A DNA stretch of 64,000 bases from Thalia democratica. Lineage: Eukaryota. The translations under genes were made by a program, and so were the position numbers. Below the pieces are notes generated by a model. That model was given only the letters and a program-made list of their open reading frames with translations, had not been told where the DNA came from and did no database searches. How positions within the stretch are numbered: the first letter of the stretch is position 1; each line of letters starts with the position of its first letter. Location of the stretch: the NCBI GenBank assembly GCA_965202585.1, contig OZ241832.1, positions 18,662,001 through 18,726,000 on the forward strand. The letters are read 5' to 3'. Positions 1 to 64,000 of this stretch are shown here, one piece after another.

Positions 1-1873
1 CTTATAATGTCTTCATAGGTTATGAAAAAATTTTGCATTTTACTACAATTCTTTTGGGGTAGCTTAAAAGATTGGTAACTCTCGTCTTTTTTAAAAACTT
101 TTTGAAAATTTATGTTAAAAAGTGTTGCTATTTCAAAATCTGAGGTTACTGTTTTGTTTTTATCATTATAATATAAGAGATGTATGGATATATTTAACTT
201 AAGTTTAGATTTCACGTAGCTATAAAACTTTTTTAAATTTGGGTTTTTGCAAAATTTGTTTTCATATTCAAAGTTGTATTTTTTAAAAGCTAATTGATAT
301 TCTTTAGACTTGTTTTTGTATTTTATCAAAAGTGATTTATTTGTCTTACTTTTTTTGTATAGATTCGCTTTTTCTTTTAATAATTTTTTAATATGAGATG
401 GATATTTTTTACTTTTGTTATTTTTAGAATAAATTGGAACAAAACGTTTGATTGAGATTTGGATTAAGCTAATGAATTGATCGTAAAACTGCTGGAGATT
501 TTCTGAATTTTTAAATAAAGAGGTCCAATTAATTTTTGACAGGAAATCATTGATGCTTTCAAAATCTGCTTTTTTATAGTCATATGAGTCTTCTTTAGCA
601 ATAGGCACTATTTTATTTTTAATTTTAATTTTTAGTGAAAGCAAGTTATGGTCACAAGTGTTTGTTAATGGAAAATTAGTTGAGTGTGATATGATTCTAT
701 CTAGACCAAAATGATTGCATAATATGAGATCGAGAATGTTACCACTCTTATGGGTTGGATTTTCAATTACTTGGGTTAAAAAATTGTCTGTACAAAAATC
801 AAGAAAACACTCATGGGGTTTATTGAAATCTGTCCTAGGAATCCTCCAATCTATATTTGGCATATTAAAATCACCAAGAACATAAAAAGAACATTCTTTT
901 GGAAAAACCATTTTAATCATTTTAATTACATTTTGAACAGTCAGTGCGCATCTCGCAGACAACGGAGGAAGGTAGACACAACAAAATCTTAATTTCATCT
1001 TTTTTAAAATTACATCTACACATAGGTATTCAAAATTGATGTTGCTAGTAGAGATAGAATCGTTTTTAACTTTAATAACTTTAAGCGAATTTTTGAAAAG
1101 GATAGCAACACCTCCACCCCTACTAGACCTATCACTTCGGTAAATGTTATAGTTAAAAGGACACACTGTGACATCGTTGACCTTATTAGTCAACCATGTT
1201 TCAGTCTAAAAAAAATCAATGTTATTCAAATTTATATAGTTCTCTAAAATATAAAATTTATTTAAAACAGACCTTATATTAGTGAAACAAACATTTAAAT
1301 AGTTGTTGTTACAATTTATATAGGAAAACTTGTTAGTGTTAAAATTAGTCCTATCACTTACAAAATTTATACCCGTTGACTCACGATTTCTTCCACTAAT
1401 CCCAGATGTCCTGGGAGCGGTAACGAAAGGGCTGTTTTGTCAGTTCAACTATCTTGTTGTTCCTTATAACATATTTTATGTTCAATTTTTTCTCATCAGC
1501 GATGGCTTGCTATTTTAACTTCTTTTCTCAATGTTCTCAAAGCTTCAATTTCCAAGAAAGTTCTGTCAGGGTTGATGTAGATTATTGATTCAATTTCACC
1601 ATTAAACATTTTCAAATCTCTCAGTCTTAACAGTCTGTGTTTGGATGCTAAATTGTTTAATTTGACTATAATTGGTCTGATTTTATTATCTGCAATTTTA
1701 CCCACTCGATAAAGTGACTTAAACTCTTCTTTTTTCATTTTATTTTCTCCTAATACTTGTTGAATAATTTTTAGATCAATTTTGCAACTTTCTAGTGCAT
1801 TATGAGCTGGATTTTTACTTTCTGGAATGTTAAATATTATTACATTTAAAGCCTTTTTTTCTTTCAGTTTTTG
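1..1873 (-). mobile_element. Degenerate CR1/L2-clade LINE fragment (ORF1 C-terminal part, APE endonuclease, start of the linker toward RT); continues off the left edge
   Basis: Minus-strand translation gives ORF1-like KALNVIIFNIPES...RPIIVKL...IYINPDRT (ORF 1496..1738). It then gives APE motifs NVCFTNIRSVLNK, TETWL, RGGGVA, CVYLPP, VLGDFN, ILDL and DH, followed by YKKADFESINDFLSKINW and KNPNLKKFYSYV. Stops and frameshifts are present. Confidence 0.88.
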
Positions 1874-4806
1874 TAGGGGTAGGGAGTACTTGGGTGATGT
1901 TTGCTAGACTTTTTTTTCTTTTTGATTTAGATGTGTTTTAGCATTTTTAAGAAGAATTTGATATTAAAAAAAAAAAAATTCCCAAAAAAAAAATTCCGAG
2001 CCCAAAAATTGATTTTGACCCCAAAAATCACTTATTTTCATGATTTTTGACTTAAATAGTAATAAAATCACTTATACATGTCCTATACTTATAATTTTTA
2101 ACTTAAATTAAAGTTTACAGTTATAGGCAAACATTTAAAGACATTTTAACTGTTTTTGTAACATTATGACGTCATAATCACACAAAATATGTAAATTTTG
2201 ACTGTAAGGGTACATTTTATTAAAAAGAGCTAACTTATTCTGCTGTTGTGCTTTTACATTAGTGTAAAGAACTAATGCTTGCATCATTCATTGTTGAACT
2301 AAAGAGAATATTTAGACCTTGTTGCAGTTATGAGAAATGAAGTTTAAAATCAATGATGCAACTTTTTATCAGTTTTATTTTATCAGTGCAGTAAAACTGG
2401 CTAGTGCAACAAATCATCAATATATTAATTTTGAGTTTTAGATAAAAAGTTAAAGTTAAATTATATGTTATCTGCTTTAATTTAATTATTTTAAAAGTTT
2501 AATAGTTATTAAATTTTTTATAGTTTTATTACACACTAGATAGAAATTTATTTAATTTTTAGTTTATTGTTTAAGTGGTTTGAAAAGTATTAGATATCTA
2601 CAAGATCTTCAAGTGTTTTATAGTTTACTCAAAAAAATTTGATTACTTGCTCAAACTACTGCTTGACTCAGAATTTATTGTTACCGAACTTGAGGCACTT
2701 TCTTACTTTACTCACAAGGTAACACTTCCTTTTTTACACTTTGTTGAGGTTAGCTCTCAAGAAAACCTTCTACAAGTATTTCCTGAGCTGTATAAAGATC
2801 TTAGCAGTGGAAAAATGAACACTCTGGATGCCTATGTGGTACATTATCCACACAATAAGGTGTTAAAGCCAACTTCTGATCTGTGTTTAAAAATTCTTAA
2901 CAAGATGTGTCTCCATGCCGCCCAAGTCTTTGATCGCCAAACAGGCAGAGAATATGGATTTGGAAACTTTCGTTTGTCAAATCCATCACGTGCGACTGAG
3001 CTCCATTTGTTAACTAATGAAGAACTGGCAGGACTCCCGACCAATAACTTAGAATGTGAAAGACATCTTGCTGGATTTGGAAAGCGTGCAGCAGTGGCAA
3101 AATTTAGGAACAAACGCTTTACAGCAAAAGGAATAAGAAATGATTGTACACTACTTATTTCTGATGCTTTTGAAACTAAAAATGAAAAAAAGTTTAATAA
3201 AGTTGTAAAATTTTGAATGAGATGGAGCTAAAGTGGGTAGCTGAACAAAAAAAATTAAAGCTCAAGCAAATAAAAGAAAAGGGATCAGTATGTGCAGAAG
3301 CGTCTCAAACTGTGTAAAAGCTGGGGTGGGCCTGTGGTAAGCGTTGAAGAGTTGCATACTATCTTAAACTCTCATCCTGATCAAAATGAAGTGATTGTTC
3401 GTAATGAGTTAATTTACTTTAGAGAGTCACACAAGTCTGAAGTGTTGTGCAATCCAGAACTTTTTAAAGTAAATGGTAATACCCATGAAGAAAGACTCCT
3501 AAATTTATGTGCTCTTATTGCAGAAGATGAGGAGTGCTCTCAGTCTCTGTGTTCATTACCAACTAATGCTGATGCAGCACTAGTTGTAGGGGCTTCTTCC
3601 TTCAATATGCAAAAGGAGAAAAATGCAGACATTGAGGTAGGGCATTTTTATGCCACGTTAATTAAAGAAGGGTTGTTAGACACATGGTACATTGCAACAT
3701 GTGAAGGTAGAAATGGTGATGGAACTTATAAGATGGACCACCTTATGAGAGTTTAAGATGGAAGCAATTTAAAGTGGAAACGCCCAACTAAACCTAATTT
3801 GCTTAATTTGCATTCAGAATCTATACTAGACTGTGAAATTGATGGTGAATGGAATGTTTCAAATGAAAGATCAATTACTTTTTCACTGAGAAACCATAAT
3901 CATATAGAACTTTTAGTAAAACAGATGTCTTTTAAAGAAAGTTAAATGATAGTTTTTGTGTCTTCAACAGCATTATGTCTACCTAACTTTTTTTTTAAAT
4001 ATTCCATAAGATTTTATCATCATGTGACAGTTTTTTTAAACTATTTTTTTAAGTATCAGTCATTTTCCAGTAAAGTCAAGTATTATAACTAAATGGTACA
4101 GTTCATTGTTCGTTTATTTTGCAATATTCTTTATTTCTTTATAATAATATAATCATTATTTGCAATCATTAACTTAATTATGTCATAAAAAATTATCTTG
4201 CCTATAATACATTATAATTTTTTAATGTTTGGTTATTTATTTTGTTGTTATACTAGTTGAATAATTATCTAAGAGTTTTTTAAACACTTATGACTAAATG
4301 AATTATGACATCAAACATCACGCTAATATACATACCAGTACCACATCATTTAAATCTTTAAAGGTAAGTAAGAAGTTTGTTTAAAATGTTAAAGTAACTC
4401 TTACTTTTGGAATAAAAAATTTTAAATAGAGCTATGCTTATTAAATTTTTAAAAAGTACTATTTTATCGAAAACATTTACATATTTTTTGTGATTATGAC
4501 ATCATAATGTAACAAAAACAGTTGAAATGTCTTTAAATGTTTGCCTATAACTGTAAACTTTAATTTAAGTTAAAACTATAAGTATAGGACATGTATAAGT
4601 GACTTTATTACTATTTAAGTCAAAAATAATGAAAATAAGTGATTTTTGCGATCAAAATCAATTTTTGGGTTCGGAATTTTTTTTTTGGGAATTTTTTTTT
4701 TTTAATATCAAATTCTTCTTAATGATGCTAAAACACATCTAGATCAAAAAGAAAAATATAAATTTTACAACATGACCAAAAAAATGTGGTGTACTCCCTA
4801 CCCCTA
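1874..4806. mobile_element. Internally deleted cut-and-paste DNA transposon with ~320-bp terminal inverted repeats; superfamily not assigned
   Basis: TAGGGGTAGGGAGTAC at 1874 is the exact reverse complement of GTACTCCCTACCCCTA ending at 4806. Imperfect inverted identity extends over about 1874-2195 and 4475-4806. TA lies at both ends. Confidence 0.9.
2647..3945 (+). pseudogene. C-terminal remnant of a probable transposase inside the TIR element
   Basis: ORFs 2647..3216 and 3292..3756 join through frameshifts and read through one in-frame TAA to a stop at 3943-3945. The LPTNNLECERHL motif resembles the T/N-x-x-x-ER catalytic-Glu region of DDE transposases (inference). Confidence 0.6.
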
Positions 4807-5355
4807 GTTTTTTTAGTTATAATAACAAATAAACTACTTGTTATATCTATCATTTAACTAATTTTTAGATATTTATAGTGGGGTTTATGTTAAGTTTTTG
4901 TAAGCATAGGTTAATAAAAAATACTTTTTGTTAAAAATTCTACTTCTAAACATTTGAACTATGAAGGTAGAAGTATGTTTTAAGATGTTAAGCTGAAAAA
5001 ATTTAAAACTTATTAGTTTAGTTTTTTTAATATCAGTTTCTGTAGTTTATTTTTTGGGAAAACTTTCAAAGATCCACTTTGAAAAATATATAACTTAAAG
5101 TTGTTTGAGTTTTTTTGTAACCTTAGTAAAATTTTATGAAGACAATGAAGTTTTACATTAGCTTTTTAAAAATAATAAATATCTCTTTTAACATAACATT
5201 ATTATTATCTCTTTTTTATATTTTTTTATTCTGTTTATTTTTTTAAATGAAGTAGTTGTTCAATTTTGTTTAAATTTTAGGTTTTGTTTTTACTTAGCTA
5301 TTTTATAAAATTTTTAAAATAAGACTATAAAAATATACAACTGAATTGTTATATA

Positions 5356-7400
5356 ATGGAGTTCACAAATGAAGAAAATTTGCTTCTTAATGAGGGTTAG
5401 TAAATTGTTATTATATTATCAAAAAAATTGTTTATTTTTTATGATTTTAATGCTAATTTATTATTTTGACAACTTAAAATTTGTTATAACAAGCAAAACT
5501 AAAGTTCTTTGGAAAATAGTAATTCAACTAATGTACTATAAAATTATGTGACAAAAAGTTTTATCTCGCTCATAAAGTATCTTGCATATAAAGTAATATA
5601 ACTACTGTACGAATTCGAGCTTATACATTTCTATTTATGCACAGGTGACATTTTTTATAAGATGTAATTTTTTACAGATGTTTCAAACCAAGCTAACCTA
5701 TTACCTATAAATCTTAAAGAAGTAATTGGTAAGTTACAAGTTGAAAGAAATTATTTCAAAACTCAAGTAAAAAACTTCAAAAAGAAAAGCAACAACTAGT
5801 TATTTCAAATAAAATTTTTTCAAAAAAAGTAAATTTTCTTGAAGAAAAACTTAAAACAACAATCACTTTGTAAGTTCTAGTGTTTGTATTTTAGTATTTA
5901 TTTAAATATAGTTCCAGTTTTAAGCGTTGATTTTTGTTTGTAGCAACCTCATTAGAATGTTTCTGCGTTAAAAGCTTAACAATTAACAACGAAGTAAAAA
6001 ATAAAATGTTTATTTAAAAAAAGGTCTGACAACAAAGTCACCACTGAAGTTAATTCAGATCAAGTTGAATCTTCACTGAATGATGTTGAACATGATAAAA
6101 ATATTTATAAATTAGTTAATAGTGTAAACTGTAAGTTACTTAACTTGTTTTTGTACTAATATTTAAAAATCTTTATTTAGAGATTAACTTTGATATATTT
6201 GTAAAGATGATTAATTACAAAATACTTTTGTACTAATTCTAATTGTTGAAAACTTTATATTAATAAAATTAAATGTATGTTTTTGGTCTGCTAAAGTTCA
6301 GTATAACTCCAAATTCTTAACTTTTATAGGTCTAAGTTCAACTAATCTTTTGAAAACTGGTCACTTAAGTGGGTCTTTTGAAAAAGTAAAATCTGAAGAA
6401 AATGTTTCATACAATGTGCATGAATCCCAAACTAACAATTTAAATAAAGGTAATATAAATATTTTAAAATTGTTATACAAAATGTTTACGCTAGTATTAT
6501 TTTAGATAATACCTGATCTTAAGCTTATGAAAAAATATATAAGTTAGTGGTCGAGTTAGTACCTTTCCCAAATTTACAGTTACTATTTTTTTTAAACAGT
6601 TACAAATTTTGTTATTAAAATAAACCTTAAATAAAGTATTTATTTTATTTATTACACTCATAGTTTTAGTAAATATTATTTTTTAAGATTTATTTCAGTG
6701 TATTCTTAATTTAATATAGAGCTTTGTGAAATTGAAAATAGATTAAATTGTAGTATTATTAGTGACACAAAAACTTGTTCAGTTATAAACTGATTCATAA
6801 CCTTAGTATAAACGGCATTTATATAAAACGAGATAATCATGCATTTTTTTTTAAATAACTTGTTACTTTTGTTTTAACACAAGCAATAATTTTTGTTTTA
6901 TTCATAATATATACGATATTGTTATTTTAACTGGATATGTATGATTTAAATCATATTGCAAATTTTTACAGAAAAACAATTTGGTTGTCAAGTATGTCAT
7001 AGAAAATACTCCACTAAAGTTTCTCTTTATCAACACATGAAAGTTCATGACAAATCGAAAAGTTTAAAGTGTGATGTTTGTTTGAAAGTTTTCTCTAGAA
7101 ATGCTGATCTCAAAAGACATTACAGAACACATACTGGAGAAAAACCTGTTGCTTGCCAAGTTTGTGATAAAAGATTTGCTCGAAAATCTGTATGAGTTGA
7201 ACATCAAACTACTCACATGGATATAAGAAATATCAAATATTCTATTTGCCCCGAAGGTAGATATTTCAAGACTAATAAACATTTATGTCAGCACATGAAA
7301 TTTCATTATGAACCAACATTTTCTTGCAGTCATTGAGGTCATAAAAGTTATACCTCAAGTGATTTAGTAAAGCATAGAAAACTCATCTTCAATTTTTTTA
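5356..7400 (+). pseudogene. Coiled-coil + 5x C2H2 zinc-finger gene A1, disabled
   Basis: Predicted exons 5356-5395, 5678-5869, 6024-6130, 6330-6449 and 6972-~7400 with GT-AG sites. Exon 2 is 192 bp versus 193 bp in the paralogs (frameshift). The finger exon has an in-frame TGA after FARKSV and a Cys-to-TGA change in the last finger. Confidence 0.82.
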
Positions 7401-8519
7401 ATTTTAATCTTTTGTTTCCTATTAGTGTCAAAAGTCTTAACATTTTAAAGAAAATAAGTTAAAATTTGTCTTTTTACAGTTATATTTATAAAAAAACATT
7501 CTAGTATATAAACAAACACATTGATTAGTTATTAAATATAATTACTTTTAGTGTTTGCTAATAGAAGTTCAAGCTAAAAGATTATATCAAGTCTTCTTTT
7601 AGTTAACTAACTGTATTTAAGTTGTAAAACAAAGTTCTAAAAACTTATTATTAGTAATGTAACTGTTTATTATTACTTAGTTTTTAAAATAATTTATTAA
7701 GATTTGATTAAGTTTTTTTTAGTTTTTTGTTATTTATTAAATACCTATTTCCGCTTTATAGTTAAGCTTTTTTTCATATATTTTAGAACTGTAAATAAGT
7801 ATTTTTGTTGAATTCAAAAAAAAAAAAACGATTTAAATAATTTTTTTATTATCTTTTTTGTTTAGTTTAGATATAAAAACTGTGAACCAGTTTTACTACA
7901 AAAAACCTTTTTTAAAATCATTATTTACTCATTGTTTATGACAGCTCTGCTTGTTACTAATTTTCTGTTGTTTAAATTAAGTAACTTAATTATTTACTAT
8001 TGTTTAAGTTTCAAATTTTATCGTATACTTACCAGATTTTTTAACTAAATAAATAGTTTTAAAAAAAAAAACCAAGTGAATTACTACATAAGTAATTCAT
8101 AGTTGAAAACTTGCTAAATAAAATATGGTTAGTCTTTTTTTATGTGTTTTAACTAAATAATATTTCAGTAATACTTATATTTCTACAACTTGCATAGAGC
8201 AATTTATTATAGTCCGTTGGTTTTAAGTTTATTTATAATGTTATATTAAACATTTTTTTTAAAATCACATATACTGTGTTATTTTATAAGCGTATATTTA
8301 TAAAAAAACTATTGTTGAAGGTTAAACTTGTTAATAAAACAACTAGAAAAACATTAGTATTTTTGAAAACATTTCTTAAAACTTCTAAATTCTAAAACCT
8401 CTAAACTTTAAAATTCTTAAAATGGGTTTTAAAAATTTAAATTATTAAAGTTTAAACTCTATCAGTAAATTTTAAAAGCCACTGGTAAACATATTTTTTA
8501 ATTGTTTAAATACTTACTG

Positions 8520-8830
8520 AAAAAGAACTTATTTTTCAAGTTTGTCATAAAAAAAGTTTTACCAGATATTCTCTTAATCAACACATGTAAGTTTAAGATA
8601 ATTTTATAAATTATAAAAGTGATGTTTGATTGAAAGTATTTTCATACAGATCATTGTTTACAAGACATCAGAAAACACTTACTGGAGAAAAACCTTTTGC
8701 TTGTCAAAGATGTGACAGAAAATTGGCCTTAAAAGTAACAAAGTTTAATCTCAAGCTACTCATAATATAGAAAAACGTTTTGCTTGTCAATCGTTTTGAT
8801 TGTCAAAATAATGTGATGGAACTTTTTCAG
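8520..8830 (+). pseudogene. Relic C2H2 zinc-finger exon D1
   Basis: Degenerate finger and linker text (SLNQHM, CDV, TGEKPFACQRCD) with frameshifts; paralog at about 28615-28930. Confidence 0.7.
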
Positions 8831-9122
8831 TAAACCTTACTTATTTCGACATCAACCTACTACAAGATTGTTAGAAATTTTAGAAGTTAAATTTGTTTAG
8901 ATTATTTAATTAAAGGTAGTTCAAGTCAACATATGATCTTCAATAATGGACACAAATTTTATTGAAAAGACTTTTCTCATATATTTTATTTAAATTTAAT
9001 TTGAAGTTTAAATCAATGTGTTTGCAACTTTTGTTTTAAAGTAAAAATATATAATTTTCCAGTTTTTAAAGACCTAAAAGTAAATTTAAATTATATCCCA
9101 ATAAGGTTTTTTTAATTATAAC

Positions 9123-9135
9123 CATTTAATTATTT
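9123..9135 (+). repeat. Left target-site duplication CATTTAATTATTT of the Penelope array
   Basis: Identical 13-mer at 17413-17425; present once at the empty paralogous site 29222-29234. Confidence 0.92.
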
Positions 9136-9328
9136 ATATAAACTTATTGTTAAACTTTTATTGCGTTACGCCGTTTCCCTGCAGAGCAGTTCATCAGACG
9201 CTAAAAAAAGCTGAAAACAAAAGTATACAGGGCGATGAATTGGAAAATAAAAATACACACATAATATATAAATGAAAATAATATTTACATTTGAAATATG
9301 AGTTTTAAATAATATGTGGTTTACAAAA
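9136..9328 (-). repeat. Inverted pseudo-LTR segment (193 bp) at the 5' end of the Penelope array
   Basis: Reverse complement of 11689-11881, including the hammerhead motif. Confidence 0.95.
9163..9201 (-). ncRNA. Minimal type I hammerhead ribozyme motif (inverted copy)
   Basis: Reverse complement of the motif at 11816-11854. Confidence 0.78.
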
Positions 9329-11377
9329 TATATGACCAAAATGTACCACCAAACGGCAAAGTTCATCAACAGGATGCGATGGAAAGTTTTCTTTCTCGAC
9401 AGAGACGAAGCAACCCAACCACCTGATGAATTTGCCAATATTTACAACAGCCGAAGATCAGCACCTGAATCAGACAAACTCAAAGCCTTTGAAAACGACC
9501 TATACGAAATCATCAGAAACCTCAAGTTCTCAAAATTTAGATCAAAGTACCAAAAGACTCTAAACAAAGACATAAAAAAGCTACTAAATAAGAAAATGAT
9601 TATAGTCTTTTCAGATAAAACATCAAACTTATACTATATGAATGCAAATAAATACAAGAAGCTAATGAAAAATAGCATAACTAGCGAATATTCAATTGAC
9701 AACGAAAATACCATTAATGACATTAACAACGAAGCAGCACAAATCCTAAGTAAACAAATGAGCTTAAAGAACAAAAAAGTTCCAAAATATGAAGTCAATG
9801 AAGCATTCCTTTCTATCAAAGACCATAAAGCGAACTTTCCACACGATATCAACTGTAGAATAATTAATTCATCTAAAACCCACTTAGGCAAACTGTCAAG
9901 AACCATCCTACAAAAACACATAACAACCATAAGAAAAAAATCCATGCTTAGCCAATGGAAAAACTCTGGAGAAGTGATAGATTGGTTCGAAAAAATCAAC
10001 AACAAAAACCACAAATGCTTCGTTAATTTTGACATTAAGAACTTCTACCCAACTATTAAAAGAAAGCACTTAATAGATGCAATCAACTTTTCCAACTCTT
10101 ATTCAAGGTTCACAGAGTTTGAGATAGAGACTATTTTACACACATGCAAATCAGTAATGTTTTACGATAATAATATGTGGAAAAAAACCAACTCCAATGA
10201 CAACTTCGACGTACCTATGGGATCATTTCACGGCGCCGAAATATGTGACCTTGTAGGTTTATACCTATTACACCATCTGTCTACGATTATAAACATTGAG
10301 TCAATTGGACTCTACAGAGATGATGGACTTGCCGTTATCAATCAAACAAATAAGAGTAATATTTGCAAAATAAAAAACAAAATTACAAAAAAACTAGCAG
10401 ACATAGGATTCGACATTACAATTAGTGCAGGTGAAACCTCCACCAACTTCTTAGACATACATTTAAACCTCCTAACTGATGATTATTGCCCATATGTAAA
10501 GCCAAACGCAAAGACCATCTATATTGACAAAGATTCTAACCATCCTAGAACAATTAAGAAAAATATACCAAAAATGATCGAAAATAGAATTTCAAAACTA
10601 ACAAAAAGCAAAGAATCATTTGATAACGCGAAACAAATCTACCAAAACGCTTTAAGCAAAAGCAACTTCCATCATAAGCTCGAATATAACCCAACAACTA
10701 ATAACAACAAAGCAAAAAACAGAAAAAGAAAATGTATATTTTACAACCCACCTTTCTGTGAATCAGTGAAAACCAAATTCGGAAACCTCTTTTTAAAACT
10801 GCTTGACAAGCACTTCCCACAATCAACAGAATTACACAAAATCTTCAATAGAAGTTCCACCAAGATATCATACTGCTGTTCCCCAAACATTAAAGCACTA
10901 ATAAGTGGACATAATAAGAAACTGCTAGAAAAACCACAAATAGAACCGAAGCTATGCAACTGCAGAAACAGAGAGCAATGTCCAGTAATGAATAAATGTA
11001 AATTAGAAAATGTAATATACGAAGCAATCGTCTCATCTGAGAAAAATAAGAGAATGTCATATATTGGATCCACCCGAAGAGCATTCAAAAACAGATTGTA
11101 CGAACATAGAGTATCATTTCCAAAACCAAACAAGAAGAAACCCGCCAACTGTACACAACTCGCCAACTACATGTGGAAATTATATGAAAAAGGCGAGAAA
11201 CCCACTATTGAATGGAAAATTCTCCGACAGACAAAAAGCAGATTTAAACCAAACTTCATGTGCTCGATATGTAACCTTGAAAGACTGTTTATAGCAAATG
11301 CTAACCAGAGAAAAATACTTAATAAAAGAAATGAACTAGTCACGCAATGCCCTCATTACCCTAAGGAATACTTTTAG
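9314..11377 (+). CDS. Penelope-like RT-GIY-YIG polyprotein, copy 1 (5'-truncated, with the first six codons supplied by the inversion junction)
   Basis: 687-aa ORF, identical from MTKMYHQT onward to copies 2 and 3. It lacks MTHSSDELILIDFKHSLKTIPITNKTLF. Confidence 0.9.
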   Translation: MWFTKYMTKMYHQTAKFINRMRWKVFFLDRDEATQPPDEFANIYNSRRSAPESDKLKAFENDLYEIIRNLKFSKFRSKYQKTLNKDIKKLLNKKMIIVFSDKTSNLYYMNANKYKKLMKNSITSEYSIDNENTINDINNEAAQILSKQMSLKNKKVPKYEVNEAFLSIKDHKANFPHDINCRIINSSKTHLGKLSRTILQKHITTIRKKSMLSQWKNSGEVIDWFEKINNKNHKCFVNFDIKNFYPTIKRKHLIDAINFSNSYSRFTEFEIETILHTCKSVMFYDNNMWKKTNSNDNFDVPMGSFHGAEICDLVGLYLLHHLSTIINIESIGLYRDDGLAVINQTNKSNICKIKNKITKKLADIGFDITISAGETSTNFLDIHLNLLTDDYCPYVKPNAKTIYIDKDSNHPRTIKKNIPKMIENRISKLTKSKESFDNAKQIYQNALSKSNFHHKLEYNPTTNNNKAKNRKRKCIFYNPPFCESVKTKFGNLFLKLLDKHFPQSTELHKIFNRSSTKISYCCSPNIKALISGHNKKLLEKPQIEPKLCNCRNREQCPVMNKCKLENVIYEAIVSSEKNKRMSYIGSTRRAFKNRLYEHRVSFPKPNKKKPANCTQLANYMWKLYEKGEKPTIEWKILRQTKSRFKPNFMCSICNLERLFIANANQRKILNKRNELVTQCPHYPKEYF

Positions 11378-11815
11378 TTTATTTTTTATCGCATTAACTT
11401 AGTTTATTTAGCTTATTTCATTCTATTTAATTATATTGTTACTTTGTATTTATGTTTGTATTGTATAAAGATTTTGTTTTAAAGTTACAACATTCCCGTA
11501 AAAAGACCATTTCTGTTTTCTAAAAATCCCCTACAAATCTTAGTATTTACATTTTTTCAAAATCCTAATATATTAAATGCTTAGTAAATAAATAAATTTT
11601 CTAAATATATAAAATCTATAGTTAATAAATTATTTAAACTAAACTTACCTATATTTCATTTTAATTTAACTTAACTTTAAAATTTAACTTTTGTAAACCA
11701 CATATTATTTAAAACTCATATTTCAAATGTAAATATTATTTTCATTTATATATTATGTGTGTATTTTTATTTTCCAATTCATCGCCCTGTATACTTTTGT
11801 TTTCAGCTTTTTTTA

Positions 11816-11854
11816 GCGTCTGATGAACTGCTCTGCAGGGAAACGGCGTAACGC
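11816..11854 (+). ncRNA. Minimal type I hammerhead ribozyme motif in the Penelope spacer
   Basis: GCGT-CTGATGA-A(CTGC TCT GCAG)G-GAAA-CG G CG-TA-ACGC. Stem I is GCGT/ACGC, stem II is CTGC/GCAG, stem III is the short ACG-G-CGT, and the predicted GUA cleavage is after 11850. Confidence 0.82.
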
Positions 11855-11982
11855 AATAAAAGTTTAACAATAAGTTTATATAATTCATATCTCCCACCAA
11901 GGATTGATAACTCTGTCTAGTTCTGTTTTTGTATCAAAAAAGCCTTTGCTCACTACTGGTTGGAGCACTCTTAAACTGCAGC

Positions 11983-14112
11983 ATGACCCACAGCAGCGAT
12001 GAATTAATTTTAATCGATTTTAAGCACTCCCTAAAAACCATCCCAATCACCAACAAGACTCTATTCATGACCAAAATGTACCACCAAACGGCAAAGTTCA
12101 TCAACAGGATGCGATGGAAAGTTTTCTTTCTCGACAGAGACGAAGCAACCCAACCACCTGATGAATTTGCCAATATTTACAACAGCCGAAGATCAGCACC
12201 TGAATCAGACAAACTCAAAGCCTTTGAAAACGACCTATACGAAATCATCAGAAACCTCAAGTTCTCAAAATTTAGATCAAAGTACCAAAAGACTCTAAAC
12301 AAAGACATAAAAAAGCTACTAAATAAGAAAATGATTATAGTCTTTTCAGATAAAACATCAAACTTATACTATATGAATGCAAATAAATACAAGAAGCTAA
12401 TGAAAAATAGCATAACTAGCGAATATTCAATTGACAACGAAAATACCATTAATGACATTAACAACGAAGCAGCACAAATCCTAAGTAAACAAATGAGCTT
12501 AAAGAACAAAAAAGTTCCAAAATATGAAGTCAATGAAGCATTCCTTTCTATCAAAGACCATAAAGCGAACTTTCCACACGATATCAACTGTAGAATAATT
12601 AATTCATCTAAAACCCACTTAGGCAAACTGTCAAGAACCATCCTACAAAAACACATAACAACCATAAGAAAAAAATCCATGCTTAGCCAATGGAAAAACT
12701 CTGGAGAAGTGATAGATTGGTTCGAAAAAATCAACAACAAAAACCACAAATGCTTCGTTAATTTTGACATTAAGAACTTCTACCCAACTATTAAAAGAAA
12801 GCACTTAATAGATGCAATCAACTTTTCCAACTCTTATTCAAGGTTCACAGAGTTTGAGATAGAGACTATTTTACACACATGCAAATCAGTAATGTTTTAC
12901 GATAATAATATGTGGAAAAAAACCAACTCCAATGACAACTTCGACGTACCTATGGGATCATTTCACGGCGCCGAAATATGTGACCTTGTAGGTTTATACC
13001 TATTACACCATCTGTCTACGATTATAAACATTGAGTCAATTGGACTCTACAGAGATGATGGACTTGCCGTTATCAATCAAACAAATAAGAGTAATATTTG
13101 CAAAATAAAAAACAAAATTACAAAAAAACTAGCAGACATAGGATTCGACATTACAATTAGTGCAGGTGAAACCTCCACCAACTTCTTAGACATACATTTA
13201 AACCTCCTAACTGATGATTATTGCCCATATGTAAAGCCAAACGCAAAGACCATCTATATTGACAAAGATTCTAACCATCCTAGAACAATTAAGAAAAATA
13301 TACCAAAAATGATCGAAAATAGAATTTCAAAACTAACAAAAAGCAAAGAATCATTTGATAACGCGAAACAAATCTACCAAAACGCTTTAAGCAAAAGCAA
13401 CTTCCATCATAAGCTCGAATATAACCCAACAACTAATAACAACAAAGCAAAAAACAGAAAAAGAAAATGTATATTTTACAACCCACCTTTCTGTGAATCA
13501 GTGAAAACCAAATTCGGAAACCTCTTTTTAAAACTGCTTGACAAGCACTTCCCACAATCAACAGAATTACACAAAATCTTCAATAGAAGTTCCACCAAGA
13601 TATCATACTGCTGTTCCCCAAACATTAAAGCACTAATAAGTGGACATAATAAGAAACTGCTAGAAAAACCACAAATAGAACCGAAGCTATGCAACTGCAG
13701 AAACAGAGAGCAATGTCCAGTAATGAATAAATGTAAATTAGAAAATGTAATATACGAAGCAATCGTCTCATCTGAGAAAAATAAGAGAATGTCATATATT
13801 GGATCCACCCGAAGAGCATTCAAAAACAGATTGTACGAACATAGAGTATCATTTCCAAAACCAAACAAGAAGAAACCCGCCAACTGTACACAACTCGCCA
13901 ACTACATGTGGAAATTATATGAAAAAGGCGAGAAACCCACTATTGAATGGAAAATTCTCCGACAGACAAAAAGCAGATTTAAACCAAACTTCATGTGCTC
14001 GATATGTAACCTTGAAAGACTGTTTATAGCAAATGCTAACCAGAGAAAAATACTTAATAAAAGAAATGAACTAGTCACGCAATGCCCTCATTACCCTAAG
14101 GAATACTTTTAG
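11983..14112 (+). CDS. Penelope-like RT-GIY-YIG polyprotein, copy 2 (709 aa from the first ATG)
   Basis: RT motifs FVNFDIKNFYPTI, VPMGSFHG, LYRDDGL and NFLDIHL; Cys-rich linker CNCRNREQCPVMNKC; GIY-YIG as VIYEAIV...SYIGSTRRAFKNRLYEH; C-terminal CSICNLE...LNKRNEL...CPH. The first in-frame ATG is 11983; the ORF-track start at 11929 is TTG. Confidence 0.95.
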   Translation: MTHSSDELILIDFKHSLKTIPITNKTLFMTKMYHQTAKFINRMRWKVFFLDRDEATQPPDEFANIYNSRRSAPESDKLKAFENDLYEIIRNLKFSKFRSKYQKTLNKDIKKLLNKKMIIVFSDKTSNLYYMNANKYKKLMKNSITSEYSIDNENTINDINNEAAQILSKQMSLKNKKVPKYEVNEAFLSIKDHKANFPHDINCRIINSSKTHLGKLSRTILQKHITTIRKKSMLSQWKNSGEVIDWFEKINNKNHKCFVNFDIKNFYPTIKRKHLIDAINFSNSYSRFTEFEIETILHTCKSVMFYDNNMWKKTNSNDNFDVPMGSFHGAEICDLVGLYLLHHLSTIINIESIGLYRDDGLAVINQTNKSNICKIKNKITKKLADIGFDITISAGETSTNFLDIHLNLLTDDYCPYVKPNAKTIYIDKDSNHPRTIKKNIPKMIENRISKLTKSKESFDNAKQIYQNALSKSNFHHKLEYNPTTNNNKAKNRKRKCIFYNPPFCESVKTKFGNLFLKLLDKHFPQSTELHKIFNRSSTKISYCCSPNIKALISGHNKKLLEKPQIEPKLCNCRNREQCPVMNKCKLENVIYEAIVSSEKNKRMSYIGSTRRAFKNRLYEHRVSFPKPNKKKPANCTQLANYMWKLYEKGEKPTIEWKILRQTKSRFKPNFMCSICNLERLFIANANQRKILNKRNELVTQCPHYPKEYF

Positions 14113-14550
14113 TTTATTTTTTATCGCATTAACTTAGTTTATTTAGCTTATTTCATTCTATTTAATTATATTGTTACTTTGTATTTATGTTTGTATTGTA
14201 TAAAGATTTTGTTTTAAAGTTACAACATTCCCGTAAAAAGACCATTTCTGTTTTCTAAAAATCCCCTACAAATCTTAGTATTTACATTTTTTCAAAATCC
14301 TAATATATTAAATGCTTAGTAAATAAATAAATTTTCTAAATATATAAAATCTATAGTTAATAAATTATTTAAACTAAACTTACCTATATTTCATTTTAAT
14401 TTAACTTAACTTTAAAATTTAACTTTTGTAAACCACATATTATTTAAAACTCATATTTCAAATGTAAATATTATTTTCATTTATATATTATGTGTGTATT
14501 TTTATTTTCCAATTCATCGCCCTGTATACTTTTGTTTTCAGCTTTTTTTA

Positions 14551-14589
14551 GCGTCTGATGAACTGCTCTGCAGGGAAACGGCGTAACGC
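14551..14589 (+). ncRNA. Minimal type I hammerhead ribozyme motif (unit 2/3 spacer)
   Basis: Identical to 11816-11854, offset by 2735 bp. Confidence 0.82.
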
Positions 14590-14717
14590 AATAAAAGTTT
14601 AACAATAAGTTTATATAATTCATATCTCCCACCAAGGATTGATAACTCTGTCTAGTTCTGTTTTTGTATCAAAAAAGCCTTTGCTCACTACTGGTTGGAG
14701 CACTCTTAAACTGCAGC

Positions 14718-16847
14718 ATGACCCACAGCAGCGATGAATTAATTTTAATCGATTTTAAGCACTCCCTAAAAACCATCCCAATCACCAACAAGACTCTATT
14801 CATGACCAAAATGTACCACCAAACGGCAAAGTTCATCAACAGGATGCGATGGAAAGTTTTCTTTCTCGACAGAGACGAAGCAACCCAACCACCTGATGAA
14901 TTTGCCAATATTTACAACAGCCGAAGATCAGCACCTGAATCAGACAAACTCAAAGCCTTTGAAAACGACCTATACGAAATCATCAGAAACCTCAAGTTCT
15001 CAAAATTTAGATCAAAGTACCAAAAGACTCTAAACAAAGACATAAAAAAGCTACTAAATAAGAAAATGATTATAGTCTTTTCAGATAAAACATCAAACTT
15101 ATACTATATGAATGCAAATAAATACAAGAAGCTAATGAAAAATAGCATAACTAGCGAATATTCAATTGACAACGAAAATACCATTAATGACATTAACAAC
15201 GAAGCAGCACAAATCTTAAGTAAACAAATGAGCTTAAAGAACAAAAAAGTTCCAAAATATGAAGTCAATGAAGCATTCCTTTCTATCAAAGACCATAAAG
15301 CGAACTTTCCACACGATATCAACTGTAGAATAATTAATTCATCTAAAACCCACTTAGGCAAACTGTCAAGAACCATCCTACAAAAACACATAACAACCAT
15401 AAGAAAAAAATCCATGCTTAGCCAATGGAAAAACTCTGGAGAAGTGATAGATTGGTTCGAAAAAATCAACAACAAAAACCACAAATGCTTCGTTAATTTT
15501 GACATTAAGAACTTCTACCCAACTATTAAAAGAAAGCACTTAATAGATGCAATCAACTTTTCCAACTCTTATTCAAGGTTCACAGAGTTTGAGATAGAGA
15601 CTATTTTACACACATGCAAATCAGTAATGTTTTACGATAATAATATGTGGAAAAAAACCAACTCCAATGACAACTTCGACGTACCTATGGGATCATTTCA
15701 CGGCGCCGAAATATGTGACCTTGTAGGTTTATACCTATTACACCATCTGTCTACGATTATAAACATTGAGTCAATTGGACTCTACAGAGATGATGGACTT
15801 GCCGTTATCAATCAAACAAATAAGAGTAATATTTGCAAAATAAAAAACAAAATTACAAAAAAACTAGCAGACATAGGATTCGACATTACAATTAGTGCAG
15901 GTGAAACCTCCACCAATTTCTTAGACATACATTTAAACCTCCTAACTGATGATTATTGCCCATATGTAAAGCCAAACGCAAAGACCATCTATATTGACAA
16001 AGATTCTAACCATCCTAGAACAATTAAGAAAAATATACCAAAAATGATCGAAAATAGAATTTCAAAACTAACAAAAAGCAAAGAATCATTTGATAACGCG
16101 AAACAAATCTACCAAAACGCTTTAAGCAAAAGCAACTTCCATCATAAGCTCGAATATAACCCAACAACTAATAACAACAAAGCAAAAAACAGAAAAAGAA
16201 AATGTATATTTTACAACCCACCTTTCTGTGAATCAGTGAAAACCAAATTCGGAAACCTCTTTTTAAAACTGCTTGACAAGCACTTCCCACAATCAACAGA
16301 ATTACACAAAATCTTCAATAGAAGTTCCACCAAGATATCATACTGCTGTTCCCCAAACATTAAAGCACTAATAAGTGGACATAATAAGAAACTGCTAGAA
16401 AAACCACAAATAGAACCGAAGCTATGCAACTGCAGAAACAGAGAGCAATGTCCAGTAATGAATAAATGTAAATTAGAAAATGTAATATACGAAGCAATCG
16501 TCTCATCTGAGAAAAATAAGAGAATGTCATATATTGGATCCACCCGAAGAGCATTCAAAAACAGATTGTACGAACATAGAGTATCATTTCCAAAACCAAA
16601 CAAGAAGAAACCCGCCAACTGTACACAACTCGCCAACTACATGTGGAAATTATATGAAAAAGGCGAGAAACCCACTATTGAATGGAAAATTCTCCGACAG
16701 ACAAAAAGCAGATTTAAACCAAACTTCATGTGCTCGATATGTAACCTTGAAAGACTGTTTATAGCAAATGCTAACCAGAGAAAAATACTTAATAAAAGAA
16801 ATGAACTAGTCACGCAATGCCCTCATTACCCTAAGGAATACTTTTAG
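14718..16847 (+). CDS. Penelope-like RT-GIY-YIG polyprotein, copy 3 (709 aa from the first ATG)
   Basis: Same protein as copy 2. Two synonymous C>T differences were seen, at 15216 and 15917. Confidence 0.95.
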   Translation: MTHSSDELILIDFKHSLKTIPITNKTLFMTKMYHQTAKFINRMRWKVFFLDRDEATQPPDEFANIYNSRRSAPESDKLKAFENDLYEIIRNLKFSKFRSKYQKTLNKDIKKLLNKKMIIVFSDKTSNLYYMNANKYKKLMKNSITSEYSIDNENTINDINNEAAQILSKQMSLKNKKVPKYEVNEAFLSIKDHKANFPHDINCRIINSSKTHLGKLSRTILQKHITTIRKKSMLSQWKNSGEVIDWFEKINNKNHKCFVNFDIKNFYPTIKRKHLIDAINFSNSYSRFTEFEIETILHTCKSVMFYDNNMWKKTNSNDNFDVPMGSFHGAEICDLVGLYLLHHLSTIINIESIGLYRDDGLAVINQTNKSNICKIKNKITKKLADIGFDITISAGETSTNFLDIHLNLLTDDYCPYVKPNAKTIYIDKDSNHPRTIKKNIPKMIENRISKLTKSKESFDNAKQIYQNALSKSNFHHKLEYNPTTNNNKAKNRKRKCIFYNPPFCESVKTKFGNLFLKLLDKHFPQSTELHKIFNRSSTKISYCCSPNIKALISGHNKKLLEKPQIEPKLCNCRNREQCPVMNKCKLENVIYEAIVSSEKNKRMSYIGSTRRAFKNRLYEHRVSFPKPNKKKPANCTQLANYMWKLYEKGEKPTIEWKILRQTKSRFKPNFMCSICNLERLFIANANQRKILNKRNELVTQCPHYPKEYF

Positions 16848-17285
16848 TTTATTTTTTATCGCATTAACTTAGTTTATTTAGCTTATTTCATTCTATTTAA
16901 TTATATTGTTACTTTGTATTTATGTTTGTATTGTATAAAGATTTTGTTTTAAAGTTACAACATTCCCGTAAAAAGACCATTTCTGTTTTCTAAAAATCCC
17001 CTACAAATCTTAGTATTTACATTTTTTCAAAATCCTAATATATTAAATGCTTAGTAAATAAATAAATTTTCTAAATATATAAAATCTATAGTTAATAAAT
17101 TATTTAAACTAAACTTACCTATATTTCATTTTAATTTAACTTAACTTTAAAATTTAACTTTTGTAAACCACATATTATTTAAAACTCATATTTCAAATGT
17201 AAATATTATTTTCATTTATATATTATGTGTGTATTTTTATTTTCCAATTCATCGCCCTGTATACTTTTGTTTTCAGCTTTTTTTA

Positions 17286-17324
17286 GCGTCTGATGAACTG
17301 CTCTGCAGGGAAACGGCGTAACGC
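17286..17324 (+). ncRNA. Minimal type I hammerhead ribozyme motif (3' terminal copy)
   Basis: Identical to 11816-11854, offset by 5470 bp. Confidence 0.82.
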
Positions 17325-17412
17325 AATAAAAGTTTAACAATAAGTTTATATAATTCATATCTCCCACCAAGGATTGATAACTCTGTCTAGTTCTGTTTTT
17401 GTATCAAAAAAG

Positions 17413-17425
17413 CATTTAATTATTT
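17413..17425 (+). repeat. Right target-site duplication CATTTAATTATTT of the Penelope array
   Basis: Matches 9123-9135. The downstream sequence CATAAAATCAAATATTTTGAC resumes as in the empty paralog. Confidence 0.92.
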
Positions 17426-18764
17426 CATAAAATCAAATATTTTGACTTAAAAAATATTTAATAATTTTGCTAAATCTGTCATAGGAAAAAAAATGCTAAG
17501 TAATTTTTGTGACATTATGTTCTTTTTTATTCTAAAGCTGAAGTAAGTGAACTTGTTATTTCTTAATTGTATTAAAATAAACATTTTTGACCCATAACAA
17601 AAATCTAGATAAATTAATAAAGTTTTAAAAAATGATATTTTATTTTTTTTAAACATTATTTGTTGTTATTGTAATTTGATTCGTACAAAGGAGATATAAA
17701 TTTTGAATATAACTCAGCAGCATAAATTGTTATTTTAGAATTTTCAAGATACCATTTGTTTATAATTTTAAATAAAAAAAAGATTTTTTTAATAGTTTTT
17801 AATTTTTGAAGTATTTAGTAAATTATTCTATTCATAATTATAGTCAAATATTTCTTGATCCATAACAAAAACATTACAAAATTAGTCAAACTTTATAATT
17901 TTTTTTTGAAGCTTGATAGATTTTATCTTTTTGTACAAGACATTGTTCAGCTCAAAATTAAATTGTAGATATTTTAAGATAATTTAGAAGCAGGAGTTAA
18001 ATTCTTCCTGTATTTTGGAAATATCCTTGTTTTAAAATCTTAATAAAAAATTTATTATAAAAAATTATTAGTTTTGAAAACTTGGTAAGTTGTTCTGCAG
18101 TTATGTTATTAATTGGTCTGAATAAGAAAATTGTATAATTATTTGTTATGTTATGACACAAGAACTTAAAAGTTAGTTGAACGGGATTAGTAAAAATTAT
18201 TATTAAACTATTTTCACTTAATATTACTTGTACTACATATATGTTTGAGTTGTTTGAGTTTTTTATTGAAGACTTTTAAATTACTTAGTAAGTTTGTTTA
18301 AAAAGTTTGAACGTATTAATTATTTTTGTATTATTTTTTATTAGTCTGTTATCTTAAACAGAAGAACATTCAACCAAGTAGTAAATAAAAACTTGTTAAG
18401 TAATAAAGTTTTAAAGCATTTTTCTAATAACAAAATGTTCATGTAATTTATTTATTCTAAAGCAATTTAATAATAGTGTAAAATCAATTTGAGTTAGTAG
18501 TTTTTTTTTTATCTCAACAAATTTGTTTCATTTTATTTAATTGAATTTTACTAACTTGTTAAAGTTATACTGTTGTAGTAATTTTTATAGTGTAAAACTG
18601 CACGATAAATAATGTATAGGTATTAGGTTTTAAGTTAAAAATTATAAAACAATATAGATTTTTTTTAATTTGTAAGTAATTTGTTTTTTTTTTAAGTTAA
18701 TATTAAAAGTTTATTTTTAATAGGTTTATAATTTAAATATAGTATATCTTCAACTGTCAACATT

Positions 18765-20861
18765 ATGGAATTTATAAACAATCTAGATAAAGGCAAGTTT
18801 CCTTATACAAGTTTTTATTTCTAATTTGTCATATATAAAACTGATTAAAGCTGTAATGTTATTATAGTAGTTGCTTTTTATATTTATTACGATTTATGAA
18901 AAAGTTAGTTTTAAAACAGCAGCTATTGTTTTAATAAAGTTTTAAAGTTTTAGTTAAATGTTATAATAGTTTTGAATTTATTATAATTAGAAAAAGATGT
19001 GTAGTCTTTTGATAAACTTAATCAATGTAAAAACAAAAAGTTTTAGAACAACTATTGATTAATTATTTTATAAATTACTTATAATTTTTATAGATGTTTC
19101 TAACAAAGCTAATTTACTACTTTCCAATTTGAAAGAGATATTTGAGAAATTGCAATATGAAAAAAACTACTTCAAAACTCAAGTAGAAAAACTGCACTAT
19201 GAGAAGAATCAATTAGCTATTTCAAATAAAAGTCTTTCAAAAAAAGTTGATTCACTTCAAAAAGAGTTAAAAAGAAAAACTTTTCCGTTAGTATATATTG
19301 TTTATTGAACCATTTAACAGCGCTCAAACATTTTGGTCTAAGGACTTGGTGTACTAAGAAACCTTTCGGTTATCAAGTAGTACACCGCAATATAATTATT
19401 TTATAAATAAATTTATGATCATGAGTACATGTAATTCTTAGAACATTAATATGTGTATTTTAAACTAAAAACAATTAGGTTTTTCTTACGTTATGAAAAA
19501 TAAAGTTCAATTATAAAATGATTCAATATATATTTTTAGTGAGAATAAATACAATAACCAAGTTAAATCAGATAAAACGGAGTTTTTATCTACTAATGTT
19601 GAGTTTGTTGATATTTTTGACAAACCTGTTATTTCTCCAAGCAGTAAGTTGTAAACTAATAAATTAAATGAGATATTTAATTTTATTTAAACTAAATTAT
19701 TAGTGTCAATTGTTTGTTTAAGTAACTATTTTTACAGTTTATTTTTTTTTTGTTACAGAAATAATCCTCGGAAGGACTGACAAAATTTTAACAAAATAAT
19801 ATTAATAAAAATTTTAATTGTGTTTATAAACTCCTAATTATTATAAACCTATCTTTAGTTATAAAAGTAAATTTAATAAAACATTCAGTAATACTGATTG
19901 GTCTTAAAATCTTGAAAAACAATTTACTTCGCAGAATATACAAAACAACAAAACCAAAATAGAAAATTGATGAAATCTAGTGACCAACTTGGAAGCTCTT
20001 CTCAATCTAATAGTAGTGAGTATGTTTCTAAAACGATCACTGTTTAACAACTGTTTTCTTAGTTTATAAAGTATATATTTTAAAACATTTTTGATCACTA
20101 AAGTATACCAAATTATTTAGTATATTTTAAATTACTAGTTTTAGTTATAAGTTGAAATTTTGTTCCTTCCATTTTATTCTACATTGTGTTAATTATATTA
20201 CTACTAAACAAATTTTGAATAATTAAACGACTTTAATTTTATATTACTGATTGTTTATTAAACTTTTAAATTAGAACTATATCTATAAACCATTATTATT
20301 TTTTAAATATAAAAGAAAAAATTTTTTTAAGAACTTAAATTTCTAATGCATTCTTAGAATTTAGATTAAAACGATAGTTATAACTTATCAGAACTTGATA
20401 CTTTTTTTGCTATGTTAGTGTTGATTTTTTATTTCAATACAACAGAAAAACATTTTCAAGTAGGTCATGATCACCTTTATAATGAGAATTTGCTGAACAA
20501 ACAAATTAATGAACAAATAAATCGAAAAGTTTTAAATGCGATGTTTGTTTAAAAGTATTTCCAAGCAAATCAAAGTTAACACAACATTATAGAGTTCATA
20601 CTGGAGAAAAACCATTTACTTGTCAAATTTGTGATAAAAAATTTGCACGAAAATCTCACTTAGTTCAACATCAAGCTACTCACAGTGATGTTAAAAAATT
20701 TAAATGTTCTATTTGTCCAGAAGGTAGATTTTTTAAAACAAAATATCAATTAATCACATGGTTTATCATTATGAACCTAAATATTCTTGCAGTCATTGTG
20801 ATCATAAAAGCTATAGAAAGTGTGATTTATCAAAGCATGAAAAACTCATGCACAAAATTAA
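18765..20861 (+). pseudogene. Coiled-coil + 4x C2H2 gene B1: finger exon frameshifted, short finger-less isoform still open
   Basis: Exons 18765-18792 (GC donor), 19094-19286, 19540-19643, 19935-20015 and 20446-20861. The last exon has 1-bp and 4-bp deletions relative to B2. An alternative terminal exon at 19759-19799 gives an open 121-aa ORF. Confidence 0.78.
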
Positions 20862-23800
20862 GTCTTACCGCTAAATAAAATACTTTATGAATCAAACTAC
20901 TGGTTAAATACTTCTTTTATAAAATAAAACTAATATTATTAGACTTCATTCAAGTATGGCTGCATTAAAGTAATGTTCATCAGTGATTCTTATTAGCAGA
21001 ACTAGTATGTATTTAAAAAAAAAATTAATACTACTATACAACTTACTACTTTACTGCTAACACTTTTTACTTTTATCAATTTAAGATAAATTGGATGTGT
21101 GCTTTAAGTTCTTATGAATTAAAGGTGTGAAAAGAATATTATATATAGACATATATACATATAATACTTATATAACATATATAACTTTATGAAGAAACAT
21201 ATATACATATATTTCTTCATAAAGTTTTTTTTTTAAGTTTTATTTATGCACAAATAATTAATTAAGTTCTATCTTTTGCACTTAAAACGTTTGGATTTAT
21301 TAAATTTTATTGCAGAAATATTATTTTGAAAAGTTTCTAGTTAAAATAACTTTTAAACTTTTAAACAGTTTGTTTCATTATTTATTTATTCATTTAATAT
21401 TTCTTTTTTTCTGAATTATAACTACTAGTTTTTATTTTGATTAAACACAATTTCTTAAATGTACGTTTGAATAGGTTACTTTTTGATCTTAATAAAAGTG
21501 CTTGATTTTTTTATGCACACAAATAATTTTACTTGTTGAGGACTATGTACAGAAACATTTATTTCTTTTATTGAAAAGAGTTTGTGTGTTTTGTTGTTTT
21601 AATTTAATTTAGAGAGTTTCAATTATAGATCTTACTAATAATAAATTATTTCACTCAACAATAATCAATAATGTATTTTGTAAGTCAATTAGATTAAAGT
21701 AAGCTTTATTATTCGATTTATTTTGAAGTTTTTGTTAATATTTTAAAATTAAAAAATTAAAATTATTTATACTTGTCAATTTCACTTTAATTTTAAAGCT
21801 TTTTACATAAAATAACTAACATGTACAAATTTTGATTTTTTAAGAACTTAAACGTTTTCTGTTTTAGAACTGTTTTTTTTTTATTAATCTTTATGCCATT
21901 GTTAGAAAGATGTTAAATCGAAAAATTATAGTTTAAGATAGCAATGTAGATGTGTTTTTAATACGTATATATTTTTTTAATTGTCAAGTGTTTACTGCTA
22001 ACACAAAATTTAATTGTAAAAAATATTCAAAGTCATTAGATTCAGAAATATTTCAAATAGATAATTAAAATATAGTATGAAAATATTTAATATCAACGTA
22101 TAAATATTTAACAAATACTTTTAATTGTTTAAAATTTTTTTTTAGTTATGCAGATTATTAACGTCAAACTATTTTGATACTTAGAAATTTGAAAGGATTA
22201 ATTGAGAATATACAATAAAATGTATATTAACCTGAAAAAACTAGTAGGAACATAACAAAATAAAAGTAAATACTTTACTATCTCTGATAAAACACTTTTT
22301 TATTTAATTATTGCAGAAAAATATAATTGAAATATCTTGGTATATAAAGTATAAACTTTGAAATAACATCGATTTAGATTTATTTCTCTAAACACTGTCG
22401 TTGTAAAATATTAAATTTTTAAACAATAAGAAAGTTTTTAATTTTGTATAAAATAATTACAAATATGTTTTAAATACAGTTTATATTTATCCTTTAAAGC
22501 AAAAGAACTCAAATTAAAAAGTCGATTCAAAATTGTTTATCACAAGTTCATTTCATATTAAAGTATCATTTACGAATGCAGAATATGAACAAAATTGTGA
22601 AAATATAAAAAGGTACTTTTTTTAAGTTTAATCAGTGAATTAAAGTTTATTTTTTGTAGAAATGTTAACTTTTAAAAATAAGTACAACCCATATTATTGT
22701 TACAGTTTTTTATATAATGCACAATAGTTTTTCAAAACTTTTTTTCATATAGATTTGTTATTGTCCTCTATCACTATAGTTATTATGTTTATGTTTTATA
22801 ACTTTATTTTAAATCTAAAAGTTTCTTTCCTTGGAGTTGTTTAAAATTTATCAAGGATCACTCTGAAAACGTTTTAAAACAATTGCTCAAAAGCTGAAAG
22901 AGGAGATATATATTAGTGTATTAGTCTACTTTAGCCCTTTTAGTTTCCGCTTCCCATAAAGGGCCAGTTAAATGCTTTAAATTCAATTGCTTATATTTCA
23001 AAAATTACTATGAGTTTAACAAGAAGTAAAAAGTAACAAAAAGCTTATCTAGTTATGTAAAAATAAATCTAAGTTTAAAAAAGTGTTTACTCTCTCCATA
23101 TGCCCTGGTTAGCTCAAGCTAATAGATATAAAATTAAAAAAAAAATCATAGAACAAACAAAACAAAAAAAAAATATTGGATAAGTTTAGTGAATAAATTG
23201 GTTGCTTGTCTGACAGTATAGTAATTGTTTCTAAATATACAGTTCTTTAAATAAAGGGTAGTGTTCTAGCACTTATGTTAGTTTTAGTAAAAAAAAAAAT
23301 TGTTTGTTAATAACTGCTAAGCTAGTATTTAATATACATTTTAAAGTTAGTTTTTACTTTGAGTTTTAATTGCTTTTTTAAAGTTTTTGTTAGAATTGGT
23401 TTTATACTTTGTAAATCTTAGATAGATGGTATGATATAAATTAATTTATATAAAAGTTCAGAAAAGTTTATACATGAATAAAAAACTAGAATATAAAAGC
23501 AAATAAAATGAACAATCTTTTTTTAAAAAATGAAGGTAAAATTATATAATATAAATTTAATATAAAAAAGTTATCTGCTTTGAATTAAAACTTGTTTTAG
23601 TTGTTCTACATCTTAAGTTTTAATTGAAATATTAAGTTAATATACAGATCTAAATTTAGCTCTAACTCAACCTAAGAGTAAGTATTTTGTTTATTGCAAT
23701 ATATTTTGTATATATATTTAACAATTTTAACCACAAGTTCAACTATCTAGTTTAATACCTTTGAACTTACTTAGTTTTGATTACAGTAGTAAAAATTTCA

Positions 23801-24006
23801 CATTTTTTGTATTACCCAAATTTGTTACTAATAATGAGATTACTACTTTTAATGTTTTAGATTACAAGATTTATTTAAGTTTTAAAAGGTATGCTGTATT
23901 TTAAAATGTTCAATACGTTATTAGTTTTAAATGAAAAGGTTAGCAATAATATATCAAGAATTAAATACATATTTTGCTTTGTTAGTGTCATTTTTTAATA
24001 CTTAGA

Positions 24007-24500
24007 GAAAACCAATTTAAGTTTTAAACAAGTCAAAATGAATATTCTAGTGAAAAAATGCTGATCAAATAAACGATAGTTCAAAATTTTCAAATGTTTT
24101 GAGTTTGAAAGTGTTTCGGATCAAATCATTGCTTACAAGACATTACAGAGCACATACTAGAGAAAAAAATTTTGCTTGTCAAATATGTGACAGTAAGTTT
24201 GCACAAAAATTTACATTAGTTCGACATCAAGCTACTACTCATACCGGGGAAAAACCTTTTGCTTGTCAAGTTTGTGATAAAATGTTTTCATTGTAAAGTA
24301 GTTTAGTTCGACATCAAACCATTTGCTTGTCAAATCTGTGACAAAACATTTGCCAAAAAGTATACATTATTTAAACACCACGCTACTCATACAGGAAACA
24401 AAAAAAATTGCTTGTCAATTTTGTGACAAAAAATTTGCACAAAAAAATTACATTAGTTCGGTATCAAGCTACTCATACATGAGAAAAACCATTTTGCTGG
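24007..24500 (+). pseudogene. Degenerate C2H2 zinc-finger exon C1 (about 5 broken fingers)
   Basis: LTRHYRAHTREKNFACQICDSKFAQKFTLVRHQAT and HTGEKPFACQVCDKMF are followed by stops and frameshifts (ORFs 24099..24296 and 24323..24505). Confidence 0.8.
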
Positions 24501-25424
24501 TTTAAAAAAACATTGGTTTTATGCCATTTATAAATAACTTATTTTTTTTGAAGGAAAACGTTTTGAAAGATAATAAGTTTTATTTTAATATGAATGCAGC
24601 AAAATATTTCAAAACTGGGAATGTTAACAAACTATTGTATATTCAGATACAATTAATGTTTTTATTTTTATTTTTTCAAGTATATTTAAATACTAAAAGA
24701 AGTATTATAAGTCTACAGTTTAATATTATTCTTTTAAGACACTTTATTTTTTATCTATTTAAAACAAATTAAGTATTTGTGTAAAGGTTATAAGTTTTGT
24801 AAGTAAAATTTATAAGAAAAAAAATTGAGATACGTTTCATTAAAAAATCAAGTTTATTTATATACTATTTTTTTTTTGGAGAATATGTACTACTTTGTAA
24901 AAAATTTTAGTGTTAGTTTTATTGTTTAGTTAAAATAACAAATTAACTGTTCGTTTGTATGTAACTTTTTACTTTATCTTCGTATATTTAGATTGTGTTC
25001 TTTATGTTGACATATGTTAAATTTTGTAAGCATATTTAAAAAAAAATCCTTAAACTTGGTTCTTGTTAACATGTTAATTATAAAGGCCTAAATATTTTTT
25101 AAGGTGTTTAGCTAAAAAAATTAGTTTTAGTTTTGTGTATATATAAAGTTATACAGTTAGCTTATTTTTAACATTCAAGTTTTCTACTTAAAAAACTTTA
25201 AAATTTAAAATTGTTAAAATTTTTAATTAATTTTATAAATTTCTAAAGTAGTAATAATTAAGTTTTACATATTATTAATATCTCATTTTGTTACTTTTTC
25301 TTTGTTTTTTTTTTAAATTAAAGTAGTTGTTCATTTTTGTTTAAATTTTAGATTTTGTTTATACTTGGGTATTTTAATAATAATTTAATTAAATTTTAAA
25401 AAACTACAACTAATTTGTCATATA

Positions 25425-27499
25425 ATGGAAATCACAAGTGATTGTTTGCCATTTAATGAAGGTTAGTAGATTTTTTTTTTGTTAAAAAAAAAAAAATATT
25501 TTTGATGTTTTTGTACATGATTTTTTAGATTCATAACTTAAGTTTAAATTTGCCATAACAATCAATGTTGAAATTTTTAGTATTAAAAAAGTAATTTAAC
25601 AAATGTCTTATTGAAATCTATAACATAAAATTTTAACTGGTTATAAAAGTAATATGATTACTTTAGCAATTAAATCGTTTACATACGTATTTTGGCACGG
25701 GTAACAAATTTCATTTACTGTACTTATTTACAGATGTTTCAAACCAAGCAAATGTATTACTTGTTAATCTAAAAGAAGTAGTTGGTAAGTTACAAGCTGA
25801 AAGAAATTACTTCAAAACTCAAGTAGAAAAACTTAAAATTGAAAAGCAAAAAGTAATAGTTTCATATAAAAATTTGTCAAAACGATTAGTTTGTTTTGAA
25901 GAAAAACTAAAAACGATAATTGCTTTGTAAGTTCTAGTGTTTGTATTTTAATAAATATTTAAACATAGTTTCAGTTTTTAATATTAGTTATTTTTTGTAG
26001 CAACCTAATTAGAATGATTCTGTATTTTAACTTAACAACAAACAAATAAGAAGAAAATCAAAGTAATTATTTTAGCAAAAGGTCTGGCAACGAAGTAAAA
26101 AATAAAATATTAATTTAAAAAAAGTTCTGACAACGAAGTCACCACTGAAGTTAATTCATATCAAGTTGAATCTTCACTGAATGATGTTGAACATGATAAA
26201 AATATTTATAAATTAGTTAATAGTGTAAACTGTAAGCTACTTAGCTTGTTTTTGTACTAATATTTAAAAAGCTTTATTTAGAGATTAACTTTGATATATT
26301 TGTAAAAATGATTAATTACAAAATACTTTTGAAGCAACTCTAGTTTTTAAAAACTATACATTAATAAAATAAAATATATCTTTTTCGTCTATTTTTATTC
26401 AGTATAACTCAAAAATCTTAACTTTTAAATGTTTAAGTTCAACTAATCTTGTAAAGACTGGTTACTTAAGTGGATCTTTTGAAAAAGTAAAAACTGAAGA
26501 AAATGTTTCATACAATTTGCATAAATCCCAAACTAACAATTCAAATAAAGGTAGTATAATTTTTGCAAAGTTGTTATACAATAGATTTTTGCTAAGATAT
26601 TTTAGATAATACCTGATCTTAAGCTTATGAAAAAATCTCTAAGTTAGTGGTCGATTTAGTACTTTTCCCAAATTTACAGTTACTATTTTTTGTTGTTAAA
26701 ATGAACCTTAAATAAAGTTTTTATTTTGGCTATTATAATCATAGTTTTAGTAAAATTATTTTTTTCAAGATTTATTTCTTATTATGAATTCTTAATATTG
26801 TGTATTCTTAATTTTATATAGAGTTTTGTAATTTTGAAATTAGATTAAATTGTAGTATTATAATCGACACAAAAAATTGTTTGGTTATCGAATGTTTCAT
26901 GACCTTAATATAAACGGCATTTATATAAAACGAGATAATCATGCATTTTTTTTAAATAATTTGTTATTTTTGTTTTAACACAAAGAATAGTTTTGTGTTA
27001 TCCATAAGATATACGATACTGTTATTTTAACTAGGTATGTATGTTTTAAATTATATTCCAAATTTTTGCAGAAAAACAATTTGATTGTCAAGTATGTGAT
27101 AGAAAATACTCCACCAAAGTTTCTCTTTATCAACACATGAAAGTTCATGACGAATCGAAAAGTTTAAAGTGTGATGTTTGTTTGAAATTTTTCTCTAGAA
27201 ATGCTGATCTCAAAAGACATTACAGAACACATACTGGAGAAAAACCTTTTGCTTGTCAAGTTTGTGATAAAAGATTTGCTCGAAAATCTACATTAGTTGA
27301 ACATCAAACTACTCACAGTGATGTAAGAAAAATCAAATGTTCTATTTGTCCCGAAGGTATATATTTCAAAACAAAAAAAGATTTAAATCGACACATGGTT
27401 TTTCATTATGAACCAAAATTTTCTTGCAGTCATTGTGATCATAAAAGTTATACCTCAAGTGGTTTAGCAAAGCATAAAAAAACTCATGTTAAGAAATAA
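25425..27499 (+). CDS. Coiled-coil + 5x C2H2 zinc-finger gene A2 (spliced; open if exon 4 is skipped)
   Basis: Exons 25425-25461, 25734-25926, 26125-26231 and 27072-27499 sum to 765 nt (254 aa). The finger exon is intact with a TGEKPF linker. The exon-4 homolog (26431-26550) has lost its AG, and the exon-3 acceptor (AAG) is weak. Confidence 0.62.
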
Positions 27500-28614
27500 C
27501 TTAGAATTTATTATTCTAATCTATTGTTTACTTATTAGTGTCAAAAGTCTTAACTTTATAATGAAAATATGTTAAAATTTGTCTATTTACAGTTACATTA
27601 ATAAAACAAACATTCTAGTATATAAACAAACACATTGATTAGTTATTAAATATAATTACTTTTAGTCTTTGCTAATAGAAGTTCAAGCTAAAAGATTATA
27701 TCAAGTCTTCTTTTAGTTAACTTACTGTATTAAAGTTGTAAAACAAAGTTCTAAAAGCTTATTATTAATAATGTAACTGTTTATTATTACTTAGTTTTTA
27801 AAATAATTCATTAACATTAGAATAAGTTTTTTTTTATTTTTTGTTATTTATTTAATACCTATTTCCGCTTTATAGTTAAGCTTTTTTTCATGTATTTTAG
27901 AACTATAAATAAGTTTTTTTGTTGAAAAAAAAAAAACGATTTAACTAAATTTGTTATTATCTTTTTTGTTTATTTTAAGATTAAAAACTATAAAGCAGTT
28001 TTACTACAAAAAACCTTTTTTAAAATCATTATTTATGACAGCTCTGCTTGTTACTAATTTTCTGTTGACTAAATTGAGTAACTTGATTATTTACTATTGT
28101 TTAAGCTTCAAATTTTATCGTATACTTCTAAGATTTTTTAACTAAATAAATAGTTTTTGAAAAAAAATCAAGTGAATTACTACATAATGCAATTCATAGT
28201 TGAAAACTTGCTAAATAAAATATCGTTAGTATTTTTTATATGTTTTAACTCAATAATATTTCAGTAATACTTATATTTCTACAATTTATTATAATCTGTT
28301 GGTTTTAAGTTTATTTATAATGTTATATTAAACATTTTATTTAAAATCACATATATTGTGTTATTTTATAAGCGTATATTTATTTAAAAAAATTTTTGTT
28401 GAAGGTTACACTTCTTAATAAAACCACTAAAAAAACATGAGTATTTTTTAAAACTTTTCTTAAAACTTCTAAATTCTCAAACCTCTAAATTTTTAAATTC
28501 TTAAAACATGTTTGTTATTATTTTAAATTGAATTTTAATTATTAAACTTTAAACTCTATCGGTAAATTTTAAAAGCCACAGGTAAACATATTTTTTAATT
28601 GTTTAAATACTTAC

Positions 28615-28930
28615 TGAACAAGAACTTATTTTTCAAGTTTGTCATAAAAAATGTTTTACCAGATATTCTCTTAATCAACACATGAAAGTTCAAGATGATT
28701 CTAAAAGTTGTAAGTGTGATGTTTGTTTGAAAATGTTTTAATACATATTGTTGTATAAAAGACATTACAGAACACGTACTGGAGGAAAATATTTTGCTTG
28801 TCAAAGATGTGACAGAACATTGGGCTTAAAAGTAACTAAGTTTATCCTCAAGCTACTCATATTAAAGAAAAACGTTTTACTTGTCAATCGTTTTGATTGT
28901 CAAAATTATGTGATGGAACTTTTTCAGTAA
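28615..28930 (+). pseudogene. Relic C2H2 zinc-finger exon D2
   Basis: QVCHKK...SLNQHMKV...CDVCLKMF...RHYRTRTGGKYFACQRCD, broken by a stop; paralog of 8520-8830. Confidence 0.7.
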
Positions 28931-30561
28931 ATCTTACTTATTTCGACATCAAGCCAGCTACAAGATTGTTAGAAATTTTAGAAGTTTTATTTGTTTAGAT
29001 TATTTAATTAAAGGTAGTTCAAGTCAACATATGATCTTCAATAATGGACACAAATTTTCTAAAAGACTGCTCTCACATATTTTATTTAAATTTAACTTAA
29101 GTATTTAAGTCAATGTGTTTGCAACTTTTGTTTTAAAGTAAAAACATATAATTTTCCAGTTTTTAAAGACCTAATAGTTAAATTTTAATTATAATCCCAA
29201 TAAGTTTTTTTTAATTATAACCATTTAATTATTTCATAAAATCAAATATTTTGACTTAAAAAAACTTTAATAATTATGCTAAATCTGTCATAGGAAAAAA
29301 TATTGCTAAGTAATTTTTGTGACATTATGTTCATTTTTATTCTAAAGCTGAAGTAAGTTAATTTGTTATTTCTATTAAAATAAATATTTTTGACCCATAA
29401 CAAAAATCTAGATAAATTAATAAAGTTTTAAAAATTGTTATTTTCATTTTTTTAAACATTATTTGTTGTTATTGTTATTTGATTCGTACAAAGGAGATAT
29501 AAATTTTGAATATAACTCAGCAGCATAAATTGTTTTTTTTTAGAATTTTCAAATAACAATTTGTTTATAATTTCAAATAAAAAAAAAGGATTTTTTTAAT
29601 AGTTTTTAATTTTGAAGTATTTAGTAAATTATTCTATCCATATTTATAGTCAAATATTTCTTTATCCATAAAAAAAACATTACAGAATTAGTCTAATATT
29701 TTTTTTTTTTTGAAGCTTGATAGATTTTATCTTTTTGTACAAGACATTGTTCAGCTCAAAATTAAATTGTAGATATTTTAAGATAATTTAGAAGCAGAAG
29801 TTAAATTTTTCCTGTATTTTGGAAACATCCTTGATTTAAAATCTTAATAAAAAAACTCATAAAAAATTATGAGTTTTGAAAACTTGGTAAGTTGTTCTGC
29901 ATTTATGTTATTAATTGGTCTGAATGAGAAAATTGTATAATTATTGTTATGTTATGACACAAGAACTTTAAAGTTAGTTTAACGGGATTAGTAAAAATTA
30001 CTATTAAATCATTTTCACTTAATATTACTTGTACTTCATATAAAGAGTTGTTTGAGTTTTTTATTGATGACTTTTAAATTACTTAGTAAGTTTGTTTAAA
30101 AAGTTTGAACGTAACAATTAATTTTGTATTTTTTTTATTAGTCTGTTTTCTTAAACAGAAGAACATTCAACCAAGTAGTAAATAAAAGCTTGTTAAGTAA
30201 TAAAGTTTTAAAGCATTTTTCTAATAAAAAAATGTTCATGTATTTTACTAATTCCAAGGCAATTTTATAAAATGTAAAATCAATTTGAGTTAGTAGTTTT
30301 TTTTTTTATCTCAAAAAATTTGTTTCATTTTATTAATTGAATTTTTAACTTGTTTTAGTTAAACTGTTGTAGTAAATTTTATAGTGTAAAACTGCACGAC
30401 AAATAATGTATAGGTATTAGGTTTTAAGTTAAAAATATAAAACAATATAGTTTTTTTTTAATTTGTAAGTAATTTGTTTTGTTGTTTAAGTTAATTTTAA
30501 AAACTCGTTTTTAACAGGTTTATAGTTTAAATATAGTATATCTTCAACTGTCATCATCATT

Positions 30562-32631
30562 ATGGAATTCGTAAATGAAGGCAAGTTTCCTTATACAAGT
30601 TTTTATTTTTAATTTGTCATATATGAAGTTGATTAAAGCTGTAATGTTATTATAGTAGTTGCTTTTTACATTTATTATGATTTATGAAAAAGTTAGTTAT
30701 AAAACGGCAGCTGTTGTTAAAAATTAAAAATATTTATGTAATTTTTTGAATTCAATGTATTTAGAAAAAGCTGTGTTGTCTTTCGATAAATTTAATCAAT
30801 GTAAAAACAAAAAGTTTTAGAACAGCTAGTGATTTATTATTTTATAAATTACTTTTAATTTTTGTAGATGTTTCTAACAAAGCTAAATTACTACTTTCGA
30901 ATTTGAAAGAGATATTTGAGAAATTGCAATATGAAAAAAACTACTTTAAAACTCAAGTAGAAAAACTACACTATGAAAAGAATCAATTAGCTATTTCAAA
31001 TAAAAGTCTTTCAAAAAAAGTTGATTCACTTCAAAAAGAGTTACAAAGAAAAACTTTTCCGTTAGTATATATTGTTTATTGAACGATTAAAAGCGCTCAA
31101 AAATTTTGGTCTAAGGACTTGGTGTAAAAAGGAACCTTTCGGTTATCGAGTAGTACACCACAATATATTTGTTTTATAAATAAATTTATGATCATGAGTA
31201 CATTTAATTCTTAGAACATTAATGTGTGTATTTTAAACTAAAAACAATTAAGTTTTTCTTACGTTCTGAAAAATAAAGTTCAATTATAAAATGATTCAAT
31301 ATATTTTTAGTGAGAATAAATACAATAACCAAGTTAAACCAGATAAAACGGAGTTGTTATCTACTAATGTTGAGTTTGTTGATATTTTTGATAAACCTGT
31401 TATTTCTCCAAGCAGTAAGTTGTAAACTAATAAATTAAATGAGATATTTAATTTATTCAAACTTAATTATTAGTGTCAATTGTTTGGTTAAGTAATTATT
31501 TTTACAGTTTTTTTTTTACAGAACTAATTTTCGGAAGAACTGATAAAATTTTAACAAAATAATATTAATAAAAATTTTAAATGTGTTTGTAAACTCCTAA
31601 TTTTTTTAAACCATTCTTTAATTATAAAAGTAAAATAAAAAAAACATTCAGTAATACTGCATGGTCTTAAAAACTTGAAAAACAATTTACTTCTCAGAAT
31701 ATACAAAACAACAAAACCAAAATAGAAAATTGAAGAAATCTAGTGACCAACTTGGAAGCTCTTCTCAATCTAGTAGTAGTGAGTATATTTCTTAAACAAT
31801 AACTGTTTAACAACTGTTTTGAAAGTTTATAAAGTATATATTTTTTAACATTCGTGATCACTAAAGTAAACCAATTTGTTTAGTATATTTTAAATTACTA
31901 GTTTTAGTTATAAGTTGAAATTTTGCATATTCTTTTTTATACTACATTGTGTTAATTATATTACTACTAAACAAGTTTTGAATAATTAAACGACTTTAAT
32001 TTTATATTACCGATTGTTTATTTAACTTTGAAATTAGAACTATATCTATAAACAGTTATTATTTTTTGAATATAAAAGAACATTTTTTTTTAAGAATTCT
32101 AAATTTTTAATACATTCTTAGAATTTAGATTAAAACGATAGTTATAACTTATCAGAACTTGATATTTTTTTTGCTATGTAAGTGTTGACTTTTTATTTCA
32201 ATACTACAGAAAAACATCTTCAAGCAAGTCATGATCACCTTTATAATGAGAATTTGCTGAACCAACAAATGAATGTACAAAAAAAATCGAAAAGTTTTAA
32301 ATGCGATGTTTGTTTAAAAGTATTTCCAAGAAAATCAAACTTAACACAACATTACAGAGTTCATACTGGAGAAAAACCATTTGCTTGTCAAATTTGTGAT
32401 AAAAAATTTGCACGAAAATCTCACTTAGTTCAACATCAAGCTACTCACAGTGATTTAAAAAATTTTAAATGTTCTATTTGTCCAGAAGGTAGATTTTTTA
32501 AAACAAAAGATCAATTAAGTACTCACATGGTTTATCATTATGAACCTAAATATTCTTGCAGTCATTGCGATCATAAAAGCTATAGAAAGTGTGATTTATC
32601 AAAGCATGAAAAAACTCATGCACAAAATTAA
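30562..32631 (+). CDS. Coiled-coil + 4x C2H2 zinc-finger gene B2 (apparently intact, 272 aa)
   Basis: Exons 30562-30580 (GC donor), 30868-31060, 31311-31414, 31698-31778 and 32210-32631 sum to 819 nt with no internal stop. It has four complete C2H2 fingers and an AATAAA shortly after the stop. Confidence 0.8.
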
Positions 32632-35600
32632 GTCTTACCACTAAATAAAATACTTTATGAATCTAACTTTTGGTTAATTATTTCTTTTATAAAATAAAAC
32701 TAATTTTATTAGGCTTCATTCAAGTAAGAATTCAGTAAAGTAATTTTTCATCAGTGACTTTAATTTGCAGAACTAGTATGTATTTTAAGAAAATAATTAT
32801 TACTACTATTCAGTTTACTACTTTACTTGTAACACTTTTTACTTTTAGCAATTTAAGATGAATTGGAATGTGCTTTAAGTTCTTATGAATTAAGGGTGTG
32901 AAAAAAAAATGTAACATATATTTCTTCATAAAGTTTTTTTTTAAGTTTTATTTGTGCACACATAATTAATTAAGTTCTATCTTTTGCACTTAAAACGTTT
33001 ATTTTTATTAAATTTTTTTTTGCAGAAATATTATTTTGAAAATTTTCTAGTTTAAATAACTTTTAAACTTTTAAATAGTTTGTTTCATTAGTTATAAATT
33101 CAATAAATATTTTTTATATCGAGGATTCAAATTGTTTCGTACAAATAAGAAGATTTAAAACCAATTTTTTGTTCAAATCTTTTATTTACTAGTCATAACT
33201 AGTTTTTATTTTGATTAAACACAGTTTCTTAAATGTACGTTTGAATTGCTTGTTTTTTGATCTTAATAAAAATGCAAGATTTTTGTTATGCACACAAATA
33301 ATTTTATTTGTTGAGAACTATGTACAGAAAACATTTATTTGCTTTATTGAAAAGAGTATGTATGTTTTATTGTTTTAATTTAATTTAAAGAGTTTCAATT
33401 ATAGATCTTACTGTTAATAAATTATTTCACTCAACAATAATCATAATGTATTTTGCAAGTCAATTAGATTAAAGTAAGCTCTATTATTCGATTTATTTTG
33501 AAGTTTTTGTTAATATTTTTAAAATTAAAAAGATGAAAATTATCTATACTTATCAATTTCACTTTATTTTTAAAACTTTTTACATAAAATAACTAACATG
33601 TACAAATTTTAACTTTTGAAGAATTTAAACGTTTTCTGTTTTAGAACTGGCATATTTTCTTTATTAAATTTAAATTATAATGTTGCAGGAAGCTTTATTA
33701 AACTATAAATAGCCATTATTAGAAAGAAATTAAATCGAAAATTTATACTTTAAGATAGTAATGTAGATGTTTTTTTTTCAAATCTATATATTTTTCAATT
33801 GTCAAGTATTTACTGCTAACACGAAATTTAGTTGTTAAAAGTATTCAGTGTCATTAGCATCAGAAATATTTAAAACAAATAATAAAAATATAGTATGAAA
33901 ATGTTTAATATCAGCGTATAAATATTTAACAAAAACTTTAATGATTTTGTCAACTAACTTTTTAAAACTTTTTTTGAAGTTGTGCAGATTGTTAACGTTG
34001 AACTATTTTTATACCTAGAAACTTGAAAGGATTAATAGATAAAATACAAAAAAAGTATATTAACTTGAAAAAACTAGTAGGAACATAACAAAATAAAAAT
34101 AAATACTTTACTATCTCTGATAAAACTCTTTTTTTTTAATTATTGGAGAAAAATAATATTGAAAAATCTTGATAAATAAAGTATAAACTTTGAAATAACA
34201 TCGATTTAGATTTATTTCTCTAAACATTGTCGTTGTAAAATATTAAATTTTTAAACAATAAGAAAGTTTTCATTTTTAATTTTGTATAAAGTAATTACAA
34301 ATTTGTTTTAAATATAGTTTATATTTATCCTTTAAAGCAAAAGAACATAAATTAAAAATTCGATTCAAAATTGTTTATCACAAGTTCATTTCATATTCAA
34401 GTATCAATTACAAACGCAGAATATGAACAAAATTGTAGAAAATATAAAAAGGTTTTTTTTAAGTTTAATCAGTGAATTCAAGTTAATTTTTTGTAAAAAT
34501 GTAAAATTTTTAATATAAATACAACCCATTTTATGGTTATAGTTTTCTATATAATGCACAAAAGTTTTTCAAAACTTTTTTTTCATATAGATTTACAGTA
34601 AAATTTAATCCAAAACTGCAATCAACTGTGTAAGAATTCAAAAGAAGTAAGACGCAAAAAATGTTTAAATTATTTAGTTTCTTTGTTTTATATTTTTACA
34701 ATTAAAAGTATTCTTTTTACAATAAAAAAATCATTGTGTTGTTATTTTGTATTGTAGCAGTATTGCATGCTTCACTGTTTTCTTAATTATATAAGAGAAG
34801 AGATTGCAAAAAAGATTAATTTCTCAATGCTTAAATATAATAGTTTTCAATAAATGTTTCTTTTTGTAGAATGGTGAACCAAAGTCACCTGTAGACTCTT
34901 GTTTAAGCTGAGTATTATTTAATCTACTATTATGTTAATTAATTCTTTATAGTGGAAATTTACTTTGTATATATTGTATTGTGTAATAGATTATAAAACC
35001 ATTTGAACAGTACTTAGGTTAATATATCAAAGAGATATTATTTAGAATGTATTAGCATGGTTAGCGTTTTATAGTAATATTTAGTTTATATAATGAGCCT
35101 TCAGGTCCTCTATCACTATAGTTAATAGTATGTTTTGTTTTAAAGTTAGTGAAAATAGTTTTATACTGTCTAAAATTTTTTACTTTTTGTAAAATAGCAG
35201 ACTGCAATTTTCAAGCTGTTTGTAGTTTTTTATAAACTGTATTTCAAACTGAATATTTTAACATAAATAAAAACCAAATGAGTTATTTATAATTCTTTTA
35301 AAATAAGAGAAACTAGTGCTTATTAAATACAAAACATTTAATAAAAAATTGAATCAATCTTTAAATTAAAAATTTTTGAATAATTAATCAAAGTTTAATT
35401 TTTCAACTTCACTAAATCATAGTCTCCTATTTTTCAAATAGTTTTGTATTTTTTTATAGTGTATTTTTTAATACATTTATAGTTTCAAACATACTAAAAA
35501 AATAGATAGATAAACATAACAACCTCTGGGACGTTCTGCCGATATTCGCACCATCACAGATATTTGCACCATCCACATTTAAACTTACAAATTACTTTAC

Positions 35601-35639
35601 TTATTTCTAGATCGGCAGCGATACTTACAAATTCTATTT

Positions 35640-35950
35640 AAACGTGTCAAATGCCACTGTGATAGTGTGTATATCGGAAGAACGTTCAAAAGATTCCACA
35701 TTAGAAGAGACCAACATGTTTAAAAATCCCTAAGATGTTTGATGAACATTGGTTTGAAAAACCATCTAACAGGTCTTCGGCAATTGCCGAACACTTATTA
35801 AACAACTCTGATTGTGCAAATAATTATAGTGGCACTTATTTTTTAAATATAAGTAAAGCACGTAATAATTATTATCTAAGTGATTTAGAATCGTTATTTG
35901 TAAAAAGGTTTGAAAAATGATTTATGCAAGCAACTATTCATTTATAAATA
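35640..35950 (+). mobile_element. Degenerate Penelope/Poseidon-type GIY-YIG endonuclease fragment
   Basis: CHCDSVYIGRTFKRFHIRRDQHV, then SSAIAEHLLNNSDCANNY...LESLFVKRF...LCKQ, with stops. Confidence 0.8.
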
Positions 35951-38700
35951 TAATCTTTATAAGATGTTAAGATTGTTGTTAGTCGCTTGTTTTTTTATTT
36001 TTTTATGTTGTTTTTAACATTTATATGTTTGCTTATCTTAGTAAATTACTAAATAATTTTATATAATTATGTAGTTATAAACTATTAACTAATCTCCTAT
36101 TAATTATGCTTAATTGTGCTAATTAGTATTAGTTTAACATTTTCTGTTTATTTACTTAAAATTTAATTTTAAAACTTTATCTAAAGTTTTTTTTGCAATT
36201 TCAAACAGTACCAGTCATTAGATATTTAAGGGTTTTCTTAGATTTGAAATTCAAGTTATTCTTTTTAGTACTGTTGCTTTTTTTTTTGTTAGTTATAGAT
36301 AACAACATTGTTAAGTTGACTGACTTTTTTGTATTCACATTTAGTATAATTCTTCTCTTTAAAATTTTGTCAATTTTTGTTTTATATCAAATGCTTATCT
36401 ATATTAAATAAAATTACAGAAAAATATTTGTTAACTATGTTTCTAAATAGTTAAAATACGCATTGTTTTATTTATTAGATAATTTTTACTCATATGTTTT
36501 AACTGGAGGTAAGTAAACTAACCTATCATTTAACCTAATACTAGTCTGAAAATCAACAATTTAAATTTTTAAACTTGAGATTTAGTATAAATAAAAAAAT
36601 AACCCAATAACGTATTTTAGTTTATTGCTAAAAATACAATTACAAACAAACTGAAAATGCATTGTTAAGCTAAAATATTGGTTTTTAAAATTATAAATCA
36701 GCTAATAACCTAGTTCCTTCGACTGATAAAGGAAAACTATTAAGTATGTTAAATAAAAATAAGTTTAAACAATACAAAATATTAGTGTTTTTCTGTTTTA
36801 GAACTACCAAGTAAAGTTAAAGTGTACATATCTTCCTTTAGCTCAAAATGATTTATTAAAAGTATTGTAAAATGAAAATGTTTTTTTAATACTTATGTAT
36901 ACCAAATTTACTTTGTTTATTATTATCAAAGTTTTATCGTTTTTATTTCTACAAATTACTTATCTGACAATTAATTATGTCATTAATGACAAAAAATAAT
37001 TTAGAATGAAGTTTATTTAATGTAAGTTAAAAAAATCTTAGTTTTCTTTTTTGACAAATAATGTTGCTTTTTTTTATATGTTCCTTAAATAAATTTTTAG
37101 TATTACACATGTTTAAGCACACTAAAAACTTTAGATTCAATAATATATTTATGCAACATAAAAAAAAAACTTCATGGATCTTTTTAAAAGTTTTTTTTTC
37201 TTTTCCTCAATATTTACTGGAATATTATAGACTTAAATTTAAAGTAAAATAAAAATTCAATTAAGATAAAATTTTAGTAAAACGTTGAAAACATTTAAAA
37301 ACTTGTTGTTAACTTACTTACAAACTGAAGTACTTAAAAATACATATTCAACTAAATTTTCTGTATGGAAATTACGATATTTGTTGTTAAAACTTTAAAC
37401 CTTTCTAATGTTAACTTTTATGACTATTTTTTCAGAAACAAACGTTTTTAAAATTTTTGGTTTATAATAATACTTGCGTACAACAAAAGATTTCAAGTTA
37501 TCATACGTTTATATTATTTAAGTGTTAAAGATCTTAGGCAAGTTTAGTCCGACCGATACAGTGATTCAAAATGCCTAATGAGAACAAAATATGGGCAAAT
37601 AAATTCATAAGGACTGTTTTTGATGTTCCAGCAGTTTATTTTATGGGTTTTACTTTTTTACTACTAAACAATAATAGGTTTATTTTATCAAAAATTTATT
37701 TAAATGTCAACATCCAAGCATTAACTGTATAATAATAATTAAGAAAATATTGAAGGTTAAAAAATTTAAGTAAACAAAATTCTATATAAAAAAACTTTAG
37801 AGACAATTCTTTAATGACTTTCAAATTAAAATAACGTTTTAAAACAGGAAACATTTTCAAATAGAAAACTAGTTTAATTTTTCTTGCATACTTTTTTTTA
37901 GATTTTAAAATCATAAGTTAATTTAACATGAATTATGCCGTACAGAAAACCTATTTATATGCATAAAAAACCTTAAAAGAATTAAGAAAACTATTAAGCT
38001 GAGAGTATTCAACTACCTGATCAACCAGTACATGTTTATATGTATACAAAAGTTTGATTGTTGCTCATATTAAGATAAACATTGAAAACACTTTTAAAAG
38101 TCAAACATAAAACAATGCGTATATGAGTTTTTAGTTGCTTATATTCAGAAAAAATTTGTTAACTTAAGGTGAGTTAAATAAAACGTAATCTTTTACACCC
38201 TAAGTAACTTTCACCTTCTTTTAAAGACACATATCTTTAATTTCACTACAATTAACTACCAGTTTTCAATTTTTTCAATGACTCCATTTCGAAACGGTCG
38301 TATTTTGTAAGCATTTCCTAGTTTAAAATAAAACAATACTAGTGGCTGTTTAAAATAAGTCAGAAATGTTTCACATAAAACAAATTTGACCCTATAGGCT
38401 ATTAAATATCTTACAGGTTCTCTAATGTTAGATTTTTAATAAAAACATTAATTGTAAGTATAGATTATCTTGCTTGGGTTGTGGTTGAGGGATTTATCTA
38501 CAGATTACCATAATGTTTTTTACATAATTTTCTCAGCTGCGTTCGCAAGTTTGTTCTTACTTGGTTTTTTATTATAGTTATTTATAATCTACATAAATAC
38601 TATGGATGTTATATATTTTAAATTAAAATAAAAACTTAGCTTAAGTATTATATTATTAATACTTTTTATCAAATGGTTAGCTTGTTAAATTACCTAAAGG

Positions 38701-39219
38701 CGGGTAGCTGTCTAAATTTCACGAGCCTACAAAAGTGCACGAAAGGACAAAATTGCACGGAGACATTTTTGCACGGGTTAATTTCTTTTTTATATTGATT
38801 GCTATTTTTTTATTAATTTTATGAATTTTTTTTTATAATTGGTTTTTATCATCACTGTTACCCCCAACCCTTACCCTCAGTCGTAGCTTTTTTTTCCTAT
38901 TATTTTTTTTTTTAATCATTGACTTTATTAATCATTTTTTACTTTTATTTTTTTCTATCACTGTTGTCCCTAATTCTACCCTCGGTCAGTAACTTTTTTT
39001 TTATTAAATAATTGTTATATATTTTTTACTTTTTTTTTATTTTTCTTTATTTTCAACTCTCCTGCAAAAATGTATCTTGTGTAAAATTGACCCTTGGTGC
39101 AAAATCAACTTCGTGCATTTTTGCATTTTTTGCCCTCGTGCAAGTTTGGCTTCGTGCAAATTTGGCTTTGTGCAATTTTGTGCACTCGTGCAAATTTGGC
39201 TTTGTGGAGTTCATACCCG
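38701..39219. mobile_element. MITE-like element with short inverted termini and arrays of inverted subterminal repeats
   Basis: CGGGTA...TACCCG termini. (A)AAWTTGCACG-like repeats occur at the left end and CGTGCAA(A)TTT-like repeats at the right end. No TSD was recognised. Confidence 0.6.
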
Positions 39220-39426
39220 TTCCCCCTCAAGGCATTAAAAGTATTAAAATAATTTTAGTAGTTAAACATAAATTTTTGCTTTAGTGTATAATAACTCATT
39301 TTATTTTATTAAAAAACATTGTTACTCATATTTTATTAACACAGTAGCAAATCAACGCAACATTAGTACTGCTTATAACATTAAATACTGAACTTGCTGA
39401 TTACAAGTTATATTTCAGTTTTATTA

Positions 39427-40295
39427 TCACCAAAATCTTGGGTTCTGTCTGCAACAGGGACAAGTTATAGAAATTGACAACCATTTTTTAATGCATTTTT
39501 TGCAAAATAAATGTCCACATTTCAGCTTTGTAACATTATTTCCATTTTTAAACTTTTCTAAACACACAGCACAATCCTTTTCTTCTTTTGAAGTTTCCTC
39601 ATATACAAAACTAGTTTGCTGTTTTAAAACGCACTGATAGAAATAACTATTTGTAAACTTAAATTGTTTGTTTTTTAAAGTGTTTCTGCAGACTCTTAAA
39701 TCATCGCAGTGTTTCATGATTTTATAATTATTAAAAGTATCAACTAACTGTTTTACTGCTGGTTTTAATTTGTTTAATTCACTAGAGTCTACACAATCCT
39801 TTTTTAATTTTCACTTAGTTTATCCATATTCTTTTTAAATTTTCCATAGTCTTCTTCATATTCAATAGTAAATAAAAAATCAACTCTAGCATTTGTACCA
39901 AAATTATCAAGTTTTTTGACGAACTTGTTTATTTTATGTCTATCTAAAATTTCGTAATTTTCTTTATGATTAAAAAAAAAATCAAATTTTTCTTTTAAAT
40001 CCGTTTTATCTTCTGAAAAAAGCAACAAGCAAGCTTCTTTGAAAACTATAAATTTTGAATATTTCTCACAAAAACTTTTATAATTTTTCATGTATTTATC
40101 AAACTCAGCCTTCAAAACAATTTCAGTGTCATCAACATTGTAAAAAATATAATAGGCCAGTGAGTTTAATAAATCAAAGTGATTATGGGAAAGTATGTTG
40201 ATTTTGTATTCAAAAGACTTAACAGTCCTTTCTATTTTTTCAAAAACATTTTTGATATCATTGAGTTCTGTAGTTTCTTTAGTGTTCATTCTCAT
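39427..40295 (-). pseudogene. Intronless RING-finger gene 1, split by a single apparent 1-bp deletion
   Basis: ORFs 39804..40295 and 39427..39717 join into a 289-aa paralog of 41193..42041 if one base is added to the T-run at 39808-39811. The RING CAVC...CGHLFCKKC...CPCC is intact. Confidence 0.78.
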
Positions 40296-40323
40296 TTTTT
40301 GTTACTAAACTTTATCAACTTAG

Positions 40324-40331
40324 TATTTATA
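40324..40331 (-). promoter_or_regulatory. Candidate TATA box of RING gene 1
   Basis: TATAAATA about 30 bp upstream of the ATG. The 13-mer AGTATTTATATCA (+ strand) is shared with the RING gene 2 upstream region. Confidence 0.5.
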
Positions 40332-40769
40332 TCAAACTTGTAAATCAGTTGAACACTTACGTTTAGTTTTTTTAAGACTAAGTAATTACAAATAAATCCT
40401 AAGATTATATTACAAGTACCAAAAGTATCTACTAAAATATGATTTTTCTCGTTGTAGTTTCTTTTGAAGAACTATCGATTATAAAAACTGAATACCAGAG
40501 CCTTTTGTTATACTCATACGAATTTATTTGAATTTTATTCTAAAGTAAAAACTGCTACGGTAGCTTTACTATAACACAATAAAAAATCTGTTGAACTTTA
40601 GCACTACTTTAACAAAATCATACTCAACGATGAACAAAATTTTGCAAAGTTCAAGTAATATTTTAAATATTTTTGTATCAATTAATAATTTGTTTAAGTA
40701 CTAAAGGCATTAAAAGTTTGAATAATTTGAAAATCCTTGTATTAGTTATAAAGTTTAACATAATTTTGC

Positions 40770-40990
40770 TTGACTCTATAATAAAAACAGGAGGGGATAC
40801 TTGAGCTTTTATAAACCTTTTTAAAGAGATACACATTACAAATTCATAGTATGTTTCATGTCGACGATTCGACTTTTCAGTCATGATTAAAAACAAAAAC
40901 TGATTGTTAAACACTAATTTTTAATTGCCTTGCATAGTGTTTTTAGTGATAATGACTTAGGAAAAGTCGAAACGGCGTCTAAATGAAATA
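40770..40990. mobile_element. Back-to-back degenerate fragments of a Penelope 3' region with decayed hammerhead cores
   Basis: Minus strand GACTGA..AAAGTCGAATCGTCG...AAAAGCTCAAGTATCCCCTCCTGTTTTT matches the 54270-54420 region. Plus strand GATAATGACTTAGGAAAAGTCGAAACGGCGTC lies at about 40948-40979. Confidence 0.6.
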
Positions 40991-41192
40991 ACTTATGAGT
41001 TTACATTGTGCATCTATTTAAAATGGTTTTTAAATATATAACAACTCATTTTCTTTAATTAGACACAATGTTACTGTAACTTTATTTTAAGAAAATGTTT
41101 AGTCTACCCAACTTTAGTAACATTAACCGTAATTGTATCTTATAGTGATTAAAAACTTGATAAAAGCAACTTATATGTCAGTTTTATTATCA

Positions 41193-42041
41193 TCAAAATT
41201 CTAGGTTTTGTCTGCAACAGGGACAAGTTATAGAATTTGACAACCATTTTTCAATACATTCACTGCAAAATGAATGTCCACATTTCAGCTTTGTAACATT
41301 AGTTCCATTTTTAAACTCTTCTAAGCACACAGCGCAATCCTTTGCTTGATTAGGAGTTTCCTCATAAACAAAACTGGTTTGCTGTTTTAATACGCATTTG
41401 TATAGATACTTATTTGTGTACTTGAGATGCTTTTTATTTATAATACTCCCACAAACAATTAACTTATCGAGGTGCTTCTTAGGTCTATAGGTTGTAGAAA
41501 ACTCAAACAAACTATGCACTATTGGTTCTAACCCTTTAGAGTCAACATAATCATTTTTTAGTCTTTCTTTTAGTTTTTCCAAGTCGTTCTTAACTTTTTT
41601 AAAGTCTTGGTTTTGCTCAATAGTAAATGAAAATTTAACTTTAACATATCTACCAAATTTGTTAATAATTTCAGCGAATTTATTCATACTATGTCTATCT
41701 ATAAATGTCCCGTTTTCTTCGTAATTGCAAACAAACTCTATGTTTTCATTTAAATTTTCTTCACCTTCTTTAAACAAATTTAAAGAAAACTTTTTAAAGA
41801 CTAAAATTTTAGTATATTTTTCGCAGAAACATTTAAACTTTTTCATATACTTTTCATACTTCAACTCTAAAGTTGTAGTGTCTTCAACATTATTATAAAT
41901 ATAATATATCAGTGAATTTAAAAAATCAAAATTGTCGTAGAAAACATTTTTGATGGTCCTTTCAAACAATTTTATCGCTTTTAATAGACGTTTTGAAGCA
42001 CGTCTAACTTTTTTCAGTTCTTTAGTTTCGATTTTATTCAT
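41193..42041 (-). CDS. Intronless 282-aa protein with a Lys/Glu/Phe-rich N-terminal region and a C-terminal RING finger (putative E3 ligase), RING gene 2
   Basis: CAVCLEEFKNGTNVTKLKCGHSFCSECIEKWLSNSITCPCCR provides eight Zn ligands (C3HC4). The ORF is uninterrupted and AATAAA follows the stop within a few bases. Confidence 0.88.
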   Translation of the reverse strand: MNKIETKELKKVRRASKRLLKAIKLFERTIKNVFYDNFDFLNSLIYYIYNNVEDTTTLELKYEKYMKKFKCFCEKYTKILVFKKFSLNLFKEGEENLNENIEFVCNYEENGTFIDRHSMNKFAEIINKFGRYVKVKFSFTIEQNQDFKKVKNDLEKLKERLKNDYVDSKGLEPIVHSLFEFSTTYRPKKHLDKLIVCGSIINKKHLKYTNKYLYKCVLKQQTSFVYEETPNQAKDCAVCLEEFKNGTNVTKLKCGHSFCSECIEKWLSNSITCPCCRQNLEF

Positions 42042-42075
42042 TTTATGATCTACTATTAAACTTTTGCGAATAAAG

Positions 42076-42083
42076 TATTTATA
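42076..42083 (-). promoter_or_regulatory. Candidate TATA box of RING gene 2
   Basis: TATAAATA about 35 bp upstream of the ATG at 42041, in a context conserved with the RING gene 1 site. Confidence 0.5.
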
Positions 42084-43846
42084 TCATTTTGCTTATAATT
42101 GCAAAACTACGTTTAAAGATAAAAAACTTAGGACTTTGTTTAAGTCCAAAGAATATTACCAGATATCAGAAAAAAAAGGCTATTCTTATCAAGTTTTGTA
42201 TCTAAGCAGTTTTGATGTTACATACAAATTGTAAAATAATTAGAAACACAAAACAAAGTACATAAAATTTTAAGCTTTACTTAAACTAATTAAAGAATTT
42301 TCAAACGACTAGTTAATAGTTTTATAAAATTAAGCTTTATTATATTACAACAACATTAGTTTTAATATTTTTTAAGTTAAAAGGAACTACAAGTATCATA
42401 TAAATTAATTTGTATTTTTAAGTATTCTTCTCTTTTCAGGTTAGCTAAAACTTATTTGATTTAAAATAAGATTAGATGAAATTTTATTTCTATTGTTTTT
42501 CATTAAATTCTAACTATTAAGCAGTCTTAAAATTATTAATTTTTAAATCTGTTTTATACAGAATTAACGAAGTTTCGTAAACTAATCTAACATCTAATGC
42601 AATACTTATGTTTTATATTTTATATTTTAGACTAAACAAGATTTTAGAACAATAGTATTCAAAAAAAAAAATTACATAGTTTATAATTTAAACGATAATT
42701 ACAAGCTTAACTAGTACATTGTACACTACAATGTAAAGTGATTTGAAAACTAATTAAAAGCTAGAATATCATACATTTAATAGTGTTACTCGTTTAACTA
42801 TCAATTAAAGATCACTTAGTAAACAACTTTAAAAAATTGTTTGTATTGTTAAAATTTTAACAATAAAAAGCTTTCATCTGTTTTATATCTACAAAACTCA
42901 CTTATAATATTAAATCATCCAAGGTTTTTTTAATTAAAAACTGTTGTCAAAATTTCCTAGTACAGTTATCTTTATATTTTCGTTATATATGTTTGACATG
43001 TTTACTTTTTTCATATAACATTTATCTTTTATCGGACTTTGTTGTTACAAAATCTAAATGTATAAACATAATGTAATTTTGAACTGAAGTTTAATTTGTA
43101 TAACTTTTAAAAAATTTGTTCTTCTTTTTATTAAGTAATTCTCTACATATTCTATAAATTTTTTTTTTGTTTGATACGAATTTTGTGCCACATAAGCTTA
43201 TGCAAACTTTATTTATTTTATTTATTACTAGTTTTAGATAGTTATTCAAAATCATCTTTAAGAAAAATTATTATAAAATTTGTAAATACCAAATAAAACT
43301 ACTAAAAATACACAAAACTCATTATTTTTTTTCAAATAAACTAGTTTGATAGTGTTAATTAACCTGACTAAACCATTTTATTTCTCAATATGGAAAAGTT
43401 ATTACGGCGATTGGTTTTAATTTTAATAACTAGTTGAAAATCTAGGTAAGTAAAGTTAAATCTTTAAATTAACATTGATTAAAATTTAATTTTCTAAACA
43501 GTCACTGTCGTTGTATAATATAAAATTTTTCAACAATAGAAAAGTTTTTTTAATATCTTCTAAAGTAATTGCAAGTTTTTGAAACTATAATGTTCAATGA
43601 GTAATAAGAAAATATACTATTTTAACTATAAAAAACACTATTTGCACGTAAAAACTTTATTAGCATAAGTGCACCTTGGTTTAAAATTTACAGAAAAAAT
43701 TAAGAATGTAAGTTAATAATAATATAGAGTACTGTGGTAAATTTCGTAACGGGATTGACCAATGAGAAAGAAATAACTTTTTCTTTTTTAACAACTATAA
43801 ACAATGAACTTCACCGCAAGATCTACAACAACAGCTTCTGAGACAA

Positions 43847-43889
43847 TCCTACGACCGGTTTCGTCCTAATTAGGACTCATCAGGCAGGA
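43847..43889 (-). ncRNA. Type I hammerhead ribozyme with a canonical core
   Basis: TCCTGC-CTGATGA-GTCC TAATTA GGAC-GAAA-CCG-GTC-GTAGGA. Stem I has 6 bp with one G.U pair, stem II has 4 bp, stem III is the palindrome ACCGGT, and the cleavage triplet is GUC. Confidence 0.9.
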
Positions 43890-44174
43890 ATAGTCGTGAG
43901 AAACCACTGTTGTGATCTTAACCAAGCGGGCCTAAGTACAATATACTAAAGCGACCGTTTGTGGATGAAGTTGAAAAAGCTGACACAGCTTAATCATTCA
44001 CAGCCCAACGTCTTAGACATTGTCAACTTATTGTGAGATTACAGTCTGTGCTCGTTTGATTAGTTTTAGCCAGTTTTTTTTTTGGCCATCATCAACAAAG
44101 TTGAGATTTTTTATGCCAGCGATAATAAACAATAAACTTCACCGCAAGATCTACAACAACAGCATCCGAGACAA

Positions 44175-44217
44175 TCCTACGACCGGTTTTGTCCTAATTA
44201 GGACTCATCAGGCAGTA
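44175..44217 (-). ncRNA. Type I hammerhead ribozyme, mutated copy
   Basis: Same layout as 43847-43889, but GAAA reads AAAA (position 44190) and stem I has one extra mismatch. Confidence 0.72.
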
Positions 44218-46809
44218 ATAGTCGTGAGAAACCACTGTTGTGATCTTTACCAAGCGGGCTTAAGTACAAAGTACTGAAGTTACCGTTCGTGGGTAAAGTT
44301 GAAAAAGCTTAATCATTCACAGCCCATAACTAAACATAGCCGTAAACAAGGGATCGGAAAATTGCGGACAACATCATACTATTAAGTATAAATTCACAGC
44401 TCTTGAGAATGTTATTATATAAATAGTATGAGGCCCGCGAATATGTAAACTGAAGTTACAATTAACATTCTGAATTTTATTGTAAAAAACAATACTTAAC
44501 ATTAATTGTAAAAAGTTTTAATTTACAACTTACATAAGATTTGAAAATAAAAGGTGACTTTTCGACTAAAAATGCTCGCGAATATTTTTAATTTTAACCA
44601 AAGTTACAAAATTCCTGCTGACCCCTAAAATTTCAAACATTTAACTAATTTTTAGTCATTGATTTTAGTTACTAAATGCTTTTTTTGTATTATAATTACA
44701 CTTTGCTACCTTAAAAGTAGTAGAGTTGCCGCTGAATTAACATGTAACTTTTATTATCGATTTGTTTTCATTCGCAAGTTAACTTTTATTTTACCTCAGA
44801 TTTATCTCAAGTTTATCGTAAATATATGTAAAAATACTTATATGTATTGTTAATCTTGAACTGTATGTTTTTATTAAAATGCTACTATAATGTATATTCG
44901 AAAATATATAATTTAAAAACTATCTAAAACAGAGGACTGTCTAGAATTTTTTCAGTAGGGTTACGCAACTTTTTTGTTCAATAAAAGAGTGTTATGGTGG
45001 TCGCTTTTATTAACACTTTAGAAAATTACAAAAATATCAAAAAAATTTAGGTACATAACATGTTTTAACTTTAAACATTTCAAAATACCACTGAATCAGA
45101 ATGCAAAATCATGATAAGTAATTCTGTTCTATAATTTCTATTAAATTGATTTAAATGTAAACCTAAGTCTTGCTTTATTTACAATGTTAAATTTTTACTT
45201 TACATGGAGAAACTAATATTTAAAAAATAAGAAACTAAAAATAAGTCATTAATTAAAACTAGTAATAAAGATGTCTTAATATTCAAGAAATGTATTCAAT
45301 GGTATGTAAATAAATTACTTGAAAAAAAGTCCCGGATAAATTAATTTAGATAAAAAAAATTAACAAAAATAATGTTTTTTTAAACAAGCTTATAAATGGT
45401 GTAAACAGTTATTTTGTAATTTAATTAAGAAACATGAAACTATAGTTTATCTAACATTGTAAAAAAAAACATTATCCAACTATTTTAAAAATTTTAAAAG
45501 TTAAAATGAAACCCTTCGTGTTGTAAAATTGTTCAAAAAGTGTTTTTTTAAAACACTTGGATGACTGATTTTGATAAAAATAAATTATTTTTAAAGCGTA
45601 AAACTTTTATATTTACACAATTTCTTTATGGATTATATATTTTTTTCTTCAATATTTTATATAATACACGTAGTTTTTGACGTAGTTCTTTAAAGAATAC
45701 GAATAAACTAAACTTGATATAAAAAAATAATATAAAGATATTATATAATATAAATATATATATATATATATACAAATATTATTAATATTTATTAATAGTT
45801 GCCTCAAACGTGCTTATTCTTATTTTGTTGAAGCCTGAAGAGATTGACTATCTGTCTTTCGAAACAGCTGTTGTTAAACAAAATAAACTTTAGCACTCTA
45901 TTTGTATTTGTATATACAAATACTATAAAAATTGTATAAAGATATTAGTTTTTAGTAAAATATATTTTTTGAAAAAAATGTATTAAATCGCTTTTTTATT
46001 GCATTTATTCCAGTTTTTTCAGGGATCGCACATGAAACCAGTCAATACACGCCTCTAATCTAAAGTATTGGTTACTGTTGACATTAAAAATTAATTGTTT
46101 TTTAGAATTTTTTAAACTAACTTGTACTTAAAATTGACAAAAACACAATTTTAAAAGCAGAAAGTTTCTTTTGAGCAAGTGCATAATTAAATATAAGATA
46201 TTTACAAAACATTTTATTTTCAAAATTTATTTACTAGTATTAAATATCCTTTAACTATATCAGTTATTTGATTGGAAAAATACCTAGATAAATTTGTACT
46301 AATATAGTGTATCATAAGTATTATAGTCTATAAAGTATAAAAAGTAATAATGAAAAAAAATGCATTTTTTACACAGCATTTGTCGTGTAAAAAGTGCGTA
46401 CCACACCGGCACTTCGTACCTAGTAAGTGCGAACCTAATTGGCAGGTTACTGTATCAAACTTTAGATATGTATTATTACTAAGATTACATTAAATAAATA
46501 TAATTTGCATAAAGTAAAAAAAAAGATCAGCTGCACAATTTTCTAAATAGATTATGTAGTAGATTTCTAAAATATAAACGCATAAAAGTTTTGCAATTAA
46601 AATATAAAATATAACTTATGTAAAATAGTATAACTTTTACTCATAGCTACCTATAGTCTGTTGCTACTCATTAAAATTTGTTTACTTTTAACTTAAAATA
46701 GCGATTCAATTACTCACTTAAATAGTAAACTTGTACAATTTTAACACTATTTACAGAACCAAAATAAATAAAAAATCATGTAACACAAAACTTATTTGTT
46801 CTTTATATT

Positions 46810-47410
46810 TTATAGAAATTCTGGGTTCTGTTTGCAACAGGGACAAGTTATAAAATTTGACAACCATTTTTCAATGCATTCACTGCAATATAAATGTCCA
46901 CATTTCAGCTTTGTAACATTATTTCCATTTTTGAATTCTTCTAAACATACAGCACAATCATTTGCTTGATTTTCAGATCCCTCATAAACAAAATTGGTTA
47001 GTTGTTTTAATACGCATTTGTATAAATAGTTTTTTGTATACTTTAAACTTTTGTCATTTTAAGTGTTTCCACAGGCTCTTAATTCAGTGTAGTAATCCAT
47101 AATTTTGTAACTAAGAAAGCAATTAATTATTTTTTTTGCTATTTTTTTTAATTCATGTAATTCAGAAGAGTCTACATTTTCCTGATTTATTTTCTCATTT
47201 AGTGAATTAGCATCATTTTTTATTTTTTCAAAGTCCTTGTTGGCTACAATAGTAAAATTATATCTAATTGTTACACTTCTACCATACTTGCTTAATATTT
47301 CTACAATTTTGTTTATTTTTTGTCTATTTATAATTTCACTATTTTCTTCATAATTAAAAATAAGCTCTATGTCTTCATTCAAATCTGTGTTATCTTCTTG
47401 TGAAAGAAAT
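46810..47410 (-). pseudogene. RING-finger gene 3, pseudogene
   Basis: ORF 47059..47382 ends at an in-frame TAA. The same frame continues to CAVCLEEFKNGNNVTKLKCGHLYCSECIEKWLSNFITCPCCKQ with a stop at 46810-46812. The N-terminus is not recoverable. Confidence 0.82.
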
Positions 47411-48649
47411 ACAGAAAGTTTTTTTTTAATTTTTTAACTGTAAACTAACCATTAAACATAATCTAACAGCTTTAAAATCACATGGTGTTTACACAATGAT
47501 AAACCTTGATCAGTTGTTTGCTAATGGTTTATATCACAACATGGCGAGAATAAACATAAAAGTTTACAAAGATGAACTTTAATGTTCATTGCCATTTAAT
47601 TGCAGTGAATAAGTACTATTTAAATCTGGTTTGCTTTAGTAATAAATGTATTTAAGAAACAGTTTACTAGACTGTTCTAGTTTACTAGTAAGTACTAGTA
47701 CTCAGTTTAGAGCTCAGTAAAGAGTACTCAGTTTATATGAAAAGTTAAAATTAAGCTTTACCTGATAACAACTTTAATTGTATTTTATTTCACTACTGCA
47801 TAAACTAAATTATATTTATACCTAATTTTTATACATTTATATCAAATAATGCTTTAGTAAAAAAAATCTTTTTTTATTGCTGTAGATTGTGATTTAGAAT
47901 TTTTTTGAAGTAATTGCGTGAAAAAGCATGAAGTAGTTTAATAAACTTTTAAATGCTTATTTATAAAAACGTACCACGCAACTTAAGGGGAGTTTTAATG
48001 TATAAAGTTGAAAAAATAAAACTAATATTTTTATCAGTTTTGTGTGTATTAGGTATACAAAAGCTTTTCATCCTACCTTTTATTTCCAATAAGAAGCTTA
48101 ATGTATACATTTTAAAAATAATCTACATTAATATTATCTTCTATTTTAAAAAGTTGATGAATCAACTTTTATTACTTTTGTCTATTTTTACAAAGTAAAA
48201 GTTTTATTTTGGTGTGTTAACCACTAGTAATTTTTGTTAATTATATTAAATTATTTATTAAAAAAGTACTGTTATGGCCCAGGATACTAAAACTTAAGAC
48301 AACGATTACTTGATAAGTACTAACTTAAATATCATAATTGATAAATTATCCAAATTAAAAGGATTTCAAATGCTTGGCTCGCCAAAGACTTTTTTTTTAT
48401 TGTCTTCGACTAAAAGCTTGCCAACCCCTATAGAAAAATTTAAAAATAAGTATAAAGTACTTAATTTTTGAAGAAAAATACAAACACAAAAATTAATTTG
48501 ATTATCCTACGTAAATCAGTTGGTAAATTTTTTTTTTTAATTAAAAATAAAACAATTATAAAATTGTTTTAGAAAAATACGTATAACTCTGATAAAAACA
48601 TCAGTAAAGTTTTAGACTTTGAAACAATATATAAAATACTAAAATTATA

Positions 48650-48945
48650 CAGGGTTGCCACTCTTTGAGTGAAAAATTCTTCCCTGAGTGACCAGAAACT
48701 TCCCTGAGTAACCTTAAACTTCTCTCAGTTTCCCTGAGTTTTTTTTTCAAATACTTAACATTTTTATTATTCATTAAAAAGTTGAAATGTTTATTCTAAG
48801 AATATTTAAGAACTGGCCGCAAGGCTAATAAAAATGCTAAATAAGCACTTAAAAAGGAATAAAATTAATTTTGTTGCACAAAATATTGAAACTGGATTGA
48901 CTCTAAATCTCATTCGAAATCTAAAAAAAAATTTCCCTGAGATTA
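48650..48945 (+). mobile_element. Probable single end of a hAT-like element
   Basis: Starts CAGGGTTGCCAC and has repeated TTCCCTGAG subterminal motifs. No matching right end was found. Confidence 0.4.
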
Positions 48946-50978
48946 TTTTAAAAAACCATAACAAGACCCTAAAAAGTGAAGCTCTGCTAATCAAATAGTC
49001 AATTTTAAATAAAGAATTTACTAATAGTTTTTGATTAGTTAGATATATATTAGATTAACAATGTGTAAATATTTATGTAATATGCTATTTTATTGTAGTT
49101 TTTAGTTTTTAATAATAAATAGTAATATATTGTATTACTTAAAATGTGTATATTTAGTTGTTAAACATTAATTTATAGTTATTTTACACAGAATTTTGTT
49201 GATAATGCCTGATGAAAAGTCGAAACGTCGTCGGCGAATAAATTTTAAACTGAAAATGTGTTTAAAATTAATATTTTAAAAACTTCAGTATTCCCATCTA
49301 TTTTTTAAATGTAAAAGGTAAAATATTTAATAAATGAAGTAGCCATAAGCATAACGTTTTTTATTTTTACTTCTTTATAAGCTGTAATTAGAAAGTTATT
49401 ATGATAATTTATCTTCCGTTAGATGTACCGAGATTAGTAAAATTAGTTTAGTAACTATATAACACATAAGCTACAATACAGTTAATTTGTTATGAAAGTT
49501 GTAATTATAGTTAAAAATAAGTTAACTTTTTAAAAGCAGCTTTATTAAAAAACTACACATTTATTTAAAGTTTACTAGACGGTTTTAGTACGTAATAGAT
49601 TAATAATTAAATAATTGTGTTGTAACAGAAGTTTTTTTTTATTCAGCTTTTATTCTAAAGATCATTTAGTATTAAGCTGTTTATAACAATATTATTAGTT
49701 GAGATTTATGAGAGTTAAATATCATTTCTTTTTAAAAACTTAAACGATTTGAAGCTTTAGGTATGAAGTAAAGTATTTTTTTTAAGTCAAAATGCAAAAA
49801 ACTAGCACTATTTTGTAATTGTAATGTATTTAAGTCAAAATATACTTTTCTAAAATTATATATACTTTTCTTATGGAGTATTTGTTAAAAATCTGTTAAT
49901 TTAACTATTAATATTTTTCTATAAACTAAAATAAAGACACACAGTATAACATAAAATGAATTAGAACTTAAAATGACTAAACTTATAGTGTTTTAATTTA
50001 TTACTTAAAGCTTTCTAACTTGTACTCAGTTCTTTGTCAAAGTAAAATGAGAAAAAAAAACTGTATAAAAAACTATAAATTTAAACTACAGTAGACTACC
50101 GCTTAAGTGCGCACTTTTGCCTAAATTTTCAATCATCAAGTTTTTCCAGATTGTTTTATGTTTCGAGGTAGAATGGCTAACCTGCTGAGTTAGACATTGA
50201 AACTAAATACTTATGTAGTGCTTGCAGAAAAGTTAAAGGAATAATGATATTTGAGCTGTAATGCTATAAAATAAATAAATCTAGATGAGAAAATTTAAAA
50301 AGCCTACAAATACAACATAGTTAAATTATAATTTAATTTAAATGTACGCACATTGATGTTCTGAAAATGTTTGGTAAACACAAAGTAGTTTGGTACTTTC
50401 ACTCTAACAAAACAAAATATGGAAAATATGGCTTAATATTCTTTTTTATATCATTGACTGACATTGACTTTCTATATTAAATGTGTGTATTATGTAATTA
50501 TGTAGAAACTTTTTTTTAGAAATAATAAATTATTTTAAAATCTATTAAATAATTTTGCAGATTAGAATTATGTATTAAATGTTATTCAGAATAAAAAGAC
50601 TTAGTTATTTTTCTTAATCATTTGGTTGCTAGTTGTAAGAAAGAAAACAAACAACTAAATTTCATATTATACTATGTCGTAAAAAAGTACGCACTTTTTT
50701 GTCGGGTACAATTTACGTACTTAAGCGGTAGTCTACTGTAATTTAACGAACTATGCAATGTTAAAAATAACAGCTTAACGTATTAGATTTAAACAATTTT
50801 AGTTTGATTTAATTTTTGACATAGTATTGTGTAAATTTCTATTATTAATTTTGTTAATATAAAAATTTAGTTTTATCAAATAGAAAAAGATTTTTGAATA
50901 CTTTAAAATTGTTTCCTACATTAAATATTTAATATATTTCTACAAAAAACGGTTGATTTTTATTTGTTGTTTTGATAT
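48945..50978 (+). mobile_element. Old Penelope 3' end (EN tail, 3' region with hammerhead-like motif) plus downstream sequence; left arm of a long inverted repeat
   Basis: KTLKSEALLIK..ILNK tail and CTGATGA-AAAGTC-GAAA-CGTC-GTC at 49209-49232. It is colinear with the reverse complement of about 53290-54700 once the 50089-50738 MITE is removed. Confidence 0.72.
50089..50738. mobile_element. Tc1/mariner (pogo/Tigger-like) MITE, 650 bp
   Basis: Perfect 20-bp TIR CAGTAGACTACCGCTTAAGT / ACTTAAGCGGTAGTCTACTG with a TA duplication at 50087-50088 and 50739-50740. It is absent from the inverted paralog near 53535. Confidence 0.9.
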
Positions 50979-52337
50979 TGAAGAGTACATTTTGCAACTT
51001 AAGATTAGTTTGAAATATAAGTTTGATAAAAAATTAAACCTTTTTTCAGAAACTGTATCAAAAGTTTAAACAAAAACGTAGAAGATTACATTTTTAGAAA
51101 AAGTTGTCGCATTGCAACTTGAAAATTACTGATTGAAAATACTATCTCAAATGAATTAGCCTAAAATCTATAAACGTCTATCGATTACATATCCATGAAA
51201 ATCTAAATAAATTTATTTAATTAAAGAAGCTAATGTACTAAAAAATAAATAAACAAAACAAAAAAAACCATAAAATCAAAGCTATTTGGTTCAAAAATTA
51301 GGAGCTTAGAGGAGTTAAGTTTGTTACAAATCTACTTTGCCTCAATTTTGTTATTTTTTTACAAACTTATTTCATTATTACAAAAAATGCAAAAAAAAAA
51401 GAATGAAAACAATCTTTAAAACACGTACTTTTTAAACTAAATAAGTTTACAGTAAATATTTTCTTATTTTTCGTCTTATAATTTTTGTATAACATTTTAT
51501 ATATTTTAAAACCTGATTATCAAATGAGCTTCTTAATTTTTGACGGTATTAAGTACGGTTTTAAGTAAAAAAAAAATTGCTAAAAGATTTTTGAAAATTT
51601 TATTCTAAATTTAATTTTCTATTTAACGTATGGTCAAACATGTTTCACCCTAAAAGTTGACTCTTTCATAGTTATCTTAACCAATTAAAATGTGATGTTT
51701 TTAAAAACTATGTTAATAAACAAAAGTGTTGCAACATTCTTGCATTAGCCAAATGAAGTTCACTCGATAAATCTACTGATCTTTTTCTCTACTTGAGGCG
51801 AGTGGAAAGTTACTCGGTAAGTTTTAGAAACCGATATGAAATCTATTTCGGTATTTCTATGTGGCTTCAGGCTACTTTAGTAGGAATTATTATAAACAAA
51901 AATTCGATAGATTAGATGTTTGAAATTTTTATAGCTGACTTTTCCTGTTTTCAGAAGTAAATTAAATTTTTCCGGTCAGCATTAAAAAAATTAAAAATTC
52001 AACGAATAGATTAAAACACTTCTTAATTCGAAATAATGAATTTTATTAGTGAATATTATACTCTGTTGAGTTTAAATCTTAAGAGTAATTAATTTAAGAA
52101 ACTAAAAGAGTAGACAAATTTCATGAACTTTTTATCAAATACAAAACTTTTAGATATTTACAAAATGTTTAGTAATTAAGCACTACTGTTTATTTATAAC
52201 AAAATTAATAACTGATTGTAAGTAGATATTGCATTAAAACTTTAATTGGTTTTTACAACTTATTTTAAAGCCAAAAGTACGTCACATACCAAATAATTTC
52301 AAACCTTTACTTAAGCTAGAAAGCTACACTGACTACC

Positions 52338-52877
52338 AACAGTCTAATTAATGTTTATAGAAAATTTATAAATCATTAAAATTAAAACCACCCAGGTCTC
52401 TCAACTAACATGCTCTCAAGGTGTTAAACTTTATTTATTTTATTATCAAACATAATTCTAAATAAAATTTGTATTATTTACTACATTTTTTCTAAATATG
52501 TAGCAACTTACCCATAAGTCATAACAAAAAATATTGCATTAGAACTTTTTGATTTTTCCAATTCTAAAATTATTTTCAAAAAAACTAGCTAAAAAGCTAG
52601 CAAAAGCTACTAAAACAGTACAAGTTTCTTAAAAATGTAAAATACTACAAGAATACTTAAATAATCACCCAAACTGTTTCTGCAGGGGAGGAAAATCAAC
52701 TAACATGTTTAACCTTAATTAATATTACCATAAAACTTGTTTAACAACTTGATAATTACTAAGCAAGTTACACTTATACAAACAGTCTAATTAATATTTA
52801 TATAAATTTTAGAAAAGTTATAATTCATTAAAACTAATACCAACCAGGACCCTCAGCTAACATGCTCTCAAGGTGTT
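52338..52877 (+). repeat. Imperfect ~90-bp direct repeat (52338-52425 and 52781-52877)
   Basis: Shared AACAGTCTAATTAAT...CCAGG..CTCA.CTAACATGCTCTCAAGGTGTT. Confidence 0.7.
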
Positions 52878-53289
52878 CTTCCTTTAACAAAACCACTCCC
52901 AGCGTTCTTTTCTATTCCCCGAGGTCCCTGCTTAGTTTTTTTCCACATGGTTCTACTATACTCGTAGCAGCATGGATCAGGTTAATGTGCTTATTGAAAG
53001 CACTGAAGTAAACTACACATTTGCAACTATCGTGATAATAAAAAGTTTTATACATTTTTGTGATAGTAATAAGATAATATACAAAATCTTAAACTAAACT
53101 GTGGGAAAATTCAAAAACAAATATTGATATGATTTATTATTATAAAACTAAATTTTTTTGAGGCTTACAATATATAAAACTTTAGAATAGTAACAGAATT
53201 ACTTTATAAAAACATAAAATATAATTAAACACATATTTTAATGGAAACGAATAGCTAAAGGTTAAATTATTAAGAATAATTTGATTTCT

Positions 53290-54950
53290 TATCAAAACAA
53301 CAAATAAAAAATATACCGTTTTTGTAAAAATATTCTAATCATCTTAATGTAGGAAACAATTTTAAAGTACTTAATTCTCTTCGATAAAACTATACTTTTT
53401 AATTTAATAAAATTAATTTTTGAAGGTTTTCGAAATTTACTCAAAGCTATGTCAAAAATTGAATTAAAAGTAAAACTGTTTAAATCTTATTTACATCAAA
53501 CTGTTATTTTTAACATTGCATAATTCGTCATAGTTAGTTTAAATTTGTATTTTCTTATACAGTTTTTTTGCTCCTATTATTTTGACAAAGAACTGAGTAC
53601 AATTTCAAAAGCTTTAAGTAATAAATTAAAACACGAAAAGTTTAATCATTTTAAGTTCTAATTCATTTAATGTTATACTGTGTGTCTTTATTTTACTTTA
53701 TAGAAAAATATTGAAAGTTAAATGAACATATTTTTAACAAAGACTCTATAAGCAAACCATACATAATTTTATTAAATATACATGTGACTAGAATACTTTA
53801 CAATTACAAAATAGTGCAAGCTCTTGCATTTTGACTTAAAAAAATAATACTTTACTTTATACCTAAAGCTGCAAATCGTTTAAGTTTTTGAAAAGAAATA
53901 ATATTTAATTCTCATAAATCTCAACTAATAATATTGTTATAAACAGCTTAATACTAAATAATCTTTAGAACAAAAGCTGAATATAAAAAAAATTATGTTA
54001 GACCACAACTATTTTTAATTTAATACGTACTAAAACCGTCTAGTAAACTTTAAAGAAAAGTGTAGTTTTTTAATAAAGCTTCTTTTAAAAAGCTAACTTC
54101 TTTTTTATTATAATTACAACTTTCATCACAAATTAACTGTATTGTAGCATATATATTATTCAGTTACTAAACTAATTTCACTAACCTAAGTACATCTAAC
54201 GGAAGATAATTTATCAAAATAACTTTCTTATAACAGCTTATAAAAGAAGTAAAAATATCGTTATGTTTATGGCTACTTCATTTAGAAAATGTTGTACATT
54301 TTACATTTAAAAAACAGGTGGGGATACTGGAGCTTTTTAATACCAATTTAATGAGAAACACATCCTAAGTTTATAATTTGTTAGCAGACGACATTTCGAC
54401 TTTTCATCAGTCATTATCAACAAAATACTGTGAAAAATAACTAAAAATTAGTGTTTAACAACTAAGTATACAAAAACTTATGTAATACAACATATAAACA
54501 TTTATAAATTAAAATTATAAACTACAATAAAATAACATGTTATATAAATATTTACACATTCTTAAACCTATATATATCTAACTAATCAAAAATTCATAGT
54601 GTCTTGGTAGTACCCGGCTTATTTAATCGTTTATTTAAAATTGGATTATAACGTTTTATTAGAAGAGCTCGACCTATCAGGGTCTCAAATTTATTTCTAC
54701 ACTTTTTCAAAATTCCAAAAGTATTAACAGTTATTTTTTCATTATTACAAACATTACAATTGCTTAAGTAGTCAGATACAGCTGTTTTTCCTTAAAATGC
54801 TCTTTAAATCTTTCTACTAATGGTCTTGAAGTGAATTCAATATACTGGATACTCATATCATAAGAGCATTTATACTCATAGACCACGTTGGATTTTAGTT
54901 CATGGGGTATCTTATCTTTATTACTGAAGTAATTGGGTAAATAAAAATTG
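53290..54950 (-). mobile_element. Old Penelope GIY-YIG domain plus 3' region; right arm of the inverted repeat
   Basis: Minus strand reads FSNKDKIPHELKSNVVYEYKCSYDMSIQYIEFTSRPLVERFKEH...CNVC...ILKKCRNKFETLI..ALLIKRYNPILNKRL. A hammerhead-like core lies at 54387-54410. Confidence 0.82.
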
Positions 54951-55329
54951 CTTTAATCAAAAAGACAATTTACACATAACCTAAAATATGGATTTAATGG
55001 ACTAACAAGAATATTTCTCAATAAAAATAAACAACTTCGTCAAACTACAAAAATCAAGAATTCCACAAAACTCTATTTAATCTGTAAAATAAGACAAATA
55101 TAAAAATTGTTAAATACGAAAAAGGTAACGGAATTTGCTTAATGTCTAAAGATGATTATCTAAATGGACATAATACTATATTGAAGATGAGACTAAATTA
55201 AAATTAGTAGAAAAGGACAAAAGAAAAATTTCCAGACACCCCCAATTAACAATAATAGAACGTATAAGAGAAATGATAAAACAAAACCTTCAACCTCAAA
55301 TAGAGAAAAAAAAACATATAACATTCTAA

Positions 55330-55855
55330 TTACAGATAGTAACTCGACGGGCAAGTTATATGGCACATGTAAAGTCCATAAAAAAGATTACCCATTGAAA
55401 CCTATTGTATTAAAGCTAACTACACACTGATATATATTAGCTAAATACCTTGATGTAATAATCCATCATCATATCCCAAAACAATATTGAAAGAAAACAA
55501 TAAAGAGTTTTTATAAAAACTTTCTAAATATGAACGTAAAGACGGTGACTACTGTATTAGTTTTGACGTAGTCTCACTATATACCATTGTACCACTGAAT
55601 GAAACACTACAGACGATTGTAAATGGTGTACGTAATAGTACCATACCACAATCAAACATGTTAAATCTTTTGAAGTCTGTTACTGGAGGTTTATTCAAAT
55701 ATAATAAGAAATTATATACACAAATAGATGGTATAAGCATGGAAAACCTGCTAGCGCCTACTATAGCAAATTACTTCATGGGAACATTAGAAAAAAATCT
55801 CTTTAACACTGAAGATAAGAATAATCCAGTTTTATACCTTCGATATGTCAATTTT
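55330..55855 (+). mobile_element. Degenerate Penelope/Poseidon-type reverse transcriptase fragment
   Basis: LYGTCKVHKKDYPLKPIV, ISFDVVSLYTIVPL, YTQIDGISMENLLAPTIANYFM and YLRYV, truncated just before the DD. Confidence 0.85.
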
Positions 55856-55859
55856 TTTT

Positions 55860-57600
55860 GAAAAGACTGTTCTCACATATCTTATATTAAAATCAACTTA
55901 AAAATTTAAGTCAATTTGTTTGCATCATTTGTTTTTAAAAAAATTCATAAAATGTTTCAGTTTTTAAAGACCTAATAGTAAAATTAAATTATTTTCCCAA
56001 TTATTTTTTTAATAATTACCATTTAATTACTTCATAAAATCAATTACTTTGACTTATAGAAAATTTAAAGATAATGCTAAATCTGTCGTGGGAAAAAAAG
56101 TTGCTAAGTAATTTTTGTGACTTTATGTTCATTTTGTTCTAAAGCTGAAGTAAGTTAATTTTGTATCTTATATATATTAAAATAAACATTTTTAATCCAT
56201 AACAGAAATCTAAATAAATTAATCAAGCTTTGTAAATAGTTATTTTCATTTTTTTAAACATTTTTTGTTTTTATTGTAACTTGATTCGTACAAATAGTGT
56301 ATACAGTTTAAATATAACTTGACAGCATAATTTTTTTTTTTAATTTTCAAGATACAATTTGATAATAATTTTAAATAAAGAAGGATTTTTTAAATTGTTT
56401 TTAGTTTTTGAAGTATTTAGTAAACTATTCTATACATATTTTATAGTATAAAATTTCTTGATCCATAACAAAAAAGTTGCAATATAATCTATTTTTTTTA
56501 ATTAATTTTTTCAAAGCTTGATAAATTTTATTTTTTGTACTAAACATTGCTCAGCTCAAAAATTATATTGTAGATATTTCAAGTATAATTTAGAAGCAGT
56601 AGCTTAATTTTTCTCGTGTTTTAAAATCTTAATAAAAACTATCACTAAAAAAAGTATGAGTTTTGAAAACTTGGTTAGTTTTTCTGTAGTTGTGTTTTTA
56701 ATTGGTCTAAATAAGAAAATTGTATAATCATTTGTGGTGTTATGACACAAGAACTTAATAGTTAGTTGAACGGGATTAGAAAAGTTAGAATTAACTTATT
56801 TTCACTTAAAATTACTTATGCTAAATTTATAGAGTTGTTTGAGTTTTTTATTGATGACTATGAAATTACTTAGTAAATTTGATTAAAAATGTTTGAACAT
56901 ATTAATTAATTGCGTTTTTTTTTCTTATTACTGTGTTTTTTAAACAGAATAACATTCAACCAGATAAAAAATATAAGCTTGTAAAGTATAAAAGTTTTAA
57001 ACCATTTTCTAATAATAAAATTTTCATGTACTTTCTTTATTCCAAAACAATTTCATAACAATGTAAAATCTGTGTTAGTAGTTTTTTTATCTTAACAAAT
57101 TTATTTAATTTTATTTAATTGATTTATACTTAGTTATTTTAGTTATAATGTTGTAGTAATTTTTTAATTTAAAACTGCTTGATAAATAATGTATAGGTAT
57201 TAGGTTTTAAGTTAAAAATACAAAACAATCTATTTTTTTTTTCTAAGTTGTTTGTTTTATTGTTTAAATTAATTTCAAAAAATTCTTTTTAATAGGTTTA
57301 TAGTTTAAACATTGTGCATATTCAACTGTCAACAAAGTGGAATTTATAAACAAATTAGGTAAAGGCAAATTACGTTATACAACTTTTTTTAGAAGTTTTT
57401 GATATATGAAAATGAACAAAGCGGTAATTTTATTATAGTAGTTGCTTTTCATATTTGTTACAACCTATGAATAGGTTAGTTATAAACAACAGTTGTAGTC
57501 AAAGTTCCTACAAAAATCCTGTAATTTTTTAAACTTCTTAAATTAAAAAAAAAAACTTTGATGTCTTTTAATAAATTAGATCAATATAAAAACGAAAGTT
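55860..57600 (+). repeat. Third, more diverged partial copy of the zinc-finger unit (intergenic region plus gene-B exon 1 remnant)
   Basis: Colinear with about 29020-30830. It includes the empty Penelope target at 56020-56032 and an exon-1 homolog at 57337-57364 with ATG changed to GTG and the GC donor retained. Confidence 0.85.
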
Positions 57601-57839
57601 TCTATATAAGTAGTGTATAAATATTTATTTTCATAACAATTAGTTCATGCTTCTTTCGTCAGTTGTGTACTAAGCATTAAAAATAAAATTTCAAATTTAG
57701 CTTATATAGTGAAAATGCAATCAACATAATTAATAATAATAAAGCAAAGAGTAATTAACCTTACATAAGTACTTCTAATTACAATTCAACTAAAAGAATA
57801 ATAAAACAGAGCAACATTATATAAAACAATTTAAGAAAA

Positions 57840-58130
57840 CAACAAAACAGTATAATCAAAGTCTTTATGTTCACACAACTTAGGTTTTCTTAACAAAATA
57901 CAAATAGCCTCAAGTTTAGTTAAATCAGAAATGTGAAAATTTTTTTTAATAATTTTCAAACATTTCAAATTATAATCACTAGCACAATCAAGGTTATTTC
58001 TTAAGTGTTCAGCAATAGCAGATCTTTTTGAAGCATTTACTACTCTAATAGATTTAGTTTTCTTATTACTTATACAAAATTCATCGATACTTATTTGAAT
58101 ATGTACCTTTATTCTTTTGCCAAATTTAAA
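57840..58130 (-). mobile_element. Degenerate Penelope/Poseidon-type endonuclease C-terminal fragment
   Basis: SAIAEHLRNNLDCASDYNL...DLTKLEAICILLRKPKLCEHKDFDY; related to the 35640-35950 fragment. Confidence 0.78.
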
Positions 58131-58477
58131 AACAAGCTAAGTACAAGTAAAGTTTAAAAATACTTTAAAGTTTTAAATTCCGTGCAAAATAATTGTTTAA
58201 TTCAAAAACAAAGTTAGCAAATGGATCAACTAATCATTCTTGTGATGGAGTTAATATATGACAAAATGACTAATAATCGCTAGTAAAGTTTAAAAAAATG
58301 CCTATTTATAAGTAAGGCCCCTAAAAACTATAACCAAAAAAACTTGCATTTTAACTGCAGCTTAAAAGTTGCAATTTGCAAACAATTTAAGTTTCTACTA
58401 CCTTTTACAACAACAATGATTTTTTAAAAAAATGAGTAGGTTTGTTACTGTATTTAAATAATTTATCAGCAACTTGC

Positions 58478-58821
58478 CTTCCTTGGCTGGCAACATGTTC
58501 GGGGAACTCCTGTCATCGAGGTGCTCAACAACAAAAATTTTGTTTGAAGCGCTCAAGAAAGGCGTTAGCTCCCTGATGGTTCCGTGCAAGCTGTCATGGT
58601 CGAGCAACTTTGATTGCTCGATCAGGATGACTATCATTGCCTGTCTGGAAAAACCTGGTACACGAAACCCTCTTTCTTCAAGTTTCACATCGTTGTATGT
58701 TTTACCAACTGTTTGCACGGTGTTGTTTTTCAAACGCTGCTTGGCCAACAGGATCCTTCCGAGCCTCCGTTGTGTTTTGTCTTGCAGGCATATGCTGAAA
58801 GTCATGTTTAAATTAAGGTGC
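58478..58821 (-). CDS. Orphan higher-GC coding exon of unknown function
   Basis: The open frame MTFSICLQDKTQRRLGRILL...MLPAKE coincides with a visible GC island. It is bounded by a CTAAAC...TTTCCAG acceptor and an AAG|GCAAGT GC-type donor. Confidence 0.5.
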
Positions 58822-60879
58822 CTGGAAATTGTTATGTTTAGTTTTGCTTTGTGTAATGATACAACAGTATTTAGTTAAGGTAGAGCTAATTAAAACTTGT
58901 TCAGCTGCTCTTAATACATTTACTTTTAGTTTACAAAGTTTTACATCAAAAATTACAGTTTAAACATAATGTATTAAAGAATAGTACATTTAAAAAAAAT
59001 AGTAAAACAACTTTAACTTAAAATAGAAAACTTTTGAGAGAGTTAGCAATGAGAAACTAACTCCAATTTCTTAGTGAAAAAGTGAGAACAGATAATTATC
59101 TGAGCATGACGAAAGTGTGTAACTTTTTTAACTTTTTCACCAACACGTGACCTTTTCACAGCTGGGTAGGAACAATAAACATTCCGCAGTAAGATAATAT
59201 TTTAGTCTCTGTTGTTTCAAGTATGTTTTTAATTTCCAGGGCTGAAAGCGTAAAATTTTTGGTATCTATAATTTTTTATTTTTTGAATTTAATAACTTAT
59301 TCATTTTTAAAAAATATATACTTGTCATTTTCAAACATTACTTAATGTCAGAGTATTTTTTCATAGATCGTCAATTAGGCACGGGTGTCTAATTAGCTGG
59401 GTAAAAGTTTATAGAAGATGAAAGTTTTGTACAATACGTATCTAATATTAACCTTTTAATGTTTAAATTTGTAGTTACATATTAAGAGAAAAAGCAATAA
59501 ACAGTTCAATTGCTACACAACCTATTTGTTATTGTGTTCCTAGTTTTTATTTAACTTGTAAACAATTTTTTAACAATATTTAACGTTAAATTTAAGGCAC
59601 AAAATGATGTAATAACAACAAAACAATAAAATAAAACTAAAACATCTTATGATTATTGTTTAAGGTATTTGAAATAGTTTTGAAGGTAAACTACCTGAGC
59701 TCTCAAAAAAGTTCTCAAAAAATACTTCTAAAATTAAAAAAAAGTAGCTTGCAATAAATAGTATTTTGTTTTAGTTTTTTTGTTTTTTATTTGAACATAT
59801 AAGTACTTTTTTATTTTGTACTGTTTAAATACAAACACTTCAATCGTGGCGAAAAATAAAAAAACTTTACTTATTATAATTTTATAAACCTTTGAAACTT
59901 TAAGATAATTTTTTTTAAGTAATACTTAATACCGTCCAACTTATATTTATATTTTGAATATTCAATGCTGTTCTATGTTCTAATGTTAAACTGAGCATTT
60001 TATTATACTAAAAAACATTTTATTTTTTATAGTTTGTTTTTTGTTTAAGTAATTCATTAAAATGGATACAGCAGTCATTTGTTTACTTCCTAACTTTAAA
60101 AAAATAACTAAAAGTAATTACTGTGTACTAAGTTCATACCAAATGGAAAAAAGGTATAAAATATATTGTTAGTTTTATATAAGTCATATTAAGTTTGAAG
60201 AGTTTGGCCAAATAAACTGTATAAAAAGGTTAATAAACAATTTTAATGTTTGCAAGAATGGAGTAATAATTGAGCAAAAAGTTTATCAAAATATAACATT
60301 AACTCTCATTTTTTAATACTCATTAGATGTTAGTTGTTTATTTTTAAGTAACAGTTATAAAAAATAAAATAGACAGTACTTTAAAAGCTGGTAAAATTAA
60401 TAAAAAATTTTAAAGTATAGTTATCATTGTGTTAATTCAAATACAAACATAGCTTAAGTATAAGGCGCATTGTTTGACTTAAAACTGTAAAAATGTTTAA
60501 ACATTAACTCAGTATTACTCTAAACTAGAGATTTCTAAACTATTTTTTAAATGATGTCTTTAAAAAATTTAAAAGCTATAAACCTCTCCAACAAGATTAC
60601 TCATAAAACTACCATCTAAAGCACCTAATACCTTTTTTTTTTGAAAAACTACAGAATATGTAGTGTAGGTTTCAAAATTATCATTAAAATTCCTAATACT
60701 TTTTTTTCTTTTTTTCAACAACTCGAAAATATCAGGTGTAAATTTCAAATAATTACCTCATTGCCCCACTGCGGCTCCTTAACTACACATGCCTTTATTT
60801 GGCTCCTTTACTGCTCATAGCCCGCCTTGTTTTCTGTCATGGCCCCCTAAAGAGCCACTTGGCCTACTGTGCTTTAAAC

Positions 60880-61195
60880 CAGAGGTCGGCAGCCTATTGT
60901 AGCTCGCGGGCATATTTTTCTAGAAAAATTGCTCGTGGTTCGCACTTTTTAGAAAAATATCTATGAGGGCGGCATGTACTTAGATAAAGTCATAGTAATC
61001 AGTAAAAAAGTATTGTTTAATATCAAAAATATGTTAAAATAAGCAGAAGTAGAGCAATAGTAAAAAGTATTTATTAAGTTAAGAGTCTAGCTGTAAGTAT
61101 TTATTATAAAATATTTAATTTTTTTTGTTTTAAAAATGTAAAATTTCGGCTGAAAAGGAGTTCGCGGGCTGCATAATTTATCTTTGAGGGCTTTA
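60880..61195 (+). mobile_element. Probable decayed hAT/Charlie-like MITE
   Basis: CAGAGGTCGGCAGCCT...GCTCGCGGGC start and a later TTCGCGGGCTGC motif resemble Charlie-type ends. No clean right TIR or TSD was seen. Confidence 0.35.
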
Positions 61196-63312
61196 AACTA
61201 AACTAAATGTTGCTGAACTTTAATTTTTTTTTAAATAGTAAAACAAATGTTTTTGCACAGATTGGTGTAACAGCGTTACCCTTTCCAGTTAAATATTTAA
61301 AGTTCAGCTGTCGTATAAACAAATTATTATTAATAGTTTATAGCTGCTTTAGATCTAAGCGACTATAGAGTAAACAAATAAACTAAACTTTATATTTATA
61401 AATCTAAAATCATTACTTTCAAATCAAAGTAAAGTTTTTTATAATATTTCCTCTTTTTTGTTTTTTAGCGTAGAAATATATAAAAGCTTCTTAAAAAAGA
61501 ATTATCAATCTTAAAACATTTATCTTAAGTTAAAACATTATTTAGGAACATAAACTATTATATTGACCTTAAGAAATACTAACTGTGTGTTTCATTTTTT
61601 TGTAAATTATATAAAAATATCTTCATAAATCTATAAACTTTAAATTTATTATTATATTATTGTTATTTTCAATTATATTAATGCTTATTTCTTAATACAT
61701 AAATTAAAAAAAAAAAATATTTTAAAATTGTTAAAAGATATTCCACACAAAAATAATTGACTTTTATTTAAATAATTTTTAATATATCAGATGAACTGTA
61801 GTAAATACTTGCGATTTAAAATTTGGTTTGTCTTAACTTTCAAGTGTTTTTTTTGTTATTTTAATTTATTTTATCTCTACTGATGCATTGTTTTACCCAA
61901 GTATAGTTTCACACATATTAAACGCTAAAAGTTTTGACTGTGTGAAGCAATGTATACTTTACTCTCATGACTTGGGCTTCAAAATTTAAATAATCTAATT
62001 ATCATCCAGTTTTTTGTGTTTGACTAAGTTTTATAGCAAAAACTTATGTGTTGCAATCATACAAGCTTATGTTTTGTGTAAAAATTTTACTAATTTTTTA
62101 ATATTTAATTTCAAATTAATTAAAAAAATAAACCTATTTAAAGCAAGGTGACGCGTAGTACTTTTGTTGAAGAACGCGTAAAGTATAATTATGTCAAAAA
62201 GTTGGTCAAATTTTCATAACAATCTAAACAAGTATTGTAAGCACTGCAGTTACAATAAGTTTTAAATAAATCTTGTTTATGAAAAGTCATATGAGAATGT
62301 ATAGCAACACATTTGTAAAAATAATTTTTAAAGAATTACAACAACTTCAGGATTTAAAATAGAAAATATCAGACTCATCTATACTTGCACACTATAAAGT
62401 TTCATGTCATAAAAATAATCATATACTAATAGAATGTTTTTAAATGGGACTATTTTGTAAAGGTAAGTTGTTTTAGAAACAGGTTTAACTACAAAAACAC
62501 AAGTTTAAAACTCATTTACTTATAACACTAGCTGTAAAACTAAATATATTTCAAAATTGAAATAACTCTTTTGTTTTAATTAAGGAAGATTAAGTTCTAC
62601 ATATTAATTTGTTGTTTAATCTCGTATGTATTTTTATAATAATTTGCCTAGAGTCTTCTCCATTACAAATGTTTATTATTTAGGTAAAATCAAAATGAGA
62701 AATTTTAAGAACAAATTCTTAAAATCTTTTTTTTTTTTTTGATTTTTTAGAATGGTAATTTAATGAGAAACTTATTGAAACCTTCGGTTATTTTGCATCT
62801 AAAAACTGGAAAGAACCAACTATTAGCTTATAAAGATCATTAAATATGGCAACTAGAAATAAAAGAGCCTTACCCACTATTTCCTTAGTACCACTGTAAC
62901 TTTTTTGTTTATTACTTATAATATATTATTATGGAAGCTTATATGAAAGTTAAACTACTATTTTATTAAATAATTTTTTTTTCGAACGATATGTAATTTG
63001 ATGTATTTTTGGTAAATGTGAAAGCAAATGTAAACAGAAATAACGCTATGCAGTTAAACCCATGTTAAAAGTAAATTTTAATCTAATAAATTATTGTATG
63101 TATTCGTTAAAGTTTTAACTTATCAACAATAAAAATTTATAAAATATTTTTACAAGTACGATTAATTTATTCTATAATAATTGTTTCAACTTTCGAAAAA
63201 TCTCTTTTCAATCAGTTTATGCATTTTATTATACGAATAAAACACATAAAACAAAAAACAACACATAATAAAAGTTTTTTATTTCAGCGTTAAACCTTAG
63301 AAGTTCACGATT

Positions 63313-64000
63313 TCAAACAGTCGCTTTTTCTTTGCCGAGTTCTCCGTTAAAAAGCTCACAGTATATTCGCTTTCTATAAAACTTCATGTCGTGTTGAGAA
63401 AATGATAATTTCTCATTCCTCGAAATTAGTTCTGCCGTTACTATTGCGAATACGCCGCAATCGTAATTGTTGCTTTGCTGCGGAGAATTCTTACCTCGAC
63501 AATTAAATTTCCAGCCAGAAAGGTCAAACTTGGTTTTCCGCTTGTCCAAGGACTCCTGATTGAGATAAGTGGCAACGCGAAACAAGAGGTTGTAATCGTT
63601 GCCGCCCAAGGAGTCGTAGTAGGTGATCGTTTTCTTGTTCAAGTCGACAGCGACCAGTGTCCAGTGATTATTTGAAAGATGACGAGGAACGATTAAAATA
63701 TCTTTTTGGAAAATGTTGACTTTTTTAGTCCACCTTCTCACTCCACCGTATCCTTTGCTCTCCAGTTTCGAATAGAAATTCGTGTTGAAACAATGTACTT
63801 GCGGCAGGTTCGGAATATCTTCCGATCGCTGTTGAATGAGGTCCAAGTAAGAGTTGAACACAACGTCGTTTATCAAAGAAGGGCCGACCAGTGTTGCAAG
63901 GTCACCTTTGTTAATACTGACTTTGTTGCGTTTGTTTTCCAAAAGTTTTGAATCATTTAAATCGCGAAAAGACTTTAATTGTGTAGATTTAACAACACTG
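63313..64000 (-). CDS. Ulp1/SENP-family (peptidase C48) protease catalytic domain; the ORF is open to the window edge
   Basis: HCFNTNFYSKL, VRRWTKKVNIF, PRHLSNNHWTL (His), YYDSL (Asp) and PQQSNNYDCGVF (Gln, Cys). The frame upstream of 63942 has no stop up to 64000. Confidence 0.92.
   Translation of the reverse strand, partial: SVVKSTQLKSFRDLNDSKLLENKRNKVSINKGDLATLVGPSLINDVVFNSYLDLIQQRSEDIPNLPQVHCFNTNFYSKLESKGYGGVRRWTKKVNIFQKDILIVPRHLSNNHWTLVAVDLNKKTITYYDSLGGNDYNLLFRVATYLNQESLDKRKTKFDLSGWKFNCRGKNSPQQSNNYDCGVFAIVTAELISRNEKLSFSQHDMKFYRKRIYCELFNGELGKEKATV

Follow-up and report, generated by a model that had tools for sequence, protein, structure and literature searches.

Background

Several animal groups have independently evolved a large, fast-changing zinc-finger family with a private module at the N terminus: KRAB in tetrapods, SCAN in vertebrates, ZAD in arthropods and FiNZ in carp-like fish. 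Such families are central to ideas on how genomes are defended and how regulation innovates. The KRAB module is not a zipper but a docking domain for co-repressors; it docks onto the coiled coil of TRIM28 and recruits TRIM28/SETDB1, and transposon silencing has been shown for it. SCAN is a multi-helix domain through which members of its family form homo- and heterodimers; in the ZAD fold four Cys coordinate zinc, and pairing is largely homodimer-specific. In ZAD-C2H2 genes tandem expansion is lineage-specific and diversification is fast (PMC7913770); both also hold for the tunicate family described here. FiNZ genes have two coding exons, encode a 28-residue Glu-rich sequence and occur in hundreds of copies in one lineage (~700 in zebrafish), where their knock-down de-represses transposons (PMC10547256).

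The tunicate genes lie in a 64,000-nucleotide stretch of the Thalia democratica genome, hereafter the window. Like tetrapod KRAB-ZNF genes (PF01352), they devote one exon to the module and encode all fingers in a single terminal exon. Large tandem clusters, birth and death, a conserved finger scaffold and variable DNA-contact residues are common to both, but the tunicate exons contain no KRAB box (Pfam scan, E<=1). As in the ZAD-C2H2 genes of arthropods (zf-AD, PF07776), an N-terminal protein-pairing module, its pairing here predicted from heptads, precedes the C2H2 array; the tunicate module, however, is a Cys-free single helix with an interface nearly alike in all subfamilies, and gives no zf-AD Pfam match. 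Like the FiNZ genes of cyprinid fish, they carry a private unnamed N-terminal sequence on a single exon 5' of the finger exon, and are set apart from FiNZ, by its published description, in having a 64-residue module with clear heptads and five exons. SCAN-ZNF genes of vertebrates (PF02023) likewise encode a leucine-rich N-terminal module, with dimerisation predicted in the tunicate case, whereas the tunicate module is one continuous helix without a Pfam match. The resemblance to bZIP proteins (PF00170) lies in the heptad Leu zipper, which is about as long, places Asn and Lys at a and has g-e' salt bridges, and the features by which a bZIP zipper is recognised (four or more heptads with Leu in each seventh place, Asn at a) are all present; the stretch before the tunicate zipper, by contrast, is neutral or acidic, and DNA would be read by C2H2 fingers ~110 residues downstream.

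Results

Structure of the locus

An earlier note on this DNA had described four genes (A1, B1, A2, B2), each with a micro first exon, a 193-bp exon, low-complexity linker exons and a single finger exon, and a profile search together with splice borders recovered all of these parts (Table 1). The window holds exactly four copies of the 193-bp exon (DVSN..NYFKTQVEKL), all on the + strand. The three intact copies (B1, A2, B2; 193 bp each) match the exon profile at 5e-32 to 8e-35, and the A1 copy, 192 bp long because of a 1-bp deletion, appears as two matches (1e-17 and 1e-10) on either side of the frameshift. An AG acceptor precedes each copy, GTAAGT or GTTAGT follows it, and an exon with all C2H2 fingers lies 1.3-1.4 kb 3' of it in 4/4 genes. 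The first exons are short (19-40 nt) and begin MEF..., and two linker exons are also present; these are not merely low-complexity, as had been supposed, but carry short motifs conserved family-wide.

Both A2 (301 codons, 906 nt) and B2 (272 codons, 819 nt) are intact five-exon genes whose exon borders and phases agree and whose reading frame stays open; that family genes are spliced and expressed is suggested by conservation, phases and canonical splice sites. Their finger exons match PF00096 above cut-off (E=1.8e-17 for A2, 3.8e-17 for B2), placing both among C2H2 proteins, a class defined by tandem C-x2-C-x12-H-x3-H fingers with TGEKP-type linkers. Five fingers align family-wide, finger 4 being atypical with a longer Cys-His spacer (CSICPEGRFFKTK), and individual genes have four or five fingers, up to seven.

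The four-gene arrangement stands, but A1 and B1 are pseudogenes, and all four genes derive from one A+B unit that was duplicated as a plain tandem segment: 4809-9135 matches 24922-29234, and 17410-22756 matches 29219-34594. A1 has, besides the deletion in its zipper exon, two in-frame TGA codons and a Cys-to-Tyr change in its finger exon; in B1, exons 1-4 are open, and three deletions, of 1, 4 and 1 bp, shift the frame of the finger exon. B1 and B2 are 96-97.5% identical in exons and 91.5% in introns. At least three finger relics had also been reported between the genes, and these were found again. The triple Penelope-like insertion lies outside the gene family and marks the duplicate with both pseudogenes, the older-looking copy.

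Table 1 Gene-family features and the Penelope-like insertion in the window
Feature	Position	Strand	Details
A1 pseudogene	5356..7395	+	exons 5356-5395, 5678-5869, 6024-6123, 6302-6449, 6972-7395
Finger-exon relic 3' of A1	8630..8740	+	
Penelope-like element	9332..17417	+	three tandem units, 99.9% identical; between A1 and B1
B1 pseudogene	18765..20861	+	exons 18765-18792, 19094-19286, 19540-19643, 19935-20015, 20446-20861
Finger-exon relics between B1 and A2	24072..24457	+	
A2 exon 1	25425..25461	+	37 nt, MEITSDCLPFNE + 1 nt, donor GTTAGT
A2 exon 2, leucine-zipper exon	25734..25926	+	193 bp, intact
A2 exon 3, acidic/Ser-rich linker	26125..26224	+	family motif; 3' border less certain
A2 exon 4, linker	26403..26550	+	5' border less certain
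A2 exon 5, five C2H2 fingers + stop	27072..27499	+	intact
Finger-exon relic 3' of A2	28619..29066	+	paralogue of 8630-8740
B2 exon 1	30562..30580	+	19 nt, MEFVNE + 1 nt, GC donor GCAAGT
B2 exon 2, leucine-zipper exon	30868..31060	+	193 bp, intact
B2 exon 3, linker	31311..31414	+	ENKYNNQV...VEFVDIFDKPVISPS
B2 exon 4, linker	31698..31778	+	KL.K.SDQ.GSSS motif
B2 exon 5, four C2H2 fingers + stop	32210..32631	+	finger 1 lost; intact

The leucine-zipper exon

The product of the 193-bp exon is well supported, from its sequence, as a predicted 64-residue parallel-dimer leucine zipper of seven heptads without a basic region. The structure prediction proposed in the earlier note was run with AlphaFold2 and gives a single helix over residues 2-63 at pLDDT 97, a value that comes from a lone helix, the oligomeric state not being given by such a model. 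The d positions (L13, L20, F27, L34, L41, L48, L55) read L/L/F/L/L/L/L and have an entropy of 0.37 bits, followed by the a positions (I17, K24, V31, K38, N45, V52, L59) at 0.74 bits, and the most variable positions are b and f (1.76 and 1.44 bits). Conservation of N45, which occupies an a position, is 90% or higher; A2 departs from consensus at two core positions, with V41 and Y45 for L41 and N45. Two g-e' pairs are attractive (E23-K28, K51-E56) and none is repulsive. Under established coiled-coil rules, beta-branched residues at a, Leu at d and Asn at a favour an in-register parallel dimer, and it is because the exon shows these features that we read it as one, which favours the 'dimerisation module' option of the earlier note. 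The zipper surface is near-invariant over hundreds of paralogues, and a, d, e and g are nearly alike across subfamilies.

A basic region was sought in exon 1 (MEF.., acidic) and in zipper-exon residues 1-12 (DVSNQANLLL.N), and no basic cluster was found; the zipper exon has no conserved Cys. When the translated exons were scanned one by one against Pfam (E<=1), the zipper exon matched no named domain (bZIP_1, at E=0.71, is far below cut-off), and none of the exons showed a recognisable repression motif. PDB sequences and ESM Atlas look-alikes yielded nothing beyond generic coiled-coil noise, in keeping with the earlier note, which did not recognise the module as a named domain.

Family size and arrangement

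The exon is not confined to this locus, a prospect the earlier note had raised. Its FKTQVEKL DNA motif has 387 matches genome-wide, against 12 for a reversed control, far more than chance would give, and a first look gave 830 candidate zipper exons, 150 of which were scored, all at E<=2.3e-12. The family comprises at least ~390 copies and possibly ~800. Among the 150 best-scored zipper exons 140 contain no stop, in DNA of 78% A+T; an AG acceptor and a GT donor flank the same 193-bp exon in 27/30 genome copies, and for 37/50 zipper exons the flank that was retrieved contains a same-strand family finger exon 3' of the zipper.

Amplification of the family is local, within arrays. Complete units stand head to tail in a few arrays (contigs C4, C6 and C8). 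Roughly half of the copies sampled, as 3-kb stretches, are broken, their finger exon being disrupted or missing. Copies group by array on the tree, with 11 label changes versus ~27 when labels are shuffled. There is also a dispersed ~1-kb repeat (C1, C2 and C4) that contains a 35-residue remnant of the family fingers, without the zipper exon.

Selection on zipper and fingers

The zipper and the finger scaffold are under purifying selection, and the DNA-contact residues change about four-fold faster. The zipper has dN/dS = 0.30 over 1018 pairs, every one below 1, although these pairwise values are non-independent, and copies within arrays could look more conserved than they are because of gene conversion. 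In the finger exon dN/dS is 0.26 for non-contact codons and ~1.0 for contact codons (-1, 2, 3, 6), with an entropy of 2.02 bits at contact residues vs 0.80 bits (p=4e-7). Neutral evolution, which would have counted against a functional family, is therefore not what zipper and finger scaffold show. A contact-codon ratio of ~1, not >1, fits relaxed constraint or positive selection alike.

Relatives in databases and literature

Among 1.84 billion representative proteins there were 69 strong matches to the zipper (E<=1e-10). Nearly all are short ORFs (46-112 aa) confined to a single exon, and every one that was looked up came from marine (Tara) metagenomes; the few long protein matches align in many stretches, like generic coiled coils. 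The only specific relatives in this set thus appear to be unspliced exon ORFs from those metagenomes. Matches with extra residues past the zipper, P0032 and P0093 among them, were considered as spliced products and rejected, as they read through into intron and not into exon 3. A mortalin exon placed the host genome among tunicates; a search for glycoside hydrolase family 6, a tunicate hallmark, had given no match, with its control silent as well. Within the same library the annotated ascidian proteomes gave zero zipper matches, and no spliced zipper-finger product was present, though the library includes proteins translated from transcripts of a near relative, whose mortalin is 97% identical. 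The best DNA identities of Tara contigs to the genome were 87% and 76% (40 of 1500-2000 candidates scored), and the contigs may belong either to the same species or to a sister species.

Literature searches for a family combining zipper and C2H2 fingers in tunicates or thaliaceans found nothing. As judged from these searches, the family appears to be restricted to tunicates and to be a counterpart, not described before, of the zinc-finger families KRAB, SCAN, ZAD and FiNZ. The suggestion that the locus is a lineage-specific tandem analogue of KRAB/ZAD clusters agrees with both its architecture and the scaffold/contact pattern of selection.

Discussion

The locus is probably one portion of a tunicate-restricted family of several hundred small zipper plus C2H2 transcription-factor genes, whose zipper dimerises and whose arrays turn over. 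The typical gene follows a five-exon plan of a MEF... start exon, the zipper exon, two acidic/Ser-rich linker exons and one finger exon. The zipper would pair two proteins, such that two finger arrays read DNA jointly, and paralogues could also heterodimerise because subfamilies hardly differ at a, d, e and g. New DNA specificities would be created when a tandem duplicate changes at its contact residues, and losing copies would decay in the way that A1, B1 and the relics did.

The same helix might instead serve as an effector handle that docks a co-repressor coiled coil, in the manner of KRAB and TRIM28, and silences finger-bound sites such as young transposons. Its near-invariant surface is as expected if all paralogues fit one common partner, its architecture and selection pattern are those of KRAB and FiNZ, whose members repress transposons (PMC10547256), and a very young Penelope-like insertion is present at the locus. 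We nevertheless consider this reading unlikely: with its Asn at a and its attractive g-e' pairs, the a/d/e/g pattern has the look of a homodimeric zipper, there is no known partner, and the exons contain no recognised repression motif. Self-pairing of the zipper and binding of a partner are not mutually exclusive.

Two further explanations compete with the main reading. That the arrays are mostly inert, made of segmentally amplified, decaying copies kept similar by gene conversion and including few or no functional members, might be argued from the two pseudogenes among four window genes and the three relics, from the broken or missing finger exons in about half of the sampled copies, and from public protein sets that lack a spliced product. 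This is nonetheless quite improbable, as zipper and finger scaffold have dN/dS of 0.26-0.30 against ~1 at contact codons of the same exon, a contrast not expected from gene conversion or recent copying; moreover, nearly all of the best zipper exons are open despite their A+T content, splice sites and phases are conserved, and a/d positions are kept more than b/f. Least credible of all, and rejected as the main reading, is that a mobile element carries the unit, whose copy number would then stem from transposition instead of host gene duplication. The dispersed ~1-kb repeat with its finger remnant would be the trace of such an element, but it is a fragment alone, lacking the zipper exon, whereas full units stand head to tail in a few arrays, copies group by array, four introns interrupt each gene, and the duplication in the window is simply a tandem segment.

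Returning to a family of dimerising zipper plus C2H2 proteins, it is conceivable, though doubtful, that it forms a transposon-surveillance repertoire, built independently by a pelagic tunicate, in which any two members pair through the shared zipper, giving combinatorial DNA recognition. If so, targets would be read by paired finger arrays and not by one protein per target, a design undescribed for KRAB, ZAD, SCAN and FiNZ.

Conclusions

The tunicate family is a further independent case of a private-module zinc-finger family, in a lineage close to vertebrates. A plain leucine zipper is the simplest possible module, with pairing rules that are predictable and can be tested with peptides, and co-evolution of pairing specificity with DNA specificity would become directly testable. 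More broadly, the family shows that transcription-factor genes can sit by the hundred in unannotated marine genomes and stay invisible in protein databases.

Four genes from one duplicated unit

A six-frame scan and profile search of the 64-kb window found exactly four copies of the zipper exon (exon 2, the coiled-coil exon with the FKTQVEKL motif), all on the + strand, one in each of the genes A1, B1, A2 and B2. All four have AG directly before the exon and GTAAGT or GTTAGT at its end, and its length is 193 bp in every copy except that of A1, which differs through a 1-bp deletion. The window lies at C8:18662001-18726000 in an assembly of 802 Mb, and G+C here is ~22%. The four genes are a single A+B unit, tandemly duplicated, because self-comparison of the window pairs 4809-9135 with 24922-29234 (82.5% identity) and 17410-22756 with 29219-34594 (88%). 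Identity between B1 and B2 is 96-97.5% in exons versus 91.5% in introns, and between A1 and A2 83-97% versus 81%. An insertion of three Penelope-like units, 99.9% identical and head-to-tail, separates A1 from B1 (9332-17417); each unit has a 727-residue ORF with a GIY-YIG-like motif at its end (YIGSTRRAFKNRLYEH), and Pfam did not recognise the reverse transcriptase in it, returning weak unrelated matches only.

Other repeats were also seen. At 55855-57601 the B-gene 5' flank (17413-19043, 29055-30817) recurs a third time at 80% identity, with no zipper exon behind it; this segment looks to be an incomplete duplicate of the region upstream of the unit. Three paralogous segments (39391-40178, 41154-41930, 46789-47424) are 73-75% identical, and two inverted repeat pairs match at 86.6% over ~1.07 kb (49020-50088, 53535-54600) and 89% over ~0.33 kb (1874-2199, 4472-4806).

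The earlier note had described four genes sharing the zipper exon and a terminal exon (exon 5) holding all C2H2 fingers. The shared exons are present in all four, but only A2 and B2 give frame-consistent models, read from sequence as five exons with AG acceptors and phases checked exon by exon. A1 is broken by the zipper-exon frameshift and by a finger exon with two TGA stops and one lost finger Cys, and B1 by a finger exon carrying three deletions that shift the frame. Donors are GT throughout the models except after exon 1 of the B type, where both B genes have GCAAGT (18793-18798, 30581-30586) and other members GTAAGT; exon 1 of B2 is 9 nt shorter than that of B1. The A and B types are diverged, with protein-level conservation limited to the zipper and finger exons; comparison with other family members gave the two further coding islands between these. 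Three finger relics lie between the genes, matching the minimum number noted earlier.

Coordinates of zipper exons, gene models, finger relics and dispersed repeat copies (window positions unless a contig is named)
Feature	Position	Strand	Remark
A1 zipper exon	5678-5869	+	1-bp deletion, frame broken
B1 zipper exon	19094-19286	+	193 bp
A2 zipper exon	25734-25926	+	193 bp
B2 zipper exon	30868-31060	+	193 bp
A2 model	25425-25461, 25734-25926, 26125-26224, 26403-26550, 27072-27499	+	906 nt = 301 codons + stop; exon 3/4 borders of A type provisional
B2 model	30562-30580, 30868-31060, 31311-31414, 31698-31778, 32210-32631	+	819 nt = 272 codons + stop
Finger relic	8630-8740
Finger relic	24072-24457
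Finger relic	28619-29066
Dispersed repeat	C1: 7.63, 52.20, 56.62, 82.64 Mb; C2: 10.22, 20.52 Mb; C4: 16.43 Mb

The zipper exon product

AlphaFold2, run with a 26-sequence alignment, predicts one helix for residues 2-63 (pLDDT 97), carrying a seven-heptad pattern. Across 49 stop-free copies the d positions, in a single register (L13, L20, F27, L34, L41, L48, L55), are least variable (0.37 bits), the a positions (I17, K24, V31, K38, N45, V52, L59) have 0.74 bits, and the b and f positions are most variable (1.76 and 1.44 bits). Attractive g-e' pairs occur at E23-K28 and K51-E56, and no repulsive g-e' pairs were found in the zipper. Established rules for coiled coils point to an in-register parallel dimer when a carries beta-branched residues and a buried Asn and d carries Leu; since the exon product has these features, we favour such a leucine zipper. 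A basic region of the bZIP kind is absent, so these are not bZIP proteins. The 64-residue exon was not recognised earlier as a named domain, and this stands: Pfam gives no family at cut-off (best NET2A, 22 bits versus 33; bZIP_1 E=0.71), and PDB sequences and Atlas look-alikes yield generic coiled coils only.

Genome-wide arrays and linkage to fingers

Searching the genome with the B2 zipper exon gave 830 first-look candidates, of which the best 150 were scored, all at E<=2.3e-12 and 140 without a stop; copy counts are therefore lower bounds. The FKTQVEKL DNA motif occurs 387 times, versus 12 for a reversed control. Far from being confined to this locus, the exon forms arrays on contigs C4 (22, 58-70, 73-75, 94 Mb), C6 (28, 78-79 Mb) and C8 (5.4, 18.15-19.03 Mb), with a few copies on C7, C9 and one unplaced contig. 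The array containing the window has at least 36 zipper exons over ~0.9 Mb; adjoining the window's left edge (C8:18652001-18662000) are two more on the opposite strand, one followed after 1.2 kb by an intact five-finger exon; array orientation thus flips there. A tree of 44 zipper exons shows 11 changes of array label, versus ~27 with shuffled labels, and amplification is thus local.

Within the fetched flank, 37 of 50 zipper exons are followed by the family finger exon in the same orientation, and at many loci the previous gene's finger exon lies just upstream, which points to head-to-tail arrays. Zipper exon length and AG/GT borders are kept in 27 of 30 fetched copies, and the MEF... first exon in 11 of 15 correctly oriented loci. 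Essentially all family copies have the exon-3 motif NQVEF..D.E.V..IDKPSTSQNS, and about half the exon-4 motif KL.KF.DQVGSSS. The exon-3 linker motif (e.g. 31311-31414) has a hydrophobic core (VEIVKIID/VEFVDIFD) with acidic and Ser flanks, then DKPSTSQNS, a pattern that we take to resemble SUMO-interaction motifs.

An atypical fourth finger, CSICPEGRFFKTK, is a private mark of the finger exon; its DNA motif occurs 974 times in the genome versus 0 for the control. In six of 11 array copies sampled from these matches, a zipper exon precedes the fingers by at most 2.7 kb; the other five are finger-only fragments or tightly packed partial copies. Some matches on C1 and C2 are instead a dispersed repeat of ~0.8-1 kb, its copies 88-92% identical, with only a 35-residue remnant of fingers 3-4 (..HQANHSD..FKCCICPEGRFFKT). 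Since no zipper exon occurs in the ~2.9 kb fetched upstream of the repeat copies, the finger-exon fragment was apparently captured by a mobile element. Separately, C4:21.9-22.96 Mb is very dense in family-type finger exons (one per 4-10 kb), many with a second partial one 0.5-2.5 kb upstream; three of eight sampled there have a zipper exon.

Selection

The zipper exon does not evolve neutrally: pairwise dN/dS has a median of 0.31 and a sum ratio of 0.30 over 1018 pairs, all <1. Across 15 intact finger exons, mean entropy is 2.02 bits at the DNA-contact positions (-1, 2, 3, 6) versus 0.80 at other finger positions (Mann-Whitney p=4e-7). In the finger exon, dN/dS is ~1.0 at contact codons versus 0.26 at non-contact codons. 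Such a contrast is classically seen in families with a kept scaffold and changing DNA specificity, and is by itself no proof of positive selection; the pairs are also non-independent, and gene conversion could play a part.

Distribution in databases

A zipper exon profile compared with 1.84 billion representative proteins gave 100 matches (E<=1e-3), some 90 of them ORFs 46-112 residues long. These ORFs are genomic read-throughs rather than spliced products; all those traced to source lie on short contigs from marine metagenomes in ENA or Logan, Tara Oceans PRJEB4352 among them. The few long matches consist of many separate stretches, in the style of generic coiled coils. At least two zipper-bearing metagenome contigs also carry the family finger exon, whose own search gave unnamed metagenome ORFs as all of the best 120 matches (identity up to 78%). 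A mitochondrial HSP70 exon of the same genome has its best named matches in Clavelina, Phallusia, Ciona, Botryllus and Styela (84-87%; insects 81%), and matches unnamed marine sequences at 90-97%. This places the host among the tunicates, as one whose own annotated proteome the library lacks, and the Tara matches make it probably pelagic. The library includes annotated ascidian proteomes and, because these hold no relative of the zipper exon, the module appears restricted to this lineage, a reading limited by the difficulty of tracing short coiled coils over distance.

A probable lineage-specific zinc-finger family

These results are best read as a lineage-specific family of putatively dimeric zinc-finger transcription factors, which would grow by tandem duplication, diversify at DNA-contact residues and shed copies through decay. 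Its gene architecture, its scale and the pattern of selection resemble those of the KRAB and FiNZ families (FiNZ: PMC10547256), and its zipper, if it pairs as predicted, would be an N-terminal pairing module such as ZAD and SCAN families have (ZAD: PMC7913770). It nevertheless falls outside all four, since Pfam found no KRAB, ZAD or SCAN domain in it and the published description sets FiNZ apart. Because the zipper interface is near-uniform between subfamilies, promiscuous heterodimers between members are possible, in which case the family would be unlike the ZADs, which are largely homodimeric. Control of transposons would be a plausible function, by analogy only.

Follow-up and report, generated by a model that had tools for sequence, protein, structure and literature searches.

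We found that the region from 9123 to 17425 of a 64,000-nucleotide stretch of Thalia democratica DNA (hereafter, the window) is best explained by one recent insertion of an autonomous Hydra-clade Penelope-like element (PLE) into the AT-rich DNA of one segmental copy, through the mechanism proposed below (probability roughly 0.88). The insertion is an ordinary, well-preserved case of a known kind of retrotransposon, with a structure typical of its group. The mechanism of PLE transposition is still poorly understood, and this insertion is a textbook case, with filled and empty sites within one window; otherwise it is ordinary repeat content.

Anatomy, target site and age of the insertion

The element forms a head-to-tail array of 2.95 units of 2735 bp at 9332-17412, as counted from the assembly sequence, with an inverted, 5'-truncated arm on its left (Table 1). 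Self-identity at a lag of 2735 bp spans 9332-17413 with two differences, both C>T and both in unit 3; units 1 and 2 show no differences over 2611 bp, and overall the units are 99.9-100% identical. The outer end of the inverted arm lies at the family's main 3' terminus (unit position 2676) and is without the tail, whereas the right end of the element carries it. The 59 bp of this tail recur inside the array, where they form the joints between units (11884-11942 and 14619-14677). An earlier, sequence-only reading had described three open reverse transcriptase (RT)-endonuclease ORFs in near-identical DNA: all three are indeed open, with 2 differences per 2735 bp, but only two are full length, that of unit 1 being without 28 N-terminal residues, among them a conserved N-terminal K..I motif.

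Table 1. Features of the insertion and its empty target sites, in window coordinates
Feature	Position	Strand	Description
Left target-site duplication (TSD) copy	9123-9135		13 bp, CATTTAATTATTT; final 2 nt equally assignable to element
Inverted 5'-truncated arm	9134-9328	-	195 bp; reverse complement of 11689-11883 (unit positions 2482-2676)
Hammerhead motif, inverted arm	about 9162-9202	-	From motif scan
Unit 1 ORF	9314-11377	+	Starts in inverted arm; 6 foreign residues, then residues 29-709
Filler TAT	9329-9331		3 nt, at head-to-head joint of inverted and direct arms
Unit 1	9332-11942	+	5'-truncated, unit positions 125-2735
Hammerhead motif, unit 1	11815-11855	+	Predicted cut after 11850
Unit 2 ORF	11929/11983-14112	+	709 aa from 11983; RT and putative C-terminal GIY-YIG-type nuclease
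Unit 2	11943-14677	+	Complete, 2735 bp
Hammerhead motif, unit 2	14550-14590	+	Predicted cut after 14585
Unit 3 ORF	14664/14718-16847	+	Protein from 14718 identical to that of unit 2, 709 aa
Unit 3	14678-17412	+	Complete; private C>T at 15216 and 15917, both synonymous
Hammerhead motif, unit 3	17285-17325	+	Predicted cut after 17320, 92 nt short of right end of element
Tail	17354-17412	+	59 bp, unit positions 2677-2735, right end of element
Right TSD copy	17413-17425		13 bp, CATTTAATTATTT; first C equally assignable to unit position 1
Empty target, paralogue B	29222-29234		Exact 13-mer, uninterrupted
Empty target, partial paralogue C	56020-56032		One mismatch, CATTTAATTACTT

The 13-bp TSD that had been proposed is exact, the same 13-mer standing at both ends of the insertion; given overlaps of 1-2 nt with the element ends, the true length of the duplication is 10-13 bp. 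In this AT-rich DNA, two given positions would share a 13-mer by chance with a probability of roughly 1e-6, and elsewhere in the window the 13-mer has one further exact copy, in paralogue B. The insertion site is non-coding AT-rich DNA within one member of a local segmental duplication (about 5198-22756 versus 25271-34594, the latter 88-92% identical to the insertion flanks), and the block of paralogue C spans 55849-57601 (~82% identity to the flanks). When the left and right flanks were joined, they gave an unbroken alignment with 26088-32904 (90.2% identity along 6.9 kb) and another with 55849-57492 (82% identity). Both of the empty target copies that the sequence-only reading had pointed out are uninterrupted, the first exactly, though the second has one mismatch. 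The paralogues show the single-copy target state directly, in agreement with the suggestion that the insertion postdates the local segmental duplication. Its proposed very young age is likewise borne out by 2 differences per 2735 bp between units versus 8-12% between paralogues. A tblastn search of the window found no further Penelope-like coding remnants.

The left junction is present in reads: an error-free short-read contig, from two runs of one sample that is perhaps the assembly's own source, spans 9018-9159 at a depth as in the flanks (about 38x and 30x) and includes only 24 element letters past the duplication. A contig ending at 9135 was considered as an empty allele and rejected, its differences matching paralogue B exactly. 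Short-read runs containing the element include marine metagenomes.

Protein, ribozyme and classification

Homologues of the 709-aa protein number more than 473, each about 700 aa long. It carries the motifs RWK44, DKT123, YRDD356, CxCx5C570, VIY589...YIG605, CSIC672 and CPH701, as well as FDIxxFY. Among 50 homologues, W45, D123 and K124 are invariant, as are VIY589-x13-YIG605, R616, H620, E678 and N692. The CxCx5C of the linker (CNCRNREQC at 570) is the sole CxC of the protein and lies just ahead of the nuclease, and residues 589-608, from GIY to YIG, hold neither Cys nor His. Evidence on the putative transposition competence of this copy consists of the intact ORFs and the conserved catalytic residues.

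We modelled the protein with AlphaFold (pLDDT 91.5). The best Foldseek matches of the model were telomerase RTs (E 1.6e-9) and its top VIA match was Candida telomerase (Z 15.7); these whole-model fold searches were filled by RT and polymerase matches. A Pfam search with the entire ORFs gave no match, and the RT part alone matched RVT_1 at E 4.5e-5, under Pfam's gathering cut-off. A profile of 50 homologues had no match among PDB sequences, and NCBIfam applied to 50 homologues returned only weak retron and Drt3a RT matches and no nuclease family. For the putative GIY-YIG nuclease domain, Pfam, NCBIfam and PDB sequence searches gave no match. In the model, residues 589-684 are arranged as strand-strand-helix-helix-strand-helix, and the ESM Atlas neighbours nearest the nuclease part are GIY-YIG clusters (0.95-0.96); folded alone and without an alignment, the domain yielded an unusable model (pLDDT 39).

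A motif scan placed a predicted hammerhead ribozyme, at unit positions 2608-2648, in all three units as well as the inverted arm. Rfam, searched with 8500-18000 at a cut-off of E <= 1, yielded no matching family. The motif has a minimal type-I layout (helix I of 4 bp, CUGAUGA, helix II of 4 bp, GAAA, helix III of 2 bp). Compensatory changes in the core and its three helices, explicitly in helices I and II, were seen across five families, the diverged relatives being taken from the same genome.

Judged by its sequence motifs, the element belongs to the Hydra clade of PLEs, because RWK, DKT, the CxCx5C linker, the absence of CCHH, and the CxxC and CxH motifs match the published criteria (PMC8557442). 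As described there (section 11), the clade has RWK, DKT replacing DKG, no CCHH and a CxCx5C linker, together with CxxC and CxH around a conserved E and N, which here are CSIC672/E678 and N692/CPH701. The size also agrees, with a 2735-bp unit (<3 kb), a single 709-aa ORF and no CxC upstream of the RT, and the layout of tandem direct units with an inverted 5'-truncated copy on the 5' side is that of PLEs. The sequence-only reading had assigned the element to Penelope: it is a Penelope-like element, but, having DKT where Penelope/Poseidon has DKG and lacking CCHH in its putative GIY-YIG domain, it falls by these traits in the Hydra clade and not in Penelope/Poseidon. Almost all Hydra-clade families insert in (TA)n microsatellites, which is a tendency and not a defining trait (PMC8557442); the target here and 23 other duplications in the family are AT-rich, with no TA repeat.

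It is extremely improbable that the element is some other retroelement, such as a LINE, a DIRS element or a cellular RT gene array. An RVT_1 score under the Pfam gathering score and a GIY-YIG profile match that was not obtained are what such a reading could draw on, but telomerase RTs head the structural matches and the clade-specific motif set is complete. Moreover, the hammerhead, tail, inverted arm, tandem units and variable 12-15-bp duplications are all present, while a poly(A) tail, LTRs, an AP nuclease and a REL nuclease are all absent.

The family in this genome and the origin of the three units

The family consists of hundreds of near-identical copies with clean duplications and two sharp 3' termini, the dispersed copies being 99.6-99.9% identical to the unit. 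Most dispersed copies lack part of the 5' end and stop at 2676, a minority reaching 2735, and the 5' ends are scattered over unit positions 45-1375. The generalization that clean TSDs are often hard to define for PLEs, on which the sequence-only reading had relied, does not apply here, where duplications of 12-15 bp were found in 23 of 27 other family copies. That reading had also called the present copy unusually legible. Legible it is, but it is not exceptional: clean TSDs are normal in this family, and there is a similar array at C2:48.18 Mb, where another family shows an inverted arm and at least 2.5 near-identical tandem units.

Head-to-head pairs were surveyed from genome-wide coordinates, which were obtained by pattern search and not from sequences, and 13 of 13 carried the tail on exactly one arm. 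With three more two-armed insertions, including the present array, this pattern held in 16 of 16. A tail at one insertion end only is a published PLE trait (PMC8557442, fig. 2 legend). In vitro, the Anolis element has two RT start sites, and both target strands are cleaved and extended (PMC11167929); the pattern of one tail per two-armed insertion fits both of these properties. Taken together, a young family, sharp 3' termini and a strict one-tail pattern provide constraints from within a genome that match the in-vitro findings.

We infer priming on two strands, from two start sites, with all three units arising in a single event. In this proposed mechanism, the element's putative GIY-YIG nuclease would cut both strands of the target, with about 13 bp between the two cuts, and the 3' ends of both cut strands would prime reverse transcription. 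On one strand, synthesis would begin at the far tail end (2735) and copy nearly three units' worth of template; on the other, it would start from 2676, the main start site in the family, and halt after 195 nt. The two cDNAs would then be linked in head-to-head orientation, 3 filler bases lying between them, and gap repair would duplicate the 13-bp target.

The number of units could have arisen in other ways. It is unlikely, in our estimation, that the insertion was at first shorter (the inverted arm and about 1.95 units, a partial tandem of the usual sort) and later gained a unit in place, through slippage during replication or unequal sister-chromatid exchange between its tandem units. In favour of this, no difference separates units 1 and 2 along 2611 bp and the private changes are confined to unit 3, but two mutations sharing one unit out of three is no significant result. 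Within this family, two complete units in an array do appear rare, and the other tandems seen have 1.1-1.5 units; however, multi-unit insertions recur, as the array of the other family illustrates, and published models already use templates longer than one unit (PMC4209133). We consider it less probable still that the unit count is an assembly artefact, in which near-identical repeats were collapsed or expanded and the true number is higher or lower. Such arrays are known to trouble assembly (PMC8557442), and here the near-identity of the units is combined with available runs that are short-read contigs. Nevertheless, the assembly is chromosome-scale (contigs >100 Mb) and probably derives from long reads exceeding 8.3 kb. 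In addition, a unique joint ties unit 1 to the inverted arm, and unit 3 is pinned by the right flank and its two private variants.

Within our preferred reading of a single insertion event, the template itself may be considered. The assembly holds no other locus of this family with two junctions of position 2735 to position 1 one unit apart, and because only the present locus has two complete units, no other locus of the family in the assembly could supply an RNA of about 8 kb. Tentatively, and with low probability, the array could have been made by repeated passage over a one-unit template and not from a three-unit transcript. The RT might have run as a rolling circle on a circular RNA cut by the hammerhead and ligated, or, on reaching the 5' end of one RNA, it might have switched to the tail of a second. 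Two family copies (L007 and L010) start 12-25 nt upstream of unit position 1, within the tail, which hints at a short terminal redundancy able to guide template jumps.

Comparison with known systems

Compared by published traits, the element resembles the Hydra clade (Craig, Yushenova, Rodriguez and Arkhipova 2021, PMC8557442) in its putative C-terminal GIY-YIG domain, its predicted hammerhead in the 3' region, its tandem and inverted insertions and its aquatic host, which is marine here. It differs in its target, which is AT-rich unique DNA where theirs is a (TA)n microsatellite, and in its tail, which is 59 bp long where theirs are 30-40 bp. Drosophila virilis Penelope and Anolis carolinensis Poseidon (PAc) (PMC11167929) share with it an RT followed by a C-terminal GIY-YIG domain, putative in the present element, as well as a hammerhead motif, partial tandems forming pseudo-LTRs, a 5'-truncated copy lying inverted on the 5' side, a preference for AT-rich targets and a tail, not always present, that lies between two start sites of reverse transcription. 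Unlike the present element, the Penelope and Poseidon clades have DKG and a CCHH zinc finger between GIY and YIG. The hammerhead and start sites of PAc overlap the ORF start, whereas those of the present element lie in the 3' UTR, 470-565 bp past the stop.

The predicted hammerhead itself is most readily compared with the minimal type-I hammerheads of metazoan PLEs and retrozymes (Cervera and de la Pena 2014, PMC4209133). Like these, it has type-I topology with one ribozyme per tandem unit, a short 4-bp helix I, a 2-bp helix III with a 3-nt loop, and an unpaired base at the 5' end of helix II. Helix II is 4 bp long in the present family, compared with 7-8 bp in the first-described minimal hammerheads (PMC4209133).

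Anatomy and age of the insertion

A head-to-tail array of 2735-bp units spans 9332-17412, and sequences compared at a lag of 2735 bp differ at just two positions, bearing out the near-identity of the units that the sequence-only reading had claimed. Unit 3 carries two private differences, C>T at 15216 and 15917, both synonymous; C stands at the equivalent positions in 26 of the 26 other genomic copies examined. Upstream of the array, the stretch 9134-9328 corresponds, in reverse complement, to unit positions 2482-2676, and a three-base filler, TAT, separates this inverted arm from the direct array. Exact copies of CATTTAATTATTT bracket the whole insertion at 9123-9135 and 17413-17425; the 13-bp target-site duplication noticed earlier is therefore present at both edges, with a true length of 10-13 bp given that the innermost 1-2 bases on either side can just as well be assigned to the element.

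Features of the repeated unit, in unit positions
Feature	Unit positions	Remark
ORF	41-2170	
Hammerhead	2608-2648	cut after 2643 (predicted)
AATAAA	2648	
Main 3' terminus	2676	
Tail	2677-2735	

Three open reverse transcriptase-endonuclease ORFs had been proposed. The 709-aa ORFs of units 2 and 3 are indeed intact and identical, but that of unit 1 starts within the inverted arm, opens with six unrelated residues and lacks the protein's first 28 residues, which include a nearly invariant N-terminal motif. The two intact ORFs keep all family-invariant residues, which is as far as sequence goes toward the transposition competence proposed earlier.

When joined, the left and right flanks match 26088-32904 in a single unbroken alignment (identity 90.2% across 6.9 kb), and 55849-57492 likewise unbroken (82%); the duplicated blocks extend over approximately 5198-22756 and 25271-34594. 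Each paralogous block holds a single target copy, and both of the empty copies recognized earlier are uninterrupted, though only that at 29222 is exact and that at 56020 has one mismatch. Precise excision does not occur in retrotransposons. Because of this, and because both paralogues keep one target copy, we read the insertion as younger than the segmental duplications, as had been suggested. Divergence between units is 2/2735 positions (0.07%), versus 8-12% and 18% between the paralogous segments, a wide margin if both C>T changes arose after insertion.

The DNA around the insertion has a GC content of about 24%. A C2H2 zinc-finger ORF (6956-7195, +) and a coiled-coil ORF (19129-19308, +) flank the insertion on the same strand, and the paralogous block with the exact empty target holds duplicates of both. 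Within the left flank, a 130-bp bin (8631-8763) has a short-read word depth above 12,000, versus about 100-200 nearby; a short repeat of very high copy number appears to lie there, some 400 bp before the insertion.

Genomic copies of the family and the number of units

We searched the assembly (801.8 Mb in 1833 contigs, with the window on contig C8) and obtained 972 first-look candidate matches to the unit, together with 359 occurrences of a hammerhead 39-mer and 69 of a tail 33-mer (up to 3 mismatches); a diverged clade member used as query gave 10,926 candidate coding matches. Copies of the family are mostly 5'-truncated, the majority ending at 2675-2678 and a minority at 2735. Of 27 copies sampled, 23 have direct repeats of 12-15 bp at their edges, so that a clean duplication is the rule in this family, and not unusual as had been thought. 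Some of the dispersed copies match the window unit at 99.6-99.9% identity, and the family has therefore been active recently.

Two single copies (C1:6254483 and C1:111825075) have their 5' ends 12-25 nt upstream of position 1, within the tail, and stop at 2676; these starts hint at transcription initiating within the tail, with a short terminal redundancy. At C7:19384534-19384612, the 29-mer across the 2735|1 joint of adjacent units occurs twice, 50 bp apart, each time with unit positions 1-35 only, which amounts to a curious duplication of a short piece from the 5' end of the element.

Within the family, two such joints one unit apart were found at this locus only, and other tandems contain 1.1-1.5 units. 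The inverted-arm-plus-tandem architecture nevertheless recurs, because a locus of a different Hydra-clade family (C2:48182000-48191999) has the same layout: within the 10 kb examined, an inverted arm of 2.1 kb leads into no fewer than 2.5 direct units of 3069 bp, units and arm being about 99.9% identical. The three units may have been laid down in one event, through a long transcript, template jumps or a circular template, the last having been proposed previously (PMC4209133); alternatively, one unit may have been gained later by unequal exchange. The count of three is as given by the assembly.

The read sets comprised 24 runs, all as short-read contigs and mostly from marine metagenomes. An error-free contig over 9018-9159 crosses the left junction at the depth of the unique flanks (two runs, one organism A sample), tentatively backing this junction in a sample that may be the assembly source. 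A contig ending at 9135 was considered as an empty allele and rejected, its differences being exactly those of the paralogous block with the exact target, to whose empty site we assign it.

Hammerhead ribozyme motifs

An Rfam search returned no match. A motif scan for CUGAUGA...GAAA found one per unit, plus one on the opposite strand in the inverted arm. Helix I has 4 bp (GCGU/ACGC) and is followed by the CUGAUGA core; helix II is also 4 bp long, its 5' end carries an unpaired A, and GAAA comes next; helix III has 2 bp with a 3-nt loop, followed by UA and the predicted cut site. This layout recurs in four further families of the clade within the genome, whose helix I and II sequences are wholly different yet complementary. 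This is the form of the minimal type-I hammerhead of metazoan Penelope-like elements (PMC4209133).

Elsewhere in the window, 43840-43900 (-, core at about 43883) has a canonical-looking hammerhead with CUGAUGA, a 6-bp helix II (GUCCUA/UAGGAC) and GAAAC, in apparently non-coding DNA remote from Penelope-like ORFs. Two inverted repeats of about 1.06 kb (49028-50088 and 53535-54592; 86.7% identical, 3.4 kb between them) each contain CUGAUGA...GAAA, at 49209 (+) and 54410 (-), and tblastn found no Penelope-like coding sequence at these repeats.

Encoded protein and comparison with known elements

A Pfam search with the whole protein gave no match; the central part alone matched RVT_1 at E 4.5e-5, under the Pfam cut-off. 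Its homologues, over 473 proteins each of some 700 aa, range down to 36% identity. An AlphaFold model built on a 50-homologue alignment reached a pLDDT of 91.5, and in structural searches it comes closest to telomerase reverse transcriptases (Foldseek E 1.6e-9; VIA Z 15.7). Sequence-profile searches (Pfam, NCBIfam, PDB sequences) did not recognize the C-terminal domain. The C-terminal 120 residues contain VIY-x13-YIG, R616, H620, E678 and N692, all family-invariant; the modeled region follows the strand-strand-helix-helix-strand-helix order expected for GIY-YIG, and the nearest named ESM Atlas clusters are GIY-YIG proteins (0.95-0.96). The domain is likely a GIY-YIG nuclease.

In the insertion, the tail closes the direct array at 2735, and the inverted arm stops at 2676, tailless. 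Cross-referencing hammerhead and tail coordinates genome-wide, we found the tail on exactly one arm in 13 of 13 head-to-head pairs, as it is by alignment in three further two-armed insertions, including this one. A tail on one arm only is an already known trait of such elements. For an Anolis element in vitro, both target strands are cut and extended, and reverse transcription begins from two adjacent internal start sites, the tail being the sequence between them (Frangieh et al. 2024, PMC11167929). By analogy, the window insertion fits this scheme: both nicked strands would prime, one per start site, and the two cDNAs would then meet head to head.

Hydra-clade elements measure less than 3 kb and have a single ORF, whose C-terminal GIY-YIG nuclease lacks the CCHH finger; their hammerheads are easy to detect, RWK is present and DKT replaces DKG (Craig et al. 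2021, PMC8557442). The defining traits of the clade were all found in the window protein, the likely GIY-YIG nuclease included. The only unshared trait is a reported tendency, insertion into (TA)n, whereas the targets here are AT-rich and non-microsatellite. DKG and CCHH are traits of Penelope/Poseidon, and the window protein has neither; the "Penelope insertion" of the sequence-only reading is therefore placed, on its motifs, among Penelope-like elements but outside Penelope/Poseidon in the strict sense. With these refinements that reading is upheld, and the evidence supports a new representative of an already known kind of element.
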